From: an uncultured Gemmatimonadaceae bacterium
Lineage (GTDB): Bacteria > Gemmatimonadota > Gemmatimonadetes > Gemmatimonadales > Gemmatimonadaceae
Reading direction: 5' to 3'
DNA length: 64,000 nt
Assembly (NCBI GenBank): GCA_963740355.1
Contig: CAVUDW010000003.1
Coordinates: forward strand, 2,518,085-2,582,084
Part shown: positions 1 through 64,000 of the stretch, one piece after another
Position numbering within the stretch: position 1 is the first letter of the stretch
Layout: the number at the start of each line of letters is the position of its first letter
Notes under the pieces: generated by a model
What the model saw: only the letters and a program-made list of their open reading frames with translations
The model's database searches: none
What the model was told of the DNA's origin: nothing
Program-made: the position numbers and the translations under genes

Positions 1-1014
1 AAGATACTTGGCAAGGAACGCCCAGATTTCTTTTCGTGACTCGCGTGCAAGTCGAGTATCGATGCGATTGAATTCGTGGCCGCCGGGAGCTGCCTGGTAG
101 ACCTTGTATTCGAACTGCTTCCCCGCCGCCTTCAGCGCTTCGATCAGGTGTTCCACTTCCATCACGTTCACATCTTCGTCGATGGTGTTGGTGTGGACGA
201 GCAGTGGGATGCGGAGTTTGGTGACGGAGTTGACCGGGCTGCGGCGACGGTATTCGTCGGGGTTGTCGACGGCGCTCTTGCCGATGAACTGGGTGAACGT
301 TTCCTGGTAGCCAGGGCCTTTGTAGCCCATGCGCTGGATCAGGTCACTCACCGGCACGCCGGCGTAGGCGACCTTGTAGGCGTCGGGGTAGTTGAAGGCC
401 TGGAACAGCGTCAGGTAGCCACCGTGGCTCCAGCCGAGCACACCGACGCGGGCGGCATCGACATTGGGGAGGTTCTCCACTGCCCAGTCGCGCGCAGCCT
501 TCACGTCGTCGATCTCGCCACCACCGTAGTCGATCGCGTTGTACAGCTCCGAGCCGTAGCCCGTGCTGCCGCGATACTCCGGCGCCACCACCACGTAGCC
601 CTGTTCGAGCAGTTCGCGCAGGATGTGTGAGTAGTAGCGATCGAACGAACCGTGCACGTAGCCGTGGATCAGGATCAGCAGCGGCGCCTTCTTCGTGCCC
701 ACGGACTTCGGCACGAACGAATAGACCGGGAAACGCAGCGGTGTCCCCGATCCCTGCCCCGTCGGATTGTTGTTCCGCGCTGGCACCGGACTGGTGATCC
801 ACCACTTGTCCATCACCGCGATGTCCTCCGTGCGTGCCCGCCACTCGAGGTCATCGACCTTCTTCTCCAACACCTCCATCTGCCGTGCCGAACCCTGCGC
901 GATCTGCCGCGCCTGTGCCTCTGCGCTCGCCGGCGGCCCACCGCCGCCCTGCGCTCCCGCGCCCTCCGAGTACAACAGAACCGCACCAAGGAGCAACGAC
1001 AATTTCAAGCGCAT
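1..1014 (-). CDS. S9 family (prolyl oligopeptidase-like) secreted serine peptidase, runs off the window edge
   Basis: Manual minus-strand translation from ATG at 1014 (MRLKLSLLLGAVLL, signal-like) stays open to position 1. It contains LLILIHG, PEYRGSTGYG, the nucleophile GWSHGG, DEDV and GGHEF. Confidence 0.85.
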   Translation of the reverse strand, partial: MRLKLSLLLGAVLLYSEGAGAQGGGGPPASAEAQARQIAQGSARQMEVLEKKVDDLEWRARTEDIAVMDKWWITSPVPARNNNPTGQGSGTPLRFPVYSFVPKSVGTKKAPLLILIHGYVHGSFDRYYSHILRELLEQGYVVVAPEYRGSTGYGSELYNAIDYGGGEIDDVKAARDWAVENLPNVDAARVGVLGWSHGGYLTLFQAFNYPDAYKVAYAGVPVSDLIQRMGYKGPGYQETFTQFIGKSAVDNPDEYRRRSPVNSVTKLRIPLLVHTNTIDEDVNVMEVEHLIEALKAAGKQFEYKVYQAAPGGHEFNRIDTRLARESRKEIWAFLAKYL

Positions 1015-1170
1015 GGATTTGGCTGGCAAAGGCGAGACGAAATGGCGACCCACCATTCTCGCCACGCGCTGCGCGCCGCGAAAGCCTCTCTCCGATCACA
1101 CATCCCTCCTACGCCTCGAACTTGGTTGCCCTTCAATCGCGCTCCGGACCTAGGCCGCACATGCTCGCTC

Positions 1171-1550
1171 GCGGCGACGCTGCGCTTTCGCCCTGCGGTC
1201 CACACTCCCTCACGCGGAGCCGCGGGGGACGCGGAGACGCGGGGGACAGCATCGGACGCCTATGGCGGCGGAGGGGTCAAGAGCGGAACAAGAGCAACAG
1301 CTCTTTAGGGGTTGGATGCGCTCGCGACCTTCATGCCCACAGCCTGTGCAGTTCCCCAACAAAGCAGAGTTTCCGAGCGCCACGCGAACTCCCCTCCGCT
1401 GACGAGGAAGAATCAGCAACCACCTTGGCGAAAGGCGGGTTGCACGAACGCCGGGCGAAAGCGCAGCGTCGCCCCACAGGCCGTTGCTCTCCTCCGCGTC
1501 TCCGCGTCCCCCGCGGCTCCGCGTGAGGAAGTGCAGACCAGCAGGCGACG
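1171..1550. repeat. Modular palindromic intergenic repeat, copy A (diverged)
   Basis: Arm CTCACGCGGAGCCGCGGGGGACGCGGAGACGCGG has its reverse complement at ~1494-1527. GACGCTGCGCTTTCGCC and GACGCCTATGGCGGCGGAGGGGTCAA modules are shared with the other copies. Confidence 0.8.
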
Positions 1551-1780
1551 GATACGGAGCATCAGCAGCGCGGAGTTCCGGCAGTGCGTGCTGGAGGTTC
1601 CTCGTTGAGGTTCGCCAAGGCTGTTCGCGTCACCATCGCTCTTTCGATGTCGCAGGAACGAGCCACCCTTGCGCGCCAGTGACAGTCTTGAAATGAGCCA
1701 GATCAATTGACGCGCTGGGTTCAGTGGATTGATTCAGGGCAGGAGAGGGTTTCCACGACGCCGACCGACGCTGGCCCTGC

Positions 1781-4258
1781 ATGGATGCTACCGACCGACC
1801 AGCAAGCGATGTGATGCCTGCCGCGCATCTCGCGCTCGCAAACCAGATGGCCCTGCTCGAAACGGTCTTCGAGCGCGCGCCCGTCGGTCTCGGCGTGGTC
1901 GATTGCGACTTCCGCTACCTGCACGTCAACAGCGCGCTCGCCGCCATCAATGGGCTGCCAGCCGCCGACCACATCGGGCGCCGGCCGAGCGAAGTCGTGC
2001 CGAAGCTCTGGCCGCAGATCCAGGCCGTATACAACGCCGTGCTGCGCGGCGAGACCGTCGTCAATCACGAGATCAGCGGTGTCATCGAAGCCGGGCCCGG
2101 CGGAAGGGAAACCCGGCACTGGCTCACCAGCTACTACCCCGTCCGGCAGGGCAACGCAATCATCGGGATCGGCATCGTCGTCAATGATGTGACCGAGATG
2201 CGTCGCTACCGCGATGCCCTGCGGATCCGGACCGATCTCTACGCCATGATCTCGCGCACCAGTCGCGCGGCCGTCGAACGACAGACGCCACTCGAGCTGT
2301 ACGAGGACATCTGTCGCGTCGCCGTCGAGACTGGCCACTTCCGCTTCGCCTGGATCGGTGTGCCGGATGGTGATCGCGTAAGCATGATCGCGTCGGCCGG
2401 TGACGATCATGGGTACATGTCGGAGCTCGTCATCACACTCGACGAAAACGACCCACGGTCGCATGGTCCCACCGGCACTGCGGCGCGCACCGGCACGTCG
2501 TCGGTCGTGAATGTGTTCCATGCCGAAGATTCAACGCGGCCGTGGCACGACCTCGCCGAAGGCGCTGGCTTTGCGGCATCGGCCGCGTTCCCGCTGTTCG
2601 AACGCGGGAAGGTCGCATCAGTCATCACGCTCTATGCGTCAACCGCCGGGTTCTTCACCCAGGAGCTCCTCGATACACTGGGCGAGATCAGCCCGATCGT
2701 GTCCTTCGGCCTCGACTCGATGGCGGCCGAAGCCGCGAAGCGTCGGGACGATGCAGAGCTGCGGTTGCGCGACCGTGTGATCCGCGCCGTCTCATCCGGG
2801 ATCTGCATCACCGACCCGACGCAGCGCGACAACCCGATGATCTTCGTCAGTCCCGGCTTCGAAAAGTTGACCGGCTACTCAGCAGCGGAAGTCATCGGAC
2901 ATAACTGTCGTTTGTTGCAGGGCCCGCAGACCGACGCCGAGGATGTCGCGAAGATTCGTGAGGCGGTGCGGGCCGGGCGTGGGTGCACGGTCGAATTGAT
3001 GAACTACAAGAAGGATGGCACGCCGTTCTGGAACGAGCTCACCATCTCGCCGGTCGCCGACGAACATGGCACGCTGACACACTTTGTCGGCGTGCAGTCC
3101 GATGTCACGGAACGCCGCGCGCTCGAAGCGCAGATGCGTCAGTCGCAGAAGATGGAAGCCGTCGGCCAACTCGCCAGCGGGGTCGCACACGACTTCAACA
3201 ACCTGCTCACCGTCATCGATGTCTGCAGCGAGATGCTGGCGCGCATGCTGCAGAAGCAGCCTGACGCCCTCGAGCTCTGCGTCGAGGTGCAGAAGGCTGG
3301 TGAACGTGCCGGCACGCTGACACGGCAATTGCTCACCTTCAGCCGCAAGCAGGTCGTTGCGCCACGCATTGTCGATGTGAACCTGTTGGTGCGCGATAGC
3401 GAGAAGATGCTGCGCCGCCTGATCGGTGAGCACATCCTGCTCGCGATCAAGCTCGGGCCGACGGTGGGTTCAGTGGTGGTCGATCCAGGCCAGCTTGAGC
3501 AGGTGCTGGTGAACCTCGCCGTCAATGCGCGAGACGCCATGCCGACCGGCGGACGTCTGGCGGTCACCACCAGCAATGTGTCACTCGACGAGGCGCTTGG
3601 CCCGCTCGATCCCGGCCAGTACATCATGCTCGAGGTGAGCGATACCGGCAACGGCATGGACTCGGCGATTCTCTCGCAGATATTCGAGCCGTTCTTCACC
3701 ACCAAGCCCACCGGTCATGGCACGGGCCTGGGCCTCGCCACGGTGCGATCGATCGTTGAACAGGCGCGCGGCCATGTGGTCGTCGAGAGTGCACCAGGAC
3801 TCGGCACGAAGTTTCGCGTCTATCTCCCGCGCGACATGACGGAGATGGAAGAGACGACGATCCGTCTCCTACCGGGCAGCATGCCACGCGGCACAGAGAC
3901 CATTCTCCTGGTCGAGGATGACGATGCGGTCCGCCTCCTCGGCCAGCGCGCGCTCGCGCAGTGTGGCTACATCGTGCTCCCCGCTGCCGATGGTCACGCC
4001 GCGCTCGAATTCGCCCGCGCCTATCCCAACGACATCGACCTGCTCGTCTCCGACGTCGTGATGCCCCACCTCGGCGGCCGCAAACTCGCCGAAGCCATCG
4101 CCAAGATCCGTCCCAGCACAAAGGTGATGTTCGTCTCCGGCTACACCGACGATCAGGTGCTGCTGCATGGCGTCGTGCACTCCGAAGTCACGATGCTGCA
4201 AAAGCCCTACTCCATCGCGACCCTCGCGCAGACCGTCCGTCGAGTGCTCGATACGTAG
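1781..4258 (+). CDS. Hybrid sensor histidine kinase PAS-GAF-LOV-HisKA-HATPase-REC
   Basis: H-box AHDFNNLL, N-box NLAVNARDAM, G-boxes DTGNGM and GTGLGL, receiver LLVEDD...DVVMP, LOV motif GHNCRLLQG. Confidence 0.92.
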   Translation: MDATDRPASDVMPAAHLALANQMALLETVFERAPVGLGVVDCDFRYLHVNSALAAINGLPAADHIGRRPSEVVPKLWPQIQAVYNAVLRGETVVNHEISGVIEAGPGGRETRHWLTSYYPVRQGNAIIGIGIVVNDVTEMRRYRDALRIRTDLYAMISRTSRAAVERQTPLELYEDICRVAVETGHFRFAWIGVPDGDRVSMIASAGDDHGYMSELVITLDENDPRSHGPTGTAARTGTSSVVNVFHAEDSTRPWHDLAEGAGFAASAAFPLFERGKVASVITLYASTAGFFTQELLDTLGEISPIVSFGLDSMAAEAAKRRDDAELRLRDRVIRAVSSGICITDPTQRDNPMIFVSPGFEKLTGYSAAEVIGHNCRLLQGPQTDAEDVAKIREAVRAGRGCTVELMNYKKDGTPFWNELTISPVADEHGTLTHFVGVQSDVTERRALEAQMRQSQKMEAVGQLASGVAHDFNNLLTVIDVCSEMLARMLQKQPDALELCVEVQKAGERAGTLTRQLLTFSRKQVVAPRIVDVNLLVRDSEKMLRRLIGEHILLAIKLGPTVGSVVVDPGQLEQVLVNLAVNARDAMPTGGRLAVTTSNVSLDEALGPLDPGQYIMLEVSDTGNGMDSAILSQIFEPFFTTKPTGHGTGLGLATVRSIVEQARGHVVVESAPGLGTKFRVYLPRDMTEMEETTIRLLPGSMPRGTETILLVEDDDAVRLLGQRALAQCGYIVLPAADGHAALEFARAYPNDIDLLVSDVVMPHLGGRKLAEAIAKIRPSTKVMFVSGYTDDQVLLHGVVHSEVTMLQKPYSIATLAQTVRRVLDT

Positions 4259-4276
4259 ATCCTTCGTGCTACTGCA

Positions 4277-4597
4277 AATCGCAGAGACGCAGAGACGCAG
4301 AGAACTGCAACTGCCTTAACGCAGAACAGATGAACAGCGGTACTGCAACTGCCGCAGAACTGAACAGCCGCAGAACTGCAAGGGCAACTGCAACTGCTTT
4401 GGTAAAGGGCCTTGGAAGCGGAAGGTCGGTGGGCGAGTCGTTCCCTCAAAGAATCAGCCGCAACCCTCGACCAACCTTCCAGCATTCACACGCAGTTCTG
4501 CGGCTGTTCTGTTCTGCGGCTGTTCACTTCTGCGTTAAGGTAGTTGCAGTTCTCTGCGTCCCTCTGCGCCTCTGCGTTAAAGCAGTTGCAGTTCTCT
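4277..4597. repeat. Long imperfect palindrome made of CGCAGAGA / GCAACTGC / GAACAGC units between convergent genes
   Basis: Left arm CGCAGAGACGCAGAGAACTGCAACTGCCTTAACGCAGAA mirrors right arm TTCTGCGTTAAGGTAGTTGCAGTTCTCTGCGTC. Confidence 0.85.
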
Positions 4598-5820
4598 CAG
4601 CCGTGTAGAAAAGTCTCGAGTTTACGCCCGACCGCATCCGCACCGAATCTCGCTCGCACGCTCGCGTCAGCCGCGATACGCCGGGAGTCAGCCTGGGAGT
4701 CTGTCAGTGCGAGGGTGCGCTTGATGGCTGACGCGATGGAGTCGGCGTCGAAGGGATCACAGAGTTCGCCGATGGCACCGTCTTCGAGGATTTCGCGCGG
4801 GCCGCCGTGATTCGAGCCGACCATCAGCAAGCCGCGCGAGGCTGCTTCGGGGAAGACCATGCCGAAGGGTTCGTCCACCGGTGCGAAGGCGAACACGTCA
4901 CACTCGGCGGACAAGACATCCAGCTCCGCCGTCTGCAGGTAGCCGTGGAATTTCACGGCGCCCGGTGCCTCCGATGCGGCGAGTTTCTCCAGCGCCTTGC
5001 GACGCGCGCCACTGCCGACCACGTGCAGGATGGCCTGCTTGTGCACCTTGCGCACGATCGCGAACGCACGAATCAACGTGTCGATGTTCTTTGGAATGCC
5101 GAGTCGTGTCTGCACCAAGATCTGCGGTGCGCCACGACGCAGGCCGTGGCGTGGTGGTGCCGATTCGGCGAAGCGGACCATCGGGTACACCACTTCCGTG
5201 TCGGTGCGTCCCGTCGCTTCGCGCACACAGTCGGCACCGTATTGCGAGAGACTCGCCACCGCATCGAGTGAGCAGACGCCCCGACCGTCGAACGATCGCA
5301 GCTCCCGCTGCTGGCGTTCCTTCCAGGGCAGCATGCGCGCCATCAGGCCACGGCGCATCAGGCGTCGCGCCACCTGCTGCGTCGCGAAGTCGTTCGCTGC
5401 GTCGCCCATCATTTCGGCGTGATGCGCAGCTTTCGGATTTCCCTCGCGCACGTACAGCGAGCGGTACGGCTCGCAGGCGTACCAGACGCGGCGCGCATCG
5501 GCGGTGGCAGCCGTCAGCGGCGCACAGGGGTAGTTGTACGCCATGATCACGTCAGCGTCGCGCAGGAACGGGCGGGCGCGGTCGATCAGTTCCGGCATCA
5601 TCGCGGTCGTCAGCGATTCCATCTTCTTCACGCCCTTCGGCAGCCCGATCTCCTCGACCCTCAGTCCCTGCAGCTGCGTTGCGCACGCCGCCGTATCTGC
5701 CCGCAAGGCGACGATACGCACCGTGTGCCCAGCGGCAGCCAGCCAGCGCGCCTGCGTCGCCAGCAGGACTTCTGCGCCGCCGAACGAGGTGAAGTGACTG
5801 TGGAAGATCGTGACACGCAT
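4597..5820 (-). CDS. Glycosyltransferase family 4 protein
   Basis: N-terminal GGAE, KNIDTLIRAF and EPFGMVFPEA (EX7E) motifs. Confidence 0.88.
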   Translation of the reverse strand: MRVTIFHSHFTSFGGAEVLLATQARWLAAAGHTVRIVALRADTAACATQLQGLRVEEIGLPKGVKKMESLTTAMMPELIDRARPFLRDADVIMAYNYPCAPLTAATADARRVWYACEPYRSLYVREGNPKAAHHAEMMGDAANDFATQQVARRLMRRGLMARMLPWKERQQRELRSFDGRGVCSLDAVASLSQYGADCVREATGRTDTEVVYPMVRFAESAPPRHGLRRGAPQILVQTRLGIPKNIDTLIRAFAIVRKVHKQAILHVVGSGARRKALEKLAASEAPGAVKFHGYLQTAELDVLSAECDVFAFAPVDEPFGMVFPEAASRGLLMVGSNHGGPREILEDGAIGELCDPFDADSIASAIKRTLALTDSQADSRRIAADASVRARFGADAVGRKLETFLHG

Positions 5821-6051
5821 GATCAAGCCTCGGTCCGGCGAAGAATCTTCGGGCGCTGCGCTACCCGCATGAGACAATCAGGAGTGATATATCTGAATGA
5901 CAAGGCTTTCCTATTATCTCCCGGTTCCGAACCGCGCGGAGCGCCGCAGGGTGCCAGACCGTATCCCATCACCAGAGCAGCAACCGTGCCCTCGTTCAGA
6001 CGGACACCGATGAGCGCGTCTTCCCTACCAACCGTTCGGTCCAGCTGACTC

Positions 6052-6558
6052 GTGTGGCATGATCTGCTGGAGTTGCTCCGGAGCGGTACCACCCTCATCG
6101 AGCACTCGTCACCGGGTGTCGCGCTGTCGGTGGCGTTCGCGCTTGGCTTTTTCTTTGGTGCCATCCCCGCGGGCGCGGCCGAACTGCTGGCGCTGGCCGC
6201 CGGCACCGTCACGCAGCGCGAGCTGGTATTCCCTCTGTTGCTGCTGATCACCGCCGGTCACATCCTCGGCAAGCTGCTCTGGTACTGGCTCGGGACGTTC
6301 GAGGATCGGGTGACGAACGCGAAGGCGCGGGCCTGGATCGAGAAGGCGAACGACCTGCAGGGCCGCCATCCTCGACTTGGCTTCGGCGTGATTCTCAGCT
6401 CGTCGTTCGCCAGCCTGCCCCCGTTTCACCTCTCGACCATCAGCGCCGGCGTCGTGCGGATGCCGCTCGCCAGTTACACAATCGCGGCATTTCTTGGCCG
6501 ATTGGGTCGATTCGCGCTGGTAGCGATGGTTCCGGGGATGATGCGATACTTTTTCTGA
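6052..6558 (+). CDS. DedA/VTT (YqaA-like) membrane protein
   Basis: Hydrophobic helices, G..L.YWLG and GRLGRF motifs. Confidence 0.65.
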   Translation: MWHDLLELLRSGTTLIEHSSPGVALSVAFALGFFFGAIPAGAAELLALAAGTVTQRELVFPLLLLITAGHILGKLLWYWLGTFEDRVTNAKARAWIEKANDLQGRHPRLGFGVILSSSFASLPPFHLSTISAGVVRMPLASYTIAAFLGRLGRFALVAMVPGMMRYFF

Positions 6559-6613
6559 CGTCGTCCGCCCGAGTTCGCCTGAAGGTGTCCGCTCCCCATT
6601 CGTCAGCGACCCG

Positions 6614-7786
6614 ATGAGCTACACGCCCCCCACCCCCGGCTGGCTGACGCGCACCCTCTGGAAGGCCGCCGGCGCCGACGAGACGCTGCTCCGGCAGTGC
6701 AACTACAACGAACATGTGAAGTTCGTCGGCCTGGGCGGCATTGTCGCGGCGACCGGCGTGCTGGCCGGCCTCGCCGGCGGCTACGCATTCTGGACCATCT
6801 TCCGCCCGAAGGGCGACACCGGCACCACCCTCGCCGTCGCACTGGCCGCACTCGGCTCGATCGTGATGGGCGCGTTGTGGGGCGCGATCATCTTCAACCT
6901 CGATCGCTACATCGTCGCCAGCACCGGCAAGGGTGACGGCACCGAAGCCATCACCCGCCGCGAGCTGACCAACGCACTCCCTCGCATGGTGCTCGGCGCG
7001 ATCATCGGCCTGACGATTTCGGCGCCGCTCGAAACACGCATCTTCGAGCCTGAGATCAACACCGCGTTGCGACGGGTGCGACAGGAAAAGATCGTCGAAT
7101 ACCGCACCACCACCGAAGCCAACTTCACCAAGACCTTCGGCGACCTGATCGAGCAGCAGAAGGTGTGGCAGCAAGAGGTGGATGCGCAGCGCCTGCGCGC
7201 CGATTCTGCGCAAGCTCGTGCCACCGCCGAGATGGACGGAAGCGGCGGCAGCAAGTTCCGCAGCCAAGGGCCCATCTATCGCGCGAAGCAGAAGATCGCC
7301 GATGACGAGAAGGCGAAACTCGAGGAAGTGCGCGCGCGGGTGAAGCCGCACATCGATGATCTCGAGACCACCCTCGCCACGCGTCGCGCCGAGCGTGACA
7401 AGGAACTCAAGTTCAACGAAGAGACCATCGCACGGTTGGATGGTTTGCAGATCCGGATGAAGCTGGCCGAGGAAGTGGCAGGGCCGGGCGTGACCTGGAT
7501 GATTCGCTTGTTGTTCCTCGCGATCGAGCTGACGCCGATCTTCTTCAAGCTGATGATCATCAAGGGTCCGTACGACTACCTCGAGGAGAACGCGAAGGAG
7601 TTCATCAAGGCCAGCCGCGGGATCAACACCAAGTATGAGTACGTGCAGGTCGAAGGCACACCGCTGATGTCAGAGCGGACGGTGTTCACGGAGGCCGAAC
7701 GCGAGCGCGAGCGACTCGCCCCGCCGAAGCCTGTGGATCCAGTGCTAACGCGCGACGACACCGGATCGCAGCGTGCGCTCACCTGA
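6614..7786 (+). CDS. DUF4407-like membrane coiled-coil protein
   Basis: AGAD..LL, IFNLDRYIV and PLETRIF..EI motifs, coiled coil, C-terminal IEL.PIFFKL. Confidence 0.75.
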   Translation: MSYTPPTPGWLTRTLWKAAGADETLLRQCNYNEHVKFVGLGGIVAATGVLAGLAGGYAFWTIFRPKGDTGTTLAVALAALGSIVMGALWGAIIFNLDRYIVASTGKGDGTEAITRRELTNALPRMVLGAIIGLTISAPLETRIFEPEINTALRRVRQEKIVEYRTTTEANFTKTFGDLIEQQKVWQQEVDAQRLRADSAQARATAEMDGSGGSKFRSQGPIYRAKQKIADDEKAKLEEVRARVKPHIDDLETTLATRRAERDKELKFNEETIARLDGLQIRMKLAEEVAGPGVTWMIRLLFLAIELTPIFFKLMIIKGPYDYLEENAKEFIKASRGINTKYEYVQVEGTPLMSERTVFTEAERERERLAPPKPVDPVLTRDDTGSQRALT

Positions 7787-8639
7787 TTCATCGGGCGGCG
7801 TGGACGCTTCGGATGCGCGAGGTGACCGGCTCGAGTTCCTGAGCGGCGTGCTGCGCGCGAAGTTCGAGTCGCGGAGCGAAGTCGGGAATCATTCCGCGCA
7901 TGGCAAGCTGCGCGACATGCGGCTCGTCGAGCCCATTGTGCGCGAGGCTGTGTGGACTGACGAGCCCGTGGTGCGTGGTGATGACCTGTTCGACGACACG
8001 CTCGTCGACGGATTGTCGGCGGCACGCGTGTTGACCAACGACGGCATCGTGCGCGAGGTCGAGCGTCTCGAGGATGTGCGGCTGTCGCAGGTGTCGCTGA
8101 CGAATGTGCACAAGCTCGGCGAGCGTCTGGTCGGTGATATCGAAGCGCGCGTGACCGCGGTACGCCGCATCGTTGTGCCGCCGCCTACGCCACCGCCTGT
8201 CGTTCTCGCGCCGTCGGTGCAGGTGCCCGTGCCGACGCTCACGGCCGAAGTGCAGGAATTTCCAGCGCGTGATTCCTGGAAGACACCGCCCTCGTTGCCC
8301 GCCGTCGATCGCGTCAACAACTCGGCCCTCGACAATGGTGTCGGCTGCCTGACCAAGTCCACTGAAACCGTGATCGCGATGCTGATCTTCGGCGTCGTGG
8401 CACTGGCCGCTTTGTGGCTTGCGTCGGCCGTGTTTTCGTTCGTCTACGACATCCTCATCGCGGCGTGGGATCGGACTGGAATCGGGAGTGTATCGCCCGA
8501 TGTCTTTCCGGCACCGGTGTCAGGTTGGGCGCGGTGGTGGGGGCAGCACATCCATCCGCTGGGGCAGATCCTGATCGTGGTGGTGGCGGCGTATGTGTTG
8601 TTCGGGTGGAAGAAGTTTTCGCGGTGGCGGTGGCGCTGA
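7773..8639 (+). CDS. Hypothetical membrane protein (start uncertain)
   Basis: 288-aa ORF with a Pro-rich linker and two C-terminal TM segments. Confidence 0.55.
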   Translation: MRSPDSSGGVDASDARGDRLEFLSGVLRAKFESRSEVGNHSAHGKLRDMRLVEPIVREAVWTDEPVVRGDDLFDDTLVDGLSAARVLTNDGIVREVERLEDVRLSQVSLTNVHKLGERLVGDIEARVTAVRRIVVPPPTPPPVVLAPSVQVPVPTLTAEVQEFPARDSWKTPPSLPAVDRVNNSALDNGVGCLTKSTETVIAMLIFGVVALAALWLASAVFSFVYDILIAAWDRTGIGSVSPDVFPAPVSGWARWWGQHIHPLGQILIVVVAAYVLFGWKKFSRWRWR

Positions 8640-8673
8640 CAGCAGGAACGCATCTGCCGCGAACCGCGACTGT

Positions 8674-9156
8674 TCATTCCAACCGGAGCTCTCTCGGTTC
8701 ATCGTTGCGCGGCGACACGACTGCCATGTCCAGTTCCGGTGCCAGCTCGTCGAGCTCGTGCTCGAGTATCGAGATCTGGAGCATCGAGTTCAGTTGCAAC
8801 TGAACGACGCCACCGCTGATCAAGTTGGCTTCATTTGCGGCGGCGTCGAAGATCGCCGGAAACGTCTTGCGCAGCATGGCAATCCGCGAGCCGGTGAGCG
8901 GCAGTCGCAGCGATACCAGCAGCGACACGTCGGTCACGTCAAACGCGATCAGTCCGCCGACCGTCATGTCTTCGAACAGGACCCTGCGTTCGGCGGCGCA
9001 GCGACCGAGTGCTGATGCAACCACCATTTGGTCGCGGCCGTCGACGATGAAGACGTGTTTGTCACACTCGTTGCAGTGGCGGGCCCTCTCGGAGTTCGTG
9101 GGAGCGAGTTCATCCCAGTCTTTACCGCAAACGAAGTGAAAGTCGCAAAGGGCCAT
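8674..9156 (-). CDS. Hypothetical protein with N-terminal Cys motif
   Basis: C..DWDEL...RHCNECDKHV. Confidence 0.55.
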   Translation of the reverse strand: MALCDFHFVCGKDWDELAPTNSERARHCNECDKHVFIVDGRDQMVVASALGRCAAERRVLFEDMTVGGLIAFDVTDVSLLVSLRLPLTGSRIAMLRKTFPAIFDAAANEANLISGGVVQLQLNSMLQISILEHELDELAPELDMAVVSPRNDEPRELRLE

Positions 9157-9325
9157 GGCTGTTTGCTCCGTTCGACGCAGTGGCTGTGACGCAGTGGTGA
9201 AGGAAATCTGTCTTCTGCCACCGACAGCCGAGGTCCGCCTCCCTCCCTCCCCCCGAACTCGCGCAGACTCGCGGCCGCTTCGCCCCTAAGTCTGCGTGAG
9301 CAAGGAGATTCAGCTTTCCGATCGA

Positions 9326-9928
9326 CTACGGATGAAACACCAACCCGAGTGACAACCCACCAGCGCCCAGCGTGTTGTCAGCCACGGCGACCGAATTGCC
9401 GTTCAGCTTCGCATCATTGATCTTGCCGCCGGCGGCGCTCCAGACGATTTCAAGCGCGACGGCCTTGTTGAAGTGCACCTGTCCGCCGAGTGCGAGGGTC
9501 AGCATGCCGGCGCGCTGTTCGAAGCGGCCGCTGCCGAAGTCGGTGCGTTCGTTGTAGCCCGCGAAGCCCACGTCGAAGAAGGGACGGAACTGGTTCGAGC
9601 GGCGGCGGAACGTGTAGCGGTAGGTGAGGTCGACCTGTGCGAAGTTCGGCTTCGGTGCATCCAGGTCCAGCGTGCCGCCCTGCAGCCGCAGCGCGATGCC
9701 GGAATGTTCGTTGAAGCCGCCGTGCAGCACGATGCCGGCCGAGCTACCGTAGACCGCGTCGTTCTTCTGGCCTTCGACGGTGGACGTGAAGGCACGCGAA
9801 GCGCCGAAGACGCCGATCGAGAAACCGTCGGCCGTGGACCTGGCCTGGGCGGAGGCGATCTGTGCGGTGGCGAGCGTTGCGAAGGCGTAGACGCCGGCGA
9901 CGGCGAGCTTACGAAGACTTGGGGTCAT
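9326..9928 (-). CDS. Outer-membrane beta-barrel protein
   Basis: AAGGA RBS before MTPSLRK, signal peptide ending ASA-QA, alternating beta-strand pattern, aromatic residue near the C-terminus. Confidence 0.7.
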   Translation of the reverse strand: MTPSLRKLAVAGVYAFATLATAQIASAQARSTADGFSIGVFGASRAFTSTVEGQKNDAVYGSSAGIVLHGGFNEHSGIALRLQGGTLDLDAPKPNFAQVDLTYRYTFRRRSNQFRPFFDVGFAGYNERTDFGSGRFEQRAGMLTLALGGQVHFNKAVALEIVWSAAGGKINDAKLNGNSVAVADNTLGAGGLSLGLVFHP

Positions 9929-10076
9929 GAATTCCTTGTGTGTGTAGGTGGCAGGAGACTGGTCCAGGAGCGGCGAGGTCACTCGCGCTCGATGGGTTCG
10001 CCCTGCAGCCATGTCGTGTCGAGGCTGCAGGCGCTTCAGCCCATACACCGCTCGCGGCCGTCGGGGTCGGCGAGCG

Positions 10077-10997
10077 CTACCGCCAAGCCGCCAGCGTCGC
10101 CCCCGCCGCCTGCTCCAGCAGTGGCGGCACCAGCGGATGCTGATACTGCCGACGCACGCTGATCGCGTAGAACTCCTCGTAGAGGTGCGGCACCACCGCG
10201 TACTCCTCCAGCACCCCCGACCGCAGCTCGTCGATCACGACCACCGCCGGCACCAGCGCCACCGCATTGCTGTCGCGCGCCAGCAGTCGCAGCATCGCCA
10301 TGTCATCCACCTCGGCCGCCACATTCACGCGAATCCCCAGCTGCTCGCAGAGCAGGTCGAAGGCGTTGCGGATGTCGCTGTCCCGGCTCGGCAGGATCAG
10401 CGGCACCTCGGCGAGGTCGTCGGGATACCGAAAAGGCGTGCCATGCCTCGGCGGACCGACCAGACTCACCTGCTGCCGCGCAATCCGTCGGCACCGCCAC
10501 GCCGTGCCGGCATCCTCCTGCACTCGACGATTCGACAGCACCAGGTCCAGCGTGTGCGACTCGAGGTTCGCCAGCAGCTCACGAAGTGAGCCCGAATGGA
10601 GCACCAGCTCCACATCCGGCTTGCCCACCAGCGGCGCGAGGAAGCCGCGCTGGAAGTTGCGTGACAACGTCGCCACCGCCCCCACACGCAACACTTCGCG
10701 CTCCTGCCGCCGCCCCTCACGCAGCGTGGCCACCAGCGCGTTGCCGGCGTCGGCGATCGTGTCGGCATAACCCAGCGCAATGCGGCCCGCCTCGGTCAGT
10801 GCCAGCGTCTTCCCCTGCCGACTGAACAGCGGCTGGCCCAGCTGCACTTCCAGCTGCCGGATCTGCGTCGACAGCGCCGAGGGCGCGACGTTCAGCTGCT
10901 GCGCCGCACGGGTCAGGTTCCCCTCGTGGGCCACCGCACGGAAGTAGTGCAGGTGGTGGTAGTTGAGGCGGAGCGGTGTGGCTGCTGACTGTTCCAT
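10077..10997 (-). CDS. LysR-family transcriptional regulator (NhaR-like)
   Basis: LNYHHLHYF..VAHEGNLTRAA HTH, LTEAGR and EVDDMAMLRLLA. Confidence 0.92.
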   Translation of the reverse strand: MEQSAATPLRLNYHHLHYFRAVAHEGNLTRAAQQLNVAPSALSTQIRQLEVQLGQPLFSRQGKTLALTEAGRIALGYADTIADAGNALVATLREGRRQEREVLRVGAVATLSRNFQRGFLAPLVGKPDVELVLHSGSLRELLANLESHTLDLVLSNRRVQEDAGTAWRCRRIARQQVSLVGPPRHGTPFRYPDDLAEVPLILPSRDSDIRNAFDLLCEQLGIRVNVAAEVDDMAMLRLLARDSNAVALVPAVVVIDELRSGVLEEYAVVPHLYEEFYAISVRRQYQHPLVPPLLEQAAGATLAAWR

Positions 10998-11040
10998 AAA
11001 ACAGAACGTGATTGACTGAAAGATGTATTTTACAGAACGA
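10991..11040. promoter_or_regulatory. Putative LysR operator
   Basis: GTTC-N9-GAAC dyad (T-N11-A) overlaps the lysR start codon. A second ACAGAAC half-site lies ~33 bp away. Confidence 0.55.
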
Positions 11041-11081
11041 ACATGCATTCCTAGGTTCCGGGTTGTCTACCCCTGCCAGGA

Positions 11082-12701
11082 ATGCCGATGCCAGTCTCGA
11101 CCGTTCTGCTGCTGCTGGTCCCGCTCACGTATCTGATCGCCGCGCTGCTCCCTGAGCGTCTCTTCGCCCGGGTGCCTCAGCGCCGTTGGACTGCGTCCCT
11201 GAGCGCGACCGCACTCTGCGCGCTGCTCGCCCTTGCCGCCACTGCGACGCTCATCGCGCGCGGACCGGCGGTCGACAGCCTCGCGCTGCCAGGCTTCGCC
11301 GACCTCGAGATCGGACTCCGCCTCGACCCGCTCACCGCGGTCATGCTGGTGCTGATCACCGGCGTGGCGGGACTGATTCTCCGCTTCTCCGATCGCTACC
11401 TCGCCGGCGAACAGGGTCGGTCACGGTACGTCCGCTGGTTCCTCGCGACGATGGCCTCAGTCTCGCTCCTCGTCATCACCAACGACCTGATCGTGCTGGC
11501 GCTGGCGTGGATGGTGTCGAGCCTGACGCTGCACCAGCTGCTCGTATTCTACGGTGATCGCGCACCGGCGCTGATCGCCGCCCACAAGAAATTCCTGCTC
11601 AGCCGCGTGGCCGATGTCGTCATCTTCGCCGCGGTCGTGATGATCTGGCGCAGCATGGGCACACAGCGTATCGACGAGCTGATGGCGCAAGCGGCCGCGA
11701 TGGAGCAGATGCCCGCCGCGGTGAAGCTGGCTGGCCTGCTGCTCGTCACCGGTGTCGGCATCCGCTCGGCGCAGCTCCCGTTCCACGGCTGGCTGATCCA
11801 GGTGATGGAAGCACCCACGCCCGTGTCGGCCTTCCTGCACGCCGGCATCGTCAACGTCGGCGGCTTCGTGCTGATCCGGTTGTCAGGGCTGCTCGGCCGA
11901 CTGGATGGCGCACAGACGCTGCTCGTCGTCGCCGGTACCTGCACCGCGGTGCTCGCCGCGCTGGTGATGACGACGCGCGTGAGCGTGAAGGTCTCACTCG
12001 CCTGGTCCACCTGCGCGCAGATGGGCTTCATGCTCCTCGAGTGCGGACTCGGCGCCTACGGCCTCGCCCTGCTGCACCTCGTCGCCCACTCACTCTACAA
12101 GGCGCACGCGTTCCTCTCGTCTGGACGCGCCGTCGAGCAGCAACTTGTTCGCCGCATGACACCCACCGCGACGCGCACCACCGGGTTCCAGTGGGTTTCC
12201 GGTGCCGTCGCGGCGGCGGCCATCGTGCTCACGCTCGGCCACGCTCTGGGGCTGCGAATGGATGGTGAGACAGGATCACGCGCCGCCGCGCTGATCTTGT
12301 CGCTCGCACTCGCTCCGCTCTTCGTGAGCGGCATCTCGAATGGCGGTCGCTCTCTGCTTCGCGCGACACTCGGCGCGGTGATCCTCGTCGCCAGCTACGC
12401 ACTCGGCCACGAACTGTTCACGACCCTCGCACCCGACGTGAGCGGCTCTCCAATGATGGACGCCACCCGACTCGCCGTCGTCGCCATCGCATTCGGCGCG
12501 CTGTATGTCGTGCAAGCGACCATCGCGACGCAGCCCAGCGGCCGTCTCGCCCGTGCGCTCTACCCCGCGTGTTTCGCCGGCTTCTATCTCGACGAGATCT
12601 GGACGCGCCTCACCTTCCGCATCTGGCCCCCACGCGCGCTGCCCGTCACGCCACGCGTCGCCACCGCTGGCATGCCGATGCTGCGCGAGGTGCGCGCATG
12701 A
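11082..12701 (+). CDS. dabB: DabB/MpsA NuoL-like proton-conducting subunit of an inorganic carbon transporter
   Basis: AQLPFHGWLIQVMEAPTPVSAFLHAG and HLVAHSLYKAHAFL. Stop overlaps the DUF2309 start (ATGA). Confidence 0.88.
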   Translation: MPMPVSTVLLLLVPLTYLIAALLPERLFARVPQRRWTASLSATALCALLALAATATLIARGPAVDSLALPGFADLEIGLRLDPLTAVMLVLITGVAGLILRFSDRYLAGEQGRSRYVRWFLATMASVSLLVITNDLIVLALAWMVSSLTLHQLLVFYGDRAPALIAAHKKFLLSRVADVVIFAAVVMIWRSMGTQRIDELMAQAAAMEQMPAAVKLAGLLLVTGVGIRSAQLPFHGWLIQVMEAPTPVSAFLHAGIVNVGGFVLIRLSGLLGRLDGAQTLLVVAGTCTAVLAALVMTTRVSVKVSLAWSTCAQMGFMLLECGLGAYGLALLHLVAHSLYKAHAFLSSGRAVEQQLVRRMTPTATRTTGFQWVSGAVAAAAIVLTLGHALGLRMDGETGSRAAALILSLALAPLFVSGISNGGRSLLRATLGAVILVASYALGHELFTTLAPDVSGSPMMDATRLAVVAIAFGALYVVQATIATQPSGRLARALYPACFAGFYLDEIWTRLTFRIWPPRALPVTPRVATAGMPMLREVRA

Positions 12702-15214
12702 CGCCCAACACGATGACGGACAGCACGGTTGCGAACAGCACTACCGGCACCAACACCAGCGCCAGCACCATGACGAACGCCACACTCATCTCCGCCGATG
12801 TCGAACAAGCGATCACGAGCGCCTGTGATCGCATCGCACCATCCTGGCCACTCGATCGCCTCATCGCGGTGAACCCCTTCTGGGGCTTCGTGGACGCGCC
12901 GATCGAGCACGCCGCCGCTCAGTTGTCCGCGCTGTCCGGAGCCACGCTGCTGATGCCTCGCACCTGGTATCGCGAGCAGTTCACTGCCGGGCGATTCAGC
13001 GAGCGGCATGTCGCGCAGGCGATCGCGATCACCGGTGCCACACGGACTGCGGCCGAGGTGCTCGCGACGCTCCAGCGCGACGCGTCGGCGCCGGCGCAGT
13101 GGCGATTGATGACCGACGCCGCCGACGTTGGTCGTGATCTCGGCCATGCGATGCCGTGGACCGAGTACGTGACGCGTCATGTAAGCCAGACCTGCGCCGC
13201 CTACTTCGACGAGGGCCAGGCACGCTGGACGCCGGTTCGCGCCGAGGGCCTGTATCCACTGTGGCGTGAGCTCTCGATGCATGACGGTGGCCCACGACTG
13301 CTGATGGCGTTGCACCGCTTCCGCGAGGCCGCCGCGACACTGCCCGCCGATCCGCGTGTCTTGATAGCTGAAGCGCTGCAAGCGCTCGAGGTGCGGAGTG
13401 AGTTGCGGGATCAGTATCTCACCGCGTTGCTGCTTTCGGTGAATGGCTGGGCATCCGTCTGCGCCTTCCGCCGTTGGGAAGCGCGACCCGCGTCGGGTGA
13501 TGACGACCAGCTCGTGCACCTGCTCGCGGTGCGTCTTGCGTGGGAGCTGATATTGCTGCGACTCAGCACCTCGACGAAGACGCCCGACGCGTGGCGCGCT
13601 GCGAAGGCCGACTGGGCGTCGGCCGAATCGATGATGCTGCGCGCGCAGGGTGATGAATGGCTGCTGCAGCGGGCGTGCGAGATCGCGTATCAGGAGGGAG
13701 TGACTCGCGCACTCACGGAGGCGATGCACGCACCAGCCGAGCCGAAGCCCTCGCCCACTGCCCAGGCGGTCTTCTGCATCGACGTCCGCTCCGAGGTATT
13801 CCGTCGTTCACTCGAGCGTGTCGCGCCGTCGGTGCAGACGCTCGGGTTTGCCGGATTCTTCGGCCTGCCCATCGCGTACCAGCCCCTCAGCGGTCCCGCC
13901 CGTGCGCAGCTGCCTGGTCTGTTGTCGCCCGCGATGATCGTGGAAGATGCCGGCGCCGAGCGATCGTCGGCCAGCGCTGACACCCGCCGAGCGCTTGGTG
14001 ACAGCGCATCGTGGAAGTCGCTCGGTGCCACTGCGGCGTCGGCGTTCTCGTTCGTCGAAGCCACCGGCATCGCGGCTGCCGCGAAGCTCGTGCGCGATGG
14101 ATTCGGACTGGGCGCCAGCACTGGTGACACGCTGCGCTCGCCGTCCACGTCACACGCGACGCTCCGCCCCGAGCTCGCGCGTCGCGCTGACGGCAGCGCC
14201 GTGCCACTGGAGGCACGTGTTGCGCTGGCTGCGGGCATTCTCGGTGCGATGAGCCTGAAGAGCGGCTCCGCTCCGGTGTTGGCGCTGATCGGTCACGGTG
14301 CGTCCACCGAGAACAATCCGCTAGCTGCGGGTTTGCATTGCGGCGCTTGTGGTGGCCAGACCGGCGAGGTGAACGCGCGCGCGCTCGCCGCGCTGCTCAA
14401 TGATGCGGATGTGCGGGCAGGCCTCGTCACGACGGGCATCGATCTTGGCGACACGCTTGTCGTCGCCGGCTTGCACGACACCACTACGGACGAAGTCACG
14501 CTCTACGATCTCGATCGTGTGCCGGCATCACACACTCCGCTGATCGCCGCGTTGAAGTCGCAGTTCGCCGACGCCGGCATCGGTGCTCGGCGTGAGCGCG
14601 CCCAGTCGCTTGGCCTCGCGCGTGTTGGTGACGATGCCCTCGAGCGCTCCGTCCGTCATCGCTCACGTGACTGGGCCGAGGTGCGTCCCGAGTGGGGGCT
14701 GGCCGGCAATGCCGCGTTCTTCGTGGCACCACGCGAACGTACAGCGTCGATAGACCTGCAGGGTCGGTCATTCCTGCACGAGTACGACTGGCGGCAGGAC
14801 ACTGGGTTCAAGGTGCTCGAGCTGATCCTCACCGCGCCGATGGTCGTGACGCACTGGATCAACCTCCAGTACTACGCCTCCGTGGTGGACCCGCTCCGCT
14901 ACGGCAGCGGCAACAAGGTGCTGCACAACGTGGTGGGTGGTCGAGTTGGTGTGATGGAGGGGGCCGGTGGGGACCTGCGGATCGGGCTGGCGATGCAGTC
15001 GGTTCACGATGGGCAGCGGTGGATGCATGAACCGCTGCGGTTGTCGGTGTTCGTGGAGGCGCCGGCGGAGGCGATTGATGAAATCATCGCGCGGCATGCG
15101 GCGGTGCGGAGCCTGGTGGAGAATGAGTGGTTGTTCCTGCACCGGATTGATTCGGTGACGGGGGGTGTTGCGCAGTGGCGGCGTGGGGGGTGGGTTGAAG
15201 GCGTGAACGTGTGA
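12698..15214 (+). CDS. dabA: DabA/MpsB (DUF2309) beta-carbonic-anhydrase-like subunit
   Basis: IAPSWPLD..IAVNPF, Zn ligands in FCIDVRSE, GHG and CGACGG, plus RPEWGLA and HEPLRL. Confidence 0.92.
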   Translation: MTPNTMTDSTVANSTTGTNTSASTMTNATLISADVEQAITSACDRIAPSWPLDRLIAVNPFWGFVDAPIEHAAAQLSALSGATLLMPRTWYREQFTAGRFSERHVAQAIAITGATRTAAEVLATLQRDASAPAQWRLMTDAADVGRDLGHAMPWTEYVTRHVSQTCAAYFDEGQARWTPVRAEGLYPLWRELSMHDGGPRLLMALHRFREAAATLPADPRVLIAEALQALEVRSELRDQYLTALLLSVNGWASVCAFRRWEARPASGDDDQLVHLLAVRLAWELILLRLSTSTKTPDAWRAAKADWASAESMMLRAQGDEWLLQRACEIAYQEGVTRALTEAMHAPAEPKPSPTAQAVFCIDVRSEVFRRSLERVAPSVQTLGFAGFFGLPIAYQPLSGPARAQLPGLLSPAMIVEDAGAERSSASADTRRALGDSASWKSLGATAASAFSFVEATGIAAAAKLVRDGFGLGASTGDTLRSPSTSHATLRPELARRADGSAVPLEARVALAAGILGAMSLKSGSAPVLALIGHGASTENNPLAAGLHCGACGGQTGEVNARALAALLNDADVRAGLVTTGIDLGDTLVVAGLHDTTTDEVTLYDLDRVPASHTPLIAALKSQFADAGIGARRERAQSLGLARVGDDALERSVRHRSRDWAEVRPEWGLAGNAAFFVAPRERTASIDLQGRSFLHEYDWRQDTGFKVLELILTAPMVVTHWINLQYYASVVDPLRYGSGNKVLHNVVGGRVGVMEGAGGDLRIGLAMQSVHDGQRWMHEPLRLSVFVEAPAEAIDEIIARHAAVRSLVENEWLFLHRIDSVTGGVAQWRRGGWVEGVNV

Positions 15215-15419
15215 AGAGGCGGATCATGCCGCTGAGATAAAGGGTTGCCGTAGACCCAGACGGAGACTCGGCGCGTGACCGTGGCTTCGATCGGCGCATA
15301 GTCTGGCATCGCGATCTTGATGACTTGCTGTCCTTGCGCTGCATCGTTGTCAGACCCCGTTGCCAGATTGTACGCAGAGGTTCATTCGGTTAACGCTACT
15401 CTCGAGAGTTCGTGCGCGA

Positions 15420-17183
15420 ATGTACGACCCAACAATTGAGTTGAATCGCTGGCTCGTCCCCGGGACCCCGCTCCAGGCCGGCGAATATCCCGGCGGCAAG
15501 GACACCACCGTCGCCCGCGCCAAGCTCGAGGCGCTGCTGGCGATGGGCACTGACACCATCATCGACCTCACCGAAACGCGCGACAACTTGCGCGACTACC
15601 AGGACCTGCTTCGCACGTTGCCGAACGGTCGGTTTGTGAAGCTTTTGCGTGCACCGATCGCTGATGTCGGCGTGACCGAGCCCGCGCGCATTCACTTCAT
15701 TCTCGATGTGATCGAGGCGGCGCTCGACGCGCAGCAGCGTGTCTACCTGCATTGCTGGGGCGGCGCAGGACGGACCGGAATGATTGCCGGCTGCCTGATG
15801 GTGCGACGTGGTATGTCATCGGACGCTGCGCTGGCCGAGGTGGCGTCAGGCTGGAAGTCGATGCCAAAGTCGAAGCTGCCGCATCACAAGAATCGCACCT
15901 CGCCGGAGACCGACGCGCAGAAGGATGTCGTGCGGAAGTGGGCCGACCATGAAGCCACGCGCCGCGCGCGGCGAGGCGAGAGTGCTCGGATTACCAGTGC
16001 AGTGGCGAACGACCATAGTCGCGACACACCCGAGCGCGCCGACCTTCGACGCCGCGTGCGCGGCTGCCTGCTGGGCGGCGCCCTTGGTGACGCGCTCGGC
16101 CTCCCAGTCGAGTTCAAGTCGTACGCAGAGATCCAGAAGATTTATGGTCCCGGCGGCGTGCGCGAGCTCGCGCTCGATATGAACCTCGGCGCCGCACCCA
16201 TCAGCGACGACACGCAGATGACGCTGTTCACCGCTGAGGGGATGCTGCGCGGCATCAACCGCGGCAATCACAGGGGAGTCGGCGGTCCAAGCAGTTGCAT
16301 GACGCAAGCGTACCTGCGCTGGCTCGTGACACAGGGGCACATGTTGCCCAAGGACGGTGTCTTCCCTCCCGATCTCGTGCTTGGCTGGGCCGCCGCGAAG
16401 GGGCCGCTCAGCACACCCGAGCCTACGGACCTCGTGGACTTCGACGGTCGGCACCCAGGCTGGCTGGTTCGCGTGAAGCGGCTGCACGCGCAGCGGGCGC
16501 CAGGCACGACGTGCATCGGCTCCCTGCTGAAGGGTGGCATTCAGGGCAATCAGGTCTGGGCGAATGACCGGAAGGGTAACGGCGGCGTGATGCGCATCGC
16601 GCCGGTCGGGCTGTTTCCGAAGGCCGGTGAGGACACCGTGTTCGAGCTTGGGTGCGAGGCGGCGGGGATCACGCATGGGCATCCAACTGGGCGACTCACG
16701 GCGGGTGTGTTCGCGCTGATGATCCTGAAGCTGATCCACGGCCGGACGATTCGTGAGGCGGTGGCGGTTGCGTACGAGCGTGTGCAGCGGGAGGCGGAGC
16801 ATCAGGAGACTTCGGCTGCGATGTCTGCTGCTCTCGTGTTGTTCGACTCGGGCGTTCGGCCGACGCCGGCGGTAGTCGAGTCACTGGGCGGCGGGTGGAT
16901 CGCGGAGGAGGCGCTCGCGATCTCGATCTACTGTGCGCTACTCGGTGAGGTGGCCGAGGATGCGGAAGCGGCGATGCTGCTGGCTGTCAATCATGGTGGG
17001 GATAGTGACAGTACCGGGAGCATGACGGGGCAGTTGTTGGGGGCGCGGTTTGGGGACGAGGTTTTGCCGGCCCGGTGGAGAGCGGTCGTTGAGTTGCGCG
17101 ATGTGATCGAGCAGGTGGCGGATGATGTGGTGACCGAGTGGCGAGAGGATGGGGAGTGGTGGGGGAGGTATCCGGGGTATTGA
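15420..17183 (+). CDS. Fusion of protein-tyrosine/dual-specificity phosphatase and ADP-ribosylglycohydrolase
   Basis: HCWGGAGRTG (CX5R) followed by GDALG, SDDTQMT, GNGGVMR, TH and GGDSDSTG in one uninterrupted ORF. Confidence 0.9.
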   Translation: MYDPTIELNRWLVPGTPLQAGEYPGGKDTTVARAKLEALLAMGTDTIIDLTETRDNLRDYQDLLRTLPNGRFVKLLRAPIADVGVTEPARIHFILDVIEAALDAQQRVYLHCWGGAGRTGMIAGCLMVRRGMSSDAALAEVASGWKSMPKSKLPHHKNRTSPETDAQKDVVRKWADHEATRRARRGESARITSAVANDHSRDTPERADLRRRVRGCLLGGALGDALGLPVEFKSYAEIQKIYGPGGVRELALDMNLGAAPISDDTQMTLFTAEGMLRGINRGNHRGVGGPSSCMTQAYLRWLVTQGHMLPKDGVFPPDLVLGWAAAKGPLSTPEPTDLVDFDGRHPGWLVRVKRLHAQRAPGTTCIGSLLKGGIQGNQVWANDRKGNGGVMRIAPVGLFPKAGEDTVFELGCEAAGITHGHPTGRLTAGVFALMILKLIHGRTIREAVAVAYERVQREAEHQETSAAMSAALVLFDSGVRPTPAVVESLGGGWIAEEALAISIYCALLGEVAEDAEAAMLLAVNHGGDSDSTGSMTGQLLGARFGDEVLPARWRAVVELRDVIEQVADDVVTEWREDGEWWGRYPGY

Positions 17184-17279
17184 CTTGCGTTCGAGAAAAG
17201 GACTCGTGAGATGCTAGACGAATGGACCGTTCCTAAATGCGACAGCCAAGCTCTGCGCTGATGCGAGTTGAGTAGAATC

Positions 17280-18631
17280 TCACTTTAAGTGCTTTGATAT
17301 CTTCGCTGTCATTTCAAACATCGTCACTGAGCGCTGACCGAATATTGCGAACAATTTATCGTCGGCCAGGATAATCCTCTTATTCGCGGGATCCTGCAAT
17401 CCGTGCTTCTTCACGTATGTCCAGAGAGCAGACGTGACCTCTGTTCGTGGGCGAGGGTCAGCGCCGATGACTGCCGCCAGCTGCGGAGAGATCTTCATCA
17501 GCTTATTGAATGAGCTCTTCGAACGAGCTTCGCCACGTTCTGACATCGTGCCATTTTCTGAGTCCATTCTGCTCGGTAAAATGTCTCTGCCGGCTTGCAC
17601 GTTTTGCTCGTTCAAGGTCGCGACGCTGAGACTGTTACGCGACGGAATCAGTGCGATCGTATTCGAGCTATTTCTCGCGCTATGCGGAATTCGCGCCGAC
17701 CCCAGTCCGAGCGAATCAAGAAGGTCCGCATCCATACTGGCGAAAGTCCACACCCCATCTCGCACTCCTGCGAGAATTAATGCTTGAACAAAATCTCGTA
17801 TCGATGGATAACGGTCACTGGGTTCGCGATTTAAGGCCGTGGAAAATACGTGCGTTAAAGCCGGAGCGTGCTCATTGTCAAAATGCAGCTCTCGTTCGTC
17901 GAGTACTTGCTCTGAAATGCGGAGCTGTTCAGTTTCGTATCGCGACACCTTTGCACCAGGAACATACCCAGTCAGGCATTCCCATAGTGTGAGCGCGAAG
18001 GCGTACTGGTCAACGCTCGGTGTAAGGGCCGCTGATGGGTCAAATTGCTCGGGAGCGAAATAGTAGTATGTGCCAACCACGTAGCCCACGGTGGTGATCC
18101 TCGGATCGATTGCGGCCCGTGAGATTCCGAAGTCGAGAAGTTTTGCGAACGCGGTCTGCCCGTTAGCAAGAATGATGTTCGCAGGCTTGATGTCACGGTG
18201 CACAATCGGGGGGTGCTATCGTGCGCGACGCTAAGCGCGCTGCCAACCGCGATTGCGAGCTCAAGAAAGGCGTCTGAATCGAGACATCCGTCATCTTCAA
18301 GCTTATTTAGTAAGGTAATTCCGCTTACATACTCGAAGACGATGTAGAATGCACCGTGCTTATGTCCGAGCGACGGCAAGGTTTCTTCCTCGCCATAGTC
18401 AAGCATGCGGACTATGTGGTCAGAACGAAGCCGCCTCGATGCGCTAACCTCCGCATTGAACCTGCTCCGTACCTTTCCCTCGCGATCCAACCGGTCCATG
18501 GGAATAACTTTCACGGCGACATTGGAATTATCAGGGGCCAAAGCGCGCCAAACGGTGCTCGTCCCACCGGAGCCGATCTGATCAATCAACCGGTACGCAT
18601 TTGCGAGCAGGCACACCACTGACTCAACCAT
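17280..18631 (-). CDS. Ser/Thr protein kinase with C-terminal SWIB/MDM2 domain (one frameshift at ~18210)
   Basis: GSGGTSTV, AVK, HRDIKPAN, DFG and APE. C-terminus SPQLAAVIG...RTEVTSALWTYVKKHGLQDPANKR. The two ORFs join if one C is added to a C6 run. Confidence 0.85.
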
Positions 18632-19241
18632 CAGTCTTCAGTCCTCGTGCCGTCATTAGCACTGTCAATTGTTCTTGTACTCCCGAAAGGCTGATGCCTA
18701 CCTGCGTCGCTGCAAAGGCAAGCGTAAGTTCGCAGAGGGCTGATCTAAGCGGAGAAAGCAACCGGGATTTATCTGCAACGTCGGTCTCAAGGCTTGGGTG
18801 AAAGATAGCGTTACGCGCCCCATAAAAGAGCGAACCCAAGAGGGCAAAATGTCGCGATTGGAGGCTTCTGCCGATTGCCACTTGCTCCACAAGCTCGACG
18901 ACTGACGATTTCAGACGCTCTATGTCCGATAGTGACGAAAGATTAAACCAAGCTTCGAAATCCTCACGATGAAAGCTTCTCTCAATAGCGCGCAGGGATG
19001 AGATGAATCGTTTCAAGTGTGGAAGATCAGATAGCGCAAATACCCGAAGCACATTCTCTATCGCCAAAGCAACCTTCTTGCGGCCACTCTCTGTCCATGC
19101 GGCTGGCCAAGAACTTTCGAACGCACGCCAAAGAACGAAAATGTCGTCGAGAATCTCTTCGGGAATATCCTTGGGACCTTCACGCGCCAGGACTCGGCCG
19201 ACGCGACGGAGAATGACTACAGATACTTGAGGCGAAGTCAT
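18624..19241 (-). CDS. Putative HEPN-domain protein
   Basis: Helical-looking protein with LWRAFE and YGARNAIFH (R-X4-H). Stop overlaps the kinase start. Confidence 0.55.
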   Translation of the reverse strand: MTSPQVSVVILRRVGRVLAREGPKDIPEEILDDIFVLWRAFESSWPAAWTESGRKKVALAIENVLRVFALSDLPHLKRFISSLRAIERSFHREDFEAWFNLSSLSDIERLKSSVVELVEQVAIGRSLQSRHFALLGSLFYGARNAIFHPSLETDVADKSRLLSPLRSALCELTLAFAATQVGISLSGVQEQLTVLMTARGLKTDG

Positions 19242-19492
19242 GAGAAAGTCGGCACAATGGTCTCGAGTAGTTCCAGGGTCATCGAAATGCGCCCCACCCG
19301 CTTCACGTAGGCTGGGTTCGAAAGCGCACTAGAGTTCGGATAGGCTAAGTCCTAAAATGGAACTCGCACAGCCGGGGGAATGCATGTGCGCAGCTTCTTC
19401 GTCAAGAAAGAGAGGAATCAACACGGTTCCAAAGTCTCCTCATAACGCGGGCGCACAACAACTGGTCCAATGCGCCCTTCCACCAGCCATGG

Positions 19493-20389
19493 CTATCGGC
19501 GCCCATTGCCCGCGCTCCGATACTGACCAAATCTGTTGCGCAGATCTGCCAAACCTCTTTCGTTCGGATGGAGCCTGCCCAGTACGCGGTGGCAGTTCGC
19601 GCATACAGTGATCAGGCTTGCCAGCCGAGAGTACTTCAACTTTCGGGTGTGAAGTGCCTGCACGTGATGTGCCTCGAGGCAGCTCTTGCCATCGGCACCG
19701 TAGATTGCTTCGGGCCGAACTCCACAAATCTGACAGGTGAATTTGTCTCGAATCTTTGCGTCGAGCGCCTGTGCCGCACTGCGCTTGAATGCAGTCGCTT
19801 TGACGATCCCCTCCCGCACGAGCAATGGCTTCGATTCACCGCGCAGACGGAAATGCCAAGAGTCAATGGCCGTGAAACATTGAGCAAGGAATCGGCTGGC
19901 GATAAGTATCTGACTTTGACTTGGCCCTGATTTTGTGTGCGGCCCCAGGTACATGCCGATCGTCTTCGTGCCGTTCTCGAATACCTCAACAATCGGAACG
20001 CGAAAGTCAGTGCTAGACAAAGCTTTTGCGTACGAAGTGAGTGACCCGTCGAATTTCAGATGCTTGTCCGAGTATCGCTTAGGCTTCGCAATGTGCCTTG
20101 CGAGGTGCTTTCCAAGATGATCGGTTCGTACTGTACCGAGGCAAAAGAAACCTGCCCAGAAATGGTATCTGCCATCGCCTGGAAGCCTATCGAGTTGGAT
20201 GGTCACACCGCGAATTCCCGGAACATTCAAGTCTCCTAGTTGCACACACCAGCCGTCAGTTTCTTCGGCAATTTCGACAACTAATCGCTTTTCGGGAACG
20301 AAGCTCTCGCTTCCCTGCGCTAAGAGTACTTCGCGAATGCCGGTCGCCAATCTTCGAGCGCTCGCACGGAGCTCTGTCTTTTTCTGCAC
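19493..20389 (-). CDS. HNH endonuclease (McrA-like C-terminus)
   Basis: CQICG...LEAHH...VCANCHR. Confidence 0.8.
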   Translation of the reverse strand: MQKKTELRASARRLATGIREVLLAQGSESFVPEKRLVVEIAEETDGWCVQLGDLNVPGIRGVTIQLDRLPGDGRYHFWAGFFCLGTVRTDHLGKHLARHIAKPKRYSDKHLKFDGSLTSYAKALSSTDFRVPIVEVFENGTKTIGMYLGPHTKSGPSQSQILIASRFLAQCFTAIDSWHFRLRGESKPLLVREGIVKATAFKRSAAQALDAKIRDKFTCQICGVRPEAIYGADGKSCLEAHHVQALHTRKLKYSRLASLITVCANCHRVLGRLHPNERGLADLRNRFGQYRSAGNGRR

Positions 20390-20426
20390 TTGTTGTCCCT
20401 ACGAGAGGGGGGCCGGGAACGCAGAT

Positions 20427-21142
20427 CTACTCGCGCCAAGTCTGAGCGGTGAGAGGCAGCTCGTTCAGTTCCGCCCGAGCCTCGCGCCAAGTCGGGTAGT
20501 GCTTTTCGATCAGTGCCAGAAAGCGCTCGCTGTGCGTCGGCTCGACAAGGTGAAGCATCTCGTGCACGACCACGTACTCGAGCAGGTCCTTCGGCTTCTT
20601 CACCAGCTCGGTGTTCAGCCGGATGGTCCCCGCCCGGTGGTTGCAGCCGCCCCACTTGGTCTTCATGCGCTGCAGGAAGTAGCCGGACACCTGCACGCCG
20701 AGCTTCGGCTCCCACTTCCGGATCAACTCCGGCACCTCGGCATGCAGCAGCGCCTTGTGCCACTCGTGCATGACCGCGTCCGCTTCGGCCGTGCTGCTGC
20801 CGGGGCGCACGGTCAGCGTGATGCCGCGGTGTCGCAGCCGCACGGACGGCTTCTCGTCCCCTCGACGACCGAGAGCAGATAGCGCCGTCCCCAGAGGTAA
20901 TGGCTCTCACGCTCGACGAACTGGCGCGGCGTCTCCCGCGCCTGCCCCAGCAGCTTCGCCTGCTGATCCCGGATCCAGCCGAGCTTCGAGATCGCATAGG
21001 CCCGCGCCACCTCCGGGCGCGTTCCCGTCGGCGCGACCAGCGTGACGCGCCCGTTCGGCGGGTGCACCGACAGGTGGACGTGCTTGACGTCCTTGCGCGT
21101 CACGGCGATGGCGATGTCACCGAGCTGGATCGTCTCGGTCAT
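20427..21142 (-). CDS. M48/YgjP (DUF45) metalloprotease, frameshifted
   Basis: MKTKWGGC and YVVVHEMLHL (HEXXH). Typical last gene of type I RM operons. Confidence 0.85.
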
Positions 21143-24100
21143 CAGTAGCCCGGCTGGTTCTTGATGATCTCGAAGAGGGCCAGCGTGGCCTCGCGGTCGC
21201 GGTCAGGAGCGGGAACAGCGCGTTCAGCACCTGCGCCTCGCGCGCCTGGTCACCCTTCCAGCCTGCCGGCGCCTGCTCGCGCATCACGCGGTCGATCTCC
21301 AGCGCCAGCTGCCGCCTGTCTCCTCGGCACCGGCTCGGGGCACCCGAAGGTCGTCCGCCGGCAGCGAGCCCAGGTTGTTGTAGATCACCGTCGCCTCGCG
21401 CTTGCCGTGCAGCGCCGCCGGAACGCCTTCGCCGGCTGCTTCGCCGCCAGCCGCTTCACCAGCGCCTCGGCCTTCTGCAGGAACTCCTCGTAGGCCGCCG
21501 CGTCCGCCCGGCTCTGCTTGATGAGGTCGTCGAGCAGCTTCGACATCTGCTCGTAGAACCGGGGGTCGGTGAGCTGGTCGCGGATGATGGTCTTGCGGAC
21601 GTTGTTGATGATCCCTTCGGCGATGGCGTTCTTCGAGAGCTTGCCCTTCTCGTTGAGCTTCTGGCGATGGCGTCGTGGATGCCGGTCTCGATGATCAGCT
21701 CGGTCAGCGACATGCTCGCCCAGCTCGCCCAGGTCAGCCGCCGGGTCGGCCTGGACGTAGGTGTTGAGGAGGTGGCGCATGTCCGCCTCGTAGGGCTTGA
21801 TGTCCAGCTCCTCGCCCGAGTGCTTCTTGATGGCGGAGCGGATCTCGCTGTAGAACTCGACGTCCTTCTGCAGCGCGGCCGCTTCGGCGTCGGAGTAGCC
21901 GGCCTCCGTCGAGGTCCTGCGCGATGGCGGCGTAAGGCCCGCACGAAGACCGCCACGGCCTTGTAGAACGACACCCGCAGCGCCTCGGTCTCGTTCAGCG
22001 CGTTCGGGTTGGCGGCGTCGCCGCAGAAGTAGTGCAGGAACTGCTCCACCTCGCGCGGCTGGGCCACCGGCTCGCACAGGTAGCGCAGCGCCTCGCGGGC
22101 CTCGTCGAGCTTCTTCTTGCCCTCGTCCAGCCAGTCCTTGAGGTGGACGTTGTTGCTCGGCGTCGCCGCCGCCCCGTCGATGTCCAGCTCGTCGGAGCTG
22201 TAGACGGCGATCGCCTCCTGCACCTCGCCGAACAGCTCCTTGAAGTCGACGATGTGGCCGTAGTCCTTGTCGTCGCCGTCGAGCCGGTTGGTGCGGCAGA
22301 TGGCCTGGAACAGGTTGTGGTCGCGCAGCTCGTTGTCGAGGTAGATGTAGGTGCAGCTCGGCGCATCGAAGCCGGTCAGCAGCTTGCTCACCACGATCAG
22401 CAGCTTCAGTTGGCCGGCTCCTCGATGAAGCGGCGCTTGGTCTCGTCCTCGTACTGCTTGGTCGTCTGGCCCGTCGCTTGAGGACGTGCTGGGTGTAGGT
22501 GTCGAACTTGTAGCGCTCGTCGCTGTTGGCGGGCTCGCGCGAGATCGCGTTGTGGTTCGGCTCGTACGACGTGATGATCCCGCAGTACGGGCCGAAGTTC
22601 GTGTTCTGGAACAGCCGGAAGTAGTGGCAGGCGTCGTAGATCGAGGCGGCCACCAGGATCGCCGTGCCCCGGTCGTTGTTCAGGCGCGGCTTGAGGCTGA
22701 AGTCCTCGATGATGTCGGCGATGATGCGCTGCTTGCGCTCGCCGGCGCTCATCAGCTCTTCCATCGTCGCCCAGCGCTTGCGCAGGACCGCCTTCTGGAA
22801 GTTGTTCAGGCCCTTGGTCTTCTGCTCGAACCATGCGTCGATGGCGCCCTGGCGACGTGAGCCGCTGCGGCACGTCGCGCGCCTCGTACTTGAGGTCGAG
22901 CATCACCGCCGTCGGCCACGCGCCTCGTGGAACTTGTAGGTGTGGATGTAGGTGCCGAAGACGTCGCGCGTCATCAGCTTGTCCTTGCGCAGCAGCGGCG
23001 TGCCGGTGAAGCCGATGAAGATCGCGCCCTCCAGCCAGCGCTTCATCTGCTTGTTCATGTCGCCGCCCTGCGTGCGGTGGCACTCGTCCACGAACACGTA
23101 GAAGCGGCCGTTCACGGCGGGGCCGGTCCCTTCAGGTCGGCCGCGTCGAACTTGTGGATCAGCGCGCACAGGAGGCGCGGCGTCGGCTGCGCCGAGCTTC
23201 TCCACGAACTCCGCCCGCGAGGTGATGCGCGGCGACGGCGACTCGGCGCCGATGACCCCGGCGTTCTTCATCACGCCCTCGATCTGCTTGTCCAGCTCGT
23301 CGCGGTCGGTGACGACGAGGATGCGCGCGTCGGGGTCGTGCTCCAGCAGCCACTTGGCGATCAGCACCATCAGGATGCTCTTGCCGCTGCCCTGGGTGTG
23401 CCAGATGACGCCGCCCTCGCGCTTCGCGATGCGCTCCTGCGCGGCCTTGACGCCGAAGAACTGGTGCGGCCGCGGCACCTTCTTCTGGCCGGCGTCGAAG
23501 ATGATGAAGTTGCGGATCAGGTCCAGCAGCCGCGCCTTGTTGCACAGCTGCGCCAGCGGCCGGTCGAGCAGCGCACCGGCGGCGGGCGCGGCGCCGTCGC
23601 CGGCGCCTCGTCCTTCCACTCCACGAAGAACTGCTCCGGCGTGCCGGTGGTGCCGTAGCGCAGCCCCTGCGAGTCGCTGCCCGCCAGCACGAGCTGCACG
23701 GTGCTGAAGAAGCCCTTGTTGAAGATCTCTTCCTGGTTGGTGATGAGCTGCCGCACGCCGTCGGCCAGCTCCACCGAGCTGCGCTTCAGCTCGATCACCG
23801 CGATGGCGAGGCCGTTGACGTACAGCACGATGTCCGGCCGGCGCTCGTAGCCGCCCTTCAGCGTCACCTCCTCGGCCAGCGCGAAGTCGTTCTGCTCCGG
23901 GTGCTCCCAGTCGATCAGGTGCACCGTCTCGTGCGCCTGCCCCGCCGCGATCTGCACCGGCACGCCATAGCGCAGGAGCTGGTAGGTGCGCAGGTTGGCC
24001 TGGTAGAGCGTGATGCCGGTCGACGTCGGCGGCGGTCTCCAGCTTCTGCAGGGCGGCGGAGATGTGGGCATCGGAGTAGCCGCGGGCCGTGAGGTTGTCG

Positions 24101-24253
24101 CGCAGTAACGCCGTCTCGATGCGCCGGTTGTTCTGACCGCTTGTTCCATTCGCCGAGGTAGCGGTAGCCGAGGCAGTCGGACCGCTTCGCGTCGGTGAAC
24201 AGGTCGATGACACGGTTCTGCGTCTCCCGTTCGGAACGCGGTATCTCGGCCAT
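21142..24253 (-). CDS. hsdR: Type I restriction endonuclease subunit R, multiple frameshifts
   Basis: [41 protein letters not shown] and QAICRTNR. Confidence 0.92.
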
Positions 24254-26215
24254 CAGCTTCCCGTCGCCGAGGACCTTCGTCAGTCACGTACTCGCCGGAA
24301 CGGCCGAACCGGTCGTGAAGCACCGGAACCCCGCCTCGCTGGCCAGCGCCAGGTCGCGGGCTCCTCGTTCAGCAGCACGGCCACGGGCTGGCTCAGCTCC
24401 TCCTGCAGCCCGTTCGGCCACGCCAGGTCGAACACCGCCTGCTGCTCGCCGGTCTCGGGTCCGCGAAGTCGAAGGACATCGTGCCCCGGGGCAGGCCGGC
24501 CTGCGCCACCCAGTCGTTGAGGTCGAGCAACGCCTGCTCCTCCTCCTCGCTGGTGATGCCACCCGTCGTCGTCGCCGCCAGGGGCAACGCCGCCGCAGGG
24601 CCGTCCAGCCAGCGGGTGTCGCCGTGCAGAAGCTCCTCCATCCGGGCGTTCAGCTCGGCCGCCAGCAGCGCCTTGCGGGCCTCCAGGAAGTCGCGGAAGT
24701 TCTCGATCTTCCAGAGTGTCGGGTCCGTCGGGATCCACTGCGAGGCAAGCGCACCGGGGTGGGCGGCCTCGATCTCGGGGAAGTACTCCTCCGGCAGGCG
24801 ATCGCTGATCTTGAGGTTGGTGTCCTTGGTGAGGAAGCAGAAGTTGGCCAGGGCATTCACCTCGGGGCGACGGTACTTCCGCTTGTAGAGCTGCGCCTTG
24901 GGGAAGATGTGATGCACCTCCAGGCGGCTCATCTTGCCGAGCAGGCTGGCCTTGAGCGGCAGCCCGGTGCCCCAGTCGCGCGACTCACCCATGCGGGTCA
25001 GCAGGTAGAGCACCGGATAGAAGCGCGCGCCGAGGCTCCAGCCGGTGAAGTGCCCAGGCTCCGCACGCAGGCCGCCGTGCCAGAGGCGCAGCTGCTCCAG
25101 CAGTCGTCCAGCCCGCCCTCGTCGCCTTCGAGGGCGGCGAGGTCCTGGTCGATGAACGACTCGGTGGAGCCGGAGAACCGCCCCCACATGCCCGCCTGCA
25201 CAAACCAGAACAGCAGCTTGTCGCGCTCCTTCTCATCCATGGGGCCGAGCTTCCGCCTGCGCTGGTCGAGGTAGCGCACCATCACCGGCACGCCGAAGCG
25301 CCCGAAGAACACCTGGTCGTGATCGAGGCCCAGGCGGCCGCCGATCAGGTTCAGGCAGGTGTCGATGTGCTTGGTGGCGCGCTCGAGCGCGTCCTGCACT
25401 TCGGCCGCGCTCTTCTCGTGCAGGTGCAGGAACTTGGCCTCGCCGGTGAGCACCGTGTTCACCGAGCGCAGCAGCCAGTCGAGGTTGAAGTGGTAGCCCG
25501 ACCTGCTCCCATTCCTTGAGCTTGGCCTTCATCGCATCACGGCCCTCGGGCCAGTCGGCGCAGATCTTGGCCAGCGCCAGGTCACCCTTGGACAGCTTGG
25601 TGCCGCCGCTGTTGACGCGGTTGAAGATGTCCACCACCACGTCGAGCGTCTTGTCGGCGCCGGTGACCTCTTCGATGTGCAGGTCGATCTCGGTGATGCC
25701 GAGGATGCGCTGAGATCCGGCCAGAGTACTTGATCGCCGTTCGGGCCGACGCTCAGGGTGCGCCGCAAGCTCGCGTCCACGAGACTGCCCAGGCCGGCGC
25801 TGCCCATCCTGCATCAGCTCCGTGACGTCGATCCAGAGCGGATCGTCCTTCATCTTCACCGGCTGGTAGAAGTCGAAGGCTCCTCTCCAGGTGAAAGCGG
25901 AGCCCGGTGAAGGCCTGGGCGTTGCCGTCGAAGAACTTGGGCGGCTTGCCGCGCACCACGCCGTAGAGCGAGGTCATGCGCTGCTGGCCGTCGAGCAGCA
26001 GCTTCACCACGCCGGCCGCCAGCGGGCCGTCACCGCGATGGGTGGCGGTCTTGCGATTCCGTGGCCCAGACCAGCAGGCCGCCGACCGGATGGCGGCGGT
26101 AGAGCGAATCGAACAGCCCGCGCACCTGGTCGCGGTTCCAGACGTAGCCGCGCTGGAACTCGGGCAGCGCCATGTGGCCGCTGTCGATGTGGTCGAGGAT
26201 GGTGGAGATCTTCAT
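24253..26215 (-). CDS. DUF262 (GmrSD-like) protein, frameshifted; end approximate
   Basis: [26 protein letters not shown] and an HNH-like LEVHHIFPK...ANF...N. Confidence 0.85.
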
Positions 26216-27430
26216 ACCAGGCGGGTCCTCCCGGTGAGCAGCTCCTGCATCATGCCCTGCTTGAGGGCGCGGGTCTTGTCGCGGCGGGCTTCGAGGGCGG
26301 TGAGTTCGGCGTCCATGTCGGAGAGGACCGCGGCGATGGCGGTTTGCTCATCCTTGAGGCCTGGAATCCTGGCAGGGGTCAAGTGCTGCTTGGAGATTCG
26401 GTATGCGCCGCGTTCCGCGGTAGCTCCGAAGCTGATGCAGGCCTTATGCCTGTCGTCAGAAAGCGTAGTAGAGGAATCTCGGATTCGACGGCGGCGGGCT
26501 TGGGACGAACACTCTCCGAACCGGTTGGTCGTAAATGCGGATCGTCCGATCGCAGCATCCGCATCCGACTAGTGCCGTGTTCCAGCCTCGTCGATGATCA
26601 AGATCGTCTTCGTGAGCGACATTCTCTGACTCGCGAATGCAGCCCCGGGGATGTGATCGCCTCGCCGTGGCAACAAGCTGGCCACGTGCAGATATCACCG
26701 ACTCTGGGTGAGGGAACGCGCCTCTTGGCTGCTCTTGCCTCGTGCTGCGCACCCAACGCCTGCTTCATGTCGCCGACACGCTGCCCCAACCGCTTCACCT
26801 CCCACTCCCCCTGGAAGCCGGGGAGGCGGGTCTGGCCGGTGAGGAGCTGCTGCATGGCGGCCTGCTTGAGGTCGCGCTTCTTGGCGATGAGCCGATCCAG
26901 CCCGCCCAGCAGCGCATCCACATCGCTCAACGCCGCCGCGATGGCGCGTTGTTCGGCGTCGGATTCGGGAACGGGAACGCGAGCGGCTTGACGTGTTTGT
27001 TGTTGATCTGCGGAACGGCGTGGTATCGGCGAATCCTCCAGAGCTCAATGTGACCAAGGGCGTAGTACAGATACTCGGACTCGAGCCCATCCTTAGGCGT
27101 TAGCGCCATAAGGTTCGGTCCATGAACGACGGGCCGATTCTAGAATCCGACCTTGTTCAAGGCGATGGCGGCGCCCCTCTTCGCGAACAGCACGCTCGTT
27201 CCGGGGACGCTCACCCGACATCGAAGGCTACGGGATGTCGGTGGCGTCGAGATACTTCTCGGCATTACTGACTGTCGACTTTGAAGGACGGAATACCGTC
27301 GCCCGAAAATCGGAACAGCGATGGGCTCCGCCGCTAGTGATGCGCCCAACTTCGCCGAGCGGCTTAACTTCCCAGTCCTCTGGGATGACCCCAGCCGTCG
27401 GTCTGCTTGTAGCCCGGCCTTCACTTCCAT
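26212..27430 (-). CDS. hsdS: Type I RM specificity subunit S, heavily frameshifted
   Basis: Conserved spacers LSDVDALL..LDRLIAKKRDLKQAAMQQLLTG and [13 protein letters not shown]. Starts and stops overlap those of neighbours. Confidence 0.82.
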
Positions 27431-29852
27431 GACGCCCCCATCTTCTTCAGGTGCTCGTCCACCCGGGCGGCGAGCGTCTCCACTTCGTCGGTGAGCTTCG
27501 GCAGCGGCGTGGCGTAGCGTTCGGCCAGTTCGCGGATGCGGCCGGTGAGGGTCTGCGAGACGCGGTCGAGCTCGCCCTGCACGGCGGCCGACAGCCGCGC
27601 CATCCACTTGTCGTCCACCACCAGCGTCTTGATCTCGGCCTCGGTGAGCTTGGGGTACTTGGCGTAGGCCAGCTTGTCGAGCGCGGCCTCCTGCTCCTTC
27701 ACGGCGCGCTTGAGCGTCGGTCTCGCGGTCGGCAGCTCCAGCCATCGCTCGAGCACCGCGGCCTCGTCCTTGCGCGTCCTTGTCGCCCTTGATCTCCTTG
27801 AGCCGGGCACTGACCTCGGCCTTGGCGATCTTGTCCAGCTCGCCGAGGAAGCCCTCCTCGCCGCCGTGCTCTCCTCCAGCTCGGCGAGCGTGGCGGTCGC
27901 AGCTTCCAGCTCGGCCTGCGTGCGCCTCGATCGCGGCCTGCTCCTTGGCGAAGTAGCGGGCGACGATCAGCGGCTTGGGGACCAGGTCGCAGGCCCAGCC
28001 CTTGTCCTTGCGTCTTGCCCTTCTTGTCGGTCTCCAGGATGCGCGCCGGTCTTCGCCACCCAGCCGTCGGCGGCGATCAGGTAGGCGTCGTCCTGCATGG
28101 TCTCGGCCCAGTAGTCCATCAGGTGCTGGTAGACGTCGTAGGCGTCGAGCAGCGGCGCCTGGCGTGAAGGCGGCGAGCAGGTCCTCGGCGATGGTCTCGA
28201 TCAGCGCCTTGGGGTGGCCGTCCTGGCCGAAGCCGGTGAGGCGCGGCGTCGTGGCCTTGCGCCAGTCGGCGAAGCGCTGTCGTCGCCTGCTGCTGAAGGC
28301 GGTGAACTCGGCGTGGCCGAGGATGGCGGGCTTGACCTCGGCGCAGCGGCAGCTTCAGGCGCGCGTAGCCGGGGCGGCCCGCGCGACTCGAACAGCGCGC
28401 CGCGCACGCCGGGCAGCACCTCCCAGTAGCGCGCCGAGCGCGTCGAGGTCGCGCTCGGGGATGCCGCCGCGCAGGTGGCCGTCGATGTCCTGCAGGTCTT
28501 CGGGCTCGGTGCTGTCGATGTAGCGCGGCAGGTTGAGGTTGAAGTCGTTCTTCGGGTCGGCGATCTCGGCGCAGCGGCACCATGCGGGCGTAGCGCGGGC
28601 ACGTCGGCCTGCCTGGTGAAGGTGTCGACGATCCGGTGGATGTCCTGCTCGCGCAGGCGGTTCTTGTTGCCGTCCTTGATGAAGCCCTTGGAGGCGTCGA
28701 TCATGAAGACGCCCTTGCGGGCGGCGGCGTTCTCCTTGTCGAGCACCAGGATGCAGGCGGGGATGCCGGTGCCGTAGAACAGGTTGGCCGGCAGGCCGAT
28801 GATGCCCTTGAGGATAGCCGGAGCGGACGAGCTGCTGGCGGATGACGGCCTCGGCATTGCCGCGGAACAGCACGCCGTGCGGCAGGATGCAGGCGCCTTT
28901 GCCCGTGCTCTTCATCGAGCGGATGATGTGCAGCAGGTAGGCGTAGTCGCCCTGCTTGGCCGGCGGCACGCCCCAGGCGAAGCGCTGGAACGGGTCGTTC
29001 GCCGGCGTGAGGCCGGTGCTCCAGGTCTTGTCGGAGAACGGCGGATTGGCGACGACGTAGTCGTAGGTGCGCAGCTGCTCGCCGTCCTTGAACTTGGGCT
29101 CGGCCAGCGTGTTGCCCGGCAGGATGTTGGCCGTCGGGAAGTCGTGCAGGATCATGTTCATGCGGGCCAGACCGGCCGTGGTCACGTCCTTCTCCTGCCC
29201 TTCGAGCGTGATGTGCTTGCCCGCCTCGGCCGCCACCTTCAGCAGCAGCGAGCCCGAGCCGCAGGTGGGGTCGTAGGCGGTGGTCGACGCCTTGGTGTTC
29301 GTCCGGCGAGATGCCGATGACCTTGGCGATGATGCGGCTGACCTCGGCCGGCGTGTAGAACTGGCCCTTGCTCTTGCCGCTCTCGGTGGCGAAGTGCCGC
29401 ATCAGGTATTCGTAGGCGTCGCCCAGGATGTCGTCGTTCTCGGCGCGGTTCTGCGAGAAGTCGAGCTCGGGCTTCTGGAAGATGCCGATCAGGTTGGTCA
29501 GCCGCTCGACCATCGCCTGGCCTTCGCCGAGCTTGTTCGGGTCGTTGAAGTCGGGGAAGTCGCTGCGGGCCAGGCGGGCGTTGGCGTCGATCAGCGGCTG
29601 GATGATCTGGGTGTTGATCTTGTCGCCGATGTCGCTCTTGCCCTTGAGCGCGATCATGTCCTTGAAGCTGGCGCCCTTCGGGATGGTGACCGGCGGGGCG
29701 AAGTCGTCGCTGTTGCCGTACTTGTCGGTGATGTACTTGATGAACAGCATGAACAGGACGTAGTCCTTGTACTGGCTGGCATCCATGCCGCCGCGCAGTT
29801 CGTCGCAGGAGGCCCAGAGGGAGGAGTAGAGGTCGGATTTCTTGATGGCCAT
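27421..29852 (-). CDS. hsdM: Type I RM N6-adenine methyltransferase subunit M, frameshifted
   Basis: LWASCDELRG, GQFYTP, YDPTCGSG (motif I), NPPF (motif IV) and LPHGVLFRG. Confidence 0.92.
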
Positions 29853-29981
29853 GTGACGCGTGGTGGGCAAGATTGTATTCGCGACTGTCTGTCAGGATAA
29901 GCAGACGTCAGTGCGGGTCGATGCTTAGCCATCGGAGTGTACGGGCGAACTCGGCGCACAGCAACCAGCCCTAGGCAGCTG

Positions 29982-30750
29982 TCAGGCGCGGAGCTTCGCG
30001 GCCACGTACGACAACAGAGTGCGCGCAGCGTTGATCATCAGCATCGCTTCCGGTGCGGCCAAGAGTTCGTCATTCGGGTGCGCGACACTCGCTCTGTTTC
30101 GCACCGGATCGAGTTTCGACACGATCGTAGCCAGAGAAAGCACGATGCTATCGACATCCTCGGCCCGTGGCCCGCGAACCGCGAACGCCGGATGCGCAAT
30201 GCGAACAGTCTTGAAGCACTGAGTGAGGCCGGCATCCTTGTCTACGGTAAGCCCCGCTTGCCTGCAGACAGCAATCAGATGTCCATGCAGCGCGGTATGG
30301 AGGCGATCGACACCGCTGGTCGCTCCGCTCTCCCTCAAGAGTGCCTCTGCATCGCCTAACGCTCGAATCACAACTGCGCTTGTTTCCTGAAGGTCTGGGG
30401 CTGCGACTGACTCAGCATCCAGCAGGATTGATGCTGTCCTCTCAAGCTCGACCCTTAGCCGCTCACCTCTACCGTCGGCGGCGCTCCCATTCCTCCCTCC
30501 GCGAAATCTCGCCAGGACGCCGCGAATATCGCAGCTTGTTCTCGGGGAGACGCCTGAGACAGGATGGCGATGAATCGATTGCGCGTAGTTTGCGCAGCAA
30601 GAGATTCAGGATCGGAACCCAGTCCGCAAAATTCGGGGCAGACTCCTTGTGAGTCTTATACGGGAAATCGCCGAGAAATCCTGGGTTCGGCTTCACCGAT
30701 CGAACGATTTGAATTTTCAGATGTCCCGTTGCGACAGGCCGTTCGCCATC
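29982..30750 (-). CDS. Abortive-infection protein with Abi_C C-terminal domain, frameshifted; start approximate
   Basis: VDRLHTALHGHL and VRNRASVAHPN (HEPN-type R-X6-H). Upstream fragments GFLGDFPYKTH and TTRNRFIAIL appear to be its N-terminus. Confidence 0.72.
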
Positions 30751-30799
30751 TTCGGCTCCTAAGACATCCAGCAGAATTCGTGGGCGTGGCCAATCAACA

Positions 30800-31536
30800 G
30801 CGGATATCGCGGGGTAGCAGGTAGCTTCGGGAGTCGTCCGCATTATCCTTGCTCCCGAGGCCTCAAGGTACCGCATCCAAAACGTCTTCAACGCGACTTC
30901 GTCGGCTGTACCTACCTCGGCGTCGAGAGCAACCACACACACGCCTCGCAAGTCGGGAAGCAGCCCATTGATGCGCGGCTCTCAATCCATGCGGCGTTCG
31001 GCATTCGTTGCGTCGTTCCATGTCAAGTTGCGAAGTTGAATGAGCATGTCTGACAGAGTAACGAGCACTGGCGTTCTTCGCGCACCGGAACGGGCGTAGT
31101 CAGAGGTACGGCGAAGAAGACCAAGATGTCTGTCGATGTGACCTTCTCATGCCGGCAGTATCTGTCATGCTAGTGGCCTTCATTCGAGCAAAATCCTTGA
31201 AGGTCTGCAGCTCCAATCGCTCGCGAGTGAATACAGTTGGTGGACGTCGAAGTTGTGGCACGTTCCCACGCCACTCGCGAACCGAGTCTGAGTTCGTGCG
31301 GAACGTTTCGATGAGTGTGATCTCGTCATCGAATGAAAGGCTTTCCACCAGTGCCGCGATGAATACCCGCTATCGCGCATCTGCTGTGGTTTTCGCGATG
31401 CCGAGCGGTCGATGCCAACCATCCAGCGTGTGCTGGCCGGCGACGTCGTCTGAGCACCAAGGCACGCTGGTCCGAGCAGGAGCAGGAACGCGAGTCCCTT
31501 TCTCACGACTCGTGCGAGTATCAACACGAGAATCAT
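30800..31536 (-). CDS. Secreted vWA-like protein, multiple frameshifts; end approximate
   Basis: Signal-like N-terminus, MIDAS-like GIDRSAS (DxSxS), then STDI, LVTLSDM and FWMRYL..SGA across frames. Confidence 0.5.
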
Positions 31537-31584
31537 GCGGCTTGAGTCGTGAGCTGATCCGCGATTCTCTCGATTCGATGAGAT

Positions 31585-33169
31585 TCATTTCGGAGCAGTG
31601 CCAATTCGTCTCGCGACGGAGCGAGGGTTTCGGGTTCCGTATGAGCACGGAATCAGTGAGGTCGTCGAGAGGCATGTGAACTTTCTGCTGGAACGCTGCA
31701 ATATGCTTTGGGTCAATTCCGCGAAGACTTGCGTTTTCTGCACGCCATTTGGGAATGATGCCTTCGAATGCGATCGCTTGGCTTCGATCGTTGCCAGTGG
31801 CTTGCTACGCATCAGACTGTTCACGCGTGCACAGGGCAGCTTCTCCGAGCCGTACTTGCTCTCTTGCATCCGAGGTGTAGCGGAGGAGTCGCTCTCGATT
31901 CGAGAGACACTTTGCCTTGAGAGGCTGCAGGTCAGGGTGCTCACCGCGAGTTCGTCAATTCTCGTTTGTTGAAAGAAAGCCAATGAGAAATGCGGCCCCA
32001 ACGATCGCGATGTTGAGAGAAGAATCGCGAGGTTGTTGTCCTCGACTGTCTGCGCGAAGGCAACGAGATCTCGTTTTGCTTGACGTTCGCGAGCAATCGC
32101 TTGACCGCTTTCATGATATCCAGCATTTCCGCTTCGTCCTTCAACTGAATCGCCAATGGCCACGCGCCGCGCCTGCTCCCTTGAGAAGAGTGCTTCCGCT
32201 TCGTTAAGTCGACCAGTGGCGACATGATTGGCGTTGTGCCGCGCCATCCAAAGAAAGGTTGTAATCAGAATGGCACAGCCCGCAGCCACCCCAAGTACAA
32301 GCCGCTTCTGCCTTTGCAGCGAGCGAATCGACTGTGCGCTGAATGGATAGTCCTCGGGCTTCAGTGCTGAGAGGACCCGGCCAGCGACACCTGATTCTTT
32401 GCCCGCGATAAAGAGGACGACAACCACCGCAATCGCAATGAAGGTGGATTCAACGCGCGTTACAATTTCAGATCCCAGCCAGAGACAAGCCAGCCGCGAA
32501 GACCCCCTGGGTCGACGCGGATTCGATGGCATCAGCGGCACTGCGCTCAATATTCGCACTGAGCGGCCAGATGATTCGGAAGATCGGTTGGTTTGCGATG
32601 AACTCTACGAAGATCAGGAGCACGGTCAGAGTGACTTTCAGCCACGTTGGCATGAACGCGTCGTACTTGACGGGTTGAATCTCTTTCTCCGTCGCTTTCC
32701 GAATTTCCTCGATACGTCGCTCTGCGTCAGCGAGTTCCTCACTCGCGATTTTTGCCTCGGTTACGGACGCGCGGCCGTTTGCAACACGCTGTCCGAGGTC
32801 ACTCGCTTCTGAATCAATCGCATCCTGCATTTTGACCTTAGTTCTCTCCGGCCAGCGCTTCCAAAGTGCTGCGCAAGCGCTTGCCAGTACGCGCTCCGGT
32901 GGCAGCTGTTCATCACCCAGTTCCGTGATGCCTGGCAGGCCCTTCTGCGCCCAGACCGTAGCGTAGGCTCGAGCCTCAGATTCGATCCCATCAAGTTCGC
33001 GCTCAAACCAGTAGTCGACTTTCTTAAGAACGCTGTGAACGCCCGAGAATTCCTCGGTATCGTCCCATGAAGTTCCAAATGCGGCCGATCCTGCAGAATC
33101 TTCCGGATGGCCATTTGTCCCGGTTTGCTCGCCGATTGAACCTGGACTAGCAGCGAACGGAGTTGTCAT
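31585..33169 (-). CDS. Membrane coiled-coil hypothetical protein, frameshifted
   Basis: Consecutive overlapping ORFs with coiled coil, TM segments (LLIFVEFIANQPIF) and a further coiled coil. Confidence 0.55.
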
Positions 33170-33585
33170 CGCATCGCGTTGTTGTAGGACGCCGCTGACA
33201 TAGCACGGTCAGCTGGCATTTTTTAGCTGCATACGGCAACCCATGAGGCTGCCAAGAAGGTAACGTAGTGTTCCGATTCTGTCGAACGCACTGACGCATT
33301 TGGTTGATATATCAGGCCACAGCATGGCAAGATCGCGTTGCCGATGGCGCTCATCTCCGCCGAACAATTGATAGCATTCCGCGCGCGTGCGTATAGCCCG
33401 AAGACGGCGCCGACGGAGATAGGCTTCGGTTCCGACATGCTCGCGCAGCGGCAGAGCCCTTACGCGTCGCTCCCGCAGCTGAAGGTGGCGACTCAATAGG
33501 CGACCCGGCTCTGCCTGAGCGCGATTCTAAGCGCATGTGCTCGATTGCTCATATCTCGAACTGCTAGGCGATCTCACACAGCTCC

Positions 33586-34164
33586 TTAAGGGCGTTTGCC
33601 CGCCGCTTTAGAGCGCGATTCGAGGTCGCTGACTGTGTCCGCGAGCTGCTGCCACAACGCCTTCGGCGTCCGCTCACTGAATGCATCTGACAGCGCCCGA
33701 TAGTACCATAGCGTTCCGTCACGTCCGCCACGGAATCTCGACCAAACCTCCTCGCCAATCTGCTTGTGGTCCGCCAGGATCGAGCTGGCGTTGTGAAGCT
33801 TGTCAGCGAGTGATACTAGGAGGGCGGCGGAGGACTTGTGCACGATGGAGGCGATGTATGCTTCTTTGCGCTCTCGCCAAGCAGGCTTCGGATCAACGTC
33901 AGTGTCGGAGTTTGCTTCGACGATATCGGCTACCGCGCTTCCGTATCTGTCGCGAATTCGATCGAGCATCATTGCGCCCCCTTGATCCTCCACCGTGTCG
34001 TGCAGGAGTGCTGCAATGACAGTGTCCTCGTCACCGCCCGCCTCGATCACGATCGCAGCAACGGCGAGAAGGTGCGCGATGTAGGGGATGTCCGTTTCTT
34101 TGCGCCGTTGGGCGCCATGAATTTCGTTAGCAAATGCCAGCGCTGCAGAGAATCGCGGACCCAA
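33586..34164 (-). CDS. HD-domain hydrolase of the RelA/SpoT small alarmone hydrolase (Mesh1-like) type
   Basis: HGAQRRK..PYIAHLLAV, AALLHDTVED and ADKLHN. Confidence 0.85.
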   Translation of the reverse strand: MGPRFSAALAFANEIHGAQRRKETDIPYIAHLLAVAAIVIEAGGDEDTVIAALLHDTVEDQGGAMMLDRIRDRYGSAVADIVEANSDTDVDPKPAWRERKEAYIASIVHKSSAALLVSLADKLHNASSILADHKQIGEEVWSRFRGGRDGTLWYYRALSDAFSERTPKALWQQLADTVSDLESRSKAAGKRP

Positions 34165-34287
34165 AGTGCGCTCCAGTGTTATGAAGATTCGGTTATTTGC
34201 TCATATGCTCTGTGCCTGACGAGCGTTGTTGCGTCTCCACAGCTCGGCAATGCGCCAACTCGGTGCCAACGTCGGTCATATCCATCA

Positions 34288-35108
34288 TCACGATGCTCTG
34301 TGATCGTCGCTGACCACGCCACTCCGAGCGAACGAGGTGCGTGCTATCCGTGCCACGGTCGCATTCTGAAGAGGCCATTCGAGCGCAGCTAAGATGATAG
34401 GGAAACCACTAGATGCGGACGCATCGCATACTCTCCAGAAGGATTCTCTCGTGCTCCGCGGCACCGCCTTGCCAGGATTTCCGAAAGGCGCCCAGCTATC
34501 CCAATACTCGGTCGGCGCGAGTACGACCGTCTTGACCGTTTCGGCAACGTCTGCGACACGCTGATCGGGATGACGTCGACTTGCAATCGCAGCGACCTCA
34601 CTTCGGATGGCACCCCAGTTCTCCTGAACGGCAATTGCATTTGCAACTCCTTCCATTAGGCATCGCAACGGCGTCTCCCGCGACTGAGCGCGCTTCAACT
34701 CGATCACGACTGGATTGCCCGTTGCATCTAGGCCGAGCAAGTCAATGTGCCCCCAGCCATCGCGGGCGATGTTGTCAAAAAGCGGCACCTGAAACGCAAT
34801 TAGTCGCCCCCAGATAGGACTTTCGTGGAAGGATCCTGTCGGCCCGCAGTCAGCATAGATCGCCTGCTCCATGGCCCGCTCGGCACTTCGCTCGGAGTAG
34901 TGCTCGAGCTTTTTCCGCGAATCTTCTGGCAACGTTGAGATCCTGAACCCCCGCGAATCTCTCCGGGGTACGACTGCACGCGTCGCGGCTACAGCGGCCG
35001 CGAAGTCGCGTTCGAGAAGGGAAGAGTGTTGCCCCAGTTTCCTGGCTGCGTCGACTCGTTTCGCAAAACATGAAGGCCGGCAGCGGGTGCCACTTCGATG
35101 TCAGTCAT
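34288..35108 (-). CDS. Putative PD-(D/E)XK nuclease (start inferred across a frameshift)
   Basis: FQVPL...HIDLLGLD..GNPVVIELK. Confidence 0.55.
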
Positions 35109-35109
35109 A

Positions 35110-36108
35110 CGGTGCTCGGAGTATCGTTTGGTGCCACACGACTGTTTGCCCGAAAACGCCGACTGACGCAACCCGCGCGTATCGTATCCCAGTGTCTTGG
35201 TGTCGAGGTATGTCACGAGTGCTGCTCTCTGTCCATCAATGGTCGTAGAGCGGCAGAAGTCGCGGACCTCCTCCCACGTGTGACGGACAAATCGGCGATC
35301 GTCGGATGTGTAGTAGGTGCCCACCGAATCGCGCCTCTATGCCTCATGATTCTCCCGCCGCCGCACAAAGACTGACGAGCACAAACCTCTTCCCCGCCTG
35401 CTTCGCCATCCACGTTCCAAGCAACCAGAGCCGCATCAGCTGATACAGCGCCTGCTCGACGGCAACCGTTTTCGCATCCGACGAGAACACTTTGGAGTAC
35501 CATCCGTCCACCGCTACCGTGTACGTATGTAGACTGCTCTCATGCGTCGGCGTGGTCTCGTTCTTCGACCCAAGCTTCGCCTCGATCAGAAACAGCGTAT
35601 CGTCGCTGTCGATCAGCACATCCGGCTCCGTGCCGCGGGCCTCGACTTCGCGGAACGCGTCGCGCGCCTCGGCGAGCCTCGAGTCGGGCTGACCTGTCTC
35701 AGAGTTGAGTGACCAATACGACGGCACCGCGCCAGTGACCTGCCGCCCGACGATCGAAGACAGTACCGAGTTCAGAAGATCTGAGCGCTCGAGAGCGCGG
35801 ATGACATTGAACGTCAGCGCATCCTCACTCCGCTCCCGGCCCAATTGCTCCGTCTCGCGCTTCTGGTCGAGGAGCCGGTGCAGCAACGCACGATCGTCAG
35901 CGTCCGACGACAAGAGGTTGTCAGTGTACGCGCCGTGATCGTAGGTACTCGCCGAGATGTAGATGTCATGCTCAGGACAGCGGAACTGCTCTTCCCGCCG
36001 GAACGTCTTCCGCTGCCGCACAACACGGTGTTTGCACCCGAGCACCGGGCACTCGACGGTGGCCTCGTCGAATTCAATCCGCGGCTTCAGCGTTCGAGAG
36101 TCGTACAT
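35110..36108 (-). CDS. Putative PD-(D/E)XK restriction-like nuclease with N-terminal Zn ribbon, frameshifted; end approximate
   Basis: CPVLGC...CPEH, SEDALTFNV, TEPDVLI...IEAK and YQLMR. Confidence 0.6.
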
Positions 36109-36301
36109 GCGGCTTTCCGCGTCAGAATTCTGAATTCGACCCGAGAGCACTATGCACCCGGGACCAGACCCCGTCGAGTCTGTCTCTGAACGCTACCATT
36201 CCGGTCTGACACCGCCGTCCTAATACATCAGCGCCGACGCGAAACAGGGCGGGACGCAACCATCTGGTCGCGTCCCCGCCTCGGTTTGCATGCAAACTTT
36301 T

Positions 36302-36342
36302 GTGGCGAGGGAGGTAATTGAACCCCCGACACCCGGATTTTC
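36302..36342 (-). other. Degenerate duplicate of the tRNA-Phe 3' half (att-like site)
   Basis: Minus strand GAAAATCCGGGTGTCGGGGGTTCAATTACCTCCCTCGCCAC versus tRNA GAAAATCCGCGTGTCGGGGGTTCAATTCCCTCCTGGCCAC. Confidence 0.85.
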
Positions 36343-36399
36343 GGAACTTCTGACGGCTAATGCCCCCGAGCACGCACCGTCCGCAGCCCTCGACCGACC

Positions 36400-37443
36400 T
36401 GTGGCCGACCGTGGGCAACTCTTGCTCTTATTCGCCGTGCTACGCGCCCCCTCGTCGCCACGGGGACGGTCCGACGACCCTTCGCCGACCGGCGCGTCGC
36501 GTGTCGTGCCGAAGTACAGATGCGTCCCATCCGACGAGAGCGACGGGCGCGTCTCCGGCGCCGCGCTGTTCACGTTCGGTCCCAGATTCGACGGAGCACC
36601 CCACGCATCGCCTGGACCTCCTCCTCGAGGCGACCCAGATGTCGTTACCACCCTGACCACCCGGTCGGTTGCTGTAGAAGAACAGTTCGCGCGAATCATC
36701 ACTGAGGAACGGCTGCCCGTCCTGCGCGTCCGAGTTGACGCCGGGCACCAATTCCGGCGCCTGGAAGCCACCGGCGCGCCAGCTGGTGACGTAAAGATCA
36801 AAGTCCGGTGCCACGCCCGGTGCCTCGGCTGCGAATCCGCCCGGCCGAGCGCTGGAGAAGTAGAGCACCACCCCACGCCTCGCCTCGATCCCCGGCACCG
36901 GCCCCTCTTCGTTCCCCGCGCTGTTCACCGAGCAGCCCAAGGGCTTCCTCGGCGCCGTGAATGAGCCGTCCCGGTTGCGGCGCGCGACATAGATGTCGGT
37001 GCCGCCGCAGCCCCCTGGGCGATCGCTGACGAAGAAGAATGTTTTCCCATCGCCGGCGAGCATCGGACAGAAGTCGTTGTACACCGTGCTGATCGGCTCA
37101 CCCACCAACGTAGGCTCGCCCCATGGACTGTTCTCTGATGTCCGTGCGCTGACCCGGATGTCGCGACCACCAACCCCGCCTGGTCGAGTGGACGCAATGA
37201 AGAAGAGCTTTCCGTCACGCGACGGCATCGGGCATCCATCCAGTGCCGCGGTATTGAAGTTCGGCTGGCACCCGGTCGCGCGAGTTCGATCGACATCGCC
37301 TCGCTCCATTCCGGTGTCGAGGGAGTCCTTTGGCCATGCAAGGAGATGTCGGGGGTAGTCTGCGAGCCGGTGGGTGACTCCGACACACAGGCCGCTAATC
37401 CGAGCACCAGCAGGGCCACACTGCGAGAGCAGAACGATCGCAT
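36400..37443 (-). CDS. Lipoprotein with WD40-like (PD40/TolB-like) beta-propeller repeats, frameshifted; end approximate
   Basis: Lipobox LAAC and repeated P..S.DG..LFF.S.RPGG.GG.DI motifs. Confidence 0.8.
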
Positions 37444-37556
37444 GAACGTCTCCGAAGGGGGTGAAATGGCTTGCCCACCTCTGTGGGTGAGCCTACCATG
37501 ACCCGAGGGAGTGAACGCTCCCTGTGAAGCGAGTGAACTCCGGCGCGTGTGCCTGC

Positions 37557-39987
37557 ATGCTGCGACTTTTGCTGCTGGGTGGTGCGACGATCGAGCGTGA
37601 TGACGGGGCGCCGCTCACCGGTCGCGCCGTGCAGCGGCATCGGGTGGCCATCCTTGCGCTGCTCGCGACCGGCCCGTCAGGTGGGATCAGCAGGGACAAG
37701 CTGCTCGGACTCTTGTGGCCTGACAGCGACACGGATCGCGCCAGGAACCTGCTCAACGTTGCGCTCTACGAACTCCGGAAGGCGCTTGGCGACGGCACCA
37801 TCGTCTCCGCCGGCGACGACCTCCGCCTCGACCGGGCACTGTTGACGGCCGATGTGAGCGAGCTCGAGACTGCGGCCGCCGCCGGCGACCACGCCATGGT
37901 CGTGGCGCGGTATCGGGGACCATTCCTCGACGGCTTGCTCCTGTCCGGTGCGCCCGACTTTGAGAAATGGCTCGACGGTGAGCGGTCACGGCTGGCCGCC
38001 GTCGTCGCGCGGTCGATCGAGGCACTTGCCGCGGCGGCGTCTGAACGCGGCGTCCACGTCGAGTCGGCGGACTGGTGGCGGCGGCGCGCAGCGCTCGACC
38101 CGCTCGATGCGCGCGTGGCGCTGCGTCTGATGCAGGCACTGGAGGCTAGTGGCAATCGCGCTGCGGCGCTGCAGCATGCGCGTGTGCATGCCAGACTGCT
38201 GGAATCGGAGATCGGGCTTGGCCCGGACAGCGGTCTCGAGGCCTATGCTGCCGCACTTAGCCGGCTGCCGGCGTCACCCCCGGACGCAACACGCCGCGGG
38301 GACGATGCCAGCACAGGTCGAAACACCGGCCGCGTCGCCCGACAGTGAGGCCGAGGAACCAGCGATCTCCGGTCCGCAGCGTACAGCTCCGCGGAGTCGC
38401 ACACACCCGACCCGATGTCGCCGGCGTCACGCTGGCCACGACGCGTCATGCTGCCGGCAATCCTCGCCATGGTCGCCGTGGTGACGACGCTCGCCGCAGC
38501 ACGATGGAAGGGGGTGGATCGCGTCGTCGATGCACCACGATCCATCGCTGTGCTTCCCTTCGTGAACCTGGGCGCTGATCCCAACGACAACTATCTTGGT
38601 GACGGATTGACCGAGGAGCTCACTGCTCGACTCTCCACCGATTCGTCGTTGCGTGTCGTTTCCCGAACGTCGTCGAGTCGGTTCCAGAAGGCCGCGCAGA
38701 GTATTCCGGAGATTGCGCGGGCGCTCGATGTCACGGCCGTGCTCGAGGGGAGTGTGCGGCGAGTCGGCTCGCGATTGCGCGTCACGGCACAACTCATCGA
38801 TGCACGCGACGATCGGCATCTCTGGGCGGCGACGTACGACCGTGAACTCGGTGACGTGCTCGCCATGCAGGATCAGCTGGCCCGCGAAGTCGCGCGTGCG
38901 CTCGAACCGGCGCTGGGCAGGACGAGCGATGGCGTCGCGCTTCCGTGGCACGCGTGACGCCGAGGCGCACGATCTGTATCTGCGTGGCCGGTGGCACTGG
39001 AAGCGCAGGACTCCCGAGGGACACGCCCTCGCGATCAACTATTTCCGCGAAGCGATCGCGCGCGACTCCAGCTACGCCGACGCGTACGCGGGTCTCTCCG
39101 ACGCGGTGTTCACTGCGTATGTCCTTGGCCACGAGCCGTGGGCCAGCGACGAAGCCGGGACTTTCGCTGCGATGCGGACCGCGTCGGAACGCGCGGTCAT
39201 GCTCGACCCGGCCTCATCTGCTGCACACACATCACTCGCCATCGTACGATGGGCTGAAAGCGACTTGCCTGCCGCCGAGCGATTGCTGCAGCGGGCAATC
39301 GATCTCAATTCTGGCAATGTCTTCGCGCACAGCTGGTACGGACGGTTGCTCGACATCACCGGCCATCCGAATGAATCGATGATGGAAAGTCGCGCGGCGT
39401 GGGAGCGCGAGCCGTTCGATCTCACGGCAAGTCACAACTATGCGGTGGAGCTCGCAGCGTCTGACAGTGTGCAAGCCTCCAGACGACTATTTCAGCGAAC
39501 GCTCGATCTCGACTCGACGTTCTATCTCTCCCGCGTTGGCTACGCGATTCTGCTGGTGAACACCGGCGATACGCTGCAAGGCGCGCAGCGGCTGATTCGT
39601 GTGGCCGGGGATGGGAAACCGACGGTGCAGGCGCTGGCGAATCTCGCCTGGGCACTCGCGATGCTCGGACGCGCGGACTCGGCCACACGCGTGCTGAACA
39701 CCGTCAAGTCACGGCTCACCACTACGACAGCTGCCCGCAACGCCTTCGTGATCGCGCGAGCGTACACTGCACTGCGGCAGCGTGACAGTGCGTTTGCATG
39801 GCTCGATCGTGCCGATTGGCGTTGGCCCCCTTGGGGCAAGGTGTACGCGAGGGAGCTGTCCCCACTCTGGTCAGACCCGCGCTACGCCATTCTCACTCGC
39901 CGCGTCGGTCGTGCGCTGCATGCTGACGCGACTCGCTACGGGTGGGCAAACCTCACACCACCCCGGGCGCTGGTGATGAGGCCGTGA
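37557..39987 (+). CDS. wHTH-BTAD transcriptional regulator with TM, TolB-N-like and TPR domains, frameshifted
   Basis: SRDKLLGLLWPD, YRGPFLDG, SIAVLPFVNL, GLTEEL, LEGSVRR and TPR repeats. Confidence 0.8.
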
Positions 39988-40106
39988 CGACACGCGCGTC
40001 GCGCGCTGCGCTCATACGCCAATCCGGACGTGTCCACCGGCGCGTCACCGACCCTCGGTGGACAGGACCGAACTGTCGACTGCAGTGGGTGGGTGTACGA
40101 AAAGCA

Positions 40107-40133
40107 AAGCGCCCGGCTCATCACCGGGCGCTT
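40107..40133. terminator. Hairpin between the convergent BTAD gene and tRNA-Phe
   Basis: AAGCGCCCGG-N7-CCGGGCGCTT with A-rich and T-rich flanks. Confidence 0.6.
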
Positions 40134-40148
40134 CGTTGTTTCTGCAAG

Positions 40149-40220
<72 letters not shown>

Positions 40221-40569
40221 AGACCTCTCACTTCGCACCACCCGCACCACCTTCAAGCCGCGCACACTCGCGAGTGCGAGCCAGCGCTCTCTGCGCCCGC
40301 GCCAACCGCAGGAGTCGCGCCACGCCAGCTCCGCAGGTCTCTCGTTGCTAGCCCCATTCCACGCCGTGGCAGACACCCCCGCCTCGATAGCGCGAATTGC
40401 CCGTCTCTTGCCCATGGCACGTTCGCGAATCATGACGCCCCCGCTGAACCCCGGCGGCATCAGCTCGAGCGCAGGTCGTTCAGCTTCGCGAACGGACCGA
40501 ACCATGCCTTCAAGCGCCGCGCGGCTCCGGAAGCGGAACTGGAGCTCTAGTGATTGCCCGCATGTCAGT

Positions 40570-41001
40570 GAGGACTGAATGCCCTCGGCGCCGAAGTCGA
40601 TGCAATCATCAGGATCGACCGGATGCTTGTCGATGTCGTAGCGTGCCAGTTCGGCCTCAGGGAAATCCTTCAGGTTGAACGTGACGATCGCCTGTGCGCC
40701 GGCGCGAACGACCGCGGCCAGCACATGTCGATCATCAGGATCTGGTAGCGAGATGCCGGTGATCAGGCTCTCAAAATCCTTCACGCTCGCGGCGGGAAGC
40801 GCCTTGGTCATCAGCTCACGAGTGCGCAGGAGCGCCGTCGGATCCAGGTCGGCCTGTTCGCTCGGATGCTGCTGAAGACCTCGTCCAGTATCCGATCCGA
40901 CCAGCGCGCCTGTACGTGCCAGTGCGCGCAACGCGTATCAGCAGATCGCGCAGTGAACTCGGATACAGCACGCACGCGTCATAGACGACGGAGAACGGCA
41001 C
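40570..41001 (-). CDS. PIN-domain protein, frameshifted or truncated; end approximate
   Basis: VVYDACVLYP, LPDPDDRHVLAA and IVTFNLKDFP. Confidence 0.8.
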
Positions 41002-41007
41002 CGTGAT

Positions 41008-41463
41008 TCAAAGCTCGAAACCGAGATCCTGCGACTGCTGCGAAAGCTCCGCAACGGCTCGGCGCGACTCGGCGTCCTGCTTCTGCCGGTAGGCCGCCAA
41101 ATCTGCGAAGAGCACTCGGCGATGCGTCCCAACCATGCGGAAAGGCAGCGCCGCTGACTTGAGCAACGACACCAGGTGTGGTCGCGATACGTTCAGCAGA
41201 TCTGCCGCCTGTTGCGTCGTCAGCTCAGCATGCACGGGGACGATTGTCACCGCGTTGCCGTTCGCCATCTGACCGAGAATCTCGAGGAACAGGTCGAAGG
41301 CAGCACGAGGCACCGTCACCGAAGCGTGCTCCGCGCCATCAACCTCGAGGCGGACATGCCGCTCAGCAGCAGCCGAGAGCCGGCTCAGGCCTCGGTGCGC
41401 CTGCTGGGCCTCCCGGGCGGTCTCTTCTGTGGGCAGTTCAACGAGGGATTGCATAGGGGTCAT
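41008..41463 (-). CDS. Excisionase-family HTH protein (putative antitoxin of the PIN gene)
   Basis: ELTTQQAADLLNVSRPHLV and VGTHRRV. Confidence 0.85.
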   Translation of the reverse strand: MTPMQSLVELPTEETAREAQQAHRGLSRLSAAAERHVRLEVDGAEHASVTVPRAAFDLFLEILGQMANGNAVTIVPVHAELTTQQAADLLNVSRPHLVSLLKSAALPFRMVGTHRRVLFADLAAYRQKQDAESRRAVAELSQQSQDLGFEL

Positions 41464-41476
41464 GGTATCCACCAGA

Positions 41477-41508
41477 CGAAACAACCGCAACAACCGAAAC
41501 AAACGAAA
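41477..41508. promoter_or_regulatory. 9-bp direct repeats upstream of the HTH-PIN pair
   Basis: CGAAACAAC CGCAACAAC CGAAACAAA CGAAA. Confidence 0.6.
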
Positions 41509-41570
41509 GGTTTCGGAACGACAGTTGTTAAACCCTGAACACCGCTCGCGGTGCCCCGTTACCGCACCAG

Positions 41571-41975
41571 CTACACCCCGGCCGGCCTCACCCCATACCG
41601 AGCCGTAATCACCGACTTGATCCCCCCCCTTACCGCAAAATCACCCTTCACCTCGAAAAACGTCGGCTTGGTCAACTTCACCAGGTCATCGAGAATGTGG
41701 TTCACCGCCCGCTCATAAAAAATCCCGTCGTTCCGGAAGCTCCACAGATACAGCTTGAGCGACTTGAGCTCCACGCAGAACTCGGCCGGCACATACGTCA
41801 GGTACATGGTCGCAAAGTCCGGCGCCCCGCCCTGCAACAAGCTCAACTCCGCCGCATCCGTCTCCACCCCGCCCAACGGACACAGGCTGGTGAACTCGGG
41901 ACAGATCATGTGGATCTCGTACGGACGGTCCGCATACGGATTCGGGAACGTCTCCAGCAACTCAGGCTTCGGCAT
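41571..41975 (-). CDS. queF: NADPH-dependent preQ0 reductase QueF (short type)
   Basis: LETFPNP, PEFTSLCP, PDFA, ELKSLKLYL.SFRN and RGGI. Confidence 0.9.
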   Translation of the reverse strand: MPKPELLETFPNPYADRPYEIHMICPEFTSLCPLGGVETDAAELSLLQGGAPDFATMYLTYVPAEFCVELKSLKLYLWSFRNDGIFYERAVNHILDDLVKLTKPTFFEVKGDFAVRGGIKSVITARYGVRPAGV

Positions 41976-42150
41976 CGCGATCAGGTGTAAGGGTCAGCCC
42001 TCAATTTAACCCCCCACCCAACCGCGCCCGACGCGCACCTGTCCACTGCAAGCGACACTTGCTAGGTGCTGCGTCGGACTCTACCCTACTGCATCGGCTC
42101 TGTGGTGCATGCCGCAGACCAATTCCGCCAGGGCCTAGCCCCGGTGGTAC

Positions 42151-42183
42151 AGCCCCCCGGCAAGTCCGGGGGGCTCTTTTTTT
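42151..42183 (+). terminator. Intrinsic terminator with no annotated upstream plus-strand gene
   Basis: AGCCCCCCGG-CAAGT-CCGGGGGGCT followed by CTTTTTTT. Confidence 0.75.
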
Positions 42184-42231
42184 CTGCCAACTCTGCCGGG
42201 TGTCGAGGCTCGCGCGGCTGCGCCGCCACCT

Positions 42232-42606
42232 GTCCACACTCCATCACGCGGAGGCGCGGAGGACGCGGAGCCGCGGAGCTTTCGCTTGCGGCAGCCACCC
42301 CGCGCGTGGCTCGGAGGCTTTAACGGCAGGGGAACTGCGCTCGCCTCCGCAATACACGTTCCGAAATAGTGACTATTTCTGAACTGAAGGCTGCAGAGTG
42401 CGCAGACACCCCAAAGGTTTTTACACTTCACTTGTGCTTGAACACCCCGCCGCCCTAGGCGTCCCGAGCAGTCCTCCGCGTCTCCGCGTCCCCCGCGGCT
42501 CCGCGTGAGGAAGTGTGGACCGCCCTGCGCGGCACGCGCGCGAAGTGCAGTTCAGCGGCTGTTCAGTTCCGCGGCTGTGTGCTCTTCTGCGTTAAAGCAG
42601 TTGCCC
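42232..42606. repeat. Modular palindromic repeat copy B plus a half copy of the 4.3-kb palindrome arm
   Basis: TCACGCGGAGGCGCGGAGGACGCGGAGCCGCGGAG ... CCGCGGCTCCGCGTGAGGAAGTGTGGACC, then TTCTGCGTTAAAGCAGTTGC. Confidence 0.8.
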
Positions 42607-42607
42607 T

Positions 42608-43546
42608 TCAACGCCCCTGACGCAGAATCTCGGACAGCTCCTGCAACCGCTCCTGCTCGCGAGCGGTCAGACTCGCCCGCCCGCCACCGTTCGACATCTT
42701 GTCGAGCAGCTCGTTGAGCTCCTCGGACGCACTCTGCGCCGGCGCCACGGTCGCCGCAGCCGCTGGACGCTGCGGTGCGACAGCAGGCGGACGGCGCTGC
42801 ACGAGGGCGTTGCTGCGGGCGACGACGTCGTCAGCGGAATCGACCGCTTCACCCGTGCGCGGCGGACGCATCGCGGAACGCGGCACGGAACGGGGCATGT
42901 CCTCTTCGGGCAGCTCTGGCGTGGGATTGAAGCGATCCTGCCAAGTGCCAAGCTTCCGAGCCGACGGCAACCGCACCAGCAGCCAGCCCGTGAACAGGCC
43001 GCCGAGGTGTGCGAAGTGTGCCACGCCACCCTGTGCGCCCGTCACACCGAAGAACAGGCTCACCAGCGCGAACGCGAATACATACCACCGCACCTGCATC
43101 GGAATGACGCCGAAGATCAACAGCATCGTCCTCGGCCAGGCATGCGCGAAGGCGTACATCACACCGATCACTGCGGCGCTGGCGCCGATCATCGAGCCGT
43201 CGCGCACGAACATCCAGTGCACCAGCGCGCCGCCGAGTGCACACATGGCGTAGAAGCGCACGAAGCGGGAGGTGCCGTAGAGACGTTCGACACGCGGTCC
43301 GAACTGCCACAGCGCAACCATGTTGAACAGGATGTGCCAGATGTCACCATGCACGAAGGCATAGGTGATCGGCGTCCACCAGCGCTGAATGACGTTCGCA
43401 CTGTTGAACGCGAACATCGCCGACATGTCTTCCGGCCGCACGACAGTCTGCTGCAGGAAATAGATCGCAACATTCGCCACCAGCAGCCACTGCACTGCGG
43501 GCGTCAAGCCGATCGGACCTTCTTCAGTATCGATGGGACTCGACAT
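42608..43546 (-). CDS. Rhomboid intramembrane serine protease
   Basis: HILFNM, GASA and AHFAHLGG. Confidence 0.9.
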   Translation of the reverse strand: MSSPIDTEEGPIGLTPAVQWLLVANVAIYFLQQTVVRPEDMSAMFAFNSANVIQRWWTPITYAFVHGDIWHILFNMVALWQFGPRVERLYGTSRFVRFYAMCALGGALVHWMFVRDGSMIGASAAVIGVMYAFAHAWPRTMLLIFGVIPMQVRWYVFAFALVSLFFGVTGAQGGVAHFAHLGGLFTGWLLVRLPSARKLGTWQDRFNPTPELPEEDMPRSVPRSAMRPPRTGEAVDSADDVVARSNALVQRRPPAVAPQRPAAAATVAPAQSASEELNELLDKMSNGGGRASLTAREQERLQELSEILRQGR

Positions 43547-43786
43547 GCGCGACCGCGGCAATAGGGCGTGAACTTCGGCGTTACGACCATTCAACACACT
43601 GCGTCCAAGGCGGTTCCGAAAAACCCCCACGCCGCGCGATCTCAGTCACGGCAATTCGTGTTCCCGAGACTGACGACCGGAGCCCTGCAGCCGTGACTCC
43701 CCTTGAAGCTCGGCCGCTCAGCCTTCCGCGGCAAGTCCGCTCTTCCCCGCGATCCTCCGCGTCCACCGCCGGCTCCGTGCCTTTGC

Positions 43787-44139
43787 GCCGCGACGCTGCG
43801 CTTTCGCCTGGCGGTCCACACCTCCTCACGCGGAGGCGCGGAGGACCGCGGAGCCGCGGAGCTTTCGCTCGCGGCAGCCAGCTCATGCTTGGGCTTGGAG
43901 GTTGAACTGCAGGGGAACTGCGCTCGCGGTCGCCACCCTCGGCTCCACGTAGCATCTAGCAGTCACAGCAACGTTGCCATGCGGACCAACACCCCAAAAA
44001 GCAGTTGCCGTTGCCGTTTGCCCTTCGCCCGGTGTTGACCCCTCCGCCGCCAAAGGCGTCGGGGCCTTCCTCCGCGCCTCCGCGTCCCCCGCGGCTCCGC
44101 GGGTTTGACCGTGTGGACCACCGCCGCCATAGGCGTCCA
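43787..44139. repeat. Modular palindromic repeat copy C (inverted relative to D and E)
   Basis: Close reverse complement of 57371-57720 over ~350 bp. Confidence 0.9.
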
Positions 44140-44162
44140 GCCGAAGAAGCGATGCGAAAGAG

Positions 44163-45161
44163 CTATCGCAGCGCGTCATGCACGAGCCGATCACAGAACT
44201 CGACGAACGACACCCCAGCCGCCGCCGCCGACTGCGGTACCAGGCTCAAGGCTGTCATTCCAGGCAGCGTATTCGCCTCGAGACAAGCAAAGGTCCCTTC
44301 AGGCGTCAGCCGGAAGTCAATTCGCGCGCACCCTCGCAGCTTCAACGCGACGTACGCCTTCTCCGCATACCGCTGCACCTGCGCCGTCATTTCAGGCGAC
44401 AGGTCCGCCGGGAACACCTCGCTCGCCATGCCAGGCGTGTACTTGCACTCGTAGTCGTAGATCTCCTTCACCGGGATGATCTCGCCGACGGGCAGTGCGA
44501 CACCAGCCAGCACCGGCACCGTCAGCTCACGACCGGGCACGAAGGTCTCGCACAACACCTCGCGATCGAAGCGATGCGCCTCGGCCACGGCCGGCTCGAA
44601 CTGGTCCCGCTGCTTCACGATCGTCAGCCCAACCGTCGATCCCTCGCGGTTCGGCTTCACGATCAACGGCAGCCCCAACGCACCGATCGCCACTTCGGCC
44701 ATCACCGGCGTCATGCGCCAGGACGCCGTCGGCACGCCAGCGTGCACCAGGATCCGCTTCGTCATGTCCTTGTCCATCGCGATCGCCGTCGCCATCGCCC
44801 CACTGCCGGTGTACCGCACGCCGGCCACATCGAGAAGCGCCTGCACGGTTCCGTCTTCGCCCTGACCGCCGTGCAGGGCGAGCACGACGCAGTCGGCATC
44901 CTTCACCAACGGATGCGTCGGCAACGTGGGCGTCTGGTCGTTCAGCTTCAGCGCGGCCAGTTCGCCGACCGACGGCGGTGCGGTGCCGACGGCGCGTTCG
45001 CGCCACAGCGATTCCACCGCGGCGTCGATCGGGCCGGTAGCCGGGTCCAGCAGGCGCACCGTGTGACCCGCGTCGCGCAGGGCGGCCGCCATGCGCAGGC
45101 CGCTGGCGAGGGAGACATTCCGTTCACTCGACGTCCCGCCGAGCAGTACTGTGAGCAGCAT
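44163..45161 (-). CDS. ddl: D-alanine--D-alanine ligase
   Basis: GGTSSERNVS, LHGGQGEDG, MDK, YDYECKY and EANTLPGMT. Confidence 0.95.
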   Translation of the reverse strand: MLLTVLLGGTSSERNVSLASGLRMAAALRDAGHTVRLLDPATGPIDAAVESLWRERAVGTAPPSVGELAALKLNDQTPTLPTHPLVKDADCVVLALHGGQGEDGTVQALLDVAGVRYTGSGAMATAIAMDKDMTKRILVHAGVPTASWRMTPVMAEVAIGALGLPLIVKPNREGSTVGLTIVKQRDQFEPAVAEAHRFDREVLCETFVPGRELTVPVLAGVALPVGEIIPVKEIYDYECKYTPGMASEVFPADLSPEMTAQVQRYAEKAYVALKLRGCARIDFRLTPEGTFACLEANTLPGMTALSLVPQSAAAAGVSFVEFCDRLVHDALR

Positions 45162-45165
45162 CAGG

Positions 45166-46605
45166 TCAGCGTGACATGAGATAGGTGAGGACGTCGGAGC
45201 GGGTCACGATGCCCGCGATGTTGTCATGCTCGCGCACCAGCACCGCCGGGTTGGCCTTCGACAGCAGCGTCACCACGGCGTCCACCACCTGCGACGCGTC
45301 GACGATCGGGTACGGCGAATCCATCACTTCGCTCACCGTCGCGTCGAGCAGCTTCGGGTTCTCCAGGCTGCGACCTGTCAGGGACCACTCGCTGATGCTG
45401 CCAACACAGCTTTGGCCATCCATCACTGGCAGCTGCGAGATGTCGTGCATCGTCATCAGACGCAACGCCTGCCGCACACTCTGACCCGGCGCGGCGCTGA
45501 TCAGCGTCGGTGCACCGACATCCTTGTGCGAGATCAGCGCGCCGAGCGTGGCCCGATCGGAATCCAGCAGCTGGTTCTCGCGCATCCACTCGTCGTTGAA
45601 CTGCTTCGACAGGTAGCGCTCACCGGTGTCGCAGAGGAAGGTGACGACCAGTGCGTTCGGATCATCGAGGCGACGCGCGAGGTTGAGCGCCGCATGTGCG
45701 ATCAGTCCCGCCGAGCCTCCGACGAAGACCCCTTCTTCGCGCGTGAGGCGGCGTGACATCGCGAAGGCTTCGCGGTCACCCACCGTCACGAAGTCATCGA
45801 TCACCGACATGTCGAGTGTGCCCGGCACCTTGTCCTGTCCGATGCCCTCGACCTTGTACGGCGCGCCCTGCACGATGCTCTGCCCATGGCTGCGCCAGTA
45901 TTCCGCGAGGATCGACCCGTTCGGATCGGCGCCGATGATCTTGATGTTCGGGTTCTTCTCCTTCAGGAATCGACCCACACCGCTGATGGTCCCGCCCGTG
46001 CCAGCCGAGGCGACGAAGTGGGTGATGCGACCCTCGGTCTGCTCCCAGAGTTCAGGGCCTGTCGTCTTGTAGTGCGCGTCGGGGTTCGACTGGTTGTAGA
46101 ACTGGTTCGCCAGCACCGCATTCGGCGTTTCGTGCGCGATCCGCTTCGCCATCATCACGTAATTATCCGGATGATCGTGCGCGACGGCCGTCGGCGTGAT
46201 GATCACCTCGGCGCCGAACGCCTTCAGCAGCCGCACCTTCTCCTGGCTCATCTTGTCGGGCATCGTGAAGATGCAGCGATAGCCCTTGTGAGCCGCTGCA
46301 ATCGCGAGGCCGATGCCGGTGTTGCCGCTGGTGCCTTCGACGATCACGCCGCCTGGCTTCAGCTGCCCGCTGGCTTCGGCCGCTTCGATGATCGGCAGGC
46401 CGATGCGATCCTTGACGCTGCCGCCCGGATTGAAATAGTCGGCCTTGCCATAGAGCGGCGTGCGCACGCCTCGGCCGACACGTGAGAGCCGGATGAGCGG
46501 CGTCCAGCCGATGATGTCGAGCACGGAGTCGTACGGCCGGCGGTGGCGTTCGACATGCGCTGACGGGACGGGGGCCAGCGGTTCATTTGTCACAGGTGCA
46601 GTCAT
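45166..46605 (-). CDS. cbs: Cystathionine beta-synthase with CBS domains
   Basis: NPGGSVKDR, TSGNTG, GTGGT and a C-terminal CBS pair. Confidence 0.9.
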   Translation of the reverse strand: MTAPVTNEPLAPVPSAHVERHRRPYDSVLDIIGWTPLIRLSRVGRGVRTPLYGKADYFNPGGSVKDRIGLPIIEAAEASGQLKPGGVIVEGTSGNTGIGLAIAAAHKGYRCIFTMPDKMSQEKVRLLKAFGAEVIITPTAVAHDHPDNYVMMAKRIAHETPNAVLANQFYNQSNPDAHYKTTGPELWEQTEGRITHFVASAGTGGTISGVGRFLKEKNPNIKIIGADPNGSILAEYWRSHGQSIVQGAPYKVEGIGQDKVPGTLDMSVIDDFVTVGDREAFAMSRRLTREEGVFVGGSAGLIAHAALNLARRLDDPNALVVTFLCDTGERYLSKQFNDEWMRENQLLDSDRATLGALISHKDVGAPTLISAAPGQSVRQALRLMTMHDISQLPVMDGQSCVGSISEWSLTGRSLENPKLLDATVSEVMDSPYPIVDASQVVDAVVTLLSKANPAVLVREHDNIAGIVTRSDVLTYLMSR

Positions 46606-46816
46606 ATCAGCCTCGCGACATCGGTGCCGGCGTCAGCACGCGTGCGCAGTGGGGAAACGGGGAAAAACGAGTGTAGGTCCGCGCGATGCGCTGCGCTACG
46701 GCAGGACGACGGTGCGACTAGCGTATTACGACGGTACGACTGCCGCGGGACGACGATACAGCGATCGAGGAGCACGCCGGTGCCGCGACCTGATGACGAC
46801 GGGTGGTGACCTCGGG

Positions 46817-48133
46817 TTATCTGGCGCTGATGATCGTACCGCGGGCGGTGCCGAATCCGATACGACGCACACCCGGTGCCTCGCACCATCCAGCCAGCTC
46901 GACCGTGTCGCCATCCTCGAGGAAGGCGCGCGTCTCGCCACCCGGCAACGTCAGCGGTTCGGCCCCGCGCCAGGTGAGCTCCAGCAGGCAGCCACGCTCG
47001 CTCTTGGTCGGTCCACTGACCGTGCCACTGGCGAGCAGGTCGCCCGGGCGAAGGTTGCACCCGCCCATCGCGTGGTGGGTGATCATCTGCCCCAGCGTCC
47101 AGTACATGTGGGTGAAGCTGGTGCGACTCACGGCCACTGCCGGCTCGCCACGCGCGCGCATGGCGGAGGTCTGCAGGCGCACCTCGAGCGTGATCGCGAC
47201 ACCACCGGCGGCCTCGTTCTCTGGCGTGCTGAGGTATGGCAGCGGCGCGGGATCGCCGTCAGGCCGAGTGAAGGCCGGCGCACGAAACGGCGCCAGCGCA
47301 TCCATCGTCACGACCCACGGGCTGAGCGTGGTGGCGAAGTTCTTGGCCAGGAACGGTCCGAGGGGCTGGTACTCCCAGCTCTGCACATCGCGCGCGCTCC
47401 AGTCGTTCACGAGGCAGAGGCCGAACATGTGCTGCTCCGCGTCACTAAGCGGAATGCTGTCGCCGAGCGCATTTCCCTGCCCGACGAACACCCCGACCTC
47501 GCACTCGTAATCCATCGAGCGCGACGGCCCGACGCTGGGTTCGGCGTCGTTCGGTCCCTTCCGCTGTCCGACGGGCCGCCTGACCTCGCTCCCCGACGAC
47601 ACCATCGAACTGGCGCGCCCGTGATAACCGATGGGCACGTATTTGTAGTTCGGCAGCAGCGCGTTGTCGGGCCGGAACATGCTGCCGACGTTCGTCGCGT
47701 GATAAATCGAGGCGTAGAAATCGGTGTAGTCGCCGACCTGCGCCGGAAGCAGCAGCTCGACGTCGTCCATCGCAATCAGCGCCGCGTGCAGCTCCTGCTT
47801 CGCCACGCTATTCGAGGCATCGAGCGCATTCGCAATCGTCGCGCGCAACACCGTCACTGGGCGTCGGCCGAGTGCCATCAATGCATTCAACGAATCGCTG
47901 CGGCACGCCTCGATCGCGGCTTCGCTGCCGATGAACTCATTCGGCGCACGCTCGGCGGCATCGACGACATCCAGCACCATCGTCCCGATCGCAACTCCCA
48001 CGCGCGGGCGTTCTGTTGCGCCCTTCTTCCGGAAGACTCCGAAGGGGAGGTTCTGGATGGGAAAGTCGCTGTTCGCGTCGTTCGCGCTATCGATCCAGCT
48101 GCGTCGTGTCGGGTCGTGCGTATCGTCAGTCAT
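46817..48133 (-). CDS. fahA: Fumarylacetoacetase
   Basis: FPIQNLPFG, GDYTDFY, YHGRASS, NDWSARD and WEYQPLGPF. Confidence 0.93.
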   Translation of the reverse strand: MTDDTHDPTRRSWIDSANDANSDFPIQNLPFGVFRKKGATERPRVGVAIGTMVLDVVDAAERAPNEFIGSEAAIEACRSDSLNALMALGRRPVTVLRATIANALDASNSVAKQELHAALIAMDDVELLLPAQVGDYTDFYASIYHATNVGSMFRPDNALLPNYKYVPIGYHGRASSMVSSGSEVRRPVGQRKGPNDAEPSVGPSRSMDYECEVGVFVGQGNALGDSIPLSDAEQHMFGLCLVNDWSARDVQSWEYQPLGPFLAKNFATTLSPWVVTMDALAPFRAPAFTRPDGDPAPLPYLSTPENEAAGGVAITLEVRLQTSAMRARGEPAVAVSRTSFTHMYWTLGQMITHHAMGGCNLRPGDLLASGTVSGPTKSERGCLLELTWRGAEPLTLPGGETRAFLEDGDTVELAGWCEAPGVRRIGFGTARGTIISAR

Positions 48134-48163
48134 GCTCTGTTTGGATCTTCTGGATCGTGGTAT

Positions 48164-48604
48164 CGGACGCCTATGGCGGCGGTGGTCCACACGGTCAAAC
48201 CCGCGGAGCCGCGGTGGACGCGGAGGCGCGGAGAACTGCTTCGGACGCCTTTGGCGGCGGAGGGGTCAACAGCGAGCGAAGGGCAGGTGCAACCACAACT
48301 GCTTTTTGGGGTGTCGGCCCGCACGGCACCGTTGATGTGCGCGCTAGACGCCATCGCCAGCCAGAGGTGGCTACCGCGAACGCAGTTCCCCTGCAGTTCA
48401 ACCTCCGAGCCCAAGCACGAGCTGGCTGCCGCGAGCGCAGATCCCCTGCAGTTCAACCTCCGAGCCCAAGCACGAGCTGGCTGCCGCGAGCGCAGTTCCC
48501 CTGCAGTTCAACCTCCGAGCCCAAGCACGAGCTGGCTGCCGCGAGCGAAACCTCCGCGGCTCCGCGGTCCTCCGCGCCTCCGCGTGAGGAAGTGTGGACC
48601 GCCG
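48164..48604. repeat. Modular palindromic repeat copy D with an internal 3 x 55 bp tandem expansion
   Basis: Collinear with copy E. The 55-bp units start at 48381, 48436 and 48491. Confidence 0.9.
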
Positions 48605-48640
48605 GCGGCACAGCCGCGCGAGAGTTCAACGACTCGGATC

Positions 48641-49561
48641 TCAAGGACTGTGCCCCCACGAAACGGAGGTCAGCTCATCGACAGGTTCTCGAAACGAGCA
48701 AGACCCGAATGCCACGACACCGCTCGCTCGCACCGATTCGAGCACCGATGATGTCAGCACGGTCTCCCCAATCTCGAATGCGCCGTCATGGACCAACACT
48801 CGCGTGGCGTCCGTCAGCGTGAGGATGTCAGACGCGACGGCATCGGTTGCACCGACACGAATGGCAGCTGCACAGAGAAAGACGTTGAGGAAGCCGTACA
48901 TCGTGCCATGCACCGCATCCCGCGCGTACGCCAGTCGATAGTCGCCGCGCAGCGGGTGATGCAGGCCGGCGGTGGCTTTGGTCGTGACGCCGAGTTCGTG
49001 GGCGCGGCGGAGGAAGCGCACGATGTCGGACGGCGACGGGAAGGCGTCAGCAGTGACGCCGCCGGTGCGGATCTTGGCGCGCACTCGAGCCACTTTCACC
49101 GCCTGCAGCAGCTCGCGCGGATCCTCGCGGTGCGGGAGTTCGCAGTAAAGCATCACGTCGTCCGGCATCGCCGCCGCTGTGGCCAGTACGGAATCCGGCG
49201 TGCCTGTGCGCCCCTCGGCCACGTCGATGGTGACACCGAACGGCGCACGGGCGTTGAAGCCGGTGATCAGTGCCGCTTCGGTCGCGAATTCGCCGGACAA
49301 CAGTGCGCTGATTCTGGCGCCCTGCCAAGCGGCGCTGCTCTCTGGTGTCAGCGACGAGAGCGCCGATTCCCAGTCGTCGAGACGCGACACCGGTACCACG
49401 AAGCGGCCCAGCATCCATGCGTCGGCACTGCGGCGGTAGTCAGCGTAATTCTGCACCGCAGTGCGCATGTCCAGCGACGCCGGCGGGAAGAGACCGGCGT
49501 AGTCGACGATTCCTGCGACCAGCGTGCGCAGCGCGGACGGCGCTGCGGTCACTCCGGACAT
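48641..49561 (-). CDS. Conserved hypothetical protein upstream of fahA
   Basis: DYAGLFPPA, KIRTGG, KATAGLHH, GFLN and FGSCSF.EP. Confidence 0.75.
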   Translation of the reverse strand: MSGVTAAPSALRTLVAGIVDYAGLFPPASLDMRTAVQNYADYRRSADAWMLGRFVVPVSRLDDWESALSSLTPESSAAWQGARISALLSGEFATEAALITGFNARAPFGVTIDVAEGRTGTPDSVLATAAAMPDDVMLYCELPHREDPRELLQAVKVARVRAKIRTGGVTADAFPSPSDIVRFLRRAHELGVTTKATAGLHHPLRGDYRLAYARDAVHGTMYGFLNVFLCAAAIRVGATDAVASDILTLTDATRVLVHDGAFEIGETVLTSSVLESVRASGVVAFGSCSFREPVDELTSVSWGHSP

Positions 49562-50043
49562 TACAGCGCTTCGGGGCGAACCTGTGCGTATGCCGCAGCG
49601 GCCTGACGGAGCGCGAGCAATGCCGATGCCTCGAGCTCGAAGTCGACGGCCAACTCACCAAAGCGACCAGCGTCCGGCTTCTCCATGTCCTTCGACGCCG
49701 CATCGGTGCCGCTGTGCCGGCGCGCAAACTCTCTCGCGGCCATCCAGATCGCGTTCGCCTTGCGCCACCAGGCTTCGTCGTTGCCATCGACCTTGAGCGA
49801 TGACGACGACTTCTCGTAGCTCTCGAGCATCGTGGCCAGCGCCTCGATCGAATAGCGGGCGGCGGTCTGCGCGAGGCGCTTTTCCGTCTGGCCGCAGCTC
49901 AGTGCGCCAAGGTGCGCGCAACGATCCTGCTGGCGAATGCATTCCTGCGCCGTGCGGAAGAGACCATCGGCCTTGGCGCGCAGCAGATCGACCGTGGTGA
50001 CGTTCGGGTCGATGGCCGGCGTTTCAATCGTGGGACGCAACAT
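49561..50043 (-). CDS. Hypothetical helical protein
   Basis: ORF whose stop overlaps the next start (TAATG). Confidence 0.65.
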   Translation of the reverse strand: MLRPTIETPAIDPNVTTVDLLRAKADGLFRTAQECIRQQDRCAHLGALSCGQTEKRLAQTAARYSIEALATMLESYEKSSSSLKVDGNDEAWWRKANAIWMAAREFARRHSGTDAASKDMEKPDAGRFGELAVDFELEASALLALRQAAAAYAQVRPEAL

Positions 50044-50189
50044 GGGCGGGCTGGGTGAGTCGGAGTTGGCTGCGCGTGAGTCCTCATCCGCGCGAACCGG
50101 AAATGTATGCAACTGTCGAGAACAACCGCAGCGGTGGAACATCATCCAAGGTCGGCCGGCTACGGTCGATCTGCACCACCGTCGAGTAT

Positions 50190-52818
50190 TCAGCCCTGGC
50201 GCGCCTGCTCCGCGAGGTCCGCCAAGCGTGCGATCGCCTCGATCGGCGTGAGCGCGTTCACGTCCAGCGCGCGCAACTGCGCCACCAACGGATGAGCCTC
50301 GACCGATGCCGGCAGGAAAAGCTCCGTCTGCTCGGAATCACGTCTCTTTCCCGGACTGGTGCGACGTGCGGGCTGGTCGGCCTCGAGTGTCGCCAGCACT
50401 TCCTTCGCACGCTTCAGCACCGACGCCGGCAACCCCGCCAGTCGGCCAACCTCGATGCCGTAACTGCGGCTCGCGCCACCCGGCTTGAGGCGATGCAGGA
50501 ACAACACGTCATCGCCAACCTCGCGCACATCGACAGTCCAGTTGCGCGCCGCCGTCAGTGAGTCGGCCAGCTGCGTCAACTCGTGATAGTGCGTCGCGAA
50601 GACCGCCTTGCAGCCGGTGCGGTCATGGAGATGCTCCGTCACGCTCCAGGCGATGCTGACGCCGTCGAAGGTGCTGGTGCCGCGCCCGATTTCGTCCAGC
50701 AGCACGAGGCTGCGCGCGGTGGCGGTGTGGAGGATGGCGCTCGTCTCGCTCATCTCCACCATGAAGGTCGATTGCCCGCGCGCGAGGTTGTCGCTGGCAC
50801 CGACACGGGTGAAGATGCGATCGACGATGCCCTGCGTGACCGATTTTGCCGGCACGAAGCTTCCGACCTGCGCCAGCAACGCGATCAACCCGATCTGGCG
50901 CAGGGTGGTGCTCTTGCCGGCCATGTTCGGGCCCGTCAGCACGATCAGTCGTGCATCCTCGATCAACGTCACGTCGTTGGGGATGAACTGATCGCGCGGC
51001 ATCATCCGTTCGACGACCGGATGCCGCCCTCCGTCCACCACCATGTCGAAGCCGTCGGTCATCTGCGGCCGCACATACCCTTCGCGCGCCGCCACGTCGG
51101 CAAAAGCGGCCAGCACATCCAGTTCTGCGATGCGTCGCGCGACCTGCTGCAAGCGGCCCACATTCGTCGCCACCGACATCCGCAGTGCCTCGAACCGCTC
51201 CCGCTCGCGTGAGTCGATGCGATCGGCCGCCGTCAGCACCTTCTCCTCGAACTCCTTCAGCGCCGGCGTGATGTAGCGCTCACCACCGGTCAGCGTCTGG
51301 CGACGCTGGTAGTCATCCGGCACCGCCTGGCGATTGGCATTGCTGATCTCGATGTAGTAGCCGAAGACGCGATTGTAGCCGACCTTGAGCGACGCGATGC
51401 CGGTGCGCGCACGTTCCTCTGCCTGCAGCGACGCGATGTTGTCGCGACCACCGTCTCGCAGTTCGCGCAACTCGTCGAGTTCGACATCGACGCCCGAGGC
51501 GATGGTCGGTTCGTCGCCCATCTGCAGCGGCGGACGTTCGACCAACTCGTCGCGGATCTGCGCCGCGATGTCGGCGGCATCGTCCCATCCGTCGAGCACT
51601 GCCGTGACACGCCCCGCATCAGCGCCGGGCAACACCCCGTCGCGCAGCAGTCCTTCCAGCGCCGAGCGCACCGAAGGCAAGCGCCACAACGAGTCGCCGA
51701 GCGCGCGCAGCTCGCGTGGCGTGGCACGCGAAGCGGCCACCTTGCCCGCCAGTCGCTCCACATCGCGCACGCCGTCCAGCGCATCGCGCAGTGTCGCACG
51801 ACCGACACCATCGCCCACGAACAGCGACACTGCATCATGTCGCGCCTCGATCGCGGCGCGCGAGGTGAGCGGTGCCAGCAACCACTGGCGCAGCAGGCGT
51901 GCACCCATCGGCGTCTGCGTCGCATCCAGCACTTCCAGCACCGTGCCTTCCGTGCCACCGCCGCGCAGGCTTTCCACCAGCTCGAGGTTGCGGCGCGTCA
52001 TTTCGTCGAGCGGCATCACACCATCGGCCGCGTCCATCACTGGGCGCATCAGGTGTGGCAATCCAGCCGGCTGCAACTCGCGCAGGTAACGCAGCAGCGC
52101 ACCCGCCGCGGCCAGCGCCGGCGTCGACGCCGCGCCGAGCGCGAACCCTTCCAGCGAGTGCACCCCGAAGCGCTGCGTCAGGTCGTCGACCGCCCAGCCG
52201 GCGTCGAAGGTCCACCCCTCGCGACGGGTGAGCATCACACCATCTACCACCGGTGGCGACGTGTCGGTGTCGGTGATCAGCAGTTCACGCGGCGACAATC
52301 GTCCCAGCAACGCCGGTAACTCCAACGGCGTACGAACCGCGAGTCGGAATTCACCGGTCGAAAGGTCGATCGCAGCCACGCCGAACATCCACGCCTGTTG
52401 CCCCACTTCCGTCGCCGGTCGACACGACGGCGCAGAGGAAGTTGTTGCGCGCACCATCCAGCAGATCATCGGCGAACACCGCGCCCGGCGTGATCGTCTC
52501 CACCACTTCGCGCTTGACGATTCCCTTGGCCAGCTTCGGATCTTCCACCTGTTCGCAGATCGCGACACGGAAGCCCTGCTGCACGAGGCGACGCACGTAT
52601 TCCGCCACCGAACGCACCGGCACACCGGCCAGCGGTACGGCGTTGGCGCCACCGTTGTTGCGCGCCGTGAGGGTGAGGCCGAGTGCGCGTGCGCCGACCT
52701 GGGCATCCTCGTAGAACATCTCGTAGAAGTCGCCCATCCGGAACAGCAGCAACGCGTCCTGGTGGCGTGCCTTGATGTCCCGGTACTGCTGCATCAGGGG
52801 TGTTGCGGCACCACTCAC
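50190..52818 (-). CDS. mutS: DNA mismatch repair protein MutS (one frameshift near 52400)
   Basis: TPLMQQY, FRMGDFYE, TGPNMAGKS, DEIGRGT and ATHYHEL. Confidence 0.95.
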
Positions 52819-54281
52819 GGTGGTGTTGCCGCAGGCGCCAAAGTCACCACGATTGCAGCCTGCCCCGGTCGACGGTACAGCGCCGCCGCCGCTTCGGCCT
52901 CGGCCCACGTCGTGTATCGGCCGGCACGCACGCGGAATGGTGCCACCACCCCTTCGACGCGCGCCGCGATCCCCTTGCCGCGCAGCACCGACGCGAACTG
53001 CTCGGCGCCCGGCTTGTCGTTGTAGGCGGCGAATTGAATCCCGAAGCGACCCGTGCCCGTCGGCGCGGTCTGCGGTGCAGCGACTGGTGCCGCCGGCTTC
53101 GGCGTTGTCGTCGGCGTGACGACTGGCGGTGCGACAGGCTTCGGCGTGGGCGCAGTGTCTCGCTTCAGAACGACGGGTGCCGCAACAACCGGCTTCGGCG
53201 TCGGCGCCGTGTCACGCTTGACCACCGTCACCGGCGCGACCGGTTTCGGAGTCGGTGCCGTATCGCGGCGCACGACTGGTGCTGCCACGACCGGCTTCGG
53301 CGTCGGCGCTGTATCGCGTTTCACGACGACAGGTGCCGTGACAGCTGGCTTCGTTGCTGGCGCCGAGTCGCGTTTCACGACGACTGGCGGCGCAACGACA
53401 GGTGTCGGCGACGTATCGCGATGCACCACGGCCGGCGGTGCAACCACTGGCTTCGGCGTCGGTGCCGTATCGCGCTTGACCACGGGTGCGACAATCACCG
53501 GCACCACTGGCTTGGCGGCGACGACAGTGTCGCGACGAACCGGCGTCGGCGTGACCGGCTTCGCTGCGACCACTGTATCACGTCGCGCAGGCCGGCGACC
53601 ACCAGCGGCTGGAGCGACCGTCGGCGCCGAGGCGACGACTTCCTTTCCGGCACGCAGGATCCCCATCGGCGGCGGCTCACGCTGCGCCATCACGGCGATC
53701 GCGGTTGGACACTTGGCGCCCATGGTTTCGGACTGGTCGCGCACATCACGCTCATTGGGGCCGGCCGAAGCAAATGCCGCGGCGAGCAGCTCGCAGCCAC
53801 GCGCCATGTCGCCCGATTCCATTCGCAGCCGGCCGGCCATCAAGCTCGCCCGAGAACGCACCGGCGAGGTGCCATGATCGCGCAGCAGGCGATCGAGATG
53901 CTGCAGGGCACCGTAACGGTTGTTGCGCGCACTTTCGAGCAGTGCGAGGCGCATCAACGCGTCAGGCACGCGATTGGCGAACTTGAATTCGTTCACGATG
54001 CGGCGGTAATCGCGCTCCGCCTCCGCAGCACTGGGCGCGATCGACGCTTTCGCGAACAACGCTTCCGGCATCACCGCCGCACCGGCAGGCAGTGTGATCA
54101 CGAGTGAATCGACGAGCGCGCGCGCAGAAACGATGTCGCTCGATGTATACCGTCGAACGCGGACCAGCACCTCTTCCGCCTTCACCGTGGTCATCGAATC
54201 GGCGTTCTGCGCCTGGGCGGTGGTGCCAAGCAATGACGCGGCGCTGACGGCAGCGAGGAGCACTCGTGTCGACTTAAGCAC
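52815..54281 (-). CDS. Secreted TPR + Pro/Val-rich repeat linker + SPOR domain protein
   Basis: Signal peptide, TPR-like helices, nine [KRH]RD[TS] repeats and C-terminal GIQFAAY...FRVRAGRY. Confidence 0.8.
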   Translation of the reverse strand: MLKSTRVLLAAVSAASLLGTTAQAQNADSMTTVKAEEVLVRVRRYTSSDIVSARALVDSLVITLPAGAAVMPEALFAKASIAPSAAEAERDYRRIVNEFKFANRVPDALMRLALLESARNNRYGALQHLDRLLRDHGTSPVRSRASLMAGRLRMESGDMARGCELLAAAFASAGPNERDVRDQSETMGAKCPTAIAVMAQREPPPMGILRAGKEVVASAPTVAPAAGGRRPARRDTVVAAKPVTPTPVRRDTVVAAKPVVPVIVAPVVKRDTAPTPKPVVAPPAVVHRDTSPTPVVAPPVVVKRDSAPATKPAVTAPVVVKRDTAPTPKPVVAAPVVRRDTAPTPKPVAPVTVVKRDTAPTPKPVVAAPVVLKRDTAPTPKPVAPPVVTPTTTPKPAAPVAAPQTAPTGTGRFGIQFAAYNDKPGAEQFASVLRGKGIAARVEGVVAPFRVRAGRYTTWAEAEAAAALYRRPGQAAIVVTLAPAATPP

Positions 54282-55329
54282 GCCGCTGCTCCGACGACGT
54301 GCACAGCTCCAGCACCAGCGACGACAGCACCTGCTCATCGTTCGAGGCACGGGTGTCCTTCAGCCGCTCGTCGGCGCGCAGAATCGCACGCATCCCCAGC
54401 TCGGCGTCGGCGACGGTCCACTTGGGCACGAATTTGGTCCACGCGGCAGTCGCTTCACCCCACGGACGGCCAGGAAAGGCCCCGGTGCGCTTGAGCAAAT
54501 CGAAATACTCCTTGGCCAGCCGGTTGAGCGGGACACCCTTCGCACGTTGCGCAGCGCCCCAGCCAAGTGCAGCGGTCTGGGTGGAGAGCGCCATCGCAAT
54601 TCCAACGCCGGTGGTCTTCGGCAATGCCAGCACCGGTCCGACCAGCGCCACTGCCTGTGTCACATCGCGACCGGCGACGGCGTCCAGCAGATCGCTCGAC
54701 GTCTCGCCATGCCGAATGCCGACGACTGCCTCGATGACACTCTTGTCGATCGTGCCACCGAGCACGTAGCTGGCTGCCTTGTCGAGCTCCATCATCAACG
54801 TGCCAGCGTCATCACCCACGGCACTCTGCAGCAACGCGACGGCGTCCGGCGTGATCTGCGCCCCGAAACGTTCTGACGTCTGCTTCACGATCCACTTCGA
54901 CAGCTCTTCGCCGCTGACAGCGTTTACCTGCAGGCTGAAACAGCGATTCACCAGCGACGCTTCCGGCTTCACCCCGGCCGGGACGGTCAGCGCCAGCACG
55001 ACGTCGGACAGCGGCTTCGCGAGATAGCGATCGAGCGCAGCGCGTGCGGGCTTCTTCATGCCGCTCACGTCTCGAATCACGACAACGCGCCGGTCGGCCA
55101 TCATCGGCGGAGTCCCCAGCAGCGTCCCGACGGCATCTGCATCGAGTTCGGCACCGCGCAGCTGATCGAGGTTGAAATCGCGCGACGCAGGATCGACGGC
55201 ACCACGCAACAGCTCACGCAGAGCGGCGTCCTTCCGCCATTCGTCGTCTCCCCAGAAGAGGTACGCCGGTGCGAAAGCCCGTTCCTTGATCTGCGTCATG
55301 AACTGGCGAGTGATGTCCTTCGACGACAT
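54274..55329 (-). CDS. holA: DNA polymerase III subunit delta
   Basis: PAYLFWGDD, FNLD, PMMADRRVVVIRD and MELDK. Confidence 0.9.
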   Translation of the reverse strand: MSSKDITRQFMTQIKERAFAPAYLFWGDDEWRKDAALRELLRGAVDPASRDFNLDQLRGAELDADAVGTLLGTPPMMADRRVVVIRDVSGMKKPARAALDRYLAKPLSDVVLALTVPAGVKPEASLVNRCFSLQVNAVSGEELSKWIVKQTSERFGAQITPDAVALLQSAVGDDAGTLMMELDKAASYVLGGTIDKSVIEAVVGIRHGETSSDLLDAVAGRDVTQAVALVGPVLALPKTTGVGIAMALSTQTAALGWGAAQRAKGVPLNRLAKEYFDLLKRTGAFPGRPWGEATAAWTKFVPKWTVADAELGMRAILRADERLKDTRASNDEQVLSSLVLELCTSSEQRRA

Positions 55330-55456
55330 ACGTCGAATATAGCCCGTGAGGGCTCATGGCCCTTCGGTGCGCGCCTGGCAGATGATTGTCGTTTCCGTCC
55401 CGTGCCCACGTCCTGCGGATTACTCGTCCCCGCGCTGCGACCTGCCAGCCTTGGTC

Positions 55457-56176
55457 CTAACGACGAGTATGCATCACGGACACGGGGAGCACGTCACCGA
55501 ATTCCATCGCGGCGAAGCGATTTGCCGCATGGGCCGCCATCTGGGCCGTCGGCCAGAGCGGAGCGGTCGCAGCGACCGAGGTCGCGGTCACGTCGCCCAT
55601 GCCGGCCTTGTCGGCACCGTCGAGGAGCGGGTCGTCGGACAGCGGGAGCAGCGCACCGCCAACGGGACGCATCGGGCGCAGCACCACGATGTTGCCGCTG
55701 GAGATGCCGGAGGTGGCCGACATCGCCGACGCCGGCAGGAACGACATCGCGTCTTCCATCGAGAAGCTGGCCGAATCAGCGCCGCCGGTCATGGCGGACA
55801 GGCTGCCACTCCGGATCACAGTGCCTCGCACGACCAACGATCCGCCGACCACCGCGGCCACCGCGGCCGCCCGTCGCATCCAGGTCATGTTGCCGCCGGC
55901 GAACACGGTGCGGCGTTCGGCGTGCGAGGGCTTGGTTTCGGCGATCCGGCTGCGGCGCTCTTCGGCGATCCGAGCAGCGAGGCGGGCCGAAAAGTCCGAC
56001 GAGACTTCGAGCTGGGGCGCGTTACGCGCCACCATCAGGGCTCGGCGGGCCAACGTGTCGAATCGGGAGCAGGGGGCGCAGTCAGCCAGATGGCCGGCGA
56101 GTCGGTCACTCTCTCGCGGGTCGAGCATGTCGTCGACCCAATCCCCGTGATGCTCTCTGAATGCGCGGCAATCCAT
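55457..56176 (-). CDS. zf-HC2 anti-sigma factor
   Basis: MDC...HLADCAPC followed by a TM segment. Lies downstream of the ECF sigma. Confidence 0.85.
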   Translation of the reverse strand: MDCRAFREHHGDWVDDMLDPRESDRLAGHLADCAPCSRFDTLARRALMVARNAPQLEVSSDFSARLAARIAEERRSRIAETKPSHAERRTVFAGGNMTWMRRAAAVAAVVGGSLVVRGTVIRSGSLSAMTGGADSASFSMEDAMSFLPASAMSATSGISSGNIVVLRPMRPVGGALLPLSDDPLLDGADKAGMGDVTATSVAATAPLWPTAQMAAHAANRFAAMEFGDVLPVSVMHTRR

Positions 56177-56364
56177 ATGTGAACGACTTTACCCACCCAC
56201 ACCCCACCAGTTCCAGAGGGGTGGCTGAATCGGCCGATATTGGGCCGCGATAGCGCGACCAGTTTGCGGTGAAAGAGATCGCCCCCGGAAGCGAACTCCC
56301 GGGGGCGATCAGATGGTACGGGTGCTCTTTGCGGGCTGCCGTCGGGCGGCCCCACGGCAGGCTT

Positions 56365-57036
56365 CTACCTGAGCGCGGGAGCGATCCGCTCCGCAAAGCT
56401 GGCCCGTGCCCGGTTCAGGCGTGACTTCACCGTGCCGAGGTTGACGCCGGTGATTTCGGCGATCTCCTCGTAGCTCTTGCCCTCGAGTTCACGCAGCACG
56501 AACACCTCGCGGTGATGGGCCGGCAACGTCCCCACGACTTCCTCGACGGCTTCCTGCAGGTAGCGCTTGTGGTACGCGTCGTCGGGACGGGCGGCCACAT
56601 CCTCGAAATCGAGAGGGCGCTCTTCATCGTCGGCAAACTTGTCGCGCACGGACTGGAACAGCACCAGCGGGTTCCGGCTGCGGTTCCGCAGCTCGTTCTT
56701 CGCCAGGTTGGAGGCAATGGTGTAAATCCACGTGCTGAACTTCTTCGAGGCGTCGAAGCGATGGAGGTGGCGATAGACGCGGATGAAGACTTCCTGAACG
56801 AGGTCTTCCGCCTTCTCGCGATCACCGATCGTCCGATAGATGAAGTTCAAAAGCCGAGTCTGGTAGCGTTCGACCAGCAACTCAAACGCCATCTCCTCGC
56901 CAGCGAGGAAGGCAGCCACGACATCGGCATCCTCCGCCGCACGCATCCTCTCACGACGCGTCGGTGCCGGAGCAACAGGCTCGGCCTTGGACGTGTGGAG
57001 GGACAGGACTCCGGTGTTTCGTGCGAGTTCGGCCAT
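56365..57036 (-). CDS. ECF sigma-70 factor
   Basis: AEDLVQEVF, FSTWIYTIA and GTVKSRLNRAR. Confidence 0.93.
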   Translation of the reverse strand: MAELARNTGVLSLHTSKAEPVAPAPTRRERMRAAEDADVVAAFLAGEEMAFELLVERYQTRLLNFIYRTIGDREKAEDLVQEVFIRVYRHLHRFDASKKFSTWIYTIASNLAKNELRNRSRNPLVLFQSVRDKFADDEERPLDFEDVAARPDDAYHKRYLQEAVEEVVGTLPAHHREVFVLRELEGKSYEEIAEITGVNLGTVKSRLNRARASFAERIAPALR

Positions 57037-57370
57037 CTGGATCTCCCGGCTATAAGTGCGTCATCGATCCGTCCAGTCATCCTGACCGATCCGTCCGATG
57101 TTCCCATACCACTACGGCACGTGACGTGCCGCGGATTGTTCCAACGGTTCCATCTTCGTAACTCCAGACACTTGAATGGTTTACACCCCCCATTCGAAAA
57201 GCGTTGGAACTTCGGGTCTCAGTTTGAGGACACTCGAGCCGCCATTCTGGCCTGCCAATAGGACACTCCAGCGGTCTCTGCAATTCCTTATTCTGTCAGT
57301 CTCTACCGTCGCTTTTGTTGCTGAGTACGTCAGCTATTGCGACTCGCGCGCGGTAATTGACGCAGGCGCA

Positions 57371-57818
57371 TGGACGCCTTTGGCGGCGGTGGTCCACACG
57401 GTCAAACCCGCGGAGCCGCGGGGGACGCGGAGGCGCGGAGGAGGGCCCCGACGCCTTCGGCGGCGGAGGGGTCCACACCGGGCGGAAGGGCAACGGCAAC
57501 TGCTTTTTGGGGGGTCGGCCCGCGCGGCAACGTTGCTGTGATTGCTTTGTGCTACTTGGAGACGGGGGTGGCGACCGCGAGCGCAGTTCCCCTGCAGTTC
57601 ATCCTCCAAGCCCAAGCATGCGCTGGCTGCCGCGCGCGAAAGCTCCGCGGCTCCGCGGTTCTCCGCGCCTCCGCGTGAGGAAGTGTGGACCGCTAGGCGA
57701 AAGCGCAGCGTCGCGGCGGGAGGTCGCGGGCGGGAGGCAGAACTGGCCGTGGGCTTGGAGGAGGATCGCGGCGTGAGGACGTGTGGACCGCCAGGCGAAA
57801 GCGCAGCGTCGCGGCGGG
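57371..57818. repeat. Modular palindromic repeat copy E with a duplicated terminal module
   Basis: Full element, then a second GTGTGGACCGC.AGGCGAAAGCGCAGCGTCGCGGCGGGA. Confidence 0.9.
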
Positions 57819-57967
57819 AAGGCACGGCGGCGGCGGTGCGCGCGGAGGGAACGAAGCCTTTGAGGAGGGCTTCTTTTGCAGAGAGTAAGTTCTGTTCCGC
57901 TCCATGTGCGCTCATTCGCAGTGTTCTGCTCCAGGGCAAAACAGGTGTGCGAGGAAATCGGCAACGC

Positions 57968-58507
57968 ATGACGACACCGTCTCGACACCAAGGCAGTTCG
58001 CGAAGCGCGTTTTCACTCAAGGCGTTCGGCCTCGCCCTCCTCGTCGGCCTGCCCACAACTGTCGTCGCACAAGTCCTCGACAGCACCAGCGTCGCCACGA
58101 CCATCCACGCGCTCGAGCGTGACTGGGCGGCTGCTCTCGTCGTGCACGACACCGTCCGACTGCGCCGTATCATCGCACCGGAATTCGCCTTCATGCGCGC
58201 GGGTGCGGGCGCAACACTTCGGACGCGTGTGCAATGGTTCAGCGACCTGACGCGAAGCCACGCGACCGCGTTTTCCGTAGGTCCGGTCACTGTGCGAGTG
58301 TTCGCGCGCCGACCACCGTGGCATGTGTGGGCCGACATGGCGATCAGCACCTTTCTCGCGGAGGAGCGCACGGTCGCTGACGGGAGTGAACGGCGAGTGA
58401 CCGTGTTCGTGACGGATGTGTGGCGCCTCAATGGCGCACGCTGGCAGGCCGTCGCACGATACGAGACGGTGCCCGCCGACGACGCGGTCAGGCGTGGAGC
58501 GCCGTGA
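57968..58507 (+). CDS. Secreted NTF2-like (DUF4440) protein
   Basis: Signal peptide, LERDWAAA and TDVW....ARWQAV. Confidence 0.7.
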   Translation: MTTPSRHQGSSRSAFSLKAFGLALLVGLPTTVVAQVLDSTSVATTIHALERDWAAALVVHDTVRLRRIIAPEFAFMRAGAGATLRTRVQWFSDLTRSHATAFSVGPVTVRVFARRPPWHVWADMAISTFLAEERTVADGSERRVTVFVTDVWRLNGARWQAVARYETVPADDAVRRGAP

Positions 58508-60274
58508 TGACGACGAGGACGAGTGAAAGGCGCTCTGCGGAGCGTAGTGCCGATCAGGGGCACGACATCACCGCGCCGCGTCGTGTCGCTGCGGAATTCC
58601 GCATGGGCGCGGGCGCCGCGCAGGGCCTCGCCACCGATCAACTCGAGGAGGAACTCCGCTCGCGACTCCGGCTGATGGCCGCCATCTGGGCCGGCGTCAC
58701 CGCAACCCTCTCGGTCACCGGCTTCGCCGCGCACTGGGAACGCATCGCGGCGCACCCCATGCTCGCGCTGACCGCACCGCCGTTGCCAGGCCTGCTCTTT
58801 CTCCTGGTCCTGTTCATCGCACGAATCGGTGTCGTGCTCGGACCCGGACGCCGCGCGATCGGACTGCGCGGGTTACGCAGGATCGAGTGGCTGTTCGTCG
58901 CGATGAGCGGCGGCTTCTTCGTTCTGAACCAGACCATCAGCCTGCGCGACGGACTCGCCTACGACATTCGCGACAATCCGATGGACCTGGGCGCTGGATT
59001 CGGCGCGCCGTGGAGCGTGTTCATCATCGCGTTCGCCGTGCTCGCGCCCAGCAGCCTGCGGCATTCCGTGACCCGCACCGCGGTCCTCGCCGTTTGCGCA
59101 TTCATTCCCGAGGTGCTCACGCTGCCGCAGACGACGGGCCTGACTCCGCAGGCCCTCACCTTCCTCGCGATCAAGGCCATGAGCGTATCCTCGATGAGCG
59201 CGCTGGCGATCTATGGCACGTACCGCGTCGCTGAGCTGCGCCGCGATGCACAGGAGGCGCGTCAGCTCGGACAGTACGTGTTGCTGCGTGAGCTCGGCTC
59301 GGGCGGCATGGGCGCCGTCTACCTTGCGGAGCACCAGTTCCTGCGTCGCGCGTGCGCCGTGAAGCTGATTCATCCCGAGCAGGCAGACGACGAAGCGACG
59401 CTGGCCCGCTTCGAGCGCGAAGTGCGCGCCGCTGCGCGACTGACGCACCCCAACACCGTCCAGATCTACGATTACGGACGCGCCGACAACGGCACCTTCT
59501 ACTATGCGATGGAATACCTCCCCGGCGTGTCGCTGGAGGACCTCGTCGAGGCGTACGGCCCGCTCGACGCCAGCGCGGACTGTTCGCGTGCTGGTGCAGT
59601 TGTGCGGCGCACTACGCGAGGCGCACGCCATTGGCTTCGTGCACCGCGACATCAAGCCCGGCAACGTGATGCTGTGCGAGCGCGGCGGAATTTATGATGT
59701 CGCCAAGCTCCTTGACTATGGACTCGTGTCGGTCGTGCGGTCGACCGAGACCGACTCGAAAATCACGCAGGCGGGAATGATCGTTGGCACACCGGCCTTC
59801 ATGTCACCCGAGCAGTGTTCGGAGGATTCCGAACTGACCGGCGCCAGCGACATCTACAGCCTCGGTGCAGTCGGCCACTTCCTGCTCACCGGCAAACCAC
59901 CGTTCGGCGGGCGTTCGGCGATGCAGATGCTGGCGGCGCACCTGTATGAAGTGCCGGCGCGCCTGTCGGATGTGCGGAGTGACGTGCCGACGGGGCTGTC
60001 GGATGTGCTGGCCAAGTGTCTGGAAAAGTCACCAACGGCGCGATTCGAGAACATGGAAGCGCTCGAAGGCGCACTCCTCGCGGTGGTGCTGCCGGACGCG
60101 TGGTCGGACGACGATGCTCGCGCGTGGTGGGCGGCGCATCAGCCGGAGGGTGAGGCGGCTGGAAGCGCAGATGACACGCGAAGCGTGGCGTCCCTGACGC
60201 GACATTTGGAATTATCGCCCCAGCGACATTTGAAAGTAGATAAAGCCTTGCTCCCGCGACATTTGGATTTCTAG
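58507..60274 (+). CDS. Membrane-bound Ser/Thr kinase with multi-TM N-terminus (one frameshift near 59570)
   Basis: LGSGGMGAVY, AVK, HRDIKPGN, DYG and GTPAFMSPE. Confidence 0.88.
60199..60267. repeat. Three direct repeats GCGACATTTG (possible transposon end)
   Basis: Copies start at 60199, 60223 and 60256 in an AT-richer patch. Confidence 0.7.
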
Positions 60275-60738
60275 GGCTCTGGGACGGGATGGCGCACCGC
60301 CCGGCCGTACGTCGGAGCTCCGTCATGCCAGCGAGGCGGACGCTTACAAAAACGTCTATGCCGATGCGGCTAGAGCGTACATCGCCGCCGGCATCGGATG
60401 TCCGGCCTGAGCGCACTGCACATGGATCCGCTCCTGCCCACTAGCTGCCAAGCAAGCTTCCAGCACGGCCGCGCGTTTCTCGGCGGGAATGGCGGGTCGC
60501 CCCGTCTATCGGAAATGCACTGCTGACACGTGCCGGAAGTCCGAGAGCTTCGCGGCAATGTGTGCCTCGCGCGGGGGCTATTAGCCAAATCTAAGGTAGC
60601 ATACGTCGCACGATGCGTTTAGCGAATTGCAGCGCGCCGCGGCCTAGGCGGGGACGGCAGATAGCGCGACCGAGTACCGTCGGGACGCCGAACCTGCTCG
60701 GCCGCGCCCGGACCCTACACTCGAGTCAGCGGGGGTGA

Positions 60739-61497
60739 TTGCCTCCGCACCTCCTCGCTGGCCAACGAGTTGCCTCGATGCCCTCGCTGCTTACCGCGCG
60801 CCGTCGCGCCCGTCCCCGCCCCCCTCGTGCCCTACCATTCCGAGGCGCCCTCGCGACCGATGCGTGCTTCATCGTCGGCGCGAGGGACGCGCGGTCTGTA
60901 CCCGATCAGGTCGCATACCTCACTGTCGATGCCGGAGGGGGTGTCAGTCTCGACACAGCCGACGTCGTGCCTGACGGCTTCGGGGTGCCTTGGTCATTCG
61001 AAGACGATGGCACCATCCGGATCCCCATCGGGCGCGCGCCAATGGAACTCGACTTGACTGCGGTTCGGCAGGCGCTTCGTCCCGGCACGCTGCTTAGTGA
61101 ATCGCTGCGCATCATCCGCCGGGATCGACGGGTCATCGTGGACCTGGACGGTGTCACGACCATCCTATGTTCCGACGAGGGACGTACCGCGTGCGCGCGT
61201 GCTGCACTGTGGACTGATACTATGGTCTGCCGCGAGGCGTTTTCGACTGGTCGCACCGTCCGCTTCGCGGACGATGTGCTGTCCCGCTCAATGTTCCGCC
61301 TGCATGGTGCGACCTCTCCGTCCGCGCTGCAGATCGTTGCCGCGAAAACGGTGCAGCGGTATGCAAAGGCGAAGACACGGTTGCTGGGTGTCCTGCCGTG
61401 GCTGCAGGCACACGTCGGGGGTGACAATTGCCAAGCCTGCAGCCAATCGCCAAGTGGCCACTGCAGAGTCTGCATTGATAGCACTTGCGATGCATAG
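60739..61497 (+). CDS. Hypothetical protein with C-terminal CxxC...CxxC (start uncertain)
   Basis: 252-aa ORF ending CQACSQSPSGHCRVC. Confidence 0.4.
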   Translation: MPPHLLAGQRVASMPSLLTARRRARPRPPRALPFRGALATDACFIVGARDARSVPDQVAYLTVDAGGGVSLDTADVVPDGFGVPWSFEDDGTIRIPIGRAPMELDLTAVRQALRPGTLLSESLRIIRRDRRVIVDLDGVTTILCSDEGRTACARAALWTDTMVCREAFSTGRTVRFADDVLSRSMFRLHGATSPSALQIVAAKTVQRYAKAKTRLLGVLPWLQAHVGGDNCQACSQSPSGHCRVCIDSTCDA

Positions 61498-61613
61498 CGC
61501 ATCGGCCGGTTAACTGGCCCGATCTCCACGCCCAGCCCAGCCCCCGATGTTCGTCCGGTACAACCTCCGAGCCTGCCGCTGCTCGACGAGCCCTGTTCAC
61601 TACCACCGGCGCC

Positions 61614-62392
61614 CTACTGGAGCAGAAGTTTCTCCGCCAACTGTTCGCGGATTCGCTTGGACCCAAGATCGGTGAGCCGATAGCGACTGTTCGCTAGGCA
61701 GATCACCTGCCGCACCTTGCGTGACTGGAGCTGCTGGAGCGCCTCGGTGATCCGGGGCGCGGCGGCGAGGCAGTGCCGGCCCAGTTCCGCCCGCGAGAAG
61801 CCCTCCTCGCCCGCGTAGTGGAGCAGGACCAGCACCTCCTCCTCGGCAAGTCGGTGCGCTGCACGAGCAGCACATCCTGGAAAACTCCGACGCACGGAAC
61901 GTCGAACTGGAGGAGCTCGCGGATGGCCTTCGCGACCCGCTCCCGGTCGCCGCCCCAAAAAATGCGGAGCGTCTCCATCATCGCCCAGCGCACGGCCTCG
62001 ATGACGTACTTCGCGTCCATGTGGTTCGGCGAGTAGGACGGCGAGATGTGCACCGCGCCGCGCTGGCTCCGGAACTTGTAGACCGTGCGGAGCACCCGGG
62101 CCAGGCGCAGCGCGTCCCGCCGGGCCAAGGCGTGCGAGTTCGGCTCGTGCTCGATGTACTTCAAGCAGTCGTCGAGCTCTTTGGCCTGATTCAGGTTGCC
62201 GGAATCCTGATGGTACAGGGCCCGCGCGAGAACCTCGCAGAACTGCCCCCCATCAAGCTCCGCCGGCTCCCAGTCCCGCTGAATGAACCGGCGCTCCATC
62301 GACACGAACTCGTCGACGAGCTGCGTGGCGAGCAGCTCGTCAAGCGGCGGCGAGATCCGGGCGATCAGCGTACGGCGCTCGACGAGTCCCAT
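61614..62392 (-). CDS. Putative HEPN-like + winged-helix protein, frameshifted near 61850
   Basis: GGQFCE and VYKFRSQRGAVH (R-X6-H). C-terminal YRLTDLG wHTH wing. Confidence 0.6.
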
Positions 62393-62395
62393 TGG

Positions 62396-63074
62396 CTACT
62401 CCTCGTCGTCCTCGGCGTCGTCTCCGTCCGCCCCGCCGGGGGTCAGCGCCTGGGCGACCAGTCCTTGCGCCTCGCGCCTGCCGGCCTCGGTCAGATACCA
62501 CGGGCTCGGGTCCATGGTGGTATCCGTCGAGACCAGGGCGTCCTCTGGGTCGTGCCTTCATCTTGCCGAGATCGCGCGCGACGTTCTGCACGATGATCTG
62601 CTTCGCCTCGCGGAACTGCTTGTTGAACGTCGCCGTGATCTGCTGTGCGGTGAGCTCCTGCGGTCCGCCCTGTTCGCCAACGGCGTACAGCAACCAGAGC
62701 GCCTTCTTGGCGGTACTCCACGTCTGACGCGGAATGCCGAACCGGGCGGCGTCGTGCGAGAAGGCCACTACGGCCTCGGCGGTGCCGGCCCCGGCCGGGG
62801 AGGCGGACGCGCCGTTCGACTTGCCACGCTTCTTCCCGCCGGTGCGCTTCCTCTGCGGCGTGGCCGCCGCCGGTGCCGAGGTCACGGACGGCGAGGCGGC
62901 GGCGAGGCGGCGGTCGGCGTCGATCACTTCGCCTTGGACCAATCCAGCGGCTGGCGCCAACATGCCCGAGAGCTGCTGGCCGAGGTTCCGAGAGATCTGC
63001 GGGATTTCTTCCCGGCTTCCTTCGATCTCAATCTCCAGTCCCGTGAGCTTGAACTTGATCTTGAACTTCGACAT
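62396..63074 (-). CDS. Hypothetical protein with C-terminal winged helix, frameshifted near 62550
   Basis: GGAGG RBS, MSKFKIKFKLTGLEIEIEGS, basic linker, NVARDL...WYLTEAG and acidic tail. Stop lies 3 bp before the next start. Confidence 0.7.
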
Positions 63075-63168
63075 CGCTCCTCCATGGGTGAGGTAGCGGC
63101 GACTGGCGTCCGAACCACGCAATCGCGTGAGCGCACCTGTCGTCAGAGGGTCATTCGCGAATGGCCGG

Positions 63169-63633
63169 ATGATCCAAAAATCTAGTCAGGCAGCTTACAT
63201 TTCGGTTCCTTCGCGCAGCATCGTCTTGAGCGCCAGCAAGGCCGCCCGCCACCGCCCGTCGCGGCTGACCGCAGTAATTTCGATTCGCAGGTCGGGCGAG
63301 CCAGACATCCCGCTTTCCGCGCGGTATCGGGCGGTGTTGCGTCTCGTCTTCGACGACGTATCGGAATTCGCAGAGCGCGTGCCTGGCACCTCGTCAAGCA
63401 TCTCTCAGGAGCAAGGGCGCGCCGTGGCCGCGTTCGTGCGGGAGCACGGATACGCTGACGCCCTGCTACTCCACTGCGCTGCTGGCGTCTCGCGATCCCG
63501 CAGCTTGGCCGCGGCGAACTGCGATGTTCGAGGCCTTCCGTATCGATGAACGGTCGTGAACAATCATGTCTATGGCCACGTGCGGTCCGCGATGCTCGCA
63601 CCGACGGACACGCACGACCCTCACGCGCCTTGA
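63169..63633 (+). pseudogene. Small tyrosine-phosphatase-like protein with in-frame TGA at 63547
   Basis: VISI, LRLVFDD and HCAAGVSRS. The frame continues ..YR*TVVNNHVY to a stop at 63633. Confidence 0.6.
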
Positions 63634-63748
63634 GAACCAGCGTCGTAAGCCGGCCGTGGCCAGCGGAGTGATCGCGCCCCCCCGATCATTTGGGGAGGGA
63701 ACTGCCAGGCGCTCCACCGCTCCGCGGCGATGCCGGCGGCTACGCCGC

Positions 63749-63793
63749 AGAACGTCGAGAACGTCGAGAACGTCGAGAACGTCGAGAACGTCG
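63749..63793. repeat. Perfect tandem repeat (AGAACGTCG)x5
   Basis: Read directly from the sequence. Confidence 0.95.
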
Positions 63794-64000
63794 TCGTCGC
63801 CGACCAGACCACCTCGAGTCCTGCGGCGGTGTTGTTTGGGCAGTAGGATCGTCAAGCTCGGCCCTCATAATTGGCAGCGCAGCCATCGGCGAACTCCTGC
63901 TGCCCTGCGGCGGACGCGGGGTCCACCCGAGCTATGACGATCTGCAGGGGTCGCCGGACACCTCTATCATCGTTGAACAGGCGCGGCTGCGGAGCGCCTA

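What the first reader, a model, noticed from the sequence alone, without database searches (positions are those of the whole stretch)
1171..57818. Dispersed ~300-450 bp modular, self-complementary intergenic element (5 copies in 64 kb)
Seen: copies at 1171-1550, 42232-42525, 43787-44139, 48164-48604 and 57371-57818. They occur in both orientations, only between genes, and not in the 17-40 kb island. Each has inverted arms built from 8-9-nt periodic CGCGGAG units next to GGTCCACAC/GTGTGGACC, small hairpins (CGCC-TWY-GGCG, GC-GAAA-GC) and a core (GCAACTGCTTTTTGGGG ... GCAGTTCCCCTGCAGTTCA) best kept in copies C-E. Modules are lost, duplicated or triplicated between copies. There is no plausible conserved ORF and no transposase here. 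Copies C and D interrupt a co-directional core gene string, so they are probably transcribed. Inference: a non-autonomous REP/BIME- or MITE-like element, or a structured ncRNA family, spread by an enzyme encoded elsewhere. I recall similar periodic arms flanking GxxExxY genes, but this is unverified.
Basis: partly seen in the sequence, partly recalled or inferred. Interest (0 to 1): 0.75.

Follow-up and report, generated by a model that had tools for sequence, protein, structure and literature searches.

The report
Gene-less repeats of a GxxExxY nuclease
These five hairpin-forming DNA repeats belong to a family scattered between genes all over this bacterial genome, and the same kind of repeat arms bracket a small predicted DNA-cutting gene (GxxExxY) in many bacteria, so the repeats are likely gene-less copies of a selfish element spread by that enzyme, a pairing I did not find described in print.

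Summary
The five copies belong to a family of 50 intergenic loci (96 arms) in this genome. The unit is a ~55-bp arm (word CGCGGAG every 8-9 nt), usually paired inward around a variable filler. The genome's four commonest repeats pair one-to-one with four single genes: two RAYTs and two GxxExxY (PF13366) genes. This family abuts the second GxxExxY gene but does not enclose it. Such arms bracket 33 of 42 GxxExxY genes in relatives and 70 of 79 in other phyla. Strong arm excess occurs in 27 of 56 gene-bearing and 1 of 95 gene-free genomes. Orthologous sites in congeners are empty or hold that genome's own arm variant with unrelated fillers, while fillers here match paralogues, so whole units were copied. 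The protein models as a PD-(D/E)xK nuclease. No Rfam match, little covariation, no target-duplication signal. Best reading: REPIN-like non-autonomous elements likely spread by a PD-(D/E)xK nuclease, not an HUH transposase; cutting and movement are untested. I found no paper on it, but this scan noted the gene-plus-arms unit before on much other DNA.

The parts
1174..1550 (.). Copy A: cap hairpin (1174-1192), arm 1196-1251 (+), divergent filler 1252-1484, arm 1485-1541 (-); between divergent genes
42214..42539 (+). Copy B: cap 42214-42226, arm 42230-42282, filler 42283-42466 (main subfamily, diverged), arm 42467-42522, cap 42527-42539; between the rhomboid 3' end and a convergent terminator
43790..44139 (+). 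Copy C: cap 43790-43808, arm 43811-43865, filler 43866-44064 (main subfamily), arm 44065-44121, cap 44125-44135; between ddl and rhomboid
48164..48617 (-). Copy D: cap 48168-48178, arm 48182-48240, filler 48241-48547, arm 48548-48601, cap 48605-48617; upstream of the fumarylacetoacetase gene, a site only 34-51 bp long in 3 congeners
48388..48547 (-). 55-bp filler module in three tandem copies inside copy D
57371..57714 (-). Copy E: cap 57375-57385, arm 57389-57443, filler 57444-57638, arm 57639-57693, cap 57696-57714; between divergent ECF-sigma and DUF4440 genes
57781..57812 (+). Duplicated GTGTGGAC box plus GC-GAAA-GC-GCA-GC cap outside copy E

Best explanation
The five repeats are gene-less, arm-bounded copies of a family of 50 intergenic loci in this genome, and they are likely copied around the chromosome by the small GxxExxY protein, a predicted PD-(D/E)xK nuclease, whose gene abuts a four-arm copy elsewhere in the genome (G000:C2:2026770-2027192). 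Shown: arm-bounded units with their filler were duplicated between unrelated intergenic sites; arm type tracks the GxxExxY gene within and between genomes; the protein keeps a PD-(D/E)xK motif set. Inferred: the enzyme binds the phased 7-nt words and nicks or cuts the arm pair when it folds as a hairpin or cruciform or is single-stranded. Host repair then copies the unit into a new intergenic site or over an older element, often nearby, without a fixed target duplication. The strand-specific purine-N-A hairpin caps of this family would protect or mark the 3' end of a single-stranded DNA intermediate (inferred, and seen only in this lineage). It works like REPIN/RAYT but is not a member of that family.
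For: One-to-one pairing in G000: each of the four commonest repeats lies within 1 kb of exactly one of four genes (2 RAYT, 2 GxxExxY) and of no other; this family pairs with GxxExxY_2. Inverted arms enclose 33 of 42 GxxExxY loci in relatives (control 99th percentile; 1 of 43 dropped for short flank) and 70 of 79 in many other phyla (control 2% of 237 windows; 1 of 80 dropped). 24 of 80 loci nearest to GxxExxY_2 carry CGCGGAG-N-CGCGG, 49 of 57 such matches behind TCA as in 69 of 88 arms here. GxxExxY_2 falls in a 25-row clade (support 99/77) whose arms are mostly CGCGG(A/G)/CGCAGA types; GxxExxY_1 with its different repeat falls elsewhere. Gene-less elements at three orthologous sites best match GxxExxY flanks of the same genome in 17 of 29 filled sites (14 of 26 without G000; label shuffles mean 2.4, max 15 of 10,000). 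Across 151 genomes, arm excess >=10 occurs in 27 of 56 with the gene and 1 of 95 without; >=20 in 19 of 56 and 0 of 95. Fillers of B, C, D score <=31 against orthologous sites but 92-267 against their best paralogues. E33, D73, K85 invariant and E83, Q97, Y101 >=90% in 55 sequences; model pLDDT 87.5; best folds are restriction-like/Cas4-type nucleases.
Against: No cutting, binding or movement was observed. In G000 the cognate gene is not enclosed: an empty arm pair lies upstream, there is no downstream arm, and its own IR score is 20, i.e. background; chance adjacency of a given gene to one of 50 loci is about 2%. 29 of 56 gene-bearing genomes have no arm expansion. G120 and G001 have arms but no gene found (98% and 96% complete drafts). 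G019 and G011 hold elements whose best-matching gene lies in another genome. Kin are not independent, the arm pattern was designed after seeing some of these genomes, and a gene's own arms add a few matches, so the p-values overstate. The caps are not general: 12 of 146 arms vs 12 on the other strand in far loci, 10 of 97 vs 10 in congeners. No exact empty/filled junction was found. Fold scores are middling (Z 8.3 and below) and do not show function. 66 larger neighbour genes were mostly not scanned for another enzyme.
Confidence: 0.65

Rival explanations
1. The arms spread by host processes (replication slippage, hairpin-stimulated recombination, gene conversion) or by another, unidentified enzyme; GxxExxY is a passenger that lives between the arms and co-evolves with them only by conversion.
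For: Tandem slippage of modules is visible (triple 55-mer in D, tandem caps and arms). Best paralogues are often near each other (8 of 18 within 70 kb vs 2.0 expected, but three are reciprocal pairs). Half the gene-bearing genomes show no expansion, and two genomes have arms without a detected gene.
Against: A passenger would not need intact catalytic residues or a separate arm family per gene clade. Expansions are almost absent from gene-free genomes (1 of 95). No other nuclease or transposase among 26 small neighbour genes scanned, though 9 of them have no Pfam match.
Confidence: 0.2
2. They are REP/TIR elements mobilised in trans by one of the genome's two RAYT (HUH Y1) enzymes.
For: Two RAYT genes are present. 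55 of 88 arms contain GGAG followed by a 5-bp hairpin, loosely like a REP foot plus stem. The caps hint at single-stranded DNA, the RAYT substrate (PMC8266576, passages).
Against: Each RAYT is bracketed by its own different repeat family, and neither lies within 1 kb of this family. There is no GTAG foot. The hairpin needs a C linker, found in only 1 of 57 matches in far loci.
Confidence: 0.07
3. A structured non-coding RNA family conserved for an RNA function.
For: Copies fold strongly (-139 to -165 kcal/mol as RNA); C and D lie inside co-directional gene strings.
Against: No Rfam match. In 13 aligned copies only 5 of 62 (one strand) and 3 of 77 (other strand) consensus pairs show any compensatory change, and the central filler is unpaired in the forward consensus. 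Either orientation occurs between co-directional genes, and 12 of 50 loci lie between divergent genes. Fillers are unrelated between orthologous sites.
Confidence: 0.04
4. A classical MITE moved by a DDE or other IS transposase, with terminal inverted repeats and target-site duplications.
For: Inverted ends around a non-coding interior, and whole-unit copies.
Against: No excess of flanking direct repeats (mean longest 5.8 vs 5.6 bp in shuffled pairs, 32 loci; a crude test because ends are ragged). 15 of 50 loci are single arms, and modules swap between ends. No transposase among the 26 small neighbours scanned. ISfinder was not available.
Confidence: 0.04

Closest known systems
REPIN/RAYT (REPtron) systems (PMC5581495 and PMC8266576, passages read)
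   Same: Inverted pairs of short intergenic repeats in tens of copies; a single-copy cognate enzyme gene beside its own repeat; several distinct repeat-enzyme pairs per genome; tandem arrays; enrichment between convergent genes (15 of 50 vs 635 of 4352 junctions).
   Different: The enzyme is a 140-aa PD-(D/E)xK-fold protein, not an HUH Y1 transposase. The arm is a purine-rich 7-nt word in 8-9-nt phase, not a GTAG-footed stem-loop. Fillers are long (69-307 bp) and variable.
TIRtrons/TIRYT (Di Nocera et al. 2013, PMC3733652, passages read)
   Same: A gene bracketed by terminal inverted repeats that also form dispersed singles, dimers and clusters. This genome's two RAYT loci show that layout.
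   Different: TIRYTs are tyrosine transposases; here the bracketed gene family is GxxExxY.
PDDEXK_3 / PF13366 / TIGR04256 GxxExxY protein (PMC3424549, one table row read: function 'Unknown', multiple transfers)
   Same: Both GxxExxY genes of this genome pass the curated cut-offs.
   Different: The family's link to repeats and any activity were not found in my paper searches.
Cas4/RecB-type nucleases and the Holliday-junction resolvase Hjc (structure only)
   Same: Fold and D, ExK, QxxxY motif order. Best Foldseek hit 4ic1 SSO0001 (E 7e-4; that it is a Cas4 is recalled); Cas4 4r5q Z 5.8; Hjc 1gef Z 5.5, rmsd 3.4, 87 aligned.
   Different: Low identity (<=21% for these hits) and middling Z; the substrate cannot be read from the fold.

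Membership tests
REPIN/RAYT | Inverted doublets over-represented in extragenic space | tested here: met
   32 inward pairs; 0 of 50 loci overlap my approximate gene calls
REPIN/RAYT | Cognate gene is an HUH Y1 tyrosine transposase lying beside the repeat | tested here: not met
   Both PF01797 genes are flanked by other repeats; this family abuts a PF13366 gene
REPIN/RAYT | [quoted passage not shown] | tested here: not met
   No GTAG in the arm consensus. A GGAG+5-bp stem occurs in 55 of 88 arms but is not kept in other phyla.
REPIN/RAYT | Cleavage of single-stranded repeat by the cognate enzyme | not testable with these tools
   Needs biochemistry
MITE (IS-derived) | Target-site duplication | tested here: inconclusive
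   No excess of flanking direct repeats, but ends are ragged and no exact empty allele was available
MITE (IS-derived) | Autonomous IS with the same ends and a transposase | tested here: inconclusive
   None among 26 small neighbours; larger neighbours mostly unscanned; ISfinder unavailable. The only arm-linked enzyme found is GxxExxY.
Rfam structured RNA | Match to a covariance model | tested here: not met
Rfam structured RNA | Covariation outside the repeat arms and fixed orthologous sequence | tested here: not met
GxxExxY / PDDEXK_3 (the associated gene) | Score above the TIGR04256 / PF13366 cut-off | tested here: met
   129.4 bits vs 35; 128.8 vs 22
PD-(D/E)xK nuclease (the associated gene) | Restriction-like fold with acidic residues and (D/E)xK | tested here: met
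   E33, D73, E83-x-K85, Q97xxxY101 conserved; model and fold matches
PD-(D/E)xK nuclease (the associated gene) | Metal-dependent nuclease activity | not testable with these tools
   Needs purified protein

The most novel reading that the evidence does not exclude
A second, independent class of REPIN-like replicators, present in many bacterial phyla: phased-word inverted repeats that a stand-alone ~130-aa PD-(D/E)xK nuclease cuts and the host copies, each enzyme co-evolving with its own word and repeatedly overwriting the same intergenic sites. This would be a mode of DNA mobility without any transposase, recombinase or reverse transcriptase.
Probability: 0.5. Interest if true: 0.87.

Novelty: new variant of a known kind. 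Interest (0 to 1): 0.72.

Why it matters
It proposes a role for a very common domain of unknown function: about 12,000 stored stretches in the genome collection are estimated to match the search patterns. It also names the likely source of abundant unexplained intergenic repeats in several phyla. This genome holds two RAYT/repeat and two GxxExxY/repeat pairs side by side, which gives built-in cognate and non-cognate controls for biochemistry. It makes the question of how single-copy nucleases and their repeats persist testable with an unrelated enzyme. A 140-residue nuclease whose target word varies between clades could also be of use as a tool.

Tried and rejected
Rfam at gathering threshold over the window and by E-value over B/C and the gene locus: nothing on the element. 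Four-helix-bundle PF05635: none in G000. Remnants of the GxxExxY gene inside the 50 loci: none. PDB sequence search with the protein: nothing below E 0.2. Target duplications: no signal. Sequencing runs: no RNA holder listed; contigs of four low-share DNA runs gave no joint that removes a whole copy; neither says anything on expression or absence. The dimer prediction could not be run, so oligomeric state is open. Caps as a general feature: rejected. Caps as an independent repeat family: rejected, 0 of 63 box+cap matches lie outside the loci. The ShiLan HNH insertion (PMC11855218, abstract only) is a different element. Paper searches that found no description: GxxExxY (2 works listed; one passage read, unrelated; PMC12085832 listing only), PDDEXK_3, PF13366/TIGR04256, PDDEXK + repetitive extragenic palindrome, REP + Gemmatimonas, REP + Cas4-like, and (listings only). 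The library lacks most subscription journals and I read no supplements, so a description in a closed paper or in supplementary tables of MITE/REP surveys is not excluded.
Full report
1. Observation. The five copies are present as described, with small coordinate corrections given under the observation check. BLAST of the five copies against the window's genome (G000, 5.45 Mb, 5 contigs, 94% complete) gave 52 loci. A profile of the arm gave 96 arms in 50 loci: 24 simple inward pairs, 8 pairs with extra tandem arms, 15 single arms and 3 outward pairs. The arm reads box GGTCCACAC, a short spacer ending in TCA, then CGCGG(A/G)G words at offsets 0, 8, 17 and 25. Fillers are 69-307 bp; 16 of 32 link into one subfamily that includes all five window copies, 2 form a second group and 14 are unique. 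With my own approximate gene calls (4357 genes, 86% coding; they under-call the low-GC island), 0 of 50 loci overlap a gene; 15 are convergent, 23 co-directional and 12 divergent, against 635, 3082 and 635 junctions genome-wide. dnaA lies near the start of contig C2 and the GC skew changes sign between C3 and C2, so the window is probably near the origin (inference).

2. The cognate gene. G000 has two GxxExxY genes (PF13366, TIGR04256) and two Y1_Tnp genes, and no PF05635 match. The commonest 16-mers of the genome fall into four families. Each family lies within 1 kb of exactly one of these four genes: two bracket the RAYTs, one brackets GxxExxY_1, and the family of this finding abuts GxxExxY_2. 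At that locus three tandem arms, a filler and one inverted arm end 77 bp upstream of the gene, and there is no downstream arm. The gene is thus beside an empty pair, not inside one. The same layout occurs in relatives (L041, L055 upstream; L032, L033, L037, L019 downstream). Among 26 other small neighbour genes of the 50 loci no nuclease or transposase was found; 9 have no Pfam match. 66 larger neighbours were not scanned, apart from those in the window.

3. Generality. In relatives, 33 of 42 scored GxxExxY loci have an inverted repeat across the gene above the 99th percentile of 1000 random controls (own median 45, cross-locus median 19; one locus dropped; GxxExxY_2 itself fails). A scan of the species-representative collection kept the best 80 of 592 confirmed loci from 4 of 64 parts; record titles include Verrucomicrobiota, Planctomycetota, Chloroflexota, Alphaproteobacteria, Desulfobacterota, Acidobacteriota, Cyanobacteria and Bacteroidota. 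Of 79 scored, 70 exceed 30 (control 2%; a few of these alignments come from neighbouring empty pairs and one, L140, looks spurious). 24 of the 80 carry the core of the window's arm. In five of those genomes, chosen by me because their gene has arms, the pattern has 5-39 matches and the reversed control 0; in one of them four of the five matches are at the gene. A protein tree separates GxxExxY_1 and GxxExxY_2, and arm words follow the clades loosely. Over 151 genomes of the phylum, a generic three-word pattern exceeds its reversed control by 10 or more in 27 of 56 genomes with the gene and 1 of 95 without; by 20 or more in 19 and 0. The gene thus looks nearly necessary but not sufficient. Kinship, post-hoc pattern design and the gene's own arms inflate the formal p-values.

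4. Mobility. The sites of B, C and D could be read in 15, 16 and 13 congeners. They are either empty (the D site is 34-51 bp in G001, G007, G009) or hold arm pairs with other words. Of 47 sites examined, 29 counted as filled (score >=40, gene known in that genome; G001 was dropped for lack of a gene). In 17 of them the best-matching GxxExxY flanks among 26 genomes belong to the same genome (14 of 26 without G000; one is a tie; shuffles mean 2.4, max 15). G019 and G011 are clear misses, and a profile search found no further gene in them. The fillers of B, C and D are unrelated to whatever sits at the orthologous sites (<=31) but match paralogues elsewhere in G000 (best 92, 267, 193). So whole units were copied within this lineage, and the same intergenic sites were filled or overwritten repeatedly. 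The closest paralogue lies within 70 kb for 8 of 18 fillers (2.0 expected; three reciprocal pairs). Ends are ragged, caps swap between left and right arms, and no target-duplication signal was seen.

5. Not an RNA family. There is no Rfam hit, little covariation, an unpaired central filler in the forward consensus, and free orientation relative to transcription. Expression is untested.

6. Caps. Just outside the box, on the strand reading outward, 45 of 48 triloop hairpins with stems of 4 bp or more have a purine-N-A loop and none has the complementary form (background 9.6%). With post-hoc patterns for the GC-G(A/T)AA-GC-GNA-GC form added, 68 of 84 arms have a cap, against 0 of 84 on the other strand and 1.4% background (4 of 88 arms had no locatable box). 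GCGNAGC and GCGNNAGC are nuclease-resistant DNA mini-hairpins whose RNA versions are much less stable (PMC13037366: abstract, outline and passages). The caps are confined to this family, so they hint at a single-stranded DNA stage here but do not define the system.

7. The protein. In 55 sequences G28, G30, E33, Y36, D73 and K85 are invariant, and E83, Q97 and Y101 are at least 90% conserved. The AlphaFold2 model (pLDDT 87.5) matches SSO0001 (E 7e-4, the only hit at E <= 0.001), Hjc resolvases, lambda exonuclease and other PD-(D/E)xK proteins. By VIA-align the best matches are 3ijm (Z 8.3, rmsd 3.2, 100 aligned) and 4ic1 (Z 7.4, rmsd 4.3, 106 aligned). Assigning these residues to the nuclease motifs rests on established knowledge of the superfamily (recalled). 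PMC3424549 lists PDDEXK_3 as function unknown (one table row).

8. Mechanism and verdict. Shown: dispersal, whole-unit copying, site turnover, cognate association and an intact predicted active site. Inferred: recognition of the phased words, cutting of a folded or single-stranded arm pair, and copying by host repair. It works like REPIN/RAYT and TIRtron systems (PMC5581495, PMC8266576, PMC3733652; passages) but fails their defining enzyme and GTAG tests. My paper searches (listed under Tried and rejected) found no description. I formed this reading before consulting the scan's notes. Those notes (1134 findings hold the search words; 8 shown) report the gene-plus-arms unit many times on other DNA; they are not independent evidence. 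Earlier notes place the genome in Gemmatimonadota; I did not test that. Novelty: new variant of a known kind, with chemistry that would be new if confirmed. Interest 0.72.

Noticed in passing
window 42085-42185 (+): Conserved non-coding stretch ending in a strong intrinsic terminator (42151-42185), divergent from queF; recognisable in all 15 congeners read; some compensatory changes in a rough alignment (2 of 6 rows mis-cut); no Rfam family reaches threshold. Possibly an undescribed small RNA.
   Followed up: partly
window ~43600-43750: A second, more loosely conserved non-coding stretch between copy C and the rhomboid gene, seen in many congeners.
   Followed up: no
G000:C2:2081128-2081478 (L001): GxxExxY_1 is enclosed by its own repeat (CACGGAG-type; 96 arms in 34 loci genome-wide, none in this window), a second family of the same system.
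   Followed up: partly
G000:C2:1530613 (L003) and G000:C3:374781 (L004): Two RAYT/TIRYT genes, each bracketed by its own high-copy repeat family (202 and 117 matches).
   Followed up: partly
window ~17200-41500: Island with low-GC patches, a type I/III restriction-type ATPase region, HTH_17 and PIN genes, and tRNA-Phe at 40148-40221; free of all four repeat families.
   Followed up: no
window 11082-17183: DabB-like antiporter subunit plus DabA (inorganic carbon pump), followed by a DSP-phosphatase/ADP-ribosylglycohydrolase fusion.
   Followed up: no
G120, G001: Arms present but no GxxExxY gene found by family or profile search; either gene loss, an assembly gap or another enzyme.
   Followed up: partly
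G000:C3:622100-624000 (L231): A 204-aa gene without Pfam match lies between two co-oriented single arms, a cassette-like layout.
   Followed up: no
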